DNA of 64,000 bases from Chiloscyllium plagiosum (taxonomy: Eukaryota): positions 8,937,420 through 9,001,419 of the forward strand of contig NC_057737.1 of the NCBI RefSeq assembly GCF_004010195.1, in the 5' to 3' direction. The position numbers were made by a program, and so were the translations under genes. Position 1 is the first letter of the stretch; the number at the start of each line of letters is the position of its first letter. Positions 1 through 64,000 of this stretch are shown here, one piece after another. Under the pieces are notes generated by a model, which searched no databases, was not told the origin of the DNA, and was given only the letters and a program-made list of their open reading frames with translations.

Positions 1-540
1 GATGCTGCCTGACCTGCTGCGCTTTTCCAGCAACACATTTTTCAGCTCTGATCTCCAGCATCTGCAGTCCTCACTTTCTCCTAGAGAAGGAAACTGCCAG
101 CCTAGACAGGCTGAAGGCTGAAATGGGAGGTAGAGAAGCCAACATTTCAGGTGTAACCCCAGACCTCCTGATGCTACCTGGCTTGATGTGCTTGCTCTTC
201 CAGCCTCCTGCCTGTCTACTTTGGATTCCAGCATCTTCAGTTTTTTTTTTGTCTCTAATCCTTACCCAGTCTGGCCTACATATGACCAGAGACCCACAGC
301 AATGTGGTTGACTCTTAACTGCCCTCTGGGCAACTAGGGGTGGGCAATAAATGCTGGCCTTACCACATCCCATGAGTGAATAACAAAAAACTATTTTTGT
401 CGCTAATAAAAAGATGTTGGAGGGCCAAGAGCTAGTGATGGGAGGGCAGAGGGGGGGGTGTCTTAGTACCAACAGAAGAGACCGTGAGGAAGATTAGGGG
501 TTGAGGGGAAAGATTCGCACAACTCAGTGCCATCCCTTAC

Positions 541-797
541 GCCAGCCGCTTGTCGCCGGGAAACGCCTTCTCGTACGAGAGTCCGTCCAGGAGAGAGGGG
601 CCGAAGGGTCGCCCGGGCTGCTCTCTCGGGGCCGGGTCAGGCTTCTCGGTCGCCGGGCGGCCGGCAGCTGCAGCTGCAGCCTCCTCTTTCTGGGGATGGA
701 GGAGCTCGATGGGTCTCCTCCTGACGAGGCGGAGCTGCCGAGAGCCCGGGACGAGGAGAGCTCCCCAGCGGGACACGCTGCTCCTGAGCGCCGCCAT
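541..797 (-). CDS. MRM3: Mitochondrial rRNA methyltransferase 3 (RNMTL1), coding exon 1; gene continues left of window
   Basis: ATG at 797 gives MAALRSSVSRWGALLVPGSRQLRLVRRRPIELLHP...GLSYEKAFPGDKRLA, resembling human MAALVRP...VRALRRSPVKVVFP...GLRYDKAYPGDRRLS. GTAAGG donor follows 541 (phase 2). CpG-rich; head-to-head with GLOD4 as in human. Confidence 0.9.
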
Positions 798-809
798 CCC
801 AGCCAGCGG

Positions 810-895
810 GCCGCCACTGCGCCTGCGCGCACATGTAGCAAACTCCCCCACGTGGTCAGGTGACCGCGGCTGGTTACTTTGTGTCACATGACCCG
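810..895. promoter_or_regulatory. MRM3 proximal promoter (NRF1-like site, E-boxes)
   Basis: GCGCCTGCGC 819-828, CACGTG 849-854, GTCAGGTGAC 855-864, GTCACATGAC 883-892, directly upstream of the ATG in a CpG island. Confidence 0.65.
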
Positions 896-978
896 TCCAG
901 CCTGGCTGCTTGTCCCCAGTAGCCACTGTTCCCCTTTTGTAATTGATAAATACCTGCCACTCCAATTTTATTTGTGAA

Positions 979-1333
979 GTTTCCTTTACTTATTCTGGCT
1001 TTCTTTTGGGGGAAGGAAGACTTGTCACCTTGTAAAAACTCTTCAATCACACTTAGGAGTTAGTTAGCTCAGTTGGGTGGCTGGCTGGTTTGGGATGTAG
1101 AGTGATTTCCAAGTGAAACTTTATTGCTGGAACAGCACAGCAGGTCAGGCAGCATCCAGGGAACAGGAGATTCGATGTTTCGGGCACAGGCCCATGTTTC
1201 CTTTACTTATTCTGGCTTTCTTTTTGGGGAAGGAAGACTTGTCACCTTGTAAAAACTCTTCAATCACACTTAGGAGTTAGTTAGCTCAGTTGGGTGGCTG
1301 GCTGGTTTGGGATGTAGAGTGATTTCCAAGTGA
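979..1333. repeat. 138-bp direct repeat flanking a 79-bp insert
   Basis: 979-1116 matches 1196-1333 with one mismatch seen. Confidence 0.9.
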
Positions 1334-2998
1334 CCTGTACTAAGATTTCAGCTCGTGAACCACTTGGGCTCTGAATGCCCACCTGGGGAAGTCCTATCTT
1401 AAATACATCCATGCTACCTGTCTCAACTGTTCCCACTGGTAGAGTTAGACATTACCCCATCTCTCTGAGCAAAACTTCTCCCTGTTGAATTTAAATAGAC
1501 CTCACATTTTGGTATGTCCCATGAGTGGAAACATTTTAGCCTCTTCAAAGGTGGAATCTGAGCTCTTAACACCTCACTCTCCCTCTGCAGCATGACTGTT
1601 ATATTAATCTAGCTGCTTCTGGGCAAACTTTGTTTCTCCAAATTGGTTGCTAATGCTGTAAACCTTGGCCTCTACCAGGCTGGATAAATGGACCTGTATT
1701 CCTGTTGCTGAGTGTTATTTCATAACCCCTTTGACAATGTGTTTTAGTGTGAACTATAACGGGGTTAGGGATAGTAGTCCAGATATTTCCTGAGCTATAA
1801 CATAGCAGCTCACTCTGTTAGAAGTGTGCCTGGACCTCACAGATATTTTGGTAATGTTTGTAGCAAAACCAGAGATCAAGCAGGAGACACGATATTGGTT
1901 TCCAGTTGTTGATAATATACAGTTTGTTTTCTCACTCATAGGATGTGGGCTTCATGAATTAGACCAAAACCTATTGCCCATCCTTAATTGCCATCTGGAG
2001 AAGTCATGGTGAGGCCTTTTGCTAAACTGCAGGCTTTAGTTTTGGAAGGGGGAGGGGTAGGTACATCTCCAACTTTGTTAGGGAGGGAATTCCAAGATTT
2101 TGACTCAGCAACAGAGAAGGAATGCCAGTATGTTTCCAAGACAAAATGTTGAATGGCTTGAAGGTGGACTTGCAGCTGCTGGTGCTCCCATGAATGTACT
2201 GCCCTAGTCTTTCCAGGTAATGGTGGTCTGGGTTTGGAAGGTGCTAGCTAAGGTGCCTTGGTGATTGATTGCTGTGAATTGAATTCAATTTATTGTCACG
2301 TGTACTGAGGCACAGTGAAAAAGCTTTGTCTTGCGAGCAATACAGGCAGATCACATTGTACATGGCAAACACTGCTGCTACTGTACATTACTTTTGGAGG
2401 GAGTAAATATTGAAGATGTTAAGATAGGGTGCTAACCAAATAGACTGCTTTGTCCTGGGTCTCTCAAACCTGTTGAGTGTTGTTGGAGCTGCACCCATTC
2501 AGATCGGCAGGGAGAAGTTCACCACCTTCCTGACAAGTACCTTGTAGATGGTGGATAGGCTTTGGGAAAGTCAGGAGGTGAGTTACTCACCACAGAATTC
2601 CCAGCGTCTGATCTGCTCAAGTCTAGCATTTATGTGGCTAGACCTATTCAGCTGTTGGGTCGATGGTAAACTCAAGATGTTGAGCTTCAGTAACATGACA
2701 TTATCCTTGAAACAAACATTTCACTTGTTTTCCTCAAATAGTTTTATATGAATAATCCTCCCACTAGCTGATGGCCTGATTAGGATACTCAAGTCTGGGA
2801 TGACTCCCTCTCTTTCCCATCTTTAGATCTTCCTCTGGAACTTTCCATGTAACACATTCCCAAAGTGAAATTAAAAACCCAAAAGAACTGCAGATGCGAA
2901 AAATCAGAAACAAAAATAGAAATTGCTAGAAAAACTCAGCAGGTCTGGCAGCATCTGCGGAGAGAAATAAGTGTTGACATTTCAGGATCAATGACCCT

Positions 2999-3575
2999 AT
3001 CTGTGTGGAGTTTGCACATTCTCTCCGTGTCTGCGTGGGTTTCCTCTGGGTGTTCTGGTTTCCTCCCACAGTCTAAAGATGTGCAGGTCAGGTGAGCTGA
3101 CCATGCTAAATTGTGCATAGTGTTCAGAGTGTATTAGTCAGGGGTAAATGTAGAGTAATAGGGTAGGGGAATTTTTTTTAAAGAATCCCTGCTGTGTTGA
3201 AACAGGCCCTTCGGCCCAACAAGTCCACACTGACCCTTAGAAGAGTATCCCACCCAGATCCATTCCCTTACCCTATACTTACCTCTGACTAATGTACCTA
3301 CGACAATTTAGCATGACCAATCCACCTAACCTGCACATCTTTGGACTGTGGGAGGAAAAAGGAGGACCCGGAAGAAACCCACACAGACAAAGGGAGAATG
3401 TGCAAACTCCACACAGACAGTCGCCTGAGGCTGAAACCGAACCCTGGTCCCTAGCGTTGTGAGGCAGCAGTGCTAACCACTGTGCCGCCTGGTCTGGGTG
3501 AGTTACTCTTTGGAGGGTCAGTGTAGACTTGTTGGGCTGAAGGGCCTGTTTGCACACTGTGGGTATTCTATTCTG
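2999..3575. mobile_element. Nested HE1/V-SINEs: plus copy (2999-3171, 3490-3575) interrupted by a minus copy (about 3172-3489)
   Basis: V-domain TGTGTGGAGTTTGCACATTCTC..CCTCCCACAGTC in both orientations; plus copy resumes at GGTCTGGGTG. Confidence 0.85.
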
Positions 3576-3769
3576 TGACCCTTCTTCAGAACTAGATTGT
3601 AAATGACCTGATGAGTGCTTGTGCTTTTGTTTCTGATTTTGGGGCGCTATTTGCTTTTTGTTTATGCACAATTTGTTTCCCCAGGGCGGAATGAGACAAC
3701 ATTGAGATTGTAGCTTTCTGATATCTTAAAAAAAAATGACCTGACTGGAGCAGAGCTTAATGAAGAGCT

Positions 3770-3835
3770 GGCTGCGCGCATGCGCCTGGGAGCAGATTGT
3801 AGCAAGTTGGGATTGGATCATGTGATCAGCTGGGT
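3770..3835. promoter_or_regulatory. GLOD4 proximal promoter (NRF1 palindrome, CCAAT, M-box-like E-box)
   Basis: GCGCATGCGC 3776-3785, ATTGG 3812-3816, TCATGTGA 3818-3825. Confidence 0.65.
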
Positions 3836-3872
3836 CTGGTGTGGAGGCTGCACTCCCTGTCCCTCTGCCACT

Positions 3873-3962
3873 ATGGTGTTGGGTAGGGCGCTGCATTTTG
3901 TCTTTAAAGTGGGAGACCGAGCCCGGACCGTCGCATTTTACAGGGATATTCTGGGCATGGTT
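3873..3962 (+). CDS. GLOD4: Glyoxalase domain-containing 4, coding exon 1
   Basis: [30 protein letters not shown] (human [30 protein letters not shown]); 90 nt, GTGAGT donor. Confidence 0.96.
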
Positions 3963-4159
3963 GTGAGTTTGCTGTTTCTAATTGTACTCTTGTAAACCTG
4001 AAGGCAACGCTTCAACAACATCGTGTCGGCAGCTCTGTGTTGTGTAACCCTAGGTGCTGTGTCCCAGCAATGTTTCCAGTCCCCTCTCACCCTTGCCTGA
4101 CTTGGGGAGGCTTGAGTTGAAACGGTGGCGCTGGGCAAAAAAAAAAGCACAGCAGACTC

Positions 4160-4331
4160 CCAGGAGCAGGAGGATCGACGCTTCAAGCATAAGCCCTTCT
4201 GCAGGATTTAATTCCTGATGAGGGGTTTATGCCAGACTCTCCTGCTCCTCGGATGCTGCCTGACCTGCTGTGCTTTTCCAGCACCACACTCCAACTCTGA
4301 TCTCCAACATCTGCAGTCCTCACTTTCTCCT
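4160..4331. mobile_element. Palindromic Penelope-derived short element
   Basis: Partial left arm plus full right arm; same family also at 1-81, 1120-1193 and 46638-46697. Confidence 0.7.
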
Positions 4332-6738
4332 TAGTGGAAATGGTGCCTTTTCAGTTATAACTGCAAAACAAAAATGCAAGATAGGCCTTATTTTTGCAAA
4401 GAAGGTACACACCGTAAAGGTTTAACCTTTTTTTTAATGGTTGGGTAAATGATTTGTTATCATTCTGATTTGTTCAGAAAGTGCATGCATACAACCTCCA
4501 GATGTTCCATACAATGTTTCAATGCCAGGGGAGTCGCTCTGGTTAAAGTAAGTGGCATGACAAATTACTGACCTACTTTAACTGGATTGTAAGTACCACT
4601 GAAAAATATGACAAAGCCCCTGGTTTTTAAAAAACTTCATGCAGAAACACAAAGTCTGTTCTTCTGTCGACAGTGTAAAGTTAAATGCAAGTTCCTGCCA
4701 ACCCTAGAATAAATAGATGGTCATAAATCAAAATTACATCTCAAAACTCTGCATTTTAAAAAAATCTGTACACAAACCAAATGCGATTCTAAAGGGAATA
4801 TGCGAGCAGAAGGATTTAGAGGTATTTATGGACCAAGTGTTGAAGATGGTGGTGGGACAAGCATCCAGGATCCTGAGCTTTTTAAATGGAAGTTTGGAGT
4901 ATTACTCAATATTATAATAAAACGCTGGTTTGGCCTCAGAAGGTGGATGGTATGTATCCAGTTCTGATCACTGAACCTGAGAGCATTGGAAAGACAAATG
5001 GACCTGGTTTAGAGCTTGCCAGACTTCATCTCCAAGGATAGATTGGTATGGCTGCAGTTTGGGAGGGAAGGTCGAGATTTGATAAGAGTCAAGACACAGG
5101 AGATAGGGACAAATTGTTTCCATTAATGGAAGAGTTGAGAACCAGAGGAAACAGGTTTAAAATATTTAGCAAAGCAGTGGCATTGATATGAGGAATTTCC
5201 ACAGAGTGGTTAGGATCTGAAATGTACCGAAATTGCAAAAAGGTAATTGGAAAATTATCTGAAGAGAAAATTTGCTGCAGGGGAAGGGAGAGAAGGGTAG
5301 TGGAAATATTCTTGCAAAGAGCTAGCATAGATGAAGTGGGCTGAATGGCAGCCTCCTGTGTTATGATTCTGTAAGGACAAAACTTGCTTGATTGATTGCC
5401 CCATCTAACATTTAACACCAACACCCTCTCTCAGTAATACTCCACTGTATTAGGTACCATCTATAGTATGCAATGCAATGTTTCCATAGACAGCATTTCC
5501 AAATCCTAAACCTTTATCAGCAAGAAGGACAAAGGGCAGCAGATACATAGCACACCACCAACTGCAAGCTCCCCTACCAATCTCCACTTTCTGCTGAGTC
5601 TTCACAGTCCACCCATCTCCAGCTCCTTCATGTTCTCAGCTCTCTGATCATCCAATATTAAAATCCTCAGTCAGATTTTAGTCACCTCAGGACTTGACCA
5701 ATCCAATGTGCTGCTGGCTGGTTCCAATCTTCTACCATTTGGAGGCTTGAGATCATCCAAACCCTCTGCTAAGTGATGTCCTAATTCTCAAGTCCTGGTC
5801 TTCTATCACCTCTGATATACACTCCATCCTGGCCAAGCAATGCCTTCCATTTAAACATTCTGTAGCCTGTTGAGCATCTTTGATGTAATTGCTGCACACA
5901 CCTGAGGGCAGTGTTTTCAGTTGCCTCTCCCAAAACTCTGGGACACTTCCTTTAAGATGCTCCTAAAAACCGACATCTGCTTTTGGTCATCAGTCATGAA
6001 ACTACTTAATCAGATATCATGTCTGCTTTTGCTTTAGAATGTTTCCAGAATCAAAGAGGTCTACAGCATGGAAAAAGGCCTTTCGGCCCATCGAGTCAAA
6101 AACAAATTGTTCTCACAATTCCATATTTCACTTTTGTTCCATAGCCTTGTATGCCTTGGCATCACAAATGAGCATCTAAAGTATATTTGGGGGGATACTA
6201 AATTAACTTAAAATCACTATACATTGAGTGATTTAGTGCAGTGTTTTGGGTCCTGCAGCCGCCTCATTGCCCATAGATTAGTGAATCAAAACGTTCCTTG
6301 CTTCACATTGTTGCTAGGGATTGTTGACAGGATGAAACTGAACTTTGGTTTCCCGCCGAGGCATTTGGATGGGTATATGAATAGGAAGGGTTTGGAGGGA
6401 TATGGGTCGGGTGCTGGCAGGTGGGACTAGATTGGGTTGGGATATCTGGTCGGCATGGAAGGGTTGGACTGAAGGGTCTGTTTCCATCCTGTACATCTCT
6501 ATGACACAGCTTCATGGTTTGCCTGCGCCCCTCAGTCAGACAACGTGTGACAGAACAGATACCACAATGGCATCTCCGAGAAAGTGCAGTGCTTGTGCGA
6601 TCGCATTCACTCCCAATAAAGCTGCAGTAAAGTGATGGTGGGGTTTGGGAGGGCAGTGGGGCAGTTTAGCTAATGAAGGCAGTTTGGGAGGCCATTTGTA
6701 ATGGCTTTGACTTTCTCATGTTGGATGTTTTTTTGCAG

Positions 6739-6788
6739 GTTCTGAGACATGAGGAGTTTGAAGAAGGATGCAAAGCAAGCTGCAATGG
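6739..6788 (+). CDS. GLOD4: GLOD4 exon 2
   Basis: ttttgcag acceptor; [17 protein letters not shown]; 50 nt; GTGTGT donor. Confidence 0.96.
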
Positions 6789-7049
6789 GTGTGTAAAGCC
6801 TTTTCTTGACTGTTTGTGGACGAAAAGCTTGACAGACCTATAGATTATGCACTTTTCTCTTGCTTTCCAATGGTTTGTAAGCCTCTGATCCTGAATAATT
6901 GCCTGAATGAGTGCAAGGTTGTGTTGGGAATGTTAATGAACCTATTCATTAAAGAATCCTCTATAGGTGATGGGTTTGCTCATGGGGTGTGAGCGGGGGC
7001 AAGAGAAAGAAAGATTTTCCTCATTTGTAATAAAACACTTTAAAATATA

Positions 7050-8610
7050 TTTTTATTTAAAAAACAGATTCTTTTTAATATTACAACAAGTACAAAACAA
7101 TATAATTCTAAACACAAAAAAACACAAGAAACAAAGTAAAAAAACCCAAATCACCCACGTGTACAAATGTATAAATATATATAGAAAAGTATAGGACTTT
7201 TAAAAAACCCTACTAACTATTGAACTAAATAAATAATAACCAACAACAAACTAATAGATAGTAATAACTCAACTCGGCCAAACAAGATACTCAGACGTTC
7301 ACACTTCCTCCTCCCCAGATGCTGGACTCGTAAAACACAATCATTACGGCTATATAAAAGCCCTTATAGTGTGGCACATAAATCTGTCTCCAGATATTCC
7401 AAAAAGGGCTGCCATGTCTTATAAAAATTCTAAGTTTTGTGGTGTACCATACTTGTGAGAAAATCCAAGGGGATATGCTCCAACCCAAAAGGCTCGGTGG
7501 TTTTTCGGATACAAATCCTAGCAAGATATTCTTTCTTGCGCAAAAAGTGAGGATATTGAAAAGTATTTTTCTTAGACGCATCTGCAGGGAATGCACTGGG
7601 CAGGCCAAGAGGGGGAGAGGTCAGGTCCTTCTCCACCCTTACACCCAAAATCCTCTCCATTGCACCTGCCACAGCACTCCAGTATGTTTGAAGCCTACCA
7701 CAGGACCAGAGACTATGGGTAAGAGTGCCCGCACAAACCTTGCACTTGGGACATGTTGAAGATACCCCTGGTTTAAATTGTGACAAACTGTCCAGAGCCA
7801 AGTGGACCCTGTGGAGAATCTTCCAATGTAAAGCATTGTCCTATTGCAAATTGATATCTTTCTTGCGTTTTTCCAAACATCTTTCCACGTCTCTGAGGAG
7901 ACTTCAACATTTAGCGCTCTCTCCCACACCCTGCAGAGTCGATCGAACTCATCTGAGGGGCCACCCCCCCCAACTGATGATATAAAGTGCTGACAGAAAG
8001 CGTACTCTTAGCACTGAGCATCCTCCTCTCAAAGTCGGATTTGTAGGGATCAGTCAAAAATGTAGTCTTTTTTTTTAATAAAATCCCTAACTTGAAAAAA
8101 ATGAAAAAGGTCCCTGTTAGATAGCTCGTATTATCGTGCTAACTGATCAAAGGACATCATTGTGTCTCCCTCAAATAAATCGCCCATGCAAGACACATCC
8201 CTAGCTGCCCAATGTTTGATTCCTGAATCTATCATCCCCAGTTGAAAACCTGGCATACCCATTATAGGTGGAAGAGAAGATATTTTGCCAATATTGCCTT
8301 TCCTCCGCCGAATTGCCTTCCATGCTTTAACAGTGTTTAAAATTAATGGGTTATGGCAATATTCCCTAATTGTCCTCATTTTGTCCAAAAACAGCAAGCT
8401 AGTAAGGGGGCACCTTGCCTGGGAGGTTTCAATATTTAACCATATTGAAAGAGTCCCCAATGGCCCAATCACTCACGTAGGATAAAAGCGAGCTTAGGTG
8501 GTAGCTTTTAATGTCTGGGAGATCCACTCCCCCCAATCTGTGAGGCAACTGTAGTTTAGATAATTTAATGAGAGGCCACTTACGATGCCAAATAAAAGAA
8601 ACACTACGTG
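7050..8610 (-). mobile_element. L1/Tx1-clade LINE, 3' part of ORF2 plus 3' UTR (degenerate)
   Basis: Frameshifted WERALNVEVSSETWKDVW..ISICNR and CCHC knuckle CPKCKVCAGTLTHSLWSC. Confidence 0.8.
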
Positions 8611-10959
8611 GACCTGTTGATCTACCGCTGGTGGGTTAATATCATGGAATATGGGTTTACTTATACAGGATTTTAAGAAGCTGGTTCACTAATACCTTCT
8701 AGAAGGCAGTTAGGGTTCGGCAATAAATGTTGGCTTTTCATAGATGTCTACATTCCATCACAATTTAAAAATGGATGTCCATTGCCAAAGGAACCATAAC
8801 CTGGCCAGGAGTCAACACCTTTAAGCAAAATGTAAGGAAGACACAGGAAAAAGAGAATTCAACTGATGAAACCATGAAATTTGATATATATATAGGAGGC
8901 AGGGAGGTACTGAGGAAAGTTGAAAGTAACTGAAGAACGCACTTCGGCCAGGAGTGTAAAGATCTTACTAATTTGATGCTTGGATCTCATTACCACTTTT
9001 TAAATTCTGTTTCATATCTAGCAGATGGTTGAAATTGACAGGCTGTCAAAAGAGAAAACCGCTGCAGGAAATCGCTGTCAGAGTGACTTTGAGGGACAGT
9101 CCCTGAAATCAAGAGATGTGTAGACTGCAGTTCAGGGCTTAGGGTTGAGGGTGAGGAAGGTGCGGTCTGTTGTGATTGCTGGAGAGAGTACAGAGAGGCC
9201 ATTACTGGTAGAAGGGAGGCTAAAGTCTTCCCCAAGTAATCCAGAGGAATCCTCCTGCTTCTCCTGGTTCATGAGTAGTGCTGCAGAAGGCGACTAACAT
9301 TTTTAGAGACAGCAGCAAGTAAATTTACATCAAGCTCACAATTGAACTATGGAAACCTGATTTACAAATGTTGATAAAGTGTCCACTCTTCAATGGTGGG
9401 ACACTCACACCTTCTGTTGTCCACATGTGGAAAAGGAGCAATGTGTACATGGGTTTGCTTCTCACATTGCTCATTTTTTTAAGGTTTAAACCATCCCCTC
9501 TACCCCAGCCTTGCCCCACCAATTATGAGTGGGTTAGTTTTTAACATCTTGAAGTTTAATCATCCCTTACCATTTGTTCTGGAGAAAGACTATGAGGAGC
9601 CAAATACAGTTGCACTGGGGTGAAAATGTTCTCTTTACCAGCTATGTTGTTTAAAACAAAATGTACATTTAAAATAAAACGTAATGTGGTAAGCATTCCC
9701 AGCTAAAACATTGAGACACTCACATATTCATGTGTAATTTAAATATTTTCTATTATTATTATTTCAGATTCCCCTTCAATGGCAACATTACCTCAAGTTA
9801 TTTGAATTGAGACATACTTGGTGATTATAACACGTGCCAAGGAAATCAATAAGGGAAGTGTTTTTCACCAGTCAGCTATTTTTGTTCTCTGCAGTTTTTG
9901 TTGGTTTCAGAGAATAGTTTTCACCACATGACTGCCACCTGTAATGAATGATTAATATTTGCAACACAATTGATCTATTGCCTACAACAATAACTTGTGT
10001 TCATATAGCACATTGTAAAAAGTTCCAAAGCACTTCACAGGACAAGGGTCAGCACACGGCCAAAGCAGAGGACATGAGGACATTTGGCCAAATGTTCAGA
10101 TAAATGGGTACATTTTCATGAGCTTCCTGAAGGAGGTAGGGTGACATAAAGGTCTAGTGAGGAAATTCCAACGTTTGGAGTCAAAACATACGGGAAGCAG
10201 ACAGGAAAATGAAGTTGAGACTACAGTCAGATTGCAATGACCTCAGTGAATGGTGGTGCAGGATTGAGGGTCGAATTGCCCATTCCTTCTAAATTCATTG
10301 TTCCAGAGTTGGAGCCCAGATCATTAAAGACAAAGTTATTAATGACAGGGTAGAGGAAGTAAGGGATGCACAAGATTGCCTAATGGTATTATCACTCGAC
10401 TAATAATCTGGAGACACAGATAATGTTCTGGGGACCTGGGTTTGGATCCCACCATTGCAGATGATGGAATTTGAATTTGTTGAAAAAAATCTGGAAATAA
10501 AAGTCTAGGGATTACCTTGAATCCATTACTGTTTGATGGAAAAACCCATATGATTCACTAATGTCTTTTAGGGAAGGTAACTGCCATCCTTGCCTGGTTT
10601 GGTCTACATGTGACTCCAAACCCACAGCAAAGACACTGGCTCTTAACTACCTTCCAGAGAATTTGGGATGGGTAATGAATGCTGGCCTGGCCAGTGATGC
10701 CCACATCCTGTGAACTAATTTTACAAAGGCCAGAATTGGAATAGGACAATGTTGTCAGAGGTTTGTAGGACTATTGGAGGTTCCAGTCATGGAATGCCCT
10801 GCCAGTAGCAGTGGTGGACTCTCCCTCTTTATGGGCATTTAAACGGGCATTGGATAGGCATATGGAGGATAGTGGGCTAGTGTAGGTTAGGTGGGCTTGG
10901 ATCGGCGCAACATCGAGGGCCAAAGGGCCTGTACTGCGCTGTATTTTTCTATGTTCTAT

Positions 10960-11910
10960 AAACATATTGAGCATCGGGCCTGACAATATGTTTATAAATT
11001 CCTTATAGAATTCGCTGGGAAGTCCATCAGGACTGGGTGCCTTTCCACTCTGAAGCTGCTTCACAGCCTCCTGCACTGATAAGGGAGTATTGAGAAAAGA
11101 CTCTCGTTCAGGGGTCACGCCTGGGAGTTCCAGATCCTTTAAAAGAAATCTATTTTGGCCCAACCCTCCTCACACCGTCAGACTGGTGTAACTTAGAGGA
11201 CAATCTCTGGAATGCCACTTTAATCTTTTGAGAATCACATGTTAGGTTCCCAGATCCTTCCCTAATCGCCGTAATGGCTTGAGGGGCACTCCTTTTCCTG
11301 GCGCGATATGCCAAGTATTTGCCTGGCCTGTCACCATGCTCGTACAACTTTTGCTTTGCAAAGTAAGCCCCTTCTTTGCTGTCTGCGTGAGCACGGATTT
11401 CAATGCAGACAGCAGCGCCGTAATCCTCTGTAGCTTGACCAATGAAGGCATGTCAAAGTAAGCCTTCTCGGCTGCTTTCAACCGTGCTTCATGGAGAAGT
11501 TGCTGCTCACCTTTCTGCCGCTTCCTACTGGCAGAGTAGGGAATAACTAATCCCCTGGCATAGGCCTTGGCAGTTTCCCAAAGGACGATGGGCTGCTACC
11601 CAAGCCTGAGTTAATGTGTAGGAACACCCGAAATTCCCTAGAGAAATACTCCACAAATTTATTATCCTTAAGGATAAAGGGATCCATTCGCCAGTGTCTT
11701 GAACCCTCTGTCATGTCCTCTTAACCAAAAGGTACAGTGGAGTGTGATCAGAAATGTTTAAAAAAAAAAACAATCGTACAAGATGCCACCAAGTCTAGGG
11801 TTGCCACAGGGGTCAGAAAAAAATCTCTCCTGGTGTGACATCTGTGTGGATTGGAAAAAAAAACGTAAAATCCCTGTCTGTCGGGTGGAGACGCCTCCAG
11901 ACGCCCACTT
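10960..11910 (-). mobile_element. L1/Tx1-clade LINE, ORF2 endonuclease end to RT start (degenerate)
   Basis: YEHGDRPGKYLAY and GKAPSPDGLPSEFYKEF motifs. Confidence 0.8.
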
Positions 11911-12116
11911 GGATTTGTGCTCTGTCGTTTCCTAAAAATTGAATTCCCTCTGGTTCTTGTTTATTTGCGCACTCTCACAAATAAACCTGGAACCTGTGGC
12001 TAGCCTGATTCTGTAGCTTGCGGGATATCTCTCTGCATCAAGGATAGCTGTCTGGAAGTATCTCCCACTCTTATCACAGTGGTATCTATTGGAAAGGTTT
12101 GATAATCAACCTGTTT

Positions 12117-13255
12117 AGAGTCATAGAGATGTACAGCACAGAACCAGACCCTTCGGTCCACTTGTCCACGCCGACCAGACTTTCTACCTAATCTAGTCCC
12201 GTTTGCCAGCACTTGGCCCATATCCCTCCAAACCCTTCCTACTCATATACCCATTCAGATGCCTTTTAAATGTTGTAATTATAGAGTCATAGAGATGTAC
12301 AGCATGGATACAGACCCTTTGGTCCAACCCGTCCATGCTAACCAGATATCCCAACCCAATCTAGTCCCACCTGCCAGCACCCGGCCCATATCCCTCCAAA
12401 CCCTTCCCCATCCAAATGCTTCTTAAATGTTGCAATTGTACCAGCCTCCACCACTTCCTCTCGCAGCTCATTCCATACCCGTACCACCCTCTGTGTGAAA
12501 AAGTTGTCCCTTGGGTCCCTTTTAAATCTTTCCCCTCTCACCGTAAACCTATGCCCTCTGGTTCTGGACTCCCCCACCCCAGGGGAAAGACTTTGTGTAT
12601 TTACCATATCCATGTCCCTGTGAACCCACCTCTGTGACCATCTAGTCCTGAAGTGGGACTCTATCCTGGAGCTTCTAGTCCAGAGGCAGGAACACTACCC
12701 AGTGTACCACAAGACCATAGAGAATAATTACCCTGGAATAATTTGAGATGCAGCATGATAGAGGCACAAGAACAAGTCCTTGACCTGGGTAAAGGTCTGA
12801 AGTAAAATAATGAGTACAAGGGGTAAAGTGTAAGCAGTAGTACAAGGAGAGCACAGAAACAGACCCTTTGGTCGGTGCAGATGAGTTGGACCGGACATTC
12901 CATTTACCAGCACTTGGCCCATATCCTTCTAAACCCTTCCTATTCATATACCCATCCAGGTGCCTTTTAAATGTTGTACCAGCCTCCACTGGCAGCTTAT
13001 TCCACACGCGCACCACCCTCTGTGTGGAAAAAGTTGCCCCATAGGCCTGTTTTCCCACCCCCCACCTTAAATCAATGTCCTTTCCCACCCCAGGGAAAAG
13101 ACCTTGTCTATTTACCCTATCCATGCCCCTTTTGATTTTATAAATGTCTATAAGGTCACCCCTCAACCGTCAGGCTCTCCCTCGAGCTTGAACCCCGGAC
13201 CCATCCTTGTAAATCTTTCCTGTACCCTCTCAGGTTGAACAACATCCTTCCTCTA
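12117..13255 (-). mobile_element. Cluster of CR1-type (HER1-like) LINE 3' fragments
   Basis: RGDLIDIYKI, FTQRVVRVWNEL, and CATCTCTATGACTCT tails. Confidence 0.85.
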
Positions 13256-13415
13256 GAAGGACACTGCCTTTTGGTTTATTTATTCGTGGGGTGAGTGTGT
13301 TATTGGCCAGGCCAGGATTTCTTGCCCATCCCTAATTTCCTAGCAGGCAGTTAAGAGTCACCCACATTGGCCAAACCAGGTAGGAACAGCAGTTTCCTTT
13401 TCTAAATGACATTAG

Positions 13416-13727
13416 GGTTGGCACGGTGGCTCAGTGGTCAGCACTGCTGGCTCACAGCACCAGGGACCCAGGTTTGATTCCAGCCTTGGGTGACTGTCCG
13501 TGTGGAGTTTGCACATTCTCCCCTTGTCTGCGTGGATTTCCTCCAGGTTTCCTCCCACAGTCCAAACATGTGCAGGTCAGGTGGATTGGCCGTGCTAAAT
13601 TGCCCATAGTGTTAGATGCATTCGTCAGAGGGAATTGGGTCTGGGTGGGTTACTCTTTGGAGGGTCAGTGTGGACTTGTTGGGCCGAAGGGCCTGCTTCC
13701 ACACTGTAGAGAATCGAATCTAATCAA
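13416..13727 (+). mobile_element. HE1-like tRNA-derived V-SINE
   Basis: A box TGGCTCAGTGG, B box GGTTTGATTCC, V-domain, tail GTTGGGCCGAAGGGCCTG..AATCT. Confidence 0.9.
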
Positions 13728-14059
13728 GTGAACCCGATGGATATTTCCTAAAAATTGATGATGGTCAAGATTGATCGTTAGACGCGCGCGTCCAAATTTT
13801 GATTGGATTCCGTTCCACCATCTGCCCTAGCAAGATTTGAACCCTGGCCCTCAGAACATTTCCTGGGTCTCTGGATTAATATTCTAACGATAATGCCACT
13901 CGGCCACCACCTCCTAGAGATTCTCAATCAAGTCACTGGAAAGTTAACCCAAGAATCCAAAGGTCAACTTTCTCTGCAGCTTAATGTTCATTTAAACAAA
14001 GGCATCAGCTAGACCCTGTGCAAACCATCATCAATTCTGTGTTGGGGAACATCCACTCA

Positions 14060-14340
14060 AACGCCACATCAGCTCCCTGAGCACTATAATTGACCCGTTC
14101 ACTTCAGTTGCAGTGATGCAGGAGTGCTGCATTGTCAGAGATCCCATCTTTCAGATGAAGGATTGCATCCACAGAAACAGAGGGGTGGAAAATTCCTGTG
14201 GCACTGGAGTATAGGTGGTGTCGTAGTCAAAGTTTACCCTTCAGTTCATGCCAACAAAAGCAGATCATCTGAGCTTTTATCTGATTACTGTTAATGGGAT
14301 CTTGCTGTGTGCAGTTTGGCTGTTGCCTCTTCCTACAGCA
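14060..14340 (+). mobile_element. Old DeuSINE-like (SacSINE1/AmnSINE1-type) fragment
   Basis: GGAGTGCTGCATTGTCAGAG..ATCTTTCAGATGA and GGGATCTTGCTGTGTGCAGTTTGGCTG resemble the Deu-domain family as recalled. Confidence 0.5.
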
Positions 14341-14615
14341 CTATCATGCCAACAGCAAAAATAGTGTTGTTTTTGAGGAGGGGTTGGTGGGAGAGGGAAT
14401 ATTCCCCTATAAGAAGGGAGTGAGCAGAACAGGTCCATAGTGCCTGGAGTTTCGCAGAATGCGAGGTGACCATGAGACATGAAAGCAGAATAGGCCATTC
14501 AGCCCATCAAATCTGCTTTGCCATTCAAACAAACCCAGTCAATACTGCCCCTTCAGACAACACGTCTCCCAAACTTTTCCCTCTATTCTGATTCCCTTCT
14601 GTGGCTATCCTGCTC

Positions 14616-14651
14616 ATTCCTGATGAAGGGCTTATCCCTGAAATGTCGATT
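14616..14651 (+). ncRNA. Minimal hammerhead ribozyme motif, sense in GLOD4 intron 2
   Basis: AUUC-CUGAUGA-AGGG-CUUAU-CCCU-GAAA-UG-UC-GAUU; stem III palindrome broken (AUGU). Confidence 0.5.
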
Positions 14652-14742
14652 CTCCTCCTTCAGCTTGGCTGAGGTTCAGAACAATTGGGAAGGCAGAACC
14701 TTTAACTACCCCTCTATACTCGATGCAACAATATGCATACGT

Positions 14743-15930
14743 AGAGTCATAGAGATGTACGGCATGGAAACATGCCCTTTGGTCCAACTCGTCCATGCCG
14801 ACCAGATATCCCAACCCAATCTAGTCCCACCTGCCAGCACTTGGCCCATTTCCCTCCAAACCCTTCCTATTCATATGCCCATCCAGATACCTTTTAAATG
14901 TTGTAATTATACCAGCCTCCACCCCTTCCTGTGGCAGCACATTCTGTACACTCACCACCCTCTGCGTGAAAAGGTTGTCCCTTTTTAAATCTTTCCCCCT
15001 CACCTTAAACCTATGCCCTCTAGTTCTGGACGCCCCCACCTCGGGGAAAAGACCTTGTTTATTTACCCTATCCATGTCCCTCATGATTTTATAAACCTCT
15101 ATAAGGCCACACCTCCACCTCTGATGCTCCAGGGAAAACAGCCCCAGCCTGTTCAGCCTCTCCCTGTAGCTCAAATCCTCCAACCCTGGCAACATCCTTG
15201 TAAATCTTTTCTGAACCCTTTCAACATCCTTCCAATAGGAAGGAGACCAGAATTGCACGCAATATTCCAAACGTGTCCTAACCGACATCCTGTAGAGCCA
15301 CAACATGACCTCCCAATTCCTGTACTCAATACCCTGACCAATAATGGAAAGTATACCTTCACTACCCTGTCTACCTGCGACTCTACTTTCAAGGCATACA
15401 GTTAGGCCATTTGACCCATTGAGTCTGTGACAGCTCTTTCAACAGCCATCCAGTTAGTCCCACAACCTGATTCTTTCTCCTTCTCCTTTTAATTTACCCA
15501 TTTGTCAGATTACCCTTTGAAGATGACCGTTGAGATGGTAACCGCCAGGCAATGTGTTCAAAACCATACGCCCCCACCTCGGGGAAAAGACCTTGTCTAT
15601 TTACCCTATCCATGTCCCTCATGATTTTGTAAACCTCTATAAGGCCACACCTCCACTTCTGATGTTCCAGGGAAAACAGCCCCAGCCTGTTCAGCCTCTC
15701 CCTGTAGCTCAAATCCTCCAACCCTGGCAACATCCTTGTAAATCTTTTCTGAACCCTTTCAACATCCTTCCAATAGGAAGGAGACCAGAATTGCACGCAA
15801 TATTCCAAACGTGTCCTAACCGACATCCTCTAGAGCCACAACATGACCTCCCAACTCCTGTACTCAATACCCTGATCAATAATGGAAAGTATACCTTCAC
15901 TACCCTGTCTACCTGCGACTCTACTTTCAA
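14743..15930 (-). mobile_element. CR1-type LINE 3' fragment, partly tandem-duplicated
   Basis: LEYCVQFWSP..RLGLFSLE..LIEVYKI occurs twice. Confidence 0.9.
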
Positions 15931-16105
15931 GGCTTACAGTTAGGCCATTTGACCCATTGAGTCTGTGACAGCTCTTTCAACAGCCATCCAGTTAGTCCCA
16001 CAACCTGATTCTTTCTCCTTCTCCTTTTAATTTACCCATTTGTCAGATTACCCTTTGAAGATGACCGTTGAGATGGTAACCGCCAGGCAATGTGTTCAAA
16101 ACCAT
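15030..16105. repeat. 538-bp tandem duplication
   Basis: 15030-15567 repeated at 15568-16105; 8 substitutions counted by eye. Confidence 0.95.
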
Positions 16106-16599
16106 CAGACCTATAAGGTGTAGGAGCAGGAGGCCAGGCAGTCCCTTCAGTCTGTTCATGGCTGATCTGATTACCCTCAACTCTACTTTCCTGGCTTTCC
16201 CCATGACCCTGGATTTCCTTGTGAAAGGTACAAAATTCTTAAGGTGCTTTACAGGACGGTCTTGAGAAGATCTGAACTCCTGGTTGTGGAGTCGAGGTCA
16301 CAGTCTCAGAATGAGGGATTTATGTCTGTGATTTCATCAGTCATTAAGCTGTGAGCCCTTTGAAATTGGAATACAGTGCTCGCTAATTGAATACATACAA
16401 AAATTTGTTTTTGGTTGCTGAACATATTACACGATATTAGGCTGGTGTTGGAGATAGAGTTGAGGCAGATGATCGATCATGACGTTAATGAATGTCAGGG
16501 CAGGCGCAAGAGGGTAAATGAGCTTCTGCTCTTATTTCTTTGGTGAAGCATAATACAAGTTTTTGTTTTCTTCTGAATGCTTTCTAAATTGTCTTACAG

Positions 16600-16720
16600 A
16601 CCTTATGGTAATAAATGGAGTAAAACCATGATGGGATATGGTCCTGAGGACAGTCACTTTGTGTCAGAATTGACTTATAATTACGGAATAGGTGGCTATC
16701 GCAAGGGGAATGATTTCTTG
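16600..16720 (+). CDS. GLOD4: GLOD4 exon 3
   Basis: ttacag acceptor; [40 protein letters not shown]; 121 nt; GTGAGT donor. Confidence 0.96.
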
Positions 16721-17234
16721 GTGAGTGTTCTTTTAATGTAACTTTTTTAGATTTTTGTCTGTTTGGGGGAATAAATATTTGTTGGGTGAGTATATCAAAG
16801 GATGTGCAACAATGAGTTGAAATCTAGAGAAAGGGTAGAGTCATACAGCACGGAAGCAAACCCTTTGCTCCAACCAGTCCTTGTCCTACATAATCCCAAT
16901 CTAAACTAGTCCCACCTGCCCACTCCTGACCCATATCCCTCCAACCTTTCCTATTCATGTATGTGTCCAAAAGTCTTTTAAACATTGTAACTGGCCCCAC
17001 ATCCACCACTTCTTCAGGAAGTTCATTCCGCATGTGAACCACTGTGTTTAAAAAAAACCTTGTCTCCTATGTCTTTTTAAAATCTCTCTCCTCTCACGCC
17101 CCCCCAGTCTTGAAATCCCCTGTACTAGGGAAAAGACAACTACCGTACATCTCTATGACTCTATCCAATAACAATCAAACTTTGCATTTAGTGTTTTGAA
17201 ACCCCCTACCTTGCAAAGCTGGAAATAGTCACCC

Positions 17235-17408
17235 AGGAGAAAGTGAGGACTGCACATGCTGGAGATCAGAGTCCAGAGTGCGGTGCTGGAAAAGCACAGC
17301 AGGTCAGGCAGCATCCGAGGAGAATCAACGCTTCAGGTAAAAGCCTTTTGCCTGAAAGACAGGATGCTGTCTGACCTGCTGTGCTTTTCCAGAACCACAC
17401 ACTCGACA
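17235..17408. mobile_element. Palindromic Penelope-derived short element
   Basis: Same arms; TSD GAAATAGTCACCC at 17222-17234 and 17412-17424. Confidence 0.75.
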
Positions 17409-18166
17409 GTAGAAATAGTCACCCCATGGCCCAGAGGTAGGGACACTCCCACCATACCCCTCGTTATTTTATAAGGTCGCCTCTCAACCTCCTACACTGC
17501 AGTGAAAAAAGTCTCAGCTTATCCAGCCTTTCTTTATAATTCAAACGTTCTCATAAATCTCTTCTGAGTCCTCTCCAACTTCATATTATCCTTCCTATAA
17601 CTGGGCGATCAGAACTGGACACAGTATTCCAGAAGAGGCCTCACCAATGTTCTGTATAACCTCACCATGACTTCCGAGCTCCCCCTACTCAAAGGACTGA
17701 GCAATCAAGGCAGTAGTTTAATACAACAAAGTCTGAGGTTCAAACGGCTGAATGACTCTTTCCTGTTCATAATCTGAAAGGTTCAAAGGTTTTTTTTCTT
17801 ATAAGCTATGTAAAATTTAATTAGCAGAGTGTTGGCTAGCACAAAGGGGCATAGCTTTAAATTGAGGGGTGATAGATATAGGACAGATGTCATAGGTGGT
17901 TTCATTACTCAGTAGTAGGTGTATAGAATGCCCCACTTGCAATAGTAGTAGACTCGCCAACTTTAAGGGCACTTAAATGGTCATTGGATAAACATATGGA
18001 CGAGAACGGAATAGTGTGGGTTAGATGGGCTTTAGATTGGTTTCACAGGTCGGCGCAACATCGCGGGCCGAAGGGCCTGTACTGCGCTGTAATGTTCTAT
18101 GTTCTATTGACCACGTTAACTACTTCTTCCACCTCTTTTTTTTTTTCTCCCCCCACCCCCTTACAG

Positions 18167-18311
18167 GGGATTACTATTCAGTCAAGTGAGGCAGTCAGTA
18201 ACGCCAAGAAACAGGGCTGGGCACTGACTGAAGATAAGGACGGAGTGTTTGTAACTGAGGACCCGGGAGGATTCAAGTTCATCTTGGTGAATAAGGAACA
18301 GCCAAAGGCAG
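18167..18311 (+). CDS. GLOD4: GLOD4 exon 4
   Basis: Polypyrimidine tract + ttacag; GITIQSSEAVSNAKKQGWALTEDKDGVFVTEDPGGFKFILVNKEQPKA; 145 nt; GTATGT donor. Confidence 0.96.
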
Positions 18312-18414
18312 GTATGTGGACTGGTTTTGCATCTCCCTCTGTAACTGCCCCTGACAGTGTTCTGGAGTTTATTTGCCAAATTGAGTGTACGTGACTTGAA
18401 AAGAATCATTTTTG

Positions 18415-18746
18415 TTTAGAATCCCTACAAGGTGGAAACAGGCCCTTCGGCCCAACAAGCCCACACCGACCCTCCAAAGAGTAACCCACCCAGAACTATA
18501 TCCCTACCCTATTATCCCACATTTACCCCTGACTAATGCACCTAACCTACACATCCCTGAACAATATGGGCAATTTCCCACGGCCAATCCACCTAACCTG
18601 CACATCTTTGTGACTGTGGGAGGAAACCGGAGCACCCGGAGGAAGCCCACGCAGACACGGGGAGAATGTGCAAACTCCACACAGACAGTTGCCCAAGTTT
18701 GGAATCAAACCTGAGTCTCTGATGCTGTGAGCCACCGTGCCAGCCC
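18415..18746 (-). mobile_element. HE1-like V-SINE
   Basis: Reverse complement of the same consensus. Confidence 0.85.
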
Positions 18747-19234
18747 ATCTGATTTTCAAAAAAAAAATGAGATTGAAGAGCCCTCCTGATCAACTTGACC
18801 AAAGCAAAATCAAAATGCAGTCCATCAAAAGGGCCAGCAGTCCATCAAAAGGGCCAGCAGTATCCACTGAAAACTAGCTTGCTTTAACCCTTTCAAACCT
18901 AATGACCTTAGTATCCAGACCCACATCTCCAAGAAGCCATGTATTGCATACCCTGACTGTCACCTGTCCCCTGGATGCCTGCTCTATGCAGGATCAATAC
19001 CTTCAGTGTTTCTCTGAGCCCGTGTCAGTCATGTGTCTCTCAGGTACTCACTTTACCTGTTTCAGAAGGGTAAGTGTTAGATTCTACATGGTCTTGGACT
19101 CGCCAGCGGGCCAATTGAAGCTACAACTGAAAATGGTGGATGACCCCAGCAGATCTGGCAGCATCTGTAGAGAGAGAAAAACAGAGTTAACGTTTTGGGT
19201 CCATCACCAGAACAATTCTGACAAAAGGGGAGGC

Positions 19235-19578
19235 GATGACAATGAGGTATTGTCATTGGACTATTAATCCAGAGGCCTAGGTAATGTTCTGGAAACTTGG
19301 GGTTAAAACCCACCACAGCAAATGGTGGAATTTGAATTCAATAAAGAAAATCTAGAATTAATGGTCTAATGATGACCGTAAATGCACTGTCGATTGTCGG
19401 ATAAACCCATCTGGGTCACTAATGTCCTTTAGAGATGGAAACTGCCATCCTTACCTGGTCTGGCTGACGTGTGACTTGAGACCCACAGCGATGTGGTTGA
19501 CTCTTAACTGCCCTTGGGGCAATTAGGGATGGAAAATAAATGCTGCCTAGCCAGCAATGCTACCATCCTGTGAATGCT
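19235..19578 (+). mobile_element. Second SINE family (tRNA-like head, LINE-like tail)
   Basis: Shared CCCATCTGG..CACTAATGTCCTT..GAAACTGCCATCCT..GTGACT motif with copies at about 10380-10715, 62105-62440, 258-385 and, reversed, 61720-62050. Confidence 0.7.
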
Positions 19579-19585
19579 TTGGATA

Positions 19586-19905
19586 GGGTGGTACGGTGTC
19601 TCAGTGGTTAGCCTCTCAGTGCCAGGGACCTGGGTTCGATTCCACCCTCAGGCAACTGTCTGTGTGGAGTTTGCACATTCTCCCCGTGTCTGCATGGGCT
19701 TCCTACCACAACCCAAAGATGTGCAGGTTAGGTGAATGGGCGGTGCTAAATTGCCCATAGTGTTCAGGGATGTGTAGGTGCATTTAGTCAGGAGTAATTG
19801 TAGAGTAATAGGGTTGGGGAATGGGTCTGGGTGGGATACTCTTCAGAGGGCCGGTGTGGTCTTGTTGGGCCAAATGGCCTGTTTCTACACTGTAGGGATT
19901 CTAAC
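19586..19905 (+). mobile_element. HE1-like V-SINE
   Basis: A/B boxes, V-domain and tail; diverged relative at about 20590-20850. Confidence 0.85.
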
Positions 19906-20129
19906 ATTCTGTGGGGGGGTTAAAAGAGGACCCTGGACTCGGAAGGTCAACTGTGCTTTCTCTGTCCACGGATGCTGTCAGACTTACAGAGTTTCTCCAG
20001 CACTTTCTGTTTTTGTTTCAGATTTTCAACGTCTGTGGTTCTTCATTTTTCTGTGCATAGTGGGACGTGTTTTTTACCTTTGTTTTTACGCTTGCCTCAG
20101 ACGACACTAATGCCACGTTGCTCTCTCAG

Positions 20130-20266
20130 ATCCTGTGCTGAAGGTAACCTTGGCAGTGTCAGACCTCCAGCGTTCCATTGACTACTGGTCCAATTTGCTT
20201 GGGATGAAAGTCTACGAGAAGGATGATGCCAAGAAGCAAGTCCTGCTGGGATATGCAGACGACCAG
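20130..20266 (+). CDS. GLOD4: GLOD4 exon 5
   Basis: ctctctcag acceptor; [46 protein letters not shown]; 137 nt; GTGAGC donor. Confidence 0.96.
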
Positions 20267-21719
20267 GTGAGCACCCCAGTGCGAGAGTGCAGCCAATCTG
20301 TTAGTGTGTTCAGCTTGACAGATCAGAGCAGGGGACATTGAATTGAACGCAGCAGTGCAGGTTCACAGCCATTGGGTTCCAAGATTAAACGCAGGCAAAT
20401 GGGATGAGTTTAAGATGGTCACTGCCAATGAGTGGACCGAAGGATCTGTTTCCATGTTAGACCCTATTCTCCGAATTGATCTTCACCATTGAAATATCGA
20501 TTGGCCATTAGTCAGCTGCCATGATGCACGCGTTTGACCATCCACCAATAATATTTCAGTCTTTGACTTCCTAATTCTGTACTGCACAAGGGCAGGTGGC
20601 TCAGTGGCTAGCACTGCTGCCTCCAAGCGCCACACACCCTGAGTTCAACTGCCTGTCTGTCTGTGGAGTTTGCACGTTCTTCTCGTGTCTGCGTGGGTTT
20701 CCTCCCACAGTCCGAAGATGTGCAGGTTAGGTGGATTAGCTGTGGGAAATGCAAAGTTATGGGGATAGGGTGGTGGGGTATGGATGCTCTTCAGAGACAG
20801 AGGACAGACTCAATTAACCGAATAGCCTCTTCCCGCAATTCTGCGATTCATTGACAAAGAGCCCTGTGTGTTTAGCATAATTAGCTCGGACTCTACAGCC
20901 CTGTCAGCATCTCACTGTAGCTTTGCTTGCAGCGGCCCTACATTTTCTGTTGGTCAGGGGGCAGCAAAGTCTACATGGTTCTTACTGCTCTTGTTTGATT
21001 TCAAACCTGTCCTTCCATTCCAAAACACAGGGTGATAGAAATGGCAACATCTCGGTTCACAGCTTAGGTTTCTATGGATTTCTTGACTTTGACTTTAGAC
21101 TCCCACACCCTCAAAGAGAAGTGTGAGCTAGAGTGGCTAAAATCTTCAAAATATACTTCCTGACATGACCCCACTGCTGTCCCAGTCATTTTACACTTTG
21201 ACTCCTCCAGCATCAGGCTATTTTAACGGTTCTGTCCAGAAGGTGTGTGTCTGTGTGTACACCCATTTGTGGGGTCACCTATTTGTGTGTATGCGCATGT
21301 TTGTCCGCCTGTGTGTGCACGTGTGTATGTGTACCTCCGCTTGTACATGGGACCTGATGTTTGTGTACTGAATTCACAGCACCTCCCGACCTCTCTGTAA
21401 TGTTGGTGGCGTTGGGGGGTGTCCTGTGCACTCAAGGAGTAGCTGAGTGTAAATGTTTGTCTCAGTCATGAAGTAGTTGACAAAGAGGGTGCCACCTGAA
21501 CCCCAACTCTCCAACCTCCCTCTCCCCACCCACCAGAATCCTTTCAGTCCCTCTGGGAATATCAAGACCAGCAGTCCATTGTCATTCGGACTGAATGATG
21601 TTGCTTTCCTGGCATATTTGCCGAGGGCTTCCAAGGTCACCTACAATTTGTATTCATGTAGCACCTGTAATATCCCAGAGTGATTCAGAGGTTATCTAAT
21701 AATGTGTCACCCAGCCCCA

Positions 21720-22332
21720 TTGAGAGACATTAGATGGGATATAGATAAGCTGCAGAGCTGGGCAGAAAGGTGGCAAATGGAGTTCAATGTAGGTAAGTGA
21801 GAGTTGATTCACTTTGGTATGAGTAACAAAAAGATGGGGTACGGGTAATGGTTGGATATTTGGTAGTGTGGATGAGCAGAGGGATCTTGGTGTCCATGTA
21901 CACAGATCTCTGAAAGTTGCCACCCAGGTAAATAGTGCGCTGAAGAAGGCATATGGCGTACTGGCTTTTATTGGTAGTGGAATTGAGTCCTGAGGTCATG
22001 TTGCAGTTGTATAAGACTCTGGGGCGGCCGCATCTGGAGTATTGTGTGCAGTTTTGGTCGCCATACTATAGGAAGGATGTGGAGGCACTGGAACGGGTGC
22101 AAAGGAGGTTTACCAGGATGTTGCCTGGTATGGAAGGAAGATCGTATGAGGAAAGACTGAGACACTTGGGGCTGTTTCCATTAGAGAAAAGAAGGTTTAG
22201 GGGTGACTTGAATGAGGTGGCATTGGATAGGCATATGGAGGATAGTGGGCTAGTGTAGGTTAGGTGGGCTTGGATCGGCGCAACATCGAGGGCCAAAGGG
22301 CCTGTACTGCGCTGTATTTTTCTATGTTCTAT
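21720..22332 (+). mobile_element. CR1-type LINE fragment with internal deletion
   Basis: LYKTLGRPHLEYCVQFWSPYYRKDVEALERVQRRFTRMLPG joined to a 3' tail. Confidence 0.9.
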
Positions 22333-22459
22333 GAGGTGACCAAACACTGGCTCAAAGAAGTAAGTTTTTTTTTCCTTAAATTTCTCAATTCAAATTCTGT
22401 CAAGCTGCTGCTGTGTGATGGCCGTGTTTGTTTGTTTTCTGTCTTGTTCCGGATTGCAG

Positions 22460-22546
22460 TGTAAGCTGGAACTGCAGGATATCGGCAGCCCTGTGAATCA
22501 CGCCTCTGCGTACGGACGAATCGCTTTCTCTTGCCCGAGAGAGCAG
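22460..22546 (+). CDS. GLOD4: GLOD4 exon 6
   Basis: ttgcag acceptor; [29 protein letters not shown]; 87 nt; GTAAGA donor. Confidence 0.96.
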
Positions 22547-23859
22547 GTAAGACGGGGGAGAGCGACTGACATAGTGCCTACTGCAATCCCGCCATTCTGA
22601 CAGGGGCAGCAGCCATCTTGATGGAACTGAACTTCCTTCCAAAGAAGCTGCGAAGGGGCGTAGAGACAGTCTGAGGTGAACCAAAAGGATTCTGTGCCCC
22701 CCATGTTGTCTTGTTTTCTTTCACAAAGGATTGCTCAAAAAGATTGAGATTGTCCTCCTTGGGACAAAGACGTTTGTTGGGGGAGACTTGGCTGAGGTAT
22801 ACACAATTAAGCCGGATTTAGATTGGACAGAGAGGCTAGGCCTGTTCTCATTAGCTGATGGTACAAGGACACCATGAGATACTGATTTAAAATCTTGGGT
22901 AAGAGATCCAGGGGGAATATGAGGAAGATCTTCTGTTTGTGCAACAAGTGATAAATGGCCTGGAATGCACATCCCATGAGGTCGGTGGAATCGGGGACGG
23001 TTAATGATTTTGAAAGGAAATTGGATGAGTTGTTGAATGAAGTAAACTTAAGGGTTTATGAGATAAAAGTGGAGGAATGGGACTGACTGGGACGCTTTGT
23101 GGAGAGCCAACAGTGACTGATTCTGCCTCCTATTGCTGTGCTGACTGTGCACTGATGGGTTGATTCATATCAATGTGCTTTGAAAACCATATGCTCTGGC
23201 CTGCTTTTCCAGAGCATTCAAGCAAGAACATTCCCATTTCCTCAGAAAAGGTGGTATTTGCGTAGCACCTTTACAGTAATAAAATATCCCCAGATTCTTA
23301 GTTGGCCACAGGATACTGATTGATAAGGAATGTAAGAGTTCAAGAAGGAAGGGTTTGCTCACAGCCTGGTCAACAAAGTGGGTTTTAAGAAGGATGTTGA
23401 AAGAGGAGAGGGAGGTGGAATGGTGTTGGGGTAAATGAAGATTGGCCACTGAATGGCACGACAGGGTCAATGGGCTGAATGGCCTACTCTAGTTCCTAAT
23501 CCTAGCATGTGGGTAGGCAAATGCCAGTGAAATTAAAATAAAGAAAGTGTGGACTTTGTCCAATCCACCTGGTTGTATGTTGGACGGGAGTGTGACCCAA
23601 CAGACCTTGACGCAAGCTGTTGAAAGACCAATGGAAGTTTCCCATGTTTACTTCCATCGGTCACTACCTTGCAGGTAACCTGGGAACAACACAGTCAGGG
23701 GGCATCTGGGCAATGGGTGGATGTCCAGCTGTGGTGGAGATGGTGTCCCTATAGCAGAATATCCAGAGATTGACAGACAGAGAAGGCCCAGAATAGTTGC
23801 TGTCATTGTCTGTTAGAGCAACTAGCAACACTTTTTTTTGTTTTGTGATTTTGAGAATA

Positions 23860-24093
23860 TTTGTAGCTCAAGTCGAGGTTCAGGTTGTAAGTTTGTTCTC
23901 AGACGTTTCGTCACCACGCTCGCTAACATCATCAGTGAGCCTCTGGTGAAGCGCTGGTGTTCTGTCCCGCTTTCTAGTTATGAGTCTTGGTCTCATAAAG
24001 TGGGTGATCTCATTTCCTGTTCCTTTTTCTCAGAGGTTGGTAAATGGGGTTCCAAATCGACGTGGTTATTCGTGGAGTTCCGGTTTGAATGCC
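23860..24093 (-). mobile_element. Penelope-like element 3' fragment
   Basis: Minus strand encodes frameshifted HSNRNSTNNHVDLEP/IYQPLRK, resembling the C-terminus of Penelope GIY-YIG ORFs, followed by the hammerhead motif. Confidence 0.65.
23898..23939 (-). ncRNA. Minimal type I hammerhead ribozyme motif in a Penelope-like 3' end
   Basis: Minus strand: CUCA-CUGAUGA-U-GUUA..UGAC-GAAA-CG-UC-UGAG; intact core, stem I CUCA/UGAG, palindromic ACGU stem III. Confidence 0.7.
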
Positions 24094-24179
24094 TGTTTTT
24101 TTCCCCATTGCATTCAAATTCTCTCTGTGGTGGTTCAGGTCTTTTTTTTTAAAAAAGCTCAATCTTTGTTTTAATTAAG

Positions 24180-24293
24180 TTGCCCGGTATCGAGTCTCAA
24201 ATGAAGGAGGAGAATCAGAAAATCCTGACTCCGTTGGTGAGCTTGGACACGCCGGGAAAAGCAACTGTAGAGGTCGTGATCCTGGCAGACCCG
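24180..24293 (+). CDS. GLOD4: GLOD4 exon 7
   Basis: ttaattaag acceptor (AAG); [38 protein letters not shown]; 114 nt; GTGAGT donor. Confidence 0.95.
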
Positions 24294-24737
24294 GTGAGTG
24301 GCGGCTGACGGTTTCTACCACCTGGGGGGGGGGAGCCGGCATGTGATGGGGGTGGGGGCACCATGCAACGGGGGAGTGCTGCCATGTGACTGGGGTGAGG
24401 GTGCCATGTGATGGGGGTTTATCAGCAATGATACAAAGTGATTCTGGAAGATAACCTGCTCACCAGTTACGTGCACTAACTTATACAGAAGCAATGCATA
24501 GTCTCTGCACCCTGCCAGGCTTCCATTTGAGCAGATCTCCCTCAAAGGCATTGCAACATTTTCCTGTATTTACAAGGGAAAGATGGGTGGCTTAATGTTA
24601 ATGTTAATGAGTCAGTAGTGAATGGGCTGAAAGGCCTGTTCTGCACTGTGTGGTTTACTAGTTAGGAGATGGATTCAAATCCCATTGTGGTAGTTGGTGG
24701 AATTTAAACTCATTTCAGAAAAGTCATTAGTCTCAGT

Positions 24738-25237
24738 NNNNNNNNNNNNNNNNNNNNNNNNNNNNNNNNNNNNNNNNNNNNNNNNNNNNNNNNNNNNNNN
24801 NNNNNNNNNNNNNNNNNNNNNNNNNNNNNNNNNNNNNNNNNNNNNNNNNNNNNNNNNNNNNNNNNNNNNNNNNNNNNNNNNNNNNNNNNNNNNNNNNNNN
24901 NNNNNNNNNNNNNNNNNNNNNNNNNNNNNNNNNNNNNNNNNNNNNNNNNNNNNNNNNNNNNNNNNNNNNNNNNNNNNNNNNNNNNNNNNNNNNNNNNNNN
25001 NNNNNNNNNNNNNNNNNNNNNNNNNNNNNNNNNNNNNNNNNNNNNNNNNNNNNNNNNNNNNNNNNNNNNNNNNNNNNNNNNNNNNNNNNNNNNNNNNNNN
25101 NNNNNNNNNNNNNNNNNNNNNNNNNNNNNNNNNNNNNNNNNNNNNNNNNNNNNNNNNNNNNNNNNNNNNNNNNNNNNNNNNNNNNNNNNNNNNNNNNNNN
25201 NNNNNNNNNNNNNNNNNNNNNNNNNNNNNNNNNNNNN
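24738..25237. other. Assembly gap (500 N)
   Basis: Run of N. Confidence 1.
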
Positions 25238-27053
25238 AATCTCCAGCATCTGCAGTACCCACTTTCACCTGCCTGCAACAGTCAGAGACTCGCCAACTTT
25301 AAGGGCATTTAAATGATTGTTGGATAAACATATGGATGAAAATGGAATACTGTAGGTTAGATGAGCTTCAGATTGGTTCCACAGATCCAAGGGTCTGAAC
25401 TGCGCTGTAATGTTATGTTCTATAAGATGCCTGCTTTACGGCCAATGAACTAATTTTGACAAATAATCAGAGTTCTGATGTAGAGAAAGCAGCAACCAAT
25501 TTATGTACAGCAAGCTTTCACCAGCAGCAATGAGATCATGCGTCTGATAATCCATATCCCAGGAAAAAATAATGGCCAAGTTAAGGACGCTACAGAAGAC
25601 AATTTGTTGTTGAAATGAGGAACAGGAAGAGAGATGCTCTAGAGGTGTTTGTGCACTGATTATTGAAAGTGACAGGACTGCTTAACAAAGGGTTGATAAA
25701 AGGGATATGACACTGGGATTTATAAACAGAGGCATGGAATACATAAACCACAAACCTGATGTATAACTCCAGTTTACTCCCCAACTGGAGGCTGTGTCCC
25801 CTGGTCTGCCTTCAGTATGGGTACGAGTACAAGGAGTGAGGACTTGGGATGATGTGGTTAGAGAGGAAAAGCTGGCATTGTTTTCCTTAGAGCAGAGTTG
25901 GCAAAGAGGATACTGGATGGAGATTTTAACTCATGAAAGAGAAAATAAGAAGGGACCATTTCGAGTGGCTGACTGAACAGGTTTAAGGTAATTAACAAAA
26001 GCATCAGAGTAAGTAAGAGTCATAGAGATGTACAGCACGGAAATAGACCCTTCGGTCCAACCCGTCCATGCCAACCAGATATCCCAACCTGATACAGTCC
26101 TACTTGACTGCACCCGGCCCATATCTCTCTAAATCCTTCCTATTCATACACCCATCCAGATGTCTTTTAAATGTTGCAATTGTACCAGCCTCCACCACTC
26201 CTCTGAGAGCTCATTCCATACACGTACCACCCTCTGAGTGAAAAGGTCTCTGTTATATCTTTCCCTTCTCACCCTAAACCTATGCCCTCTAGTTCTATCT
26301 ATTTATCCTATCCATGCCCCTCATAACTTTGTAAACCTCTTTAAGGTCACCCCTCAGCCTCTTAACGTTCCAGGGAAAACAGCCCAAGCCTGTTCAACCT
26401 CTCCCTATCGCTCAAATCCTCCAATCCTGGCAACATCCCAAGACGGAGGACGGGAAAAATTTGTGGCTGTAAGAGCTGCTCCTTTTTGAGGTATTTTAGG
26501 TGTTGGCGGTGATTTCCTCCAATTCCAGGAGCAGCAATTACTGTTTTATATGCTGTTGCATTGTTTTGGAACTTTGGAGAAAAATAAAGTCAAAACAACA
26601 GCACTTTTAAAAGGGAGGGGAACAGACAAAGGACGCACATGGTGAGGTCAGTGCAGTAGAGAGAGAGAAAGAAAGAAACCCACATTGCCAACTCTCAGAG
26701 TTAGCAGTTACTGTCTTTGCTGTTGAATTCATGTATCTCTGGACATTGGAATGCATCTGGGGAAATTTGTAAAAAAATGTGTAAACAGGTTTTTTTTAAG
26801 CACTGAGTAGTTATGATTGAAGACTGGGATAGACATATTTTTAACCAGTGATGGGTTTGAAGGTTAAGGGAGAAAGGCAGGAAAGTGGAGTTGCGGGTTA
26901 TCAGATTAGCCACGATCTAGACCCCTCAGCCAGGGGCTCACATCTTCTCAAAGCCATCCTGTCAAGTAACTGAAGAATTTTACACCTTTCACCAGGAAAT
27001 CTAGGGTAATGGGGAAAGTCAGGACAGTGAAGTTGAGAGTTACCAGATCAGGA

Positions 27054-27236
27054 GGAGAAAGTGAGGACTGCAGGTGCTGGAGATCAGAGTCGAAGAGTGT
27101 GGTGCTGGAAAAGCGCAGCCGGTCAGGCAGCATGTGAGGAGCCCTTCCTAATGAAGGGGTTATGCCTAAAATATTGATTCTCCTGCTCCTTGGATGCTGC
27201 CTGACCTGCTGCGCTTTTCCCGCACCACACTGTTCA
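27054..27236. mobile_element. Palindromic Penelope-derived short element
   Basis: Same inverted arms, degenerate central hammerhead (CTAATGAAGGGG..CCTAAAA). Confidence 0.7.
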
Positions 27237-28062
27237 ATGGTTCTCAGATCACCCTTAATAACATTGAATGACGGAGCAGACTGAATGGCCTTCTGCTCCT
27301 ACGTCTGATGGCCTGATGGTTTTGAATACATTGCCTAGTGGTTACAAGCTCAATTGTCATCTTCAAAAAGGGGGGAGTTTGATCAATTGAAGGGATAAAG
27401 GGAACAAGTCAGGTTGTGCGACTAAATAAAAACCAAAAGAAAGGAAATCAGGTGCTGTAAATCAGAAACAAAAACAGAAGTTGCTGGAAAAGCTCAGCAG
27501 GTCTAGTAGCATCTGTGGAGAGGAATCAGTTAGCATTTTGGGTATGGTGACTCTTACTGAGAACTGATGGTAGCTGGGAAAATGTGCAGAACTTAGGGAT
27601 GGGAGGGGGAAGGACTAAACAATAGGGGGTGGGAATAGAGCCCAGAGAGAGAGAGAAGACCAGTTGGACAGATAAACGAGTGGATAACAATCTGTCTGGG
27701 AGGATGAATAGCTATTAATGGGGGCTGTTAGTGATTAACAATGGGTTGTGTGTAATAACAGACCATGTGATAACAAGGTCTGGTGCATGGGGTTGGGGTA
27801 AGGACATAGGAGAGCTCAGGTCGTAAAGTTGCGTTTATGTAGCTCCTTTTGCTATAGGTGGGTTATTGGACACAAAGGGGTTCAAGCTGTGTTGGGATGC
27901 CCTACCATGACGATGATCTTTGCCCGGTTTCCTGCTATGGGGGGGGAGCTGGCATTTTGTTAATGATCGGGAGTGAGCTGGGCTTTGTATTAGTCGATGG
28001 TCAGGGATGACTGGGGTTATACGCAGATTCTGAACCCTGTGACCTCTGCTTTGAACCATCAG

Positions 28063-28149
28063 GATGGCCATGAAATTTGCTTTGTGGGTGAAGAGGCTTT
28101 CCATGACCTTTCCAAAGTGGATGCCAACGCCAACAAGCTGCTAGAGGAT
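28063..28149 (+). CDS. GLOD4: GLOD4 exon 8
   Basis: catcag acceptor; [29 protein letters not shown]; 87 nt; GTGAGT donor. Confidence 0.96.
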
Positions 28150-28542
28150 GTGAGTACACTCAGTGCTAACCTTTACCCTCGAGACCCCAACATTAAGCCA
28201 CGTGGACACACAGAACCTCCGTCGAGAACTGTGTCCCCCCTTTCTTTCCCCTCTCTCAACCCCCAAGTTCACACTTTATTACTGCAGAGTAAAATCATAC
28301 AATCGTGCAGACTAGGCAAAGGCCAATCAGTCCCTCATTCCTGACCCTGATCTTTGAAACTGGTCCAACTCCTTTCTGTCTCACTGTAGCTTTGCCAAAT
28401 GTCTTTGTTTTTGTTTGAACATAATGAATTTGAGCAGGGGTAGCTAGCTCATTTTATCCTCGAGCGAGGTCTGGCAAGGAAGCCTGAGACAGAATGGAGC
28501 TAGAAATGGTCAAACGTTAATTTAGGGATACTTTGGATTTTT

Positions 28543-28858
28543 TAGATTAGATTCCCTACAGTGTGGAAACAGGCTGTTCAGCCCAACCAGTCCACACCGA
28601 CCCTCCGAAGAGTAACCCACCCAGACCCATTTCCCTCTGACTAATGCACCTAACACTATGGGTAATTTAGCATGGCCAATTCACCTAACCTGCACATCTT
28701 TGGACTGTGGAAGGAAACTGGAGCACCCGGAGGAAACCCACGCAGACACGGGGAGAATGTACAAACTCCACACAGACAGTTGCCAGAGGCTGGAATCGAA
28801 CCTGGGACCCTGGTGCTGTGAGGCAGCAGTGCTAACCACTGAGTCACCGTGCTGCCCC
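28543..28858 (-). mobile_element. HE1-like V-SINE, near full length
   Basis: Reverse complement with (AATCT)n tail. Confidence 0.9.
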
Positions 28859-29575
28859 AATCGGTTGACTGGGCATGTATGTGGGCTGCAATAATTCACG
28901 CTATTGAAAGTAGTGGTGTCTCAACTCATACAGCACAGAAACAGACCCTTCGGTCCATTTTGTCCATGTCAACCAGGTTTCCCAAACTAGACTAGTCCCA
29001 GGTGTGGATTTGTTAAATGGGTGGGTTGCTCTTCAGAGGGTCGGTGTGGACTTGTTAAACCCAGTGTCTGCGTGGGTTTCCTCCGGGTGGTCTGGTTTCC
29101 TCCCACAGTCCAAAAAAAAATGTGCAGGTTAGGTGAATTGGCCATACTAAATTGCCCATAGTATTAGGTGAAGGGGTAAATGTAGGGGAATGGATCTGGG
29201 TGGGTTGCTCTTCGGAGGATCAGTATGGACTTATTAAAAGACTAAACTAGTCCAATTTGTCTGTGTTAGGCCTATATCCCTCTAACCCTTTCCTATTTGT
29301 GTACTTATCCAGGTGCCTTTTAAATGTAGTAATTGTACCAGCCTCTATCACTTCCTCTGGCAGCTCATTCCATACACACACCACCCTCTGTGTGAAAAAG
29401 TTGTCCCTTTTAAATCTTTCCTCTCTCCCCTTCAACCTATGCCCTCTAGTTCTGAACTCCTTTACCCTAGGGAAAAGACCTTGACTATATTATGTCCCTG
29501 ATGGATTTTATAAACCTCTATAAGGTTACCCCTCAACCTCATACCCTCCAGTGAAAAAAGTTCCAGCCTCTCCTC

Positions 29576-29776
29576 AAACTCAAACTTTCCATTCCCAGCA
29601 ACATCCTTTGTAAAAGTATATGACTCGAATTTTTGTTTTAGAAAGTATTGGAGACCCGGGTTCAATTCCCGCCTCAGGCGACTGACTGTGTGGAGTTAAA
29701 CTCAAACTTTCCATTCCCAGCAACATCCTTTGTAAAAGTATATGACTCGAATTTTTGTTTTAGAAAGTATTGGAGA
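29576..29776. repeat. 79-bp direct repeat flanking a 43-bp SINE fragment
   Basis: 29576-29654 identical to 29698-29776. Confidence 0.9.
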
Positions 29777-30017
29777 AACTCAGCAGGTCGGACAGAATCT
29801 GTGGAGAGAGAAATAGTTTGATAAGATTAGATTACATTCCCTACGGTCTGGATACAGGCCCTTCGGCCAAACAAGTCCATACAGACCCTCCGAAGAGTAA
29901 CCCACCTGGACTCCCTGGGGTTGGGGAGTCCAGAACTAGAGGGCATAGGGTGAAAGAGGAAAAGGGACAACCTTTTTCTCAGAGGGCGGTGCGTGTATGG
30001 AATGAGTGACATTAATA

Positions 30018-30317
30018 CCGTAGCTCAGTGGTTAGCACTGCTGCCTCACAGCATCAGAGTCCCAGGTTCGATTCCAGCCTCAGATGACTGTCTGTGTGGA
30101 GTTTGCACGTTCTCCCCTTGTCTGTGTGGGTTTCCTCTGGGTGCTTCCACAGTACAAAGATGTGCAGTTTAAGTGAATTGGCCATGCTAAAATGCCCATA
30201 ACGTTAGGTGCATTAGTCAGAGGGAAAGGGTTCTGGATGCGTTTCTCTTTGGAGGGTCGGTGTGGACTGGTTGGGCCGAAGGGCCTGTTTCCGCACTGTA
30301 GGAAATCTAATCTAATC
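30018..30317 (+). mobile_element. HE1-like V-SINE just upstream of the last GLOD4 exon
   Basis: A/B boxes, V-domain, AATCTAATCT tail. Confidence 0.85.
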
Positions 30318-30416
30318 AATATGGGGGATGATGTCAGGGTGGTAATGTCTGACCCTTTAAAAGTCCATTTTCTGAATTGGCTGGAAGGAGTAACCGTGCT
30401 TGTCTTTCCCAAACAG

Positions 30417-30482
30417 GCTATAGCTGAAGACAAAAGTGTTGAATGGTTTGCAAAATACCATGTACCAAAGCCATCTGCGTAA
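30417..30482 (+). CDS. GLOD4: GLOD4 exon 9 (last coding exon)
   Basis: aaacag acceptor; AIAEDKSVEWFAKYHVPKPSA*. Nine exons sum to 897 nt = 298 aa + stop, with all phases compatible. Confidence 0.95.
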   Translation, partial: AIAEDKSVEWFAKYHVPKPSA

Positions 30483-30636
30483 ATTGGGCTGCTCAGGCAC
30501 GCCCCCTGCTGTGACTGACTGGTTGTGGAAGGTTTTGGGTCCTGTCACCAAGCATGTTCTCTGAAGCAAGTCGCCTGTGTCTCCTTTCCTGCTTTCAAGT
30601 ATTGTGAACAAAAATAGTTTCAAAAGTTGCCTTCAG

Positions 30637-30642
30637 AATAAA
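30637..30642 (+). terminator. Probable GLOD4 polyadenylation signal
   Basis: AATAAA about 155 nt after the stop, followed by GT/T-rich sequence. Confidence 0.6.
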
Positions 30643-32039
30643 GTCTCACACTGGATACTAGTGTTTCCATGATTGTTTTGCTTGATGGTGTTCTTCCCTT
30701 CCCCACCCCCATCTTTTATTTTAGCAGGCTGCTGAAATGGACAAATAGTTACTGTCAGGTTCGGCTAAAGGTTCCACTTCATTAATGTTGGGTGCTTGTC
30801 CATTGTGACTCATTTGGAAATGGCTTTGTATTGCGCTGAGAGGAAGGGGTGCTCTCCTGATGTCTCTTGGCTGTAACACCATAATTCATCAGCCATTCAG
30901 TCCACCGAGACTGTGCTGCCATGCGGAGATCCTGGCTGATCTGATTATCCTCCACTTTACTCCTTTTTCCCTATAACCCTTGATTCTTTTACCAGTTAAA
31001 AATCTGTAAGTCTCAGCCTTGACTACACAGCATTACCCAACCTCTGTGATAAAGAATTCCATTGACTCCCTACCCCCTGAAGAAATGCCTCCTCATCTCT
31101 CTTCTAACTGGGTGACCATCTACACTGAGGTTATGGTTGTACTTACTCCCATAAGGGGTAACATCCGTTTCCTCATTAAGCCCCTTTAAAATCACTAATG
31201 CCTCTCGTTACTCTAAAATCCAATGCACACAAGCCAAACCTACTCAGCCTCCCCATACCCGGGATGAACTGTGTGTGATTTTATCACCAAGAGCTATTTC
31301 CGGTGACTGGACACGAGATCTTATTCTCAGGGTGTTGCTCCCTAATCTTTAAGCACCAGTTTTAATTGGTGACCAAGCTGCTTAAACACGTATGTCCTGC
31401 AAAACGTGGGGTGGGCGGGTGCGGGCTCCTTGTGATGAACTGTGGTAGTCTCCTCTCAATCAGAAGGTCCAGGTTTAAGTCCCGAGTGCCACGGAGATGT
31501 GTTATAACATGTCCAAGTAAGTTGATTTAAATTTAGAAAATACATTGTCCTGCATTAGATTTGGGGGGGGTTTGTGGGTGGGGAGTGAGCTTTGCAAAGA
31601 GAGACTATTACGTACTTTGTAATTATTATGGCTTTAGGTCATTGGGATTGGAGCTATCGAGTTCATTGCTTTTCAAGTATCCACAGAATTTTGCTTTAAT
31701 TGTGAAAGGAAATGTTTTGCGGTGGTTATCAGTCAGACAGTCTTTTAAAAGTAAACGTTATCATTGATAAAGATTACAGTTTTTTTTTGTGCAGATTAAA
31801 ATTGGATTAAAATTCAATAACTGCTGCTTTGTATTAACTCTATCCCCACAATGTGAAAAATCTCTTAAACTGCGCCATCGCCCAGGATTGTGCAGACGAT
31901 GGTATTTTTTGCAGTTGGTCGGTCCTGAAGTGATAGCTGATAATATTGCATTGCACATGGCACTGCTTGTTGTCGTTCAGCTTTTTCTGGAATAAGACTT
32001 CCATCTCATCAATAATGACCGACACACAGGAATGATGTC

Positions 32040-32535
32040 CTGGCACTAGGGGAGGTTCACCAGGTTGATTCTGGAGTTGAGGGGGTTGGCTTATGAGGAG
32101 AGACTGAGTAGACTGGGATTATATTCATTGGAATTTACAAGAATATGGGGGGATCTTATTGAAGCATCTAAAATTATGAAGGGAATAGCTTAGTTGGAGG
32201 TAGAGAGGATGTTTCCACTGGCAGGTATAACTAGGGCAAGAGGGCATAGCCTCAAAATTAGGGGGAGCAGATTTAGGACGGAATAGAGAAGGAACTTCTT
32301 CACCCAGAGGGTTGTGAATCTACAGAATTCCCTCCCCAATTAAGTAGTTAACGCTATTTCAGTAAACATTTTTAAAGATAAGGTAGTTTTTTTTTGAACG
32401 ATAAAGGAATTAAGGGTTATGGTGAGAGGGCGGGTAAGTGGATCTGAGTCCATGAAAGGATCAGCCATGATCTTATTGAATGGCGGAGCAGGCCCGAGGG
32501 GCCAGACGGCCTACTCCTGCTCCTAGTTCCTGTGT
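32040..32535 (+). mobile_element. CR1-type LINE 3' fragment
   Basis: Degenerate RRFTRLI..YEERLSRLGLYSLE; tail GGCCTACTCCTGCTCCTA. Confidence 0.8.
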
Positions 32536-33140
32536 TCGAAGTGTCAGTCGAGAGTATACCTGATGTCACACCAAAGAATGGACATTCTCTGGCAGCTCAT
32601 TCCATACACGTACCACCCTCTGCGTGAAAAAATTGCCCCTTAGGGCTCTTTAATATCTTTCCCCTCTCCCCCTAAACCTATACCCTCTACTTCTGGACTC
32701 CCCGACCCCAGGGAAAAGACTTTGTCTATTTACCCTATCCATGCCCCTCACAATTTTGTATACCTCTATAAGGACACCCCTCAGCCTCCGACGCTCCAGG
32801 GAAAGCATATGGTGTCTGTGGTGGACTCAGATAGGTGCACTGGTGCTGAACATGGCAAAATCATCGAGGACCATTTCACCATCTGAATTCTATCTTCCCT
32901 CTTTATGTAGTTGTAAGAACAGGGACTCAGAGCAGATGATAGCACCCCTCAAACCTACTGCCTTTCAGTGAGATTATGGCTGACATTTAACCTCCACTCT
33001 GTGACACTCTTAGTGTCCACAAATGCTATTGATTCCAGTCTTGAATATACTTTACAACTAGGCTGGAGAGCTTCAGAGATCTCAGGCAATTAGCCACGGT
33101 CTCCTCCAAACCATAGAAATCTCGCTCCATTAGAAATAAT

Positions 33141-33793
33141 GCGGTGGCACGGTGGCTCAGTGCTTAGCACTGCTGCCTCAGTATCAGGTACCAGGGTTCA
33201 ATTCCAACATAGGGTGACTGTCCATGTGGAGTTTGCACATTTTCCCAGCTTCTGGGTGGGTTTCCTCCCACAGTCCAAAAACGTGCAGGTTAGAGTGGAT
33301 TGGCCAGAGGAAATGCAGGGTTTCAGGGGTAAGGTGGGGGTTGGATCTGGGTCTGAATGGGATGCCCTTCAGAGGGTCGGTGTGAATTTGATGGACCAAA
33401 TGGTCTGCTTGCCATGCTGTGGGGATTCTCTGAAGCAGACTATTTGATTATTAAAGTTGCTGTGGGACTGCTTACACGACTGGTGGCGGTTTTGGGGTGG
33501 CACAGTGGTTAGCACTGCTGCCTCAGCGCCAGGGACCCGGGTTCAATTCCCACCCCCGGGCAACTGTCTGTGTGGAGTTTGCACGTTCTCCGTGTCTGTG
33601 TGGGTTTCCTCCCACAGTCCAAAGATGTGCAGGTCCGGTGAATTGGCCATGCTAAATTGCCCGTAGTGTTAGGTGCATTAGTCAGGGATAAAAATGTAGG
33701 GGAATGGGTCTGGGTGGACTGCTGTTCGGAGAGTTGGTGTGGACTTGTTGGGCCGAAGGGCCTGTTTCCACACTGTAGGTAATCTAATCTAAT
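33141..33793 (+). mobile_element. Two tandem HE1-like V-SINEs (33141-33430, 33494-33793)
   Basis: Two A/B-box heads and two V-domains. Confidence 0.85.
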
Positions 33794-34015
33794 CTTAACC
33801 TGAAGGTCACCACACCTCAAGTGAAGAGAGAGGTTGAGAAGGGGAATCCTTTATGGTAACATCAGCTGGTGTGGGAATTGAACGAACGCTATTGGTGTCA
33901 CTCTGAATTGCAAACCAGTTATCTATAATGTTTGTGGGGGGGATTAAATAAAAACAGGTTTTGGCCTCCAGCGATCGAACCAAACTAGCTGGGATCATTC
34001 TGAGCTGTACATCAT

Positions 34016-34219
34016 AGCAAAAGTGAAGATTGCAGATGCTGGAGATTAGAGTCAAGATTAGTGTGGTGCTGGAAAAGCACAGCAGGTCAGGCAGCATCCG
34101 CAGAGTAGGAAAATTAGCTGATTCCTGATGAAGGGCTTATGCCCAAAACATCGATTTTCCTGCTCCTCGGATGCTGCCTGACCTGCTGTGCTTTTCCAGC
34201 GCCACCCTAATTTTGACTT
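34016..34219. mobile_element. Palindromic Penelope-derived short element
   Basis: Same inverted arms, central CTGATGAAGGGCTTATGCCCAAAAC; TSD TGAGCTGTACAYCAT at 34001 and 34220. Confidence 0.8.
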
Positions 34220-34873
34220 TGAGCTGTACACCATGTCTGGCTAACCAACGCACTGTTAAAATTGCTCCACAGCTTAGTCCTGAGTAGTGCAGAAGCTCTA
34301 CAGCCATGGAAAATAACCTCTCCACATCATGGATAGAAACAGCCCCTTTTCACTTTGTGAAAAACCTTGTTTCCTGAACAGAAGAAGGAACCCAAGCAGA
34401 GAATAAAATCCTTAAATATAGCCCTTGTAATGAAAATGCAATTTGACTTATTCAGTCGCTGTAAACCAATGGCCCCCGAAAATAATATATACAGTTAAAC
34501 CCTAGTGAACACAAATCAGCTGGAAACATGTCTGGATCCAGCATTTCTGCAGACTGTTTATGTACATATATACAGTTTTAAAAATAGTTAAATGGACCAT
34601 TTCTGCCTTAGCTCATTTAATCCGACTGACTGTAACCAAATCTGAATGTTACACTTCATTAGCAATGAAGTATACTCACATGGAGCTTTTTTAATATGTG
34701 AAAGGTGGGGTGTGTCCTGACCACTGAAAGCTCATATCTGGGAAATGGTGTCTGATTCATGACTGTGACATAAAGGGGAGTGATTTAGTAGATTTGAATG
34801 CAATGCTAAGATGTGGTCTGCTTTTAGACAAAGCAGCAGTTTCAAGGCAGGATCTTGCTTTGTGAGAGTCCTT

Positions 34874-35057
34874 TAGAGACAAAAAAAAACCTGCAGATGC
34901 TGGATGAACACAGCAGGCCAGGCAGCATCAGGAGGTTGTGACGTCAACGTTTCAGGTGTTAACTGAAGAAGGGTTACACCTGAACCGTCAACCTCTCCCC
35001 CTCCTGATGCTGCCTGGCTTGCTGTGCTCTTTCAGCCTCTTGCCTGTCTATTTTGGA
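34874..35057. mobile_element. Second subfamily of palindromic Penelope-derived element
   Basis: Inverted arms around CTGAAGAAGGGTTACACCTGAACCGTC; related copy at about 100-256. Confidence 0.6.
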
Positions 35058-35812
35058 GAGTCCTTGAGCTTCCTCATGAGGTGAGGAGAGTACATTTTAA
35101 TTACCAGAGGATCTCAGTGTGGCTCTGCAAATAGTAGGTCAGGGTACTCTAAGAAATGAAAGCATTCAAAGAATAATGGAATGTAATTTTATTTAATGCT
35201 CATGTGGTTTATTTTCCCCAAGCTGGGTCACTTGCAGCAGAGTCTTGCAAAATGGTTACAGAGCACAGGGAGACCATTTGGCCCATTCTGTTCATGTCAG
35301 GGCTAAGGAGCCGGGAATGTGGGCACAATGTCAGAATGAGATTGCTACTTAGGACAGAGGGTTGGTTAGCCCAGTTGGCTAGACAGTGAGTGTCTGGCTC
35401 GGAATACTCCTAACCCAGCTTGAGTTCAATCCCAGATGCGCTGTGGTAAATCCTGAAGGCCATTCCTCCTCTCGTTCTTTCTCCCCCCCCACCCCCCCCA
35501 AGTTGTGTAACCAATAGTCTATCCCTAATGGAGAGGGAAGCCTCTGGTCCTGGTGTGACCACAGTTAATTCACTGAGAGCTCTCCATCCCAGAGGGTTTT
35601 GGATGCTCAGTGTCTCCACAAAAATAAATCCCCTATTGGGCCCTTGTGGTGTGGTAGTAGCATCTCTATCTCTGAGCCAGGAGGCCAAGTTTTCAGTGCC
35701 ACTTGCTCCAGAGGTGTGTGATAACATCTCTGTAATAGGTTGATTGGAAAATATTTAATTCCCCTATTGCCAATACCAGATGGCAATTAAACTCTGACTT
35801 AACCCAACCTTT

Positions 35813-36158
35813 GGGGTGGCATGGTGGCTCAGTGTTTAGCACTGCTGCCTCACTGCTAGGCACCCAGGTTCAATTCCAGCCTCGGGCAACTGTCTGTGTG
35901 GAGTTTGCACATTCACCCCGTGTCTGGGTGGGTGTCGTCTGGGTGCTCCGGTTTCCTCCCACAGTCCAAAGATGTATAGGTCAGGTGAATTGGCCATGCT
36001 AAATTGCCCATGGTGTTCAGGGATTTGTAGGTTGGGTGTATTAGTCAGGGGTAAGTATAGGGTAGGGCAATGGGTCTGGGTGGGTTACTCTTCGGAGGGT
36101 CAGTGTGGACTTGTTGGGCCGAAGGGCCTGTTTCCATACTGTAGGGAATCTAATCTAA
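35813..36158 (+). mobile_element. HE1-like V-SINE
   Basis: Full consensus. Confidence 0.9.
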
Positions 36159-37072
36159 TGTTCCTCATCAGATGGGAATTAGAGATATTTTCTCATCAAT
36201 CTGTTCAGAGGGGCTTTGTTATGTTACAATGGTAGATATAAAGATGAAGCAACCTGTCAGATAAGTACTACCATAGGGCTTCAATGTCTGGCTTCCAATG
36301 AATAGAATTCAGCAACTTAGACAGATTTTGATATTATATAATTTAAAACATTGATCGCAATTGGTTACAATGCATAACAGTACGTTTTGAATCTGTAAGG
36401 TATTCAGAGCATTTTATTAATATTAATACATCGAGAGATTGAGCCAGCTTACTTCCTATGGCTGGAGGGTCGAGAACTGCCTGTTAACACTTTGTTAAGT
36501 TTAACTCCATTAAGTCTCCTCCTTCAGATGTGCAATCTCTCCTATCTAAAAAGACAAAGGGCAGCCAACATAGAGGGACACCACCAACAGCAAGTTCAAA
36601 GCCACCCACGATCCTGACTATGTTGCCGATCATGTAAGAGTCAGAATCCAGGGACTCCCCTCCTAACTGTACCTCGAGTACATGGACTGCAGTGGTTCAA
36701 GAAGGCAGCACACCCCATCACCTCCCCAGAAGGCAGTTAGGAATGGAGAACAGATGTGATACCGTGTCACCTTTTATCTTTGTTTCAATCTGACTGCTGT
36801 TCCTCTGACCTTGGGTCCTTGATCACAGTTTCGCAGGAACAACTTCAGAATTCAGTGAATGACTTGACAAAAGTTACTAAATGTCTCTAGTACTATTCAC
36901 AGTGTGTTGATAGATGGTTATACCATTTACACAAAGTAACACTGTATGATATACTGGAAGCAGTTTTTGGAAGAATTACAGGAGCTGGAAATATAGGATT
37001 AATTATTATTTTGGTTTTAAGAGCATGAATCTGATTAATGATCTCTTTGCGATTATGATTGACAACTAATTA

Positions 37073-37790
37073 CCAGCGCACACCTCCTCCTGCAAGCACA
37101 GCAGAGCTCCCACAGTCTCCAACAGAGCCCTCATCCTGTAAATCCAGTAGAGCTCCCACAGTCTCCAGCAGAGCCCTCCTCCTGTAAAACCCAGCAGCGC
37201 TCATACAATGTCCAGCAGAACCCTCCTGTAAACTCAGCAGAGCGCTGTTTCCAGTAGAACTTCCTGTAAATCCATCAGAGTTCCTAAAGTCTCCAGCAGA
37301 GATCCCACTGTAAACCCAGCAAAGCTTATACAGTCTCCAGCAGAGCTCCCACAGTTTTGAGCAGAACCCTCTGTAAACCCAGCAGAGCTCCCACAGTTTT
37401 GAGCAGAACCTTCCGGTAAACCTGGCAGAGCTCCTGTAGCTGCCAGCAGAGTCCTTCTCCTTTAAATCCGGAAGAGCTCCGACAATCTCCAACAGAGTCC
37501 TCCTCGCAGACACCCAGCAGAGCTCCTACAGTCCCCATTAGTACCCTCTGTAAACCCAAAAGAGCTCCCAGTTTCCAGCAGAGCCCCCAGAAAAGCCAGC
37601 AAAGCTCCCACAGTTTCCAGCAGAGGTCTCCTCCACTAAACCCGGCACAGCCCCTTGAAAACCCAATATGCCTCCTACAGTCACTGGCAGCACACTCCTC
37701 CTGTTATCCCAACAGAGCTCCTACAGTCTTCAGCAGAACCCACCTCCAGTTAACCCAGCAGAGGTCCTGCAAACTCCTGCAGAATCCTTT
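37073..37790. repeat. Degenerate minisatellite, about 42-46 bp dimeric unit
   Basis: Recurring CCCAGCAGAGCTCCCACAGTCT + CCAGCAGAGCCCTCCTCCTGTAAA. Confidence 0.9.
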
Positions 37791-38482
37791 CCTCAAGTTC
37801 TCATTTGAATTTCCCAAATTTTAAGTGGGTTTAATGCACTGGAGTGAAAGATCTGATGTCCCGGAATAGCTTTATTTAATAGAGATGTAATTGTTTTATG
37901 TCACACTGGTTGACATCTAGTCATATGGCTGATTATTATATCAGTTTGTTGAGTAGATGTTGGACTCGAGAGATCAGTACTGTTGTGTTTTTATTAAAGC
38001 TATCATATTTTGATGGGAATGATTCAAATCTGTTTTTTTTAACCAAGTTGACATTTGATTTAATGATCTATTTAAATGGAAATAAATTTGTGTCTAATCG
38101 CAAACTTGTGAATTCTGTGCCAATAATTGCTGTCAATGTGCTGACAAACTGCTCACTGACACCTTTGGTACTGTTCAGCACAAATGAATTGATAGGTTAT
38201 TTATATAATTTAACACACGAGCAACTAGGGACGGGAAATAAATGCTCGTTCAGCCAACGATGCCCAGGTCCTCGGAGTAAAATTTTTAAAAATACAATAT
38301 GCAGCATGTAATGCAATTGGGGCTTATTTTAAGAGGCTAAGTGATGGGATACATCTGATTAATGTCCTCCTGTCAATTCTTAGAGATTACTGCCTCTTGC
38401 AACTTTTATTAACATAAACTTACTGTAGCTGTAGTTTGCCTGGGATACAAAAGACAAATATAGCAGAAGGTGGAAATATGAA

Positions 38483-38756
38483 ATTAGATTAGATTCTCTA
38501 CAGTGTAGAAACAGGCCCTTCGACCCAACAAGTCCACACCAACCCTCCGAAGAGCAATCCACCCGGACCCATTCCCATACATTAACCCCTTCACCTAACA
38601 CTATGGGCAATTTAGCATGGCCAATTCACCTAACCTGCACATTTTTGGACTGTGGGAGGAAACTGGAGCACCCGGAGGAAACACACACAGACACAGGGAG
38701 AATGTGCAAGCTCCACACAGATAGTTGCCTGAGGCGGGAATTGAACCTGGGTCTCT
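38483..38756 (-). mobile_element. HE1-like V-SINE, 5' truncated
   Basis: Reverse complement from B box to tail. Confidence 0.85.
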
Positions 38757-38931
38757 GGCCCATTGAAACAGAAAATACCAGATGGCAGCTTCTGAGGAAA
38801 CAGGAGGAAAAATGATGAAAGGGTTTGTTGACAGTGCTTTCAAGCAGCACGTGTTTTGTAATAACCTGCTCATTGACACCCATTTTGGCTTTCGCAAGGG
38901 CCACTCAGCTCCTGACTTCATTACAGCTTTG

Positions 38932-39134
38932 CGAAAGTGAGGACTGCAGATGCTGGAGATTAGAGTCAAGATGAGAGTGGTGCTGGAAAAGCACAGCTGG
39001 TCAGGCAGCATCCAAGGAGCAGGGAAATCTACGTTTTGGGCAAAAGCCCTTCATCAGGCACCTGCCCGAAATGTTGATTTTCCTGCTCCTCTGATGCTGC
39101 CTGACCTGCTGTGCTTTTCCAGCACCACTCTCAT
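38932..39134. mobile_element. Palindromic Penelope-derived short element with 16-bp TSD
   Basis: Inverted arms GTGGTGCTGGAAAAGCACAGC..GGCAGCATC / GATGCTGCC..GCTGTGCTTTTCCAGCACCAC; CTTCATTACAGCTTTG at 38916-38931 and 39135-39150. Confidence 0.8.
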
Positions 39135-40989
39135 CTTCATTACAGCTTTGGCTCATTCTTGGACAAAACAGCTGAATTCCAGAGGATTTGTGATTGGTGC
39201 TGAGCATCCCTGCTTCTGACCTTATGATGGAGGGAAAGTCATTGATGAAGTGGCTAAAGATGGTTTGGCTCAAACACTATCCTGAGGTACTAAGGGTTCT
39301 TGTGTTTCAATAGTAGTGTCTCTACCTCTAGACCAGGAGGCCTGGGTTTAAGTTCCACTTGCTTCAAATGATTCAAATGTGTATTTTTTTTGCCAAGTTA
39401 ACATTTGATTTAATGATCTATTTAAATGGAAATACATTGTGTCTAATTGTAACTTGTGAATTCTGTGCCAATAATTGCTGTCAATGTGCTGACAAACTGC
39501 TCACTGACACCTTTGGTGCTGTAAAGCACAAATGAATTGATAGGTTATTTATATCTAGGGATGGGCAATAAATGCAGAGATGTCTTGGAGCTGAAATGAC
39601 TGACTTCCACCAACTATAACCATATTATTTGTGCTGGGTATGACTCCAACCAGAACAGAGTGTCCCCCCCCCCCCCCCCCCCCCCGACTTCAGTTTGGCT
39701 AGGGTTCCATGTTGCCACACTCAGTCCAGTACCCTGATGTACTTATGTAATGAATGATTTGTCTGGTTACCACACAAAACAATATTTTTCACTGTATCTC
39801 AGTGCACATGACATTAATAATAAGTCAATTCAAAGGGCAGTCATTTTCACCTTGCCTCTGGAGCTCAGCTCATTGAGATAAGGAGCCATGGGCAAAAATT
39901 CTTTTAATTCCATGAAAGGAATTAAAAGAATTACATATTCAGATGGAAAAGCCATTTGGACAGGGATGATATTCCTGGCTGTTGGGCAGATCTTGCCCTT
40001 GAACCTAGCCCTGGCCCGTTCACAGATTAGACCATAAGACATAGAGCAGAAGTTAGGCCATTCAGCCCATCAAGTCTACTCCACCAATCAGTCATGACTG
40101 ATAAGTTTCTCATCCCCATTCTCCTGCTTTCTTCCTGTTACCCTTCATCCCATTGACAATCAAAACATATCTGTCTTAGTCTTAAACATACATAATGACC
40201 TGGCAGCGAATTCCATAGATTCACCACTCTCTGTCTTAAGAAGTTTCTTCTTATCTCTGTTCTAAAAGGACTTCCTTTTACTCTGAGGTCATAGTCTCTC
40301 CTACCAATGGAAACATTTTCCCACTCTGTCCAGGCCATTCAGTATTCTAACTCTGGCTATTGGACCCTCCACCTTCCACCAACACTTTTCTGGGCTCTGA
40401 TATTGGACTTGAAATATCAACTGTTTCTCTTTCCCAGGTGTTGCAAGGTCTGCTGAGTTTCTCCAGCACTTTCTGTATTTCTGTATTCATATTATGTATA
40501 ACACAGATACTTATATTACATACAGAGTCATAGAGATGTACAGCACAGAAACAGATCCTTTGGTCCAACTCACCCATGCCGACCAGATATCCTAAATTAA
40601 TCTAATCCCGTTTCCCAGCACTTGGTCCATATCCCTCTAAACCCTTCCTATTCATATACCCATAAAGATGCCTTTTAAATGTTGCAATTGTACCAGCCTC
40701 CACCACTTCCTCTGGCAGCTCATTCCACACACAACCACCCTCTGTGTGAAAAAGTTTTATATCTTTTATATCTTTCCCCTCTCACCTTGAACCTGTGCCC
40801 TCCAGTTCTGGACTCCCCCACCCCAGGGAAAAGACTTTGCCTATTTACACTATCCATGCCCCTCATGATTTTATAAACTACATTAAATATATACCACTAG
40901 TCTGTGTTTACACCTATAGTATGAGATGAGATGAGTATACATGAGATGTGAGTGTAGTACAGTGCCCTGTGGGGTCCCCTGGAGCAGGC

Positions 40990-41180
40990 AGCCAGCCCCG
41001 CCCCCTCGCCTGCCTGTCAGTCACACTAGGGGCGGGGCCTCTCTGATCGATGTGCGCGCGCTGGATGGATCACCCGTGGCTCGGGTTTGATTGGTGGGAC
41101 TGGAGGACTGTGGACTGTTTCCGGTTGAGGGTTCAGGAGGCGGCGCGGGGCTGAGGGTCTCTCTGTGAGGGTCTGTGTCC
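40990..41180 (+). promoter_or_regulatory. MRPS23 CpG promoter with GC boxes and CCAAT
   Basis: GCCCCGCCCC 40995-41004, GGGGCGGGGC 41029-41038, GATTGG about 41089, CpG-rich. Confidence 0.7.
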
Positions 41181-41182
41181 CG

Positions 41183-41226
41183 ATGGCGGGGAGCCGGCTG
41201 GAGAAATGCGGCACCATCTTCACCAG
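41183..41226 (+). CDS. MRPS23: Mitochondrial ribosomal protein S23, coding exon 1
   Basis: MAGSRLEKCGTIFTR (human MAGSRLETVGSIFSR); 44 nt; GTGATG donor; CpG-rich context. Confidence 0.95.
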
Positions 41227-41314
41227 GTGATGGGAGGGTTATTATAGACTCGGACCGCGTGTTAATGGGAATTCACCCTCCACACCCTCCCCCTACCCCA
41301 CACCCTCCCCCCAC

Positions 41315-42077
41315 NNNNNNNNNNNNNNNNNNNNNNNNNNNNNNNNNNNNNNNNNNNNNNNNNNNNNNNNNNNNNNNNNNNNNNNNNNNNNNNNNNNNNN
41401 NNNNNNNNNNNNNNNNNNNNNNNNNNNNNNNNNNNNNNNNNNNNNNNNNNNNNNNNNNNNNNNNNNNNNNNNNNNNNNNNNNNNNNNNNNNNNNNNNNNN
41501 NNNNNNNNNNNNNNNNNNNNNNNNNNNNNNNNNNNNNNNNNNNNNNNNNNNNNNNNNNNNNNNNNNNNNNNNNNNNNNNNNNNNNNNNNNNNNNNNNNNN
41601 NNNNNNNNNNNNNNNNNNNNNNNNNNNNNNNNNNNNNNNNNNNNNNNNNNNNNNNNNNNNNNNNNNNNNNNNNNNNNNNNNNNNNNNNNNNNNNNNNNNN
41701 NNNNNNNNNNNNNNNNNNNNNNNNNNNNNNNNNNNNNNNNNNNNNNNNNNNNNNNNNNNNNNNNNNNNNNNNNNNNNNNNNNNNNNNNNNNNNNNNNNNN
41801 NNNNNNNNNNNNNNNNNNNNNNNNNNNNNNNNNNNNNNNNNNNNNNNNNNNNNNNNNNNNNNNNNNNNNNNNNNNNNNNNNNNNNNNNNNNNNNNNNNNN
41901 NNNNNNNNNNNNNNNNNNNNNNNNNNNNNNNNNNNNNNNNNNNNNNNNNNNNNNNNNNNNNNNNNNNNNNNNNNNNNNNNNNNNNNNNNNNNNNNNNNNN
42001 NNNNNNNNNNNNNNNNNNNNNNNNNNNNNNNNNNNNNNNNNNNNNNNNNNNNNNNNNNNNNNNNNNNNNNNNNNNNN
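41315..42077. other. Assembly gap (763 N) in MRPS23 intron 1
   Basis: Run of N flanked by C-run-rich sequence. Confidence 1.
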
Positions 42078-42209
42078 CCTCTCCCCCCCACTCACCTCTC
42101 CCCCTCCTCTTTGTAGTTTCTGGCAAATCCAGCCTTTTCGTTCAGCTAGGTTTGTTGTAAATAAAGGTGAGGAAATCCACCAACCCGTTGCCTTTGTTTT
42201 AAACTGTAG

Positions 42210-42386
42210 GGTGCGGGACTTGTTGCGAGCTGGTGTCATGAAGGAGTCAGAGAAACCTTGCTGGTACGATGTTTGCGCTGCTTTCCCTCCAAAGTATGAG
42301 CCAGTCTACGCGCAACCGAAGGAGAGATTTGGTAAAGTGCAGGACCCGGTTCAGGAGATTTTCTACCAGGAGGACACGATTCGAGC
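42210..42386 (+). CDS. MRPS23: MRPS23 exon 2
   Basis: ctgtag acceptor; [59 protein letters not shown]; 177 nt; GTACGT donor. Confidence 0.95.
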
Positions 42387-43277
42387 GTACGTTCTGCTTG
42401 CATTTTGTTTAACAGCTGATGGTGTTGCAGGTGTTTAAAATGCCAGAAACACTGTGCCCGTCAGGATTCAGCATTGCAGAAAGAAGCTGTAAATGTTTTG
42501 GTCTGTGGTTTTTTTTGTCTGAACCAGAAAAGATTAGAGCTGTAATAAGTTTAATTGAACAATGAGGCAGGGAAAAGCTCAGGCAGGAGATACAGAACAG
42601 AAAGCACTATGTGATGGAGTAGAAGATAAAAGTGATCAAGTGATCAAAGGGATGGTAGTAGCAGGAGGTCTTTCAGGTGCTGACCATCCAACACCTACAT
42701 GGACTGACAGATTGTGAAACTGAATTCACTAATTTGGTATTTGGGGCTGATACCTAAAGTGACGACATAATCCATTGGTTTTCTGCAAAAATAAAAGGTG
42801 AAAGGAGATGGTATTAGGCCAAATAAAGGATCTAACGATGGGGCTGAGAGAAGCCATGCTTGGTGACAGCTGAGCCATTTCCAGCATCTCAGTTCTGCTT
42901 TCACCTTCTCTCATTTTACTTGGGGTTGCTGGTTGATCACTGTTCTCCGCTTCCCACTGTCAATTACTCATTTCTCATCCAATCCAGCTGCATTAATGTA
43001 ATTGCCGGCACATCCTTCCATCTATTTTTGGTCATCCTCCTCCCCTTCAGTCTCTCACTGTCTCACTCTCTCTGACACCATTCAATCTCCACCTTGGTAT
43101 TTCAGTGCTCCCGAAGTACAATGTAATGATGCTGGGTTAGAATACCACCCTACTGTACTGAGACCATAAGCAATAGGAACGGGAGTAGGCCATTCAGCCC
43201 CTTGAGCCTGCTCCCCAGTTCTTCCCCATAACCCTTCATTCCCCAATGGATCATTAGTCTATTTATCTCATTTATTT

Positions 43278-43588
43278 GGTGGCACGGTGGTTCAGTGGTT
43301 GGCACTGCTGCCTCACAGCGCCAGGGACCCAGGTTTGATTCCCACCTCGAGTGACTGTCTGTGTGGAGTTTGCACCATCTCCTGGTGTCTGTGTGTGTTT
43401 CCTCCTGCAGTCCAAAGTTATGCAGGTCAGGGTGAATTGGCTATGCTAAATGGCCCATAGAGTTGGGTGCATTAGTCAGGGGTAAAGTATAGGGTAGGGG
43501 AATGGGTCAGGGTGGGTTACTCTTCAGAGGGTCGGTGTGGACTTGTTGGGCCAAAGGGCCTGTTTCCACACTGTAGGGAATCTAATCT
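43278..43588 (+). mobile_element. HE1-like V-SINE
   Basis: Full consensus. Confidence 0.9.
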
Positions 43589-43654
43589 CAGCCTGAAATA
43601 TACATAAGGTCTCTGCCTCCACAGCTCTCTGTGGCAAGGAATTCCAAAGGGTCG

Positions 43655-44255
43655 GTGCATTGAGTATAGGAGTTGGGATGTCGTGTTGTGGCTGTACAGG
43701 ACATTGTTTGGACTACTTTTTGAATCTGCATTCAGTTCTGGTCTCCTTCCTATCGGGAAGATGTTGTGAAACTTGAAAGGGCTCAGAAAAGACTTACAAG
43801 GATGTTGCCAGGATTGGAGGGTTTGAGCTATCGGGAGAGGCTGAACAGGCTGGGGCTGTTTTCCCTGGAGCGTCGGAGGCTGAGGGGCGACCTTATAGAG
43901 GTTTACAAAATCATGAGGGGCATGGATAGGATAAACAGACAAGGTCTTTTCCCCAAGGTCGGGAGTCCAGAACTAGAGGGCATCGGTTTAAGGTGAGAGG
44001 GGAAAGATTTAAAAGGGAGACCTAAGAGGTAACATTTTCACGCAGAGGGTAGTGTGTGTATGGAACGAGCTGCCAGAGTAAGTGGTGGAGGCTTGTGCAA
44101 TTATAGCATTTCAAAGGCACCTGGATGGGTATGTGAATAGGAAGGGTTTGGAGGGATATGGGCGAAATGCTGGCAGGTGGGACTAGATTAATTTAGGATA
44201 TCTGGTCAGCATGGACGGGTTGGACCAAAGGGTCTGTTTCTGTTCTGTACATCTG
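43655..44255 (+). mobile_element. CR1-type LINE 3' fragment
   Basis: KLERAQKRLTRMLPGLEGLSYRERLNRLGLFSLERRRLRGDLIEVYKI. Confidence 0.9.
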
Positions 44256-46363
44256 AGTCTGTCCTCTTTGGGAAGAAACTCTTCCTCATCTCGGTGTTAA
44301 ATTTCCACCCTTCATTGTGCCCTTTTGGTCCTACATGCTCCCATTTATTTCTAACTAGAGCTTATGTTTCCATACCAAACTCCTACCTCTCCCACAACTG
44401 ATCCCAGATACTTAAATGTGCTCACTTCCTCCAGGTTGTCTTCAGTAATATTTACCCTGTCTCTCTGCCGATGGTAGGCTCCAGCTGACAGTCCATGTTG
44501 TGAATCTTTGGAGTCCTGCCTTTCTCCCGTGTGTTCACCGTCCCCAGCACATAGCTCAATGTCATCTACACGTGATGTTGACCATGGCCCCTCCATTCCC
44601 GGCAGCTGCTAACTGCAGATACGGGAGCAGTGGTCTTGACTATAAGAGACAAGTTAAACAACGGTTGCTCCCTGAAGGAAGCAACCAACATCTGAGAGGA
44701 GTGCAGATAAAGATAAGTCCAGCTTAGTTCACCAGTGCAAACAGAGGGGAAAAAAAATCTCTAATCACATTGTATAGCTGGATCCGGTTTAATAAAGTTT
44801 AGCTGTGCTCTCATCAACCCAATATGTTCAGAGTGTTAATCTTTCTGATTCCCATGAAAGTTCCAAAGTGTTCTTTAATCACCAACTGATCTGGCAGGGC
44901 CAGGGTCTGCAGAACAGGGGAAGCTGAAAAGAAAAGTAACTGATTTGTAAAGAAATGGAGGCGTTTAAATAGTGTGTGAGGATGACCCTGTTCCCCTGGG
45001 TTGAGGAGTCCATTACAGGGGTTTAGATTTATAACAGGAGGGAAAGGGTTTGTGGGGAAGTGTCTTCGCCCAAAGCAAAGTGGAAGGAAGGTGGGTTTTG
45101 GCCTACTGTCTGAATGTGTGGTAGAAGTGAAAATTCTCATCATATTTAAGAAATATTTGGCTGTATATTGCAAAATACTGCAATTTAAAAGGCTATAGAC
45201 TTGAGGTGGAATGTGGGATTAGACTGGACAGCTGTTTATTGGTCAGCACAGACACCAAACCACCTCCTTCCTTCCTTTAAATTTCTACAAGTCTGCACTT
45301 TCACTGAAGGTTCTCCCCCAGCAGATGGTCTAAGAACACGCTGTGGCTGTGGGCGTGTTCAGATCTGTGTTCCTTTCTGCCCCAGCTCCCCTCAGAAAAG
45401 GCAGTCTTCAGTATCTCCCTGTCCCTGAGGCTGGGATATAGGGCGATCACAGCAGAGCAGGGGGGAAGATCAAAACTACGGTAATGGCTGAAGCAAACAC
45501 CTTGCTGCACAAGGTCCCTCTGAAAACTGGGAGTTGGCTGGAGCCAAGCACTACAAAAACAACTTGTAATTGTATAGCACCTTTTCATTAATAAAACATC
45601 TCAAAGCACTTCACAGAAACATTCTAAAACAAAGCATGGCACCGAGCTGCTTGAGAGTACTGGTCAGATGACCAAAAAGCTTACTCAGGGAGTGAGGCTT
45701 TAAGAAAGAGGCAGAGAGGTGTAGGGAGGGGAGTGCAAAGCTGTTAGCCCAGGCACAAACCGAAGCTGTGGTCACAATTGGGAAGGGCAATTAAAATTGG
45801 AGCTTCTGAAGAGGCCAGAGTTCAAGGAGCACAGAGATCCTGGAGATGCTTCCTTGGGCTGAAGGAGATTGCAGAGATGAGGAGATGAAAGACCAGGGAG
45901 GAATTTGAAAATATTAGAATCCCAAATTAAATATTAGAACTAAAGATGCTGCTTCACCGGGATCCTTTGTAGGTCAGTGACCGCAGGGTAATAAATAAAA
46001 GGCATTTGCTGCAAGTTAAGACAAAGGTAGCAGATTTTTGGATGACTTCCAAGTTTCTGGGCAATGGAATGTGTGCAAGATCAGCCAGGAATACACAATG
46101 GTTGTCAGGTCCAGAAATATCCAAGGTACGAGTGAGGGCTTCTAAAAGCTGACAAGTCAAGAGGGAGTGAAATCGAATGATGTTACTGAAGTGAACCTCG
46201 CTGGTTTTCCTGATGGTGCAAGTCTGGGTTTGTGCAAATGTCATGATGTAAAACCAGGTCGTCCTCGGTCTCATTGAATGATGGACAAGGTTTGAGGGGC
46301 TGAATGCCCTCTTCCTACTATTTGATACACATAAACTTGCTTCATTCTGCATTTTAATTGCAG

Positions 46364-46441
46364 GAAATTCTATGAGGTGTATGGGAATGGCCCAAGACCA
46401 TTTGACCTCACACGATCCAATTTTGTTTCCACTTGTCAAAG
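46364..46441 (+). CDS. MRPS23: MRPS23 exon 3
   Basis: ttgcag acceptor; KFYEVYGNGPRPFDLTRSNFVSTCQR; 78 nt; GTAAGG donor. Confidence 0.95.
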
Positions 46442-47255
46442 GTAAGGAAGATCCTTATTTGTATTCCTAGCTTTCTCCTTGGCCCAGACCCAGCAGTTAA
46501 TTATTGTCATTTATTAATTGGATGTGGGCATTTATTACCCATCCCTAATTGCCCTTGGTGACTTGCTGCAATCCATACCATATAGGGGGATGCACTATGC
46601 TGTAAGGATGACATAATGGAACAGTAATATATTTCCGAGTCAGGCAGCATCTGAGGAGCAGGAGAATCGACGTTTCGAGCATAAGTCCTTTGTCAGGAGT
46701 GAGGCTTGTGGGCCGGGGGGGGCTGAGAGATAAATGGGAGGGGCTACCTTCCCCCCCCAGCCCCACCCCCCCCATTTATCTCTCAGCCCACCCCTAGATT
46801 ACTCTAGTCAAGGCTGTTTCTGATCCCCTGAATCTTTAAAAATAAAACTAGTTACCAAATTAACTGAGTCCAGCTACATAAATAACTCAATAAGTTCAGT
46901 GCCCCAACCATTTGCCCATTGGGTAGTTTAAAATAAATTTGAGGATGTAGTGGGGTGGGGGTTGCTTTTCATTTGCAGGTATAATCGGATAGTGTTAACT
47001 GGAAGACCTATTTTGTACATCTGACTTCTAGTGCTGCTGATTGTAGACTGTGCAGGCATGGGATTATTACATTGCATTCTGTGTCAGGATTGTAATGATT
47101 GTGAGTAGTTATAGTTACACCTTTTTGTTCTGTTATTACACACTCCTGCAGAAGGTGGGACTTGACCCCAGGCCTAGCACTGTGCTGCAAGAGCCGGCTC
47201 CTAGCACACCTGTACTGAAGCCCTTACTGTTTTTCCGATATTTTCCCCCACTTAA

Positions 47256-48447
47256 GAGTCATAGAGATGTGCAGCACGGAAACAGACCCTTCGGTCCAAC
47301 TTGTCCATGCCAACCAGATATCCCAACCCAATCTAGTCTTACCTGCCAGCACACGGCCCATATCCCTCCAAATCCTTCCTATTCATATACCCATCCAGAT
47401 GCCTCTTAAATGTACCTGCCTCCTCCACTCCCTCTGGCAGCTCATTTCATACACGTATCACCCTCTTTGTGGAAAAGTTGCCCCTTAGGTCTCTATTATA
47501 TCTATCCCCTCTCACCCGAAACCTATGGCCTCTAGTTCTGGACTCCCCCCACCCCAGGGAAAAGACCTTGTCTATTTACCCTATCCATGCCCTTCATGAT
47601 TTTATAAACCTCTATAAGGTCACTCAGCCTCCGACGCTCCAGGGAAAACAGCCCCAGCCTATTTAGCCTCTCCCTGTAGCTCGAATCCTCTAACCCTGGC
47701 AACATCCTTGTAAATCTTTTCTGACCCCTTTCAAGTTTCGCAACATCTTTCCAATAGGAAGGAGACCAGACTTGCACGCAATATTCCAACAGTGGCCTAG
47801 CCAATGTCCAACATGACCTCCCAACTCTTGTACTCAATACTCTGACCAATAAAGGAAAGTATACCAAACGCCTTCTTCCTAACTACCTGTGACTCCACTT
47901 TCAAGGAGCTATGAACCTGCACTCCAAGGTCTCTTTGTTCAACAATTACCAATAAGTGTATAAGTCCTGCCAAGGTTTGCTTTCCCAAAATGCAGCACTT
48001 CGCATTTATCTAAATTAAATTCCATCTGCCACTCCTCAGCCCATTGACTCATCTGATCAAGATCTCGTTGTAATCTGAAGTAACCCTCTTTGCTGTCCAC
48101 TAACCTCCAATTTTGGTGTCATTTGCAAACTTACTATATTTACCTCTTATGCTCTCATCCAAATCATTTATGTAAATGACGAAAAGCAGTGGACTCCGCA
48201 CTGATCCTTGTGGCACTCCACTGGTCACAGGCCTCCAGTCTGAAAAACAACCCTCCACCACCACCCTCTGTCTTCTACCTTTGAGCCAGTTATGTATCCA
48301 AATGGCTTGTTCTCTCTATATTCTGTGAGATCTAACCTTGCTAATCAGTCTCCCATGGGGAACCTGTTGAGCGCCTTACTGAAGTCCATATAGATCATGT
48401 TCACTGCTCTGCCCTCATCAATCCTTTTCATTACTACTTCAAAAAAT
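47256..48447 (-). mobile_element. CR1-type LINE 3' fragment (about 1.2 kb)
   Basis: LARPLLEYCVQVWSP..RLGLFSLERRRL plus degenerate upstream RT sequence. Confidence 0.9.
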
Positions 48448-48489
48448 CACACGTATAGTGAAACCAAACAAAAGACACTGTTGTGAATA

Positions 48490-49105
48490 GACTTTATTAC
48501 ACAATTGAATATTTACACATACAGCCTGTTCAGGGCAAAGCTAACATCAAAAAAATGAAGGGGGGGTTTAGGTAAGGAGAGAGCGAGGGGAGTCGGGTGG
48601 GGGGGGAAATAAAGCACTGAATCTCCTGCAGTGCCAATCTCTCTCAAGGCATCGAGAGCACTGATGGACACTGCCTGCTCCCTCTGCAGTGACATCCAGG
48701 CTCGAACGTGACCACAGAAGAGGAGCAGGCAGTCGTCAGAGATGACCCCCTCCACCACCCACTGCCTGGACCTATTTATAGCCAAACTGGCCGGGCCAAC
48801 GAGATTCTCCGACCTGCCTGCGCCCCTCGGCACCGGGTGTCCTAAGACCAGGAGCATGGGCTAAGGTGCAACCAAAAGCACGACAAAAGGTTTCTCTCAT
48901 AACTGACAAGTGAATGCAAACGCCCACAGCCAATATGCATATGGTCCACGGGCACCACAGTACCACAAAACAAACGGTCAGGCTGGGAGCCTATGAACCG
49001 CTGCAATCTGTGGTTAAGGGACTGCTGTATGCAACACCCTCCACCCCAGATCCCCGATGGGAAGGAGGAAGACTCTGGTGTAGACACTCCCCCACCCCAG
49101 CAGCA
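48490..49105 (-). mobile_element. Tx1-like LINE 3' fragment
   Basis: Degenerate LHQSLP, LFCGTVVPVDHMHIGCGRL, LAINRSRQ; minus-strand AATAAA at the 3' end. Confidence 0.6.
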
Positions 49106-49484
49106 AATAAGTGTGCCAAGGTATGTGTAGTTACGCTTCTTAAAGGAACATATACATGGTATTGCAACACAAGAATTAAGAGTGGGACTAATGGATTACT
49201 CTTCAAAAGAGCCATCACAGAGCTGATGGGCTGAATGGTTGTCTCCTGTGCTGCCCTGGTCTTTGTTACTGCACTTGTCTCCTGGACCAGCTCCCAAGTC
49301 AGCTGACCACGTTCATCCTCTCTTTGTCACATTTGTAAAGCCCTAGTTTATTAACATTTTCAGCTTTCTGGTAATTTATAAACTATCTTCACCCACAACT
49401 GAAATATCAAACTTGGTTTCCAAAAAGGTGTTCAGCCATTTCCAATCTAGGTAAATTCTGCCTGAACCCGGGATCAGCTGCACA

Positions 49485-49520
49485 AATCCTGATGAAGGGC
49501 TTATGCCTGAAACGTCGATT
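49485..49520 (+). ncRNA. Minimal hammerhead ribozyme motif, sense in MRPS23 intron 3
   Basis: AAUC-CUGAUGA-A-GGGC-UUAU-GCCU-GAAA-CG-UC-GAUU. Confidence 0.6.
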
Positions 49521-49612
49521 CTCCTGCTCCTCGGATGCTGCCTGACCGGCTGTGCTTTTCCAGCCCCACACTCTCGACTCTGATCTCCAGCATCTGCAGT
49601 CTTCACTTTCTC
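49486..49612 (+). mobile_element. Single-arm Penelope-derived short element starting at the hammerhead
   Basis: Runs from CCTGATGAAGGGC to CTTCACTTTCTC; TSD TCAGCTGYACAA at 49474-49485 and 49613-49624. Confidence 0.75.
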
Positions 49613-49714
49613 TCAGCTGTACAAGTGTCCCAGGGTATTTTTTCCCTTCTGTTTTTGTTGGATCCCTGCCTGAGGTCGGGAGCTCCACACCCTGTCTGAC
49701 CTTCTCTCTCCTAG

Positions 49715-49838
49715 GTTTGTGGAAAAGTACCAGGAGCTCGAGGCACAAGGTGAAGTGGACGAAGAGAAGTTATTTGAGGCGACCAGCCGGGCACTGCTCA
49801 TGGACGGAGTTGTGTTGCGAAGGAGAGGCCGAGCCGGA
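49715..49838 (+). CDS. MRPS23: MRPS23 exon 4
   Basis: ctctctcctag acceptor; [41 protein letters not shown]; 124 nt; GTGAGT donor. Confidence 0.95.
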
Positions 49839-51279
49839 GTGAGTATCACCCAAATTTGTTTCCACCCTGAGTGTGTTGGTGGTTGGGTGTGGTAGCTTGG
49901 AAAGGAGAGATACTATCTATCTGTGAGGAGTTTGCACATCCTCCCCGTGTCTGCGTGGGTTTCCCCTCTCAATCCAAAAGTGTGCAGGTTTGGTGAATTG
50001 GCCTGGGGAAATTGCCCATAGTGTTCAGGGATGTGTAGGTTTGGTGCATTAGTCAGAGGTAATTGTAAAAGTAACAGGGTGGGAGAATGGGTCTGGGTGG
50101 GATACTCATTGGAAGGTCGGTGTGAACCTGTTGGGCCAAATGGCTTGTTTCCACATTGTAGGGATTTCCGTGATTCTATCCAGTCGTCTTGACCAAAGAT
50201 TTGGGAATCAAGCTTCACTCCACTGTCTTGAGCTGTAATCCAGACCCCTACCCCACCTCCCCACTCCCAGAAAAAAAAGTCTAAGGCGGCAGGAATGCTG
50301 CTATGTTGGAGCTGCTGAGTTAATCTGCGAAGCATCTCTCTGGCAGAACTGGCCCCTCTTCCACATTGGTTTATTCACTTTACGCAGTGCTGTATAAGTG
50401 CAGAGTAATGTCCCCTTCTACAGACCAGCTCCCTGCTACACGGAAATTAGTTAGTTTCAAGCAGTTGAACTGAATTAACCAAATGAGCCTGTGGGGACCT
50501 CTTAAGCATGCACTTTAACAAAAATCAAATCTCCAAATGAACCTGGTAAAATTTAAACTGAAGTTTGGTTGTGGGGTGCACGGCGTGCCCAGCACTGCCC
50601 ACCAGTCACAGGAGACCTGGTGCACCAATGAAGACCATGTCCTCCTCATCCTCCTGGGGTCACCCAGGTATGAAAGGAGCTCAAGAAGAGAGGCAGGCCA
50701 TCAGGCTGAATGACCAGCTCAGCTGCCCAGGGCATGGACTTGTTTACGGCCATCTCAACCAGGCTTGTTTCTTAATACTGTTTATCTGTAAAATACAAGG
50801 TCTGGTTCTTGTGGATATTTCTAGTCAACCTGTTCAGAGCTGGTACTATACTCATCTGGACCATGGGACTTGGGTCTGCGCCTTCTGACCCAGAGGTAGG
50901 GATACTACCACTCCACAGAAGGGCCCAAAAGACTGGCTCTTATAAGCATGCCCTGATCTTTCCCCAATTAGTACCAGCTGCTTTGAATCACAATAGGCAT
51001 ATTCCAGTGAGACTGCATATACACGTTAGTGCTGACTTCTGGATGTAACTTTAAAGCAAGGCTGCTTAGGGATTGCAAGGGATCTCATGGTCTGGCTGGA
51101 GGAAGAGCAGGGTAGATCTGCCTAGTTTTGTTGATCAATGTTGATCCCTCAATCGACACTGGGCTGTTGGCTTCATTGCTGTTTGTGAGAGCCAGCTGTG
51201 AGCAAGGTGGTGCAAGTCAAACTCGGGCAAGTATCCATTGCTGTCTAACCCTCCCCAAATAACTTGTTGTGATTTTCAG

Positions 51280-51441
51280 ATATCAGGCTTTGCGAGTGAC
51301 GATCCCCAGGACTCCAAGACACGGAACCCAGTGTTGGACATGAAGCTGCAGGACCTGCTGAAAGGGATGCAGGAGGAGCAGCAAGAACAAACTCAGGAGG
51401 AGAGGCAGCTCCAGGCACAACAAGAGACACAGTCGCACTGA
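51280..51441 (+). CDS. MRPS23: MRPS23 exon 5 (last coding exon, divergent Q/E-rich tail)
   Basis: gattttcag acceptor, phase 0 matches exon 4; ISGFASDDPQDSKTRNPVLDMKLQDLLKGMQEEQQEQTQEERQLQAQQETQSH*; total CDS 585 nt = 194 aa + stop. Confidence 0.8.
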   Translation: MSGFASDDPQDSKTRNPVLDMKLQDLLKGMQEEQQEQTQEERQLQAQQETQSH

Positions 51442-51804
51442 CAGGTGTCTGCTCGCCACACGCTTACAAACTGTTTTGTACAAGTGGAAATGAACAGCAA
51501 CCCCCCCCCCCCCACCTCCAAATCCCAAGGCTTGCCCCGAAGTGTTATGCATTATTCCTGAATGTTGTAGTCTACTTAAATCAGAAAATCTGGCAATCGA
51601 TATTCTTCAACAGACTGATTTGTAATAACTGTCAGGTCCAGCACCTACATTAAATCATGATCTAGTTAAATACAACCTGTTACTTAGATTTTAACAATCC
51701 CAGTTCTGTGTACAGGTTGATTGGCGTGCTCCTGGCAGTTTATTTTTCCAAATAACTTACTGAAAGGAAAATGAGCCTTGGTAGCTGCCAATGCCTTGTG
51801 CTAA

Positions 51805-52086
51805 GGGCGGCACGGTGGCTCAGTGGTTAGCACTGCTGCCTCACAGCGCCGGGGTCCCAGGTTCGATTCCAGCCTCGGGCGACTATCTGTGTGGAGTTTG
51901 CACATTGTCCCCGTGTCTGCGTGGGTTTCCTCCCACAGTCCAAAGATGTGCTGGTCAGGTGAATTGGCCACGCTAAATTGCCCATAGTGTTAGGTGCATT
52001 AGACCAAATGAGTTGGGGTGGATTACTCTTTGGAGGGTCGGTGTGGACTGGTTGGGCCGAAGGGCCTGTAGATTAGAATCTAATCT
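51805..52086 (+). mobile_element. HE1-like V-SINE
   Basis: GGGCGGCACGGTGGCTCAGTGGTTAGCACTGC head; other copies at about 49915-50168 and 53752-53986. Confidence 0.9.
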
Positions 52087-53800
52087 AAAATCTAGTGCTA
52101 ATCAAACATTTTGACATGGGACAAAGTTCCCCCAAACCCACTGCCAGACTGCAACTACATATTCGTGCAGCCAGTTGTAAATATATTTTTTTGAAATTAA
52201 TATCCTTTCTTTTCCCTTTGCTTCTCTGGGTCACTGTTTGGTACCTGAGTTACAATTCCACACACGCACCAGCAATTTGACCAAATGATCACTTTTCATT
52301 TGGGAACTGAGACGCTTGGTGTCAGAGGTTTCTCAAGCACAGTGTGCAAATTAAAACAAATCCTGCATGTTGGTATATTGTGAGAAATGGGGCTTTCCAG
52401 TGCTGTCACTGCCTGAGCACCGCACTGGTAGAGTTATGAAGGTGGTACTGTCTATTTAATTAAATTCTTTGTTACAGTATAATTGTGTGAGGTTACTGTT
52501 TTAGACCACACTGTCCATCATGATCCACCTGTGGGGTTGCATATTGAGCAGCAGTTAGATTTGCAAGTTCTGAGGGAGCACTACTGGCTGTGGAGCAGAG
52601 ACTTGGATTCGATAACCCTGAGATTGACTGAGGGTTTACGTTTGTGCAATCTCTATAATGGTAGTTAGCTAGATGGCTTTTGTGACTGTGTCCCCAATTT
52701 TCACTCTGGGGCTGCACTGAGTGGGAAGCCTTAAGATGGAGTTACAGCAGATTAAAGTTTGAGAAACTTGTCTTACATTGTCGCTGCCCAAGTACCTTGA
52801 AATCTGAAGCAGTCTGACCATAGATTGCAAACACTTCCTTTGGCTATTTCAAATATTAAAGAGGGTCTTTTCTTTTCCCTGTCCAGTCACTCTTTAAGGT
52901 TTTTTATTTCTACGTCCTTTTGCCATGCTTGTTGCTTTATTCATCCACCTGCTTCCATCAATGTCCATGTTACTTCCACACTTCACTATTGCAGTCCACA
53001 CTTCACTATTGCAGTCCACAACACCCCATCTACTGCTCTTTGTAACCTTGAGCTCATCCAAAACTCTGCTGACCACATCCTTACTGGGCACAAGACCTGT
53101 TTGCCTATAACCTCTGTGCTCAATAGCCCACGCTAATTAAAATTCTCACCCTTGTTTTCAAATCCCTCTATCACCTCGTGCCCGCTCCTGATTTTGAATC
53201 CCACTCCGTTGGCGGCTGTGTCTTCAGCTAATCCTGAAGCTTTTCAATTCCCTTACTAAATCTCTTTGTCTTTCTGTCTCCCTCAGTCTTTGTCTCTGGC
53301 CAAGCTTTTAACCAGCTACTTTAGTGTTCCCGAGTGATTTGACATGAGATTTCATTTGCTTGTGCTTCTGTGAAATGCGTTGTGATGTTTGTGACTACAG
53401 TGGATGTACTATATAAATGCAAATTGTTCATGACAGGATTGGGTCCATGTTAACTAGTGTCTAGAGCGCACAAGATACTGTTTAACCCATTGGTGAGGCC
53501 TCTTCCGGAGTACTGTTCTGGTCACTCAGTTATAGGAAGGACATTATTAAGATAGAGAGGGTTCAGAACAGATTGGCCAGGTTGTTGCTTGGAGTTCAAG
53601 GTTAGAGTTAGTGTTGGACGTTTTTCATTGGAGTGTAGGAGATTCAGAGGTGGCCTGAAGAGACATGTATAAAATCAAGAGGGGGATGGGTAGGGTTAAT
53701 GGTAGGTATTTGTTTTTCCCTAGGATGGGGGATTTCAAGTCTAAGGGATTTCTGCCTCACAGCGCCAGTGACCCAGGTTCAATTCCCGCCTCAGGCAACT

Positions 53801-53852
53801 NNNNNNNNNNNNNNNNNNNNNNNNNNNNNNNNNNNNNNNNNNNNNNNNNNNN
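53801..53852. other. Assembly gap (52 N) inside a SINE
   Basis: Run of N. Confidence 1.
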
Positions 53853-55184
53853 ATGCTAAATTGCCCTAGTGTTAGGTGAAGGGGTAAATGTAGGAGTATG
53901 GGTCTGGGTGGTATACGCTTTGGCGGGTTGGTGTGGACTTGTTGGGCCGAAGGGCCTGTTTCCACACTGTAAGTAATCTAATCTAATTTTTAAGGTGAGG
54001 GGAGAGAGATTTAAAAAAGACATGAGGGATACATTTTTTACACAGTGGTTCACGTGAAATGAACTTCCTAAAGCAGTGGTAGGTGTGGCACCGTCACGCA
54101 ACGTTTAAGAGACACTTAGAAAAGTACATGAATAGGAAATGTTTGGAGGGATATGGACCACGAGCAGGCAGGTGGGCCAAGTTTAGTTTGGGATTAAGTT
54201 CAGCACTGGCTTGACCGAAGGGTCTGTTTCCGTGCTGTATGACTCTCTAACAAGATTAGCTCAGACCAGGTTAGCAGCACTGCCGCTGAACATACCTGAC
54301 CATAAGATCTAAGGAACCTGTTAAAAATCCTCTTGTGCAGAGCAGCATTTAGTGCCCGTCCCTAGCTGCCCTTGAGAAGGTGATGAGGAGCTGCCTTCCT
54401 GAATTTAGTAAGAAGTGAACTTCTTTCGGTGAATTTGCTGCAACTTATTTTTTGCTTAAAACTCTTATTCCCTTCAGACTGGCTGCACTAACTAATTAAA
54501 TAATTACTGAAGTGGAATTAATTCACGGAGTAATATTTTCTGGCCTTATTTTTTTTTAATATAAAGGAATCTAATTATCTCCATGTGACCTTGCTCTGTA
54601 GAGTAGAAAAAGTCCCACAGACCTGGGCAGGCCAGAGTTAGCTTGATTATGATTAGTAATGGGAGGGCTGCTGTCCAAGGGGAAGAGTGTGACTGTGACT
54701 ATTGGCTGTAAAATCATAAGGTTTCTCTGCCTCAGAGGCTAGGGATACTCAGCTGGTGAGAAAATATACAAAGTAGGGGGAGATTTTTTTTTTGGGAAAG
54801 TCAAGGTAATTGGGCACTTGCGTTCGGACGCCAGTTGTATGTTGTTTGGTGGAGCAGGTCCAAGTGCTGTGTTTCACGTGGATAGACACGTTAGCTGCAG
54901 TTGTTGGCCATTTGGGCCCTTAAACCTGCTTTGCTGAGTGATCTGATGTTGGCCTCAGCACCCCTTCCCTGCCTACCCCCAGTAAAGCTTTCAACCCTTT
55001 GTTCATCAGGAATTTAGGTTCGAAAGAAAAATAATTGTACTCAAAACATCTGTTTCTCTGTCCACAGATGCTGCCAGACCGGCAGCACTTTCTGTTTTTA
55101 TATCTGTCTATCTCCACCTTTAATGGCCCTCCCCCCATCACTCTCCTAGTAAGAGAATCCCACAGATTTGCAGCCATAAGGAAA

Positions 55185-55785
55185 ATGAGTGGAAGTAAGG
55201 CCATTCGGCCCATCGAGTTCACTCCACCCTTCAATCGTGGCTGATGGGCATTTCAATACCACTTAACCGAACTCTCCCCGTATACCTTAATTCCTTGCGA
55301 GATTAAGAATTTATCAATCTCTGCTCTGAAGACATTTAACATCCCGGCCTCTGCTGCGCTCTGTGGCAATGAATTCCACAGGCCCACCACTCTCTGGCTG
55401 AAGAAATATCTCCTCATTTCCGTTCTAAATTGACCCCTTCTAATTCCAAGGCTATGCCCACAAGTCCTAGTATCCCTGCCTGATAGAAGCAATTTCCCAG
55501 CTTCCACCCTTTCTAAGCCATGCATTATCTTGTAAGTTTTGGTTAGATCTCCCCTCAACCTTCTAAACTCTAATGAATACAATCCCAGTATCTTCAGCCA
55601 TTCAGCGCAAGTTAGGCCTACCATTCCAGGTATCATCCATGTGAATCTCCGCTGGACACACTCCAATGCCAGTATGTCCTTCCTGAGGTGTGGGGCCCAC
55701 AGTACTCTAAATGGGACCTAACCAGAGCTTTATAAAGTTTCAGTAGCACATCACTGCTTTTACATTCCAACCCTCTTGAGATAAA
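55185..55785 (-). mobile_element. CR1-type LINE 3' fragment
   Basis: ECVQRRFTWMIPGMVGL..LGLYSLEFRRLRGDL..FFSQRVVGLWNSLP; other CR1 pieces at about 26016-26437, 40524-40876, 53470-54246, 56530-57040 and 58462-58781. Confidence 0.85.
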
Positions 55786-58700
55786 TTAAGGCCCTACCCC
55801 TCTGCCGAGAGAAAGCACTTCTCTCATCTCCATCTTCTCTGGATGATTCCTTAATTTTAAATTGTGTCCCCTTCTTCTGGGAATTCTGATGCAGAGGGAT
55901 CTGTGTTCTGTTACATGAATCACATAAGTTAGTATGCAGTTGCAGCAGGTCAGTAAGAATGCTATCCTTCGTTATGAGAGGATTGGACTGTAAAACTAAT
56001 GATGTTAGAGAGGGCACTGATGAGTTCACATTTTGAGTATTCTGTTTTGGTCTTGTTCATTTAATGAAAGTTGTAAATACATTAGAGGTGGTTCAGAGCA
56101 TCATGACTAGGATAATACCTGGAATATGTGGGTTGCCTCATGAGGAAAGATTGGACGGACAGCGCTTCCCTCCACCAGAAAGTTGAGAGGAGTGAAAGGT
56201 GAAGTGTAAAGTCCTGAGTGGCCTTGACAAGTAGCAGGGATGTTTACTTTTGTGGGGTGAATCCAGGAGTAGGGGGTCACTTAAAATTAGGGGTTGCCCT
56301 TTTAAGAAAGATACAGGGAGAAATTTTATTCCTGAGGGTGTTGCAACATTGGAACACTGTGCCTCAGAGCGGTGGAGATGAAATCACTGAATATTTTTAA
56401 AGTAATAGGAATTGAGGGTTACTGGGGCTTGAAGGGAATGTGGAATTCAGAACAGCGACAGATCACCTGTGATCATACTGAATTAATGAGCAGGCTTGAG
56501 CAGCCAAATTGTCGACTTCTCCTAGTTTAGAGTCGCAGAGCTGTATAGCTCAGAACTTCGGTGCAACTCCTCCACGCCGAGCAGATATACTACATTAATC
56601 TAGTCCCACTTGCCAGCACCTGGCCCATGTCCCTCCAAACCCTTCCTATTCATCCACCCATCCAGATGCCTTTTAAATGTTGCAATTGTACCAGCCTCCA
56701 CCACTTCCTCTGGCAGCTCATTCCATACACGTGGAAAAAGTTGCCCCTAAGGTCTCTCTTTTATATCTTCCCCCCCCTCACCCTAAATTTATGGCCTCTG
56801 CTTCTGGACTCCCCCATCCCAGGGAAAATACCTTGATTATTCACCCTATCCATGCCCCTCGTGATTTTATAAATCTCTATAAGGTCACCCCTCAGATGCC
56901 CCAGGGAAAACAGCCCCAGCCTTTTCAGCCTCTCCCTATAGCTCAAACCCTCCAACCCTGGCAGCATCCTTGTAAATCTTTTCTGCACCCTCTCGAGTTT
57001 CACAATCTCTTCCTACAGCAGGGAGATCGGAAATGCACGTTGGTAACTTTTTATTCTATCGATCTGCACAGTGAACTCTGTCGCCCACCTTTTATTCCGC
57101 AGTGGCACAGTTCTGCATTCATAGTGCACGGTTCACAGAATTGACCAAAGCCTCAGCGTGTTTAATCACCCTGTCAGCCTACTGTCTGCAACCCTGTCCT
57201 GCTCCAGTCCCCCTCATTCTCTTCTCAACTCTCCATGTCCCATTGTGCAGGTGGTTGATTCATCTCCAGATTTATTCTCCCTTTTCAGGAAAATGCTTGA
57301 CTTCCAGTATCCCCAGTGGTCTGCCTGAGCTCAGGAATTTTTCACACTGGGGGAATGGTCAGTGCAGACACAGATGCTGCCACTTTCCGACAGCTCATTG
57401 ATTCTTGCAGCACCTTTCACCTGCCTGATCTATTTATACCGTACCCTTCTTTGCTTCAGTTACAAAAAGCCAGAGGGATAAGTTTTTATATTTCATTCCG
57501 GTCCCAAAAAAAAAACAAATGACCCAGTAAATCACACTGCATTTGTGGAAGTGCATTTTTACTTAAATTTCCTCTGAGACTTTTTCATTTGGGTAGAGGT
57601 CAGGCATGAGAGGTTTTAACATTTCAAGCATAGAGATTGAAGAGTAGTTTTAATGAAGTGACACAAAGGTTTAATCTTGAGGAAATCTCCTGTGAAAATC
57701 AATGTTCAGAGATGCAGATCTCCTTTGCTGTTTCTTTTTGTGATGCTGTTTTCATGTTGTCCACTAGGTAGCAGTAACGCATAACTTTCTCTGGCCAAGT
57801 TGATTTAATGCATGAAGCCAAATTACACTGTGTCAATATCCATTCTTTTTATCCCAGCATTGAAAGAGCCAAGGTACAGTCACGCTCAGATTGAAATGTT
57901 TGAGACTGCTGTCTAGTTATTAAGGGAACACAGACAAATTGTCTCACTTTTAGTGTGACCCGCTAAGTAGAGATGGTGTTCATTGTCACCCATCGCTGCT
58001 CCAATTCCTTCCCATCTCCTGAAGGCACAGCTTAAATCAACTCACCGTTACCCTGCTGCTCTCTTTGGGTCTTCAGGGGTGTGCATGTGGCTGGATGAGG
58101 CAGAGTTTATTGCCCATGCCTAATTGCCCTCGAGAAGGTGAAGGGGAGCTGCCATCTTGAACTGCTGCAGTCCCTTTGCTGTAGGGGTCCCACAGTGTAG
58201 TCAGGGAGGATTTTCACCCAGCAAGGTTGAAGGAATATTGATATATTTCCAAGTCAGGTGTGAAGCTTGGAGGGGAGCTTGCAGCTAGTGGTGTTCCCAT
58301 GCACCTGCTGTCCTTGTCCTTCTAGTTGGAAATGGTCAAGTGTTTGGAAGGTGTTGTCAGAGGAGTGTTGGTGAATTTCTGCAGTGCATCTTGATGCTAC
58401 TGAGCGTTGGCATCTCATCCACCAACAATCAAACCAGCTGTATTATTCTGGATGGTCATACAGTCATAGAGATGTTCAGCATGGAAACAGACCCTTCGGT
58501 CCAACCTGTCCATGCCGACTAGATATCCCAACCCAATCTAGTCCCACCCGCCAGCACTGGCCCATATCCCTCCAAACCCTTCCTATTCATATACCCATCC
58601 AAATGCCTCTTAAATGTTGCAATTGTACCAGCCTCCGCCACATCCTCCAGCACCTCATTCCATACACGCACCACCCTCTAAGTGAAAAGGTTGCCCCTTA

Positions 58701-58929
58701 GGTCTCTCTTATATCTTAATCCTCTCACCCTAAACCTATGCCCTCTAGTTCTGGACTCCCCCACCCCAGGGAAAAGACTTTGTGCTGAGATTCACTCATT
58801 CAGACAAGAGGGAGTATTCCATCACTCATATATTGTAGGTAGTGGGCAGACTTTGGAGAGATGCGAGTGAGTTCCTCATCACAGGGTCCCAGCTGCTGAT
58901 TTGGCCATGTACCCAAAGTATTTTATCTA

Positions 58930-59130
58930 GGAGAAAGTGAGGACTGCAGATGCTGGAGACTGGAGTCGTGAGTGTGGTGCTGGAAAAGCGCAGCAGGTCA
59001 GGCAGCATCCGAGGAGCAGGAAACTCAACATTTCAGGCACAAGCTGAAGGGCTGGAGCCCAAAACGTCAATTCTTCTGCTCCTCGGATGCTGCCTGACCT
59101 GATGTGCTTTTCCAGCACCACACTCTCGAC
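58930..59130. mobile_element. Palindromic Penelope-derived short element
   Basis: GGAGAAAGTGAGGACTGCAGATGCTGGAG left arm and inverted right arm. Confidence 0.75.
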
Positions 59131-59910
59131 AATATTTGATCTGTGTGGTCCAGTTGAGTTTCTGGTCAATGGTAACCCTAAGGATGTTGGTAATGGAGTA
59201 TTCAGCGATTCCAATGCATTGAATGTCCTTGTTGGAGATGATCATTGCCTGGCATGTTGGTCTGTCTACCTGCCCCTTATTCACCCAAACCTGGATATTG
59301 TTAAGGGTTTTTTCCCCTATATTTGGACGTGGACTTTTGTTGCCTCTGAGGAGTCACAAACTGCTCTGAACATCGAGCAATCATCGAACATCCCCACTTC
59401 TGACCTTAAGATGGAGTAAGAGTGATTGGTGAAGCAGCTGAAGATGTTTGGTTTTTGTGGTGCAGTGGTCCTGTCCCTTTCTCTGAGCCAGGAGGCTCAG
59501 GTTCAAGTCACACCTGCATGGAACTGCATAGTTAGGAAAATATATACAACTCACCCTGATTTGTTCTTGTGGTGCAGTGGTATTGTCACTATCTCTAAGC
59601 CAGGAGGTCTGGGTTTAAGTCTCGCCTGCTGCAGAGATGACTGACAGCTAGCAACCACAGCCATCTTCCTGTGTGCCAGGTATGACTCCAAGCAGTGGAG
59701 AGCTTCCCCCCGGTTCCCATTGACTGTGGTTTTGCCCGGGCTCACTGTTTTACCACACAAAGTCAAACGCTGCCTTGATGTCAAGGGCTATCACTCTCAC
59801 TTTGCCCCGCATTCAGCTCTTTTGTCCATGAGGTCAGGAGCTGAGTGGCCCTGTTTGAATCCAAACTGAGTGTCAGTGAGCAGACTAATGCTGAGTGGCA
59901 GTGATAGACT
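59131..59910 (-). mobile_element. Old CR1/L2-like LINE RT fragment
   Basis: Degenerate LESYLAHRKMAVV and ILRVTIDQKLNW; related pieces at about 1950-2700, 38780-39720 and 58080-58400. Confidence 0.55.
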
Positions 59911-60235
59911 GTTTGTTTGTTATCTGAGTATGTGTAAGCTGCACATGATTTTATATCATCAGTATCTGACTGAAGAGTTGAACACAAGACCAGCCTGGAT
60001 GACTGCACAGGAGAGAGTTCATCTCATCTCGTCCTGGATCATTAATGAAACCCCAGACCCTATCTGTCTTCCTGTTTTAGGTGTCAATGCTGTGTTTGAG
60101 CATATCAAGACTGGGTGTCCAGGCGTGATAGGTTGGATTGGGGAGTAGTGGAGGAGACAAGCTTTTGGAAGGTAACTCTTTGGTTTTGTTGAGTGAGAGT
60201 TGTTTGCACTGATGACCATTCTTATTGTGTTGCCA

Positions 60236-60446
60236 TAGTCTTACCAGACCATAGGGGCTGCTCTCTCATTAGAGAGAAGCGACTGGTGGTGATTTAACCT
60301 GAGGGCCACCAGACCTCAGGTGAGGGAAGAGGTTGAGAAGGAGAGTCCTTCATAATAACCTCAAACCGATGATGGGAATTGTGAACCCGTGCTGTTGGCA
60401 TCACACTGCTCTGCAAACCAGCAATCCAGCCAACTGAGCGAAACCG
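60236..60446 (-). mobile_element. Third tRNA-headed SINE family
   Basis: Minus strand GCTCAGTTGG..GGGTTC head; relatives at about 33795-33917 and 35360-35560. Confidence 0.55.
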
Positions 60447-63370
60447 CTCCCCACTGACCAGCAGAACCTAGGCACCTTGTATCTGCTGTTGCCGTTCCCA
60501 GCTTCCCTGCAGCAGCCCTTCCTTGTCAATGGAAAGATGGTGATGCAGTGGGAATGTCACTGGATCTGAACTCGTGGCTAATGCTTTCGGACCCTGGTTT
60601 CAAATCGCACTAATGAAAGCTGGCAGAATTTAAATTCAGTTGAAGTTATTCTCAGTGACAGTGACTGTGATAATGAAGGTGCCTTCCTATTATCTAGTTT
60701 AGAAACTTTGCTGTCGGTGTGATTCCAGACCCACAATAAAATGAGTCTGCTCCACCATTCAAACATGGCTGTGCTGCTCAAACCCATTCTCTTGCCTTCT
60801 CCCTGGAGCCCTTGATCCCCTTCCTAATTGAGAACCCATCTATCTCTGTCTTAAAAACAGCCAATGACTTGGCCTCCACAGCCTTCCGTGGCAATGAGTT
60901 CCACCCTCTGGCTGAAGAAATTCCCCCTCCTCTCAGTTCTAAAGTGTTGACCCTTCACTCTGAGGCTGTGCCCTCAGGTCCCGGTCTCTCCTACCTGTGG
61001 AAACATTTCCACATCCACTTTATCCAGGCATCTCTGTATTCTGATCACCTGCGCAACCCTCCCCAGCCCTTCTAAACTCAATTGAGTACAGACCCAACGT
61101 CCTCAACCACTCTTCATATGGTAAGCAACAGTGTCCATCTCCCCAAAAGAAAACTCAAGTAAAACAACTTTAATCCCACAGGAGCTTCAGTGATGTGTCT
61201 GCTCCTGGGTCTCGGAATTGTACGTTCCAGCTCCCACACAGACCGTCCCTGTGTGAGTGCTGTCAATGGCGGGTGGGACCTGCGAGATCCACTTCAAGCT
61301 TTCGAGCCTGCTGCTTTCCACTCATGAGAACCCGCCAGTGAAATGGAAAGCCACCTCACTGGGAAGGGAGTGACAATTCTGTACATTGTGTCTATGCCTT
61401 GTCCACTTACAACCAGCAGCTCTTCGGCCTGACAGAGTGCCGTGAGAATCTGACAACACCTGGAATAATGTAACTCTTTGTTTGACTTTCTGACACCCTG
61501 CATTGATACCTCTTGCATTTGTAAACTATTATCACTGCTGTCAAATCAACTACATCCAATAGCTGGACCTCTTTCAGCCAGCTTCCCCCAGTAATACTGT
61601 CAGTACTTATTGTCTGCTTTAAGACATCTGACATGATAATTCTCCAGTCTGCACCGAGTTAATAGATTGGAGCCAAGATACCAAGAAGTTGTCATTTTTT
61701 GTTCTTTATTCTTTCATGAGATGCAGTAAGGTCAGACTCTGTTGCTCATCCCTGACTGCTCTTGCACTGGGTGACTGAATGAGGGACATTTCAGAGGGTG
61801 GTTAAGAGTCAGCCACATTGCTGTGGGTCTGGAGTCACACATGGGCCAAACTGGGTAAGGGCAGCAAAGTTAATACCTGAGTGAACCAGTTGACCTTTGA
61901 TTGACAGTCTCTGTGATCACGATCACTGAGAATAGCTGTCAATTCCATATTTATTGATTGAATATGAATTCCACCAGCTAATGAAGTGGGGTTTGAACCC
62001 ATGTCCTCAGAATACTGGATTGGGATGATTAGTGCAGTGTAATTATCACAACCCCTCTCCCCCCCCCCCCCCCCCCTCAGGATTACTTGCAGGGAAGGTG
62101 TTGGTCTCGTGGTATTATCACTGGACTATTAGTCCAGACACTCTGATAATGTGATGGGACCTAGGTTTGAATCCCGCCATGGCAATTGGTGGAATTTGGA
62201 TTCAATTGGGGATGGGAAAGAAATCTGAAATTAAAAGTCTCACGATGACCATGAATCCATTGTTGGAAAAACCCATCTGGTTCACTAATGTCCTTTGGGA
62301 AAGGAAACTGCCATCCTAACCTGGTCTGGTCTACATGTGACTCCAGTTCCACAGCAATGTGGTTGGATGAATCTGCCCTCTGGGTATTTAATGGGTACTA
62401 AATGCTGGCCTTAACCAGTGATGCCCATATCTCTTGAATGAGTAACATCAAAAGGTGTTGGGGAGCAACGATTGTGAAAATTGCATCGTGATTATAACTC
62501 CAAGATAATCCTGTGAAGCTGTCTGTGTATCAGGGGAGTGTGTGTGTGTGTTTGGCGGGTGGTGTTTGTGTGAACATCTGTGGAGTTTATAAGAGTTGGT
62601 GTGTTCGGAGGATTGACTGCGGGGGGTGTGTGTGTGTGAGAGAGATTTGGCTTGACTGTAAAGTCCTGCATAGTAGAACCAGCATCACGTGCCCCAAGTT
62701 TCTGGTCCTAGGTGACGAGGCACCTTTTAATTGATCATGCTAAAGCTGTATAAAACACACACACCTGCACTCTGCTGCAGGATTCTGTTCAAGTCTGGGT
62801 GTCCTGCTTTGGAGAGGGTGCAAAAAGCCATCAACATGGATAAGAGGCCTATAGAAATGTGCACAGACTTGAGAAGATGTTCTAGACTTCACTACAGTGA
62901 GAACAGAGAGGTGTTTAAAATCGGGTAGAGTTCAGACACAAGTTGATCACTGTAAGGACAATATCAAAGATCCTGGGGAGCAAAGAACTAGTGACTTTGT
63001 GATGAAAAAATCTTCTTTACATAAAAAATGAAATATTTCAGACTTCCAGCATCAGCAGTAAAGTTGGAATAAATGGAAACCGCCAGCAGGTCGGGCATAT
63101 CGTTGGAGAGAGAAGTGGAGTTAACATCCACAGATATGGAATGTTAGCCCATGGTTTCTGAGGAACAAGGAGTTTTTCCCCAGCATTTTCTGTTTCTTAC
63201 ACAGTGATTAGGATTTGGTAAACACTGCCTGATGTGGTGGCATATACAGACCTTCAGAAAGGAATAGAGAATTAAAAAAAAACTGAACTGGAGCGGTCAG
63301 TGTTGGACTGGGGTGGTTAAAGTCAGAAATCACATGACACCAGGTTATACTTCAACACATTTATTTGGAA

Positions 63371-63407
63371 TCACAAGCTTTCAGAGCGCTGCTCCTTCAT
63401 CAAGTGA
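63371..63407 (-). ncRNA. Degenerate hammerhead motif of a third Penelope-like family
   Basis: Minus strand: UCAC-UUGAUGA-A-GGAGC-AGC-GCUCU-GAAA-GC-UU-GUGA; stem I UCAC/GUGA, palindromic AGCU; C3 mutated to U. Confidence 0.5.
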
Positions 63408-63444
63408 AGAGAAAGCTCAGGGAGGGGGACAATCAGAGATAATA

Positions 63445-63785
63445 GGGTGGCATGGTGACTCAGTGGTTAGCACTGCTGCTTCACGGCACCAGGGACCCGG
63501 GTTCGATTCCAGCCTCGGGCAATTGTCTTTGTGGAGTTTGCACATTCTCCTGTGTCGGTGTGGATTTCCTCCAGTTTCCACCCATAGTCCAAAGATGTGC
63601 AGGTTAGGTGAATTGGCCATGGGAAATGACCCATTGTGTTCAGGGATGTGTGGATTTGGTGCTTTACTCGGGGGTAAATGTAAAGTAATAGGGTAGGGGA
63701 ATGGATCCGGGTGGGTCACTCTTCGGAGGGTCAGTGTGGACCGGTTGGGCCAAAGGGCCTGTTTCCACACTGTAAGGATTCTATG
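63445..63785 (+). mobile_element. HE1-like V-SINE
   Basis: Full consensus. Confidence 0.85.
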
Positions 63786-64000
63786 ATTAATAGTAAGGGA
63801 AAAGTCAGGAGTGGAACGAAATGGATTGCTTTTTGAATAGAGCTGGCACCATCTTAATGGGCCAAATGGTCTCCTTCCAAGACATTCTTTTGTAATGTTC
63901 TGCAGAGACTCAGTCAATGAAAATGTTCAAGACAGAGTGATGTAGATCTCTAGACCTGAAAGATAATGCACGATTGGAGATAATGTGGGAAAGTGGTATT

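Follow-up and report, generated by a model that had tools for sequence, protein, structure and literature searches.

Minimal hammerhead ribozymes (min-HHR) of metazoan Penelope-like elements (PLEs) were described by Cervera and de la Pena in 2014 (PMC4209133), and a stem I of 2 bp occurs in the published alignment. A tail of 30-40 nt has been described for PLEs (PMC8557442, PMC3846280, PMC11167929). In PAc, the anole Poseidon element, cleavage is protein-assisted and is dispensable for insertion in vitro (PMC11167929). Penelope-like elements have been reported to be expanded in the introns of the whale shark (10.1101/443036).

The DNA analysed here, referred to as the window, is a stretch of 64,000 nucleotides from Chiloscyllium plagiosum, in which an earlier reading of the sequence alone had pointed to several families of minimal hammerheads. 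These motifs are minimal type I hammerhead sequences that probably derive from the 3' pseudo-LTRs (pLTRs) of PLEs, contained in short, 5'-truncated insertions of at least three unrelated lineages, whose decay appears to be neutral.

Hammerhead motifs in the window

Three motifs, assigned to families A, B and C, were located as follows.

49485-49520, plus strand: type I minimal hammerhead of subfamily A; predicted cut between 49516 and 49517; outer stem I bases in the target duplication
23898-23939, minus strand: type I minimal hammerhead of family B; full core; predicted cut between 23902 and 23901
63371-63407, minus strand: type I minimal hammerhead of family C; U3 and G10.1·U11.1; predicted cut between 63375 and 63374

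In B, stem I is CUCA/UGAG, the core is CUGAUGA, and an unpaired U is followed by stem II GUUA/UGAC and GAAA-CG-UC. The window copy of A combines stem I AAUC/GAUU and stem II GGGC/GCCU with GAAA-CG-UC, while C has stem I UCAC/GUGA, stem II GGAGC/GCUCU and GAAA-GC-UU. The positions and stems given by the sequence-only reading agree with the letters one by one. Its CUGANGA core is found in A and B but not in C, which reads UUGAUGA (U3, core at 63403). The letters of stem I in A are also correct, but its outer half is target-site DNA; the stem of the family is AUUC/GAUU (2 bp, U·U, A-U), since 49485 lies inside the left target duplication and in other A copies found in reads ...CAU precedes 49487. 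Stem I is 4 bp long in B and C, and in A only when target DNA is used. The palindromic 15.2-16.2, or minimal stem III, is present in all three motifs (CG in A and B, GC in C), and the 10.1-11.1 pair is G-C in B and G·U in the window copies of A and C.

A descriptor of minimal type I hammerheads modelled on the published consensus (stem I and stem II of at least 3 bp, both strands) gave three matches in the whole window, exactly A, B and C, and none in each of 200 dinucleotide shuffles of the window. When stem I was relaxed to at least 2 bp, a fourth match appeared at 14620 (plus strand), again with none in 200 shuffles. All three motifs agree with the consensus given in PMC4209133 (supplement file 2), C by means of the U3 found there in some families. 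The full core CUGANGA...GAAA...UH is present in 3 of the 26 stretches examined (B, A at 49487 and A at 14618), palindrome arms and split halves each being counted apart, and the hammerhead fold is the predicted minimum for none of the copies.

At the gathering score, Rfam produced no match in the window. With Hammerhead_1 (RF00163, cut-off 34 bits), A, B and C were not reported even at E<=10, and the sole Rfam hammerhead match by E-value, at 59964-60000 (26.2 bits), was rejected, being without GAAA and without a second copy. Loose motif matches at 61327, 55008, 54751, 46509, 42239, 21086 and 8459 fail the descriptor, and the Rfam miRNA matches in the window are merely the palindromes described below. 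The suggestion that the stems of A, B and C covary had to be abandoned as circular, because the motifs were picked for their pairing and have no other homology between them.

The A/D/E lineage

Subfamilies A, D and E, grouped by homology of their tails, comprise 21 insertions (12 A, 2 D and 7 E) in 62,685 non-N bases, a density of about one insertion per 3 kb. The lineage includes the following features, the palindromes having no strand.

49487-49612, plus strand: subfamily A unit of 126 nt, made up of hammerhead, 3' region and tail; a single copy, truncated at its 5' end; both borders (49487, 49612) marked by depth and loose ends
49474-49485, plus strand: left target-site duplication of this copy; partner at 49613-49624; 12 bp, 1 mismatch; null p 0.009
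14618-14659, plus strand: extra subfamily A hammerhead; full core, 2-bp stem I, damaged stem II
46635-46800, minus strand: subfamily A copy retaining upstream sequence; G8 mutated; short inverted duplication of the upstream sequence
4128-4332: subfamily A palindrome; cores of both arms broken
17235-17411: subfamily A palindrome; one arm with a 32-nt tail; target duplication of 13 bp
27051-27244: subfamily A palindrome; one-arm tail; target duplication doubtful (p 0.09)
34016-34219: subfamily A palindrome; one arm with a 33-nt tail; target duplication of 15 bp
38932-39134: subfamily A palindrome; one arm with a 39-nt tail; target duplication of 16 bp without mismatch
58929-59132: subfamily A palindrome; one arm with a 34-nt tail
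34877-35055: subfamily D head-to-head palindrome; target duplication of 13 bp; the hammerhead at 34963 is broken by GAAC
2873-3592, minus strand: subfamily E copy; hammerhead split by a younger repeat of about 577 bp at 2999-3575
27421-27990, minus strand: longest subfamily E candidate; decayed hammerhead at about 27560-27525; 5' edge not fixed; within a GLOD4 intron

The split copy on the minus strand (3592-3576 and 2998-2972), already suspected, proved to be real, and the inserted repeat is abundant and has a TGACCC duplication. The variant reported at 34963 (plus strand) is present, but it reads GAAC for GAAA and stem I is absent. Both copies have their tail in common with A at 49485 and belong to the same lineage. 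The hammerhead at 14618-14659 had been overlooked.

There are seven head-to-head palindromes of the A/D lineage in the window, in five of which one arm is 32-39 nt longer at the 3' end. Target duplications of A/D reached p<0.01 in 5 of 8 cases and p<0.05 in 2 more, the clearer ones being 12-16 bp long, with p-values that are optimistic because the edges were picked by eye. The combination of an inverted copy and a one-arm tail was not seen for B or C; a target duplication of more than 7 bp was found in none of six insertions (B, C and four E copies), and C has no structural PLE sign. The possibility that long arms begin at the cut site is not supported, as one of seven does so (49518) and arm starts and joints are spread over 49488-49576. 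Compensatory changes traced by hand within A/D/E involve three pairs (2.1-1.1, 2.3-1.3 and 10.4-11.4), which are too few independent events.

Family B and the search for a parent element

Family B lies within a GLOD4 intron, antisense to GLOD4, and is accompanied by two further features.

23825-23929, minus strand: stop-free frame that begins with an ATG; the G of this ATG is the first base of stem II of B, and the predicted cut lies 28 nt downstream
23940-24093, minus strand: upstream remainder of the B insertion; end frameshifted

The stop-free frame is likely the start of an ORF carried by the pLTR, in a layout that would correspond to the one described in PMC11167929. Among 1.84 billion proteins there were no matches to the ATG frame, nor any in Pfam; its in-frame continuation gave one candidate with no score, and a protein search with the upstream B peptide gave no candidates. 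The frameshifted end of 23940-24093 presumably resembles a Poseidon-type ORF end. B itself is predicted to misfold (-2.0 kcal/mol for the target fold versus a minimum of -8.9 kcal/mol), and family C has one copy in the window.

With the short peptides that these heavily truncated copies provide, no RT or GIY-YIG frame was tied to any family. For the tail frame of A, 3 of 201 candidates matched, all of them unrelated shark gene models with a piece of the repeat, and pattern scans of viral, metagenome and genome contig collections returned 0 loci.

Subfamily A in public reads

The A lineage is very abundant in public reads: 129,332 contigs of one read set (X1) and 8,644 of another (X3) were placed on the A unit, with opposite-strand joints. 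Head-to-tail joints from 49612 to 49487, located elsewhere in the genome, were found in 15 X1 contigs and 2 X3 contigs, the letters between joints not being known. The consensus of A from reads agrees with the published motif. Position 49508 is C in 72% (X1) and 85% (X3) of depth; this commonest base restores G10.1-C11.1, and the G·U closing stem II in the window copy is CpG decay. Such decay dominates among copies, and non-CpG changes in the ribozyme, among the variants listed, fall at free core position 7 (43-44% A), in loop II and at position 1.3. Stem I of the dominant A subfamily is weak, with a U·U mismatch. Among the public records that contain the stretch, none was registered as RNA. 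In the RNA run X21, of polyA single-cell type and covered to about 2%, there was no pile-up of RNA ends, 3 of 4,032 placed reads were at least 99% alike, and the flanks were without depth.

Origin of the motifs and alternative explanations

Penelope origin, proposed earlier for all the motifs, is well supported for the lineage with 49485, 34963 and the split copy, which shows inverted copies, one-arm tails and target duplications. For B, such an origin is suggested by an architecture that fits the published consensus and by an ATG placed where stem II begins, a feature shared with the anole Poseidon; for C, it is the motif that may point in this direction. The proposed minimum of three ribozyme-bearing Penelope lineages stands as three unrelated sequence lineages (A/D/E, B and C), but not as lineages with a linked RT or GIY-YIG frame. 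The hidden layer said to lie beyond the ORF track did not emerge, the motifs being dispersed and mostly broken relics of a kind known since 2014 and no working layer.

From published PLE biology, the endonuclease of the element would nick the target, and the reverse transcriptase would start at one of two nearby sites on the pLTR RNA, one that includes the tail and one that leaves it out, and would stop early; a second, inverted copy would often finish the insertion. In the parent element, cleavage by the hammerhead after NUH would require either that two copies pair via the palindromic stem III (ACGU or AGCU) or that the element's protein assists. The lone copies found here, which are separated by kilobases and in most cases carry mutations, are unlikely to cut.

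In subfamily E, the predicted cut falls within a branch-point-like word (UUAAC or CUAAC, two copies), downstream of which a pyrimidine tract and CAG are found in 6 of 7 copies; an AUG frame (MLPDLL), common to subfamily A, follows the CAG. Subfamily A has CGG where E has CAG, and its stem I is weakened. It is conceivable, if quite improbable, that the predicted hammerhead of E is placed on the 3' splice site of a pLTR intron, so that cleavage and splicing, being mutually exclusive, would act as a switch that decides whether a tandem transcript serves as message or as template. If this were true, A would have lost the switch and then amplified massively without it.

The head-to-tail joints described above, together with the starts of many copies within a few bases of 49487, could also mean that subfamily A is a self-standing non-autonomous unit of about 126 nt, retrozyme-like (non-LTR) or SINE-like, which uses the PLE enzyme in trans and comes from tandem arrays whose dimeric hammerhead frees monomers. 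Tandem type I hammerhead repeats of one chondrichthyan, which a 2026 preprint derives from PLE pLTRs (10.64898/2026.07.22.740005), agree with this. However, the unit may be longer, given the letters missing between the joints, and some of the clipping at 49487 is an artefact caused by the edge of the window copy; upstream sequence is retained at 46698 and 14618, the window has no tandem array, and ribozyme-cut monomers should begin at 49517, not 49487. Such a unit is therefore considered unlikely. It overlaps with the explanation by truncated PLE insertions and is not exclusive of it.

Mammals are known to have domesticated hammerheads in introns (PMC6155905), and the full core of B, A at 49487 and A at 14618 would suit one or more copies (B in the GLOD4 intron, or A at 49487) acting as active ribozymes on host transcripts. 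This is very improbable, as B is antisense to GLOD4 and predicted to misfold, A at 49487 has CpG decay at 11.1, no dimer partner lies nearby, and the X21 RNA gave just the three closely matching reads mentioned above, with flanks without depth. That the motifs are chance look-alikes in ordinary repeats would be in line with the lack of an Rfam match at the gathering score and with the flanking DNA forming part of stem I in A, but the shuffled windows gave no matches, the family consensus at 11.1 makes a better hammerhead than the window copy does, and from one subfamily to another, the subfamilies being grouped by their tails, three pairs differ in both of their bases, which leaves chance hardly credible. 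Decaying PLE insertions remain the preferred explanation, and judging by its letters the window itself appears to offer no working ribozyme or host function.

Comparison with known systems

The motifs share with the min-HHR of PMC4209133 the type I topology, the CUGANGA-H core, an unpaired base preceding stem II, the G10.1-C11.1 pair (for A, in its consensus), the palindromic 15.2-16.2 and a short stem I, as well as the occurrence of dispersed single copies from truncated elements and of opposite-strand pairs. In supplement file 2 of that study, the lamprey entry is close to B in layout and the turtle entry shares the GC palindrome with C; no shark entry was found in this file. The dominant A subfamily differs by the U·U in stem I, and no ORF is linked here.

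As in endonuclease-bearing PLEs (PMC3846280, PMC8557442), there is an inverted head-to-head copy, a 30-40 nt tail on one arm only and a short target duplication, whereas the whole insertion here is often just two ends of 80-130 nt (177-205 bp). The clearer target duplications of 12-16 bp compare with 8-10 bp in passages on rotifers in these sources. PAc (PMC11167929) resembles B in that the start codon of the ORF coincides with the beginning of stem II, with the cut 26 nt downstream (28 nt in B) and the element end roughly 90-120 nt beyond the ATG in both; PAc was tested in vitro, while B is a single decayed fragment to which no ORF is linked. Animal non-LTR retrozymes likewise have a type I hammerhead in a short non-coding repeat and dispersed monomers, but they are defined by tandem units (PMC7229834, 10.64898/2026.07.22.740005), of which the window has none, palindromic insertions being dominant.

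Sequences of this kind have already been described and are thus ordinary, and the present shark families are added to a class known since 2014. Because its stem I is weakened, the very abundant A subfamily could be used as a natural experiment on whether spread needs the ribozyme.

Window setting and detection of hammerhead motifs

The window is repeat-rich vertebrate DNA containing exons of two genes assigned with Pfam, and three assembly gaps. The frame at 537-989 (-), for which Pfam gave no match, is presumably the start of MRM3.

Exons and assembly gaps in the window
18167-18300 (+), GLOD4 exon
28060-28150 (+), GLOD4 exon
42210-42380 (+), MRPS23 exon
24738-25237, assembly gap
41315-42077, assembly gap
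53801-53852, assembly gap

Two very abundant repeat families occur window-wide (e.g. 2999-3575, 13423-13722, 14743-15240 and 40524-40922) and exceed the hammerhead-bearing repeats in bases; we take them to be a tRNA-derived SINE and CR1-like LINE 3' ends. At 37083-37784 there is a degenerate tandem repeat (21/42/46 nt) whose minus strand holds a frame of 151 codons without a stop.

A descriptor patterned on the published consensus of minimal type I hammerhead ribozymes was applied to both strands and matched exactly the three sites listed below, with no match in 200 dinucleotide shuffles.

Hammerhead motifs in the window
49485-49520 (+), hammerhead A
23939-23898 (-), hammerhead B
63407-63371 (-), hammerhead C

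Easing the stem I cut-off to 2 bp added one match, at 14620, and still produced none in 200 dinucleotide shuffles; a stricter script permitting no unpaired base before stem II returned two matches and none in 40 shuffles. Rfam at its gathering score had no match in the window; a single-copy CUGAAGA stretch at 59964-60000 (+), scoring 26.2 bits as Hammerhead_1 against a cut-off of 34 and without GAAA, was taken as chance.

The sequence-only reading had named the same three motifs, which were found as described; it recognised their kind rightly but misread some details. The CUGANGA core it assigned to C reads UUGAUGA. Its variant at 34963 is a copy of the motif, but with GAAC instead of GAAA and without stem I. 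The letters of the AAUC/GAUU stem I proposed for A are in place, but the first A (49485) belongs to the target duplication on the left (49474-49485, whose partner is 49613-49624), and since CAU precedes 49487 in other copies, stem I of the family combines two pairs with a U·U and an A-U. The proposed split copy, at 3592-3576 plus 2998-2972 (-), is real and is interrupted by a younger repeat of ~577 bp, presumably a shark tRNA-derived SINE.

Relationships among the hammerheads

The region downstream of A is common to the 34963 copy (subfamily D) and the split copy (subfamily E), and B and C each occur once in the window; the hammerheads therefore fall into three lineages, A/D/E, B and C, that are unrelated to one another. 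The claim of at least three distinct lineages holds to this extent, but the 34963 and split copies belong to the lineage of A. The covarying stems had been claimed from a comparison of A with B and C, which is circular. When copies within A/D/E were grouped by tail homology and pairs counted by hand, three pairs changed on both sides: 2.1-1.1 (C-G in A, U-A in E), 2.3-1.3 (U·U or U-A in A, G-C in E) and 10.4-11.4 (C-G in A, U-A in D). These changes are suggestive of covariation, in a number too thin for a test.

In B, stem II begins with the G of an ATG that lies 28 nt upstream of the predicted cut, and the frame from this ATG is stop-free up to the insertion end. The sequence upstream of B may resemble the end of a Poseidon ORF; protein searches and Pfam gave no result for this sequence or the ATG frame. 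The assignment of C is putative, made from the motif by itself.

Anatomy of A/D/E insertions

In the 62,685 non-N bases of the window 21 A/D/E insertions were found (12 A, 2 D and 7 E), seven of which are seen directly as head-to-head palindromes of 177-205 bp. The 3' end of one arm is 32-39 nt longer in five palindromes; of the others, one has lost its anchor and one has no net arm difference. Among eight A/D insertions tested, target duplications were supported at p<0.01 in five (12-16 bp), at p<0.05 in two and above this in one, these p-values being optimistic because insertion edges were set by eye. No target duplication longer than 7 bp was found for B, C and four E copies.

At 46714-46796, sequence from upstream of subfamily A is duplicated over a short stretch in inverted orientation and forms a strong hairpin, which accounts for several Rfam miRNA matches below threshold. 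An A tail piece (25239-25266) abuts the assembly gap at 24738-25237, and an A piece at 1-80 is cut by the window start.

Subfamily A in public reads

Mapping at 82% likeness to 49330-49720 recruited 129,332 and 8,644 contigs from two public contig sets (X1 and X3) and 4,032 reads from a public RNA run (X21), nearly all on the 126-nt unit 49487-49612; a further run (X22) contributed none. The counts, which are not copy numbers, show that the subfamily A repeat is very abundant. C at 49508, in 72% (X1) and 85% (X3) of depth, restores the G10.1-C11.1 pair. Among the variants listed, A stands at the free core position 7 in 43-44%, C>T or G>A affects the three CpGs, including G12, in 7-11%, and the other ribozyme changes fall in loop II and at position 1.3. 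This pattern, as far as the listed variants go, fits constraint in parent elements followed by neutral decay after insertion.

Opposite-strand joints are present among the mapped contigs, and head-to-tail joints occur in 15 X1 and 2 X3 contigs. The RNA reads lie on both strands, at least 99% alike in only 3 of 4,032, and the flanks are without depth. No pile-up of RNA ends on A was listed in X21, a weak test since this is a polyA single-cell run of which ~2% was read.

Integrity, folding and proposed mechanism

Decay is directly visible in the window, where both core boxes are intact in 3 of 26 stretches (arms and split halves counted separately): B and the A copies at 49487 and 14618. A hammerhead-like fold was never the predicted minimum (-6.5 vs -9.5 kcal/mol for A, -2.0 vs -8.9 for B and -8.7 vs -9.8 for C), and dimer folds of A and C lay 11-12 kcal/mol above the cofold minimum; these energies are indicative only, as ViennaRNA does not model the non-canonical pairs of the core. 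The insertions would have been made by the endonuclease and reverse transcriptase of a Penelope-like element (PLE), with early truncation. Parent elements would cleave only with the aid of a protein or as dimers joined by the palindromic stem III, and the lone window copies would be inactive.

Splice-site-like stretches and a shared reading frame

In six of the seven E copies the hammerhead is directly followed by a pyrimidine tract and CAG, resembling a 3' splice site.

Stretches of the seven subfamily E copies (pyrimidine tract and CAG in six)
19140-19200 (-), subfamily E stretch
27480-27540 (-), subfamily E stretch
2935-2990 (-), subfamily E stretch
40400-40450 (+), subfamily E stretch
55030-55085 (+), subfamily E stretch
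29775-29830 (-), subfamily E stretch
19935-19990 (+), subfamily E stretch

An AUG comes directly after in four of the seven, and its frame is common to subfamily A. The peptide from A, the commonest hammerhead-bearing repeat, matches gene-model pieces of two carpet sharks, which points to a shark as host. In all three gene models matched the repeat piece starts at the shared methionine or immediately upstream of it. These models are unrelated, and their A tail frame is either an exonised repeat or an annotation artefact. Introns in PLE pseudo-LTRs are known (PMC4209133), and a switch between hammerhead cleavage and splicing in E is conceivable, if improbable.

Comparison with known elements

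Minimal type I hammerheads are on record from fish, coelacanth, frog and reptiles, where most of them lie scattered as single copies (PMC4209133), and a search of its supplement file 2 gave no shark term. In two further sources, tandem type I hammerhead repeats are reported in one chondrichthyan (10.64898/2026.07.22.740005, whose supplements may list shark families) and PLEs are reported as expanded in whale shark (10.1101/443036). No description of these particular shark families was found in the literature covered, a scope with most subscription papers, Repbase and Dfam outside it. The A/D/E, B and C families are new members of an already known kind of motif.

The palindromes, one-arm tails and short duplications of the A/D insertions reproduce the layout reported for PLEs, in which a truncated copy lies inverted, one arm bears a tail of 30-40 nt and the duplication is short (PMC3846280 and PMC8557442). 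The tail has been attributed to two internal reverse-transcription starts and called unique to PLEs (PMC11167929). According to the same source, the ORF of anole Poseidon starts at stem II, as does the frame in B, with 26 nt to the cut vs a predicted 28 nt in B.

What the first reader, a model, noticed from the sequence alone, without database searches (positions are those of the whole stretch)
38916..39150. Palindromic ~200-bp non-autonomous element made of two inverted Penelope ends, with variable 12-16 bp TSDs
Seen: at least six two-armed copies (about 4160, 17235, 27054, 34016, 38932, 58930) plus single arms. The arms are inverted and meet at a variable junction that lies in or beside the hammerhead motif. 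TSDs differ in length and sequence: 16 bp here, 15 bp at 34001/34220, 13 bp at 17222/17412 and 12 bp at 49474/49613. Inference: it looks like a MITE, but variable TSDs, unequal arms and variable centres fit retrotransposition with inversion by a Penelope RT/GIY-YIG enzyme better than a DNA transposase. It may be a retrozyme-like mobile RNA, or a stereotyped product of abortive Penelope insertion. Each copy would form a long hairpin in pre-mRNA.
Basis: partly seen in the sequence, partly recalled or inferred. Interest (0 to 1): 0.7.

Follow-up and report, generated by a model that had tools for sequence, protein, structure and literature searches.

The report
Mirror-image Penelope insertion stubs
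These 180-205-base DNA palindromes with 10-16-base target duplications are real, and are likely one-off, cut-short insertions of the ribozyme-bearing end of a Penelope-type jumping gene, with the mirror half likely made anew at each landing, rather than a new self-spreading element.

Summary
Observation confirmed: the 38916-39150 copy has a perfect 16-bp target duplication (TSD) and two outward-facing arms. Seven TSD-flanked two-armed copies (TSD 10-16 bp) from at least two sequence families lie in the window. The arms carry a decayed minimal hammerhead of the Penelope-like element (PLE) type. In 8 of 8 scorable copies one arm is long and the other lacks its last ~35-45 nt, which is the known PLE 'tail'. 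Centres all differ, arms resemble their own partner (9% apart) more than other copies (16%), no position is side-specific, and contigs of two DNA runs show no dominant centre among the joints listed. So this is not a MITE, retrozyme or master palindrome, but likely the shortest form of the published PLE layout (inverted 5'-truncated pLTR, tail, TSD). I favour priming from both nicked target strands over fold-back, because the short arm reaches further upstream in 5 of 8 copies; later deletions could mimic this. No parent ORF could be linked here. The scan has already noted the same thing in many other shark windows. Ordinary, with a modest mechanistic hook.

The parts
38916..38931 (+). left target-site duplication, 16 bp
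   Evidence: identical to 39135-39150
38932..39058 (-). long arm: PLE-type end, 3' end facing outward; 38932-38967 is the unpaired ~36-nt tail
39027..39058 (-). decayed minimal type I hammerhead (first core box intact, second broken)
   Evidence: motif compared with PMC4209133 fig. S3
39059..39062 (.). centre: 4 nt between arms, readable as filler or as a tiny snap-back followed by a deletion
39063..39137 (+). short arm without tail; last 3 nt shared with the right TSD (microhomology)
39135..39150 (+). right target-site duplication
38842..39219 (+). host repeat interrupted by the insertion; a reading frame continues across the site when the TSD is counted once; paralogue without insert at 59811-59883 (-)
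   Evidence: LINE-RT identity is recalled, Pfam gave no hit
4115..4345 (.). two-armed copy, degraded short arm left, long arm right, TSD 13 bp with 2 mismatches
17222..17424 (.). two-armed copy, TSD 13 bp perfect, 3-4 nt overlap of the arms inside hammerhead stem II
27039..27251 (.). two-armed copy in a GLOD4 intron, TSD 12 bp with 2 mismatches; paralogous empty site at 16100-16243 (-)
34001..34234 (.). two-armed copy, TSD 15 bp with 1 mismatch; long arm stops at the predicted cleavage site
34864..35065 (.). two-armed copy of a second, related family (about 70-78% alike), TSD 10 bp exact
58917..59142 (.). two-armed copy, TSD 12 bp with 2 mismatches
101..258 (.). two-armed copy of the second family, internally deleted short arm, no TSD found
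46635..46794 (.). palindromic copy whose centre lies about 60 nt upstream of the hammerhead; no TSD; neither normal end present
49474..49624 (+). single long arm starting at the 5' edge of the hammerhead, TSD 12 bp with 1 mismatch; both core boxes intact; used as reference arm

Best explanation
The palindromes are TSD-flanked pairs of outward-facing, hammerhead-bearing repeat ends with unique centres, and are likely dead, one-off insertion products of an endonuclease-bearing Penelope-like retrotransposon, likely made by priming reverse transcription from both nicked target strands. Steps. (1, inferred) The PLE protein nicks both target strands 10-16 nt apart, giving the variable TSD. (2, inferred) Each 3' end primes cDNA synthesis on the same element RNA, one at the outer start site (long arm with tail) and one about 35-45 nt further in (short arm), often using 1-3 nt of microhomology. 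(3, shown for the product, inferred for the cause) Both cDNAs stop early, mostly in or just around the hammerhead, on RNA that was not cleaved. (4, inferred) The two cDNA ends are joined head to head by end-joining, helped by the self-complementary stem II, and host repair fills in. The palindrome is a scar and is not itself copied. I put about 0.85 on 'PLE insertion scar made anew each time' and about 0.55 on double priming in particular.
For: Shown here: variable TSDs of 10, 12, 12, 13, 13, 15, 16 bp on 7 of 9 two-armed copies. Long+short arm pairing in 8 of 8 scorable copies, p 0.004 against free choice of ends (46639 left out because it has neither end). All nine centres differ. For five well-preserved copies, within-copy arm distance is 0.093 (5 pairs) against 0.161 same side and 0.159 opposite side between copies (20 pairs each); the partner is nearest, ties included, for 7 of 10 arms (9 of 10 without CpG columns); 0 of 72 side-specific columns. 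In contigs of two DNA runs (115,484 and 104,101 laid) the 13 strand-switch joints among the 15 best-supported rows fall at many positions, at most 12 contigs and summed depth 244.6 each (112 rows not shown). Loose ends behind the long end read CTAG and then unrelated letters (1,911 records in X9, 301 in X15, 888 in X21). The short arm reaches further upstream than the long arm in 5 of 8 copies, the long arm in 2, equal in 1: neither arm is a subset of the other, as simple fold-back needs. Microhomology of 1-3 nt at long ends (58930, 34016, 4160) and about 2-3 nt at short ends (38932, 4160, 34898), read by eye. Literature: inverted shorter pLTR, 31-bp tail on one side and 9-10-bp TSD in Pen2a/Pen2 (PMC3846280, passages); same layout general for PLEs (PMC8557442, passages); purified Anolis PLE protein cuts and extends both target strands, starts at two RNA sites that bound the tail, is predicted to be a dimer, and uses uncleaved RNA (PMC11167929, parts 1-2 of 4).
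Against: No ORF is linked to these ends in my data: arms extend at most about 60 nt upstream of the hammerhead in the main family, and protein and DNA searches found no relative, so 'PLE' rests on motif and architecture. The subset test has only 8 old copies; 103, 17235, 34898 and probably 27054 and 38932 carry internal deletions, so centre deletions after insertion could produce the 5:2:1 pattern from a fold-back origin. The centres of 4160, 34016 and 38932 hold tiny palindromes that fit snap-back. Arm similarity within a copy could also come from gene conversion. Two of nine two-armed copies have no TSD and three TSDs are weak alone. Contigs fragment in repeats and only the top joints were shown. 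The Anolis element is a Poseidon type that favours AT-rich targets; these TSDs are not strongly AT-rich, and the clade of this family is unknown. PMC3846280 (Discussion) argues instead for self-priming on an antisense template.
Confidence: 0.55

Rival explanations
1. Same PLE scar, but made by one priming at the tail end, then the cDNA folds back in the hammerhead stem, copies itself, stops before the tail and jumps to the other target end; later deletions reshaped the centres.
For: Explains long+short in 8 of 8 and shared variants within copies; tiny palindromes at the centres of 4160, 34016, 38932; internal deletions are common in these arms.
Against: Predicts that the tailed arm always reaches further upstream; seen in only 2 of 8, equal in 1, opposite in 5.
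Confidence: 0.2
2. PLE scar made by self-priming on an antisense transcript, as proposed for rotifer Penelopes.
For: Published proposal for head-to-head junctions with palindromes (PMC3846280 Discussion). The short arm reaching further upstream in 5 of 8 would fit if the tailed arm were the self-primed copy (my inference). RNA reads lie on both strands.
Against: Gives one direction only, while both occur. In vitro the Anolis protein primes from nicked target DNA on the sense RNA at the tail boundaries.
Confidence: 0.1
3. A non-autonomous palindromic retroelement (one or several masters, retrozyme-like) that is transcribed and reinserted as a unit by PLE protein in trans.
For: Inserts are similar in size (177-205 bp in 7 copies); tandem non-autonomous PLE derivatives exist (bioRxiv 10.64898/2026.07.22.740005, part 1 of 5 and passages); 2 of the 15 top joints are head-to-tail.
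Against: All centres differ; 0 of 72 side-specific columns; arms pair by copy; no high-depth joint among those shown; two families show the same form; the hairpin (-142.8 kcal/mol) would bury the hammerhead; most arms pass the cleavage site.
Confidence: 0.08
4. A MITE moved by a DNA transposase.
For: Short, non-coding, palindromic, very abundant.
Against: TSD lengths 10-16 bp, unequal and variable termini, single arms with TSDs, hammerhead motif. Fixed TSD length and matching terminal repeats in DNA transposons is recalled knowledge.
Confidence: 0.01

Closest known systems
EN+ Penelope-like element insertions with inverted 5'-truncated pLTR, one-sided 30-40-bp tail and TSD (Pen2a_Av, Pen2 derivative, PMC3846280; general scheme in PMC8557442)
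   Same: Head-to-head inverted ends, one arm shorter by the tail, TSD, microhomology and small palindromes at junctions.
   Different: No ORF or second direct pLTR inside; total size about 200 bp; TSD 10-16 bp against 8-10 bp in the rotifer examples; very abundant.
Dual minimal hammerheads 100-700 bp apart on opposite strands in Schistosoma mansoni; min-HHRs of metazoan PLEs (PMC4209133, Results, Discussion, supplement parts 1-2 of 3)
   Same: Same minimal motif (CUGANGAH, stem II opening with G, GAAA, two-base palindromic helix III, UH) and opposite-strand pairs tied to truncated PLEs.
   Different: Here the two motifs abut or overlap at the centre; no cartilaginous fish is among the rows of fig. 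S3 or table S1 that I saw.
PAc Poseidon element of Anolis (PMC11167929)
   Same: Two preferred 3' ends bounding a tail roughly 85-120 nt downstream of the hammerhead stem; uncleaved template.
   Different: In PAc the ORF starts within the hammerhead and targets are AT-rich; neither is shown here.
Non-LTR retrozymes (PMC7229834, passages; bioRxiv 10.64898/2026.07.22.740005)
   Same: Non-coding, type I hammerhead, PLE-related, larger TSDs when present.
   Different: Retrozymes are head-to-tail tandem repeats, described with canonical ribozymes and circular RNAs; these are head-to-head, minimal and decayed.
L1 twin priming (recalled; no paper read)
   Same: Inversion made by priming from both target strands.
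   Different: In L1 the two segments do not overlap on the RNA; here both arms copy the same stretch.

Membership tests
EN+ Penelope-like element insertion | Minimal type I hammerhead in the terminal repeat | tested here: met
   Full descriptor match in single arms 49488 and 14619; decayed in two-armed copies; fits consensus of PMC4209133 fig. S3
EN+ Penelope-like element insertion | Inverted 5'-truncated copy adjoining head to head | tested here: met
EN+ Penelope-like element insertion | 30-40-bp tail at one end only | tested here: met
   long ends at reference 127-133, short ends at about 86-100; 8 of 8 long+short
EN+ Penelope-like element insertion | Variable-length TSD | tested here: met
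   10-16 bp on 7 of 9 two-armed copies; one paralogous empty site with the motif once
EN+ Penelope-like element insertion | Parent element with RT and GIY-YIG ORF bounded by the same repeat | tested here: inconclusive
   No genome held; no hits, none of which holds annotated shark repeats for certain
EN+ Penelope-like element insertion | RT phylogeny places it in Neptune or Poseidon | not testable with these tools
   no RT sequence linked
Non-LTR retrozyme | Head-to-tail tandem repeats, each with a hammerhead | tested here: not met
   no tandem array of these arms among 13 TRF rows; copies are head to head; some head-to-tail joints exist elsewhere
Non-LTR retrozyme | Self-cleavage defines the unit; circular RNA made | tested here: inconclusive
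   13 of the 16 arms in the 8 scored copies extend upstream past the predicted cut site; no pile-up of read ends (table 6), weak in a fragmented poly(A) library
MITE / non-autonomous DNA transposon | Fixed-length TSD | tested here: not met
MITE / non-autonomous DNA transposon | Matching terminal inverted repeats at both ends, uniform between copies | tested here: not met
   one terminus carries an unpaired 35-45-nt tail; short ends vary
Master non-autonomous palindromic retroelement | Shared centre and side-specific variants among copies | tested here: not met

The most novel reading that the evidence does not exclude
PLE integration is a two-headed reaction: a dimer nicks both strands and primes twice on ONE RNA molecule, at the two sites that bound the tail, copying the same stretch twice by strand displacement. 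This would explain at once the obligate long+short pairing, the shared variants within copies and the free order of the centres. The shark stubs would be a genome-scale record of it, a form of twin priming with overlapping arms that I did not find described.
Probability: 0.35. Interest if true: 0.55.

Novelty: new member of a known kind. Interest (0 to 1): 0.26.

Why it matters
As an object it is ordinary: the minimal form of a published PLE insertion layout, and a warning that such stubs can be mis-annotated as MITEs. Its value is as data. How PLEs make inverted structures and tails is stated as open (PMC8557442, passage), and these stubs hold both target junctions and the centre within 200 bp at very high copy number, so three integration models can be told apart by counting. 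Intronic copies would also be a large source of double-stranded pre-mRNA, which is untested.

Tried and rejected
Whole genome: none held. Rfam at gathering thresholds: 0 matches. Pattern scan of viral contigs: 0. Metagenome scan: 61 loci, none among the top 20 alignments beyond 28 nt, so chance hits. Arm translation as a possible ORF start: 2 candidates, none significant; 1 hit among 1.84 billion proteins, an unrelated cysteine-repeat protein. Fragment upstream of the 23935 hammerhead: no Pfam GIY-YIG hit and no homologue. Pfam on 21 frames found GLOD4 and MRPS23 and two sub-threshold hits, no PLE domain; host-repeat flanks 0 of 2. Locus-level test for empty sites in relatives and for A-to-I editing: not obtained, so both stay open; no RNA holder was listed for 33600-40200. 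Family-wide editing hint: A>G plus T>C places 30 of 99 in RNA reads against 11 of 58 and 12 of 62 in DNA contigs, p 0.14; other changes are also strand-skewed, so inconclusive. Idea that the long end is a 3' splice site and the tail a lariat tail: three families end in pyrimidines plus TAG/TAA, but two AGs lie between the branch-like motif and the end; set aside as unsupported. Paralogue of the focal site lacks the insert but has a 20-bp deletion over the TSD, so it is only a partial empty site. PMC5753468 (passages) says nothing on palindromic Penelope elements. Searches for shark PLE papers gave nothing relevant in listings; bioRxiv supplements and one .gbk supplement of PMC11167929 could not be read and might hold related sequences.

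Full report
Setting. The window is vertebrate DNA holding GLOD4 (Pfam hits in frames at 17927 and 27994) and MRPS23 (42118). That it is a cartilaginous fish is my recall of the repeat, in line with earlier scan notes; it was not tested. No whole genome was held.

Observation. The focal copy has a perfect 16-bp TSD (38916-38931 / 39135-39150) around a 203-bp insert. Its arms are 91% complementary over 75 nt and it folds at -142.8 kcal/mol, z -16. BLAST and inverted-repeat scans gave nine two-armed copies and about a dozen single arms of several related families. Seven two-armed copies have TSDs: 16, 15, 13, 13, 12, 12 and 10 bp. Four of these, and the single arm at 49488, stand clear of a 300-pair null; three are weak alone; two copies (103, 46639) have none.

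Insertion evidence. The 27054 copy sits in a host repeat whose paralogue at 16100-16243 is continuous and shows the TSD-like motif once. The focal copy interrupts another host repeat: a reading frame runs on across the site when the TSD is counted once, and a paralogue at 59811-59883 has no insert, though a 20-bp deletion there covers the site.

Anatomy. Using the single arm 49484-49613 as a ruler, the element strand reads: hammerhead core CUGAUGA at 6-12, stem II, GAAACGUC with the predicted cut after 33, then about 100 nt. This matches the minimal type I hammerhead of PLEs (PMC4209133 Results and fig. S3). Rfam does not score it. Both core boxes survive in 3 of 11 arms checked, all single arms, and in none of the 8 from two-armed copies. 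In two-armed copies the 3' ends face outward. One arm ends at 127-133, the other at about 86-100. This long+short pairing holds in 8 of 8 scorable copies (p 0.004; 46639 left out as it has neither end), in two families. Laid contigs and reads confirm a sharp long end: loose ends read CTAG and then unrelated letters in three of four runs' listed rows. The difference equals the 30-40-bp PLE tail present at one end only (PMC8557442; Pen2a_Av with inverted pLTR, 31-bp tail, 9-bp TSD, PMC3846280).

Unit or scar? All nine centres differ. In five well-preserved copies the arms are 9.3% apart within a copy and 16% apart between copies, whichever side; no column of 72 separates long from short arms. 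In two DNA runs over 100,000 contigs each were laid on the arm; of the 15 best-supported joints 13 switch strand, at many positions, none above 12 contigs or depth 245 in DNA (112 rows unseen). A master palindrome would give a recurring centre and side-specific variants. Neither is seen, so the mirror half is likely built at each insertion. Gene conversion could add to within-copy similarity but would not make unique centres.

Role of the hammerhead. Upstream ends of arms lie mostly at positions 2-21, inside or at the 5' edge of the motif: 13 of 16 arms pass the predicted cut site, one (34016 long arm) ends at it, two end about 10 nt downstream (one of these, 27054, can also be read as reaching position 10 with a deletion). 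So cleavage does not define the junction, in line with the uncleaved RNA being the main substrate of the Anolis PLE. Why arms stop there is not shown: polymerase stalling, a nearby RNA 5' end, annealing through stem II (3-4 nt overlap in 17235) or a detection bias for short copies are all open.

Mechanism. Both arms have the polarity of a cDNA primed from a target 3' end. Fold-back of a tail-primed cDNA needs the short arm to be a subset of the long arm. Instead the short arm reaches further upstream in 34016, 58930, 27054, 34898 and 103, the long arm in 38932 and 17235, and they tie in 4160. Short microhomologies occur at both kinds of target junction (by eye). The purified Anolis protein cuts and extends both strands, starts at two sites bounding the tail and is predicted to be a dimer. 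I therefore favour double priming followed by end-joining (0.55), probably on one RNA given the strict long+short pairing and shared variants. Fold-back with later centre deletions (0.2) remains live because these copies are old, several have internal deletions, and three centres hold tiny palindromes. Antisense self-priming (PMC3846280 Discussion) gets 0.1, a master element 0.08, a MITE 0.01.

What is missing. No ORF was linked to these ends. Two earlier scan notes on this genome report a GIY-YIG frame next to such ends (e1-9369093, e1-9160731); I could not check them. Editing and small RNAs are untested at the locus; a family-wide excess of A>G/T>C places in RNA reads was not significant. 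Only the 27054 copy is shown to lie within a gene.

Papers seen: PMC11167929 parts 1-2 of 4 and supplement 1; PMC4209133 outline, Results, Discussion, supplement parts 1-2 of 3; PMC3846280 passages and Discussion; PMC8557442, PMC7229834, PMC5753468 passages; bioRxiv 10.64898/2026.07.22.740005 part 1 of 5 and passages. Eight full-text searches listed no paper on these shark stubs or on overlapping twin priming in PLEs; the library lacks most subscription papers and repeat databases.

Verdict. Real, correctly described, and a new member of a known kind: the shortest PLE-type inverted insertion. The scan has noted it before in at least a dozen other windows of this and other genomes, with the same overall reading; my reading was on record before those look-ups. 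Interest 0.26, for the countable test of PLE integration that it offers.

Noticed in passing
window 979-1333: A single arm of another related family (about 1117-1195) is flanked by a 138-bp direct duplication, 137 of 138 identical (979-1116 / 1196-1333): a very long TSD of a young insertion, a later tandem duplication, or an assembly artefact.
   Followed up: partly
window 23800-24180 (-): A different minimal hammerhead (both core boxes intact, longer stem II, at 23935) lies downstream of decayed frames that look like a GIY-YIG C-terminus from recall; no Pfam or homologue hit. Likely a second PLE lineage.
   Followed up: partly
window 2869-2972, 19117-19200, 19943-20043, 27424-27830, 29761-29818, 40402-40480, 55045-55091: A third family of related single arms with no mirror half found; the 27424 copy seems to extend a few hundred bases upstream of its decayed hammerhead.
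   Followed up: partly
long ends at 72-85, 58926-58940, 34874-34890, 27424-27450: Long ends of three families finish in a pyrimidine tract plus TAG/TAA, like a 3' splice site; intervening AGs argue against a simple branch-point reading.
   Followed up: partly
window 34001-34015 and 49474-49485: Two independent TSDs share 10 of 11 bases, and the focal TSD also holds AGCT; possible weak target preference or chance.
   Followed up: no
window 37083-37784: Degenerate 42-46-bp tandem array with 21-bp subunits.
   Followed up: no
joints 49612 to 49487 and 49612 to 49526: Head-to-tail joints of the same arm occur in other genomic copies (up to 18 contigs in X9), i.e. partial tandems exist beside the inverted form.
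   Followed up: no
window 17927-30482 and 42118-42390: GLOD4 and MRPS23 exons on the + strand; assembly gaps at 24738-25237, 41315-42077 and 53801-53852, the first cutting an arm at 25238.
   Followed up: partly
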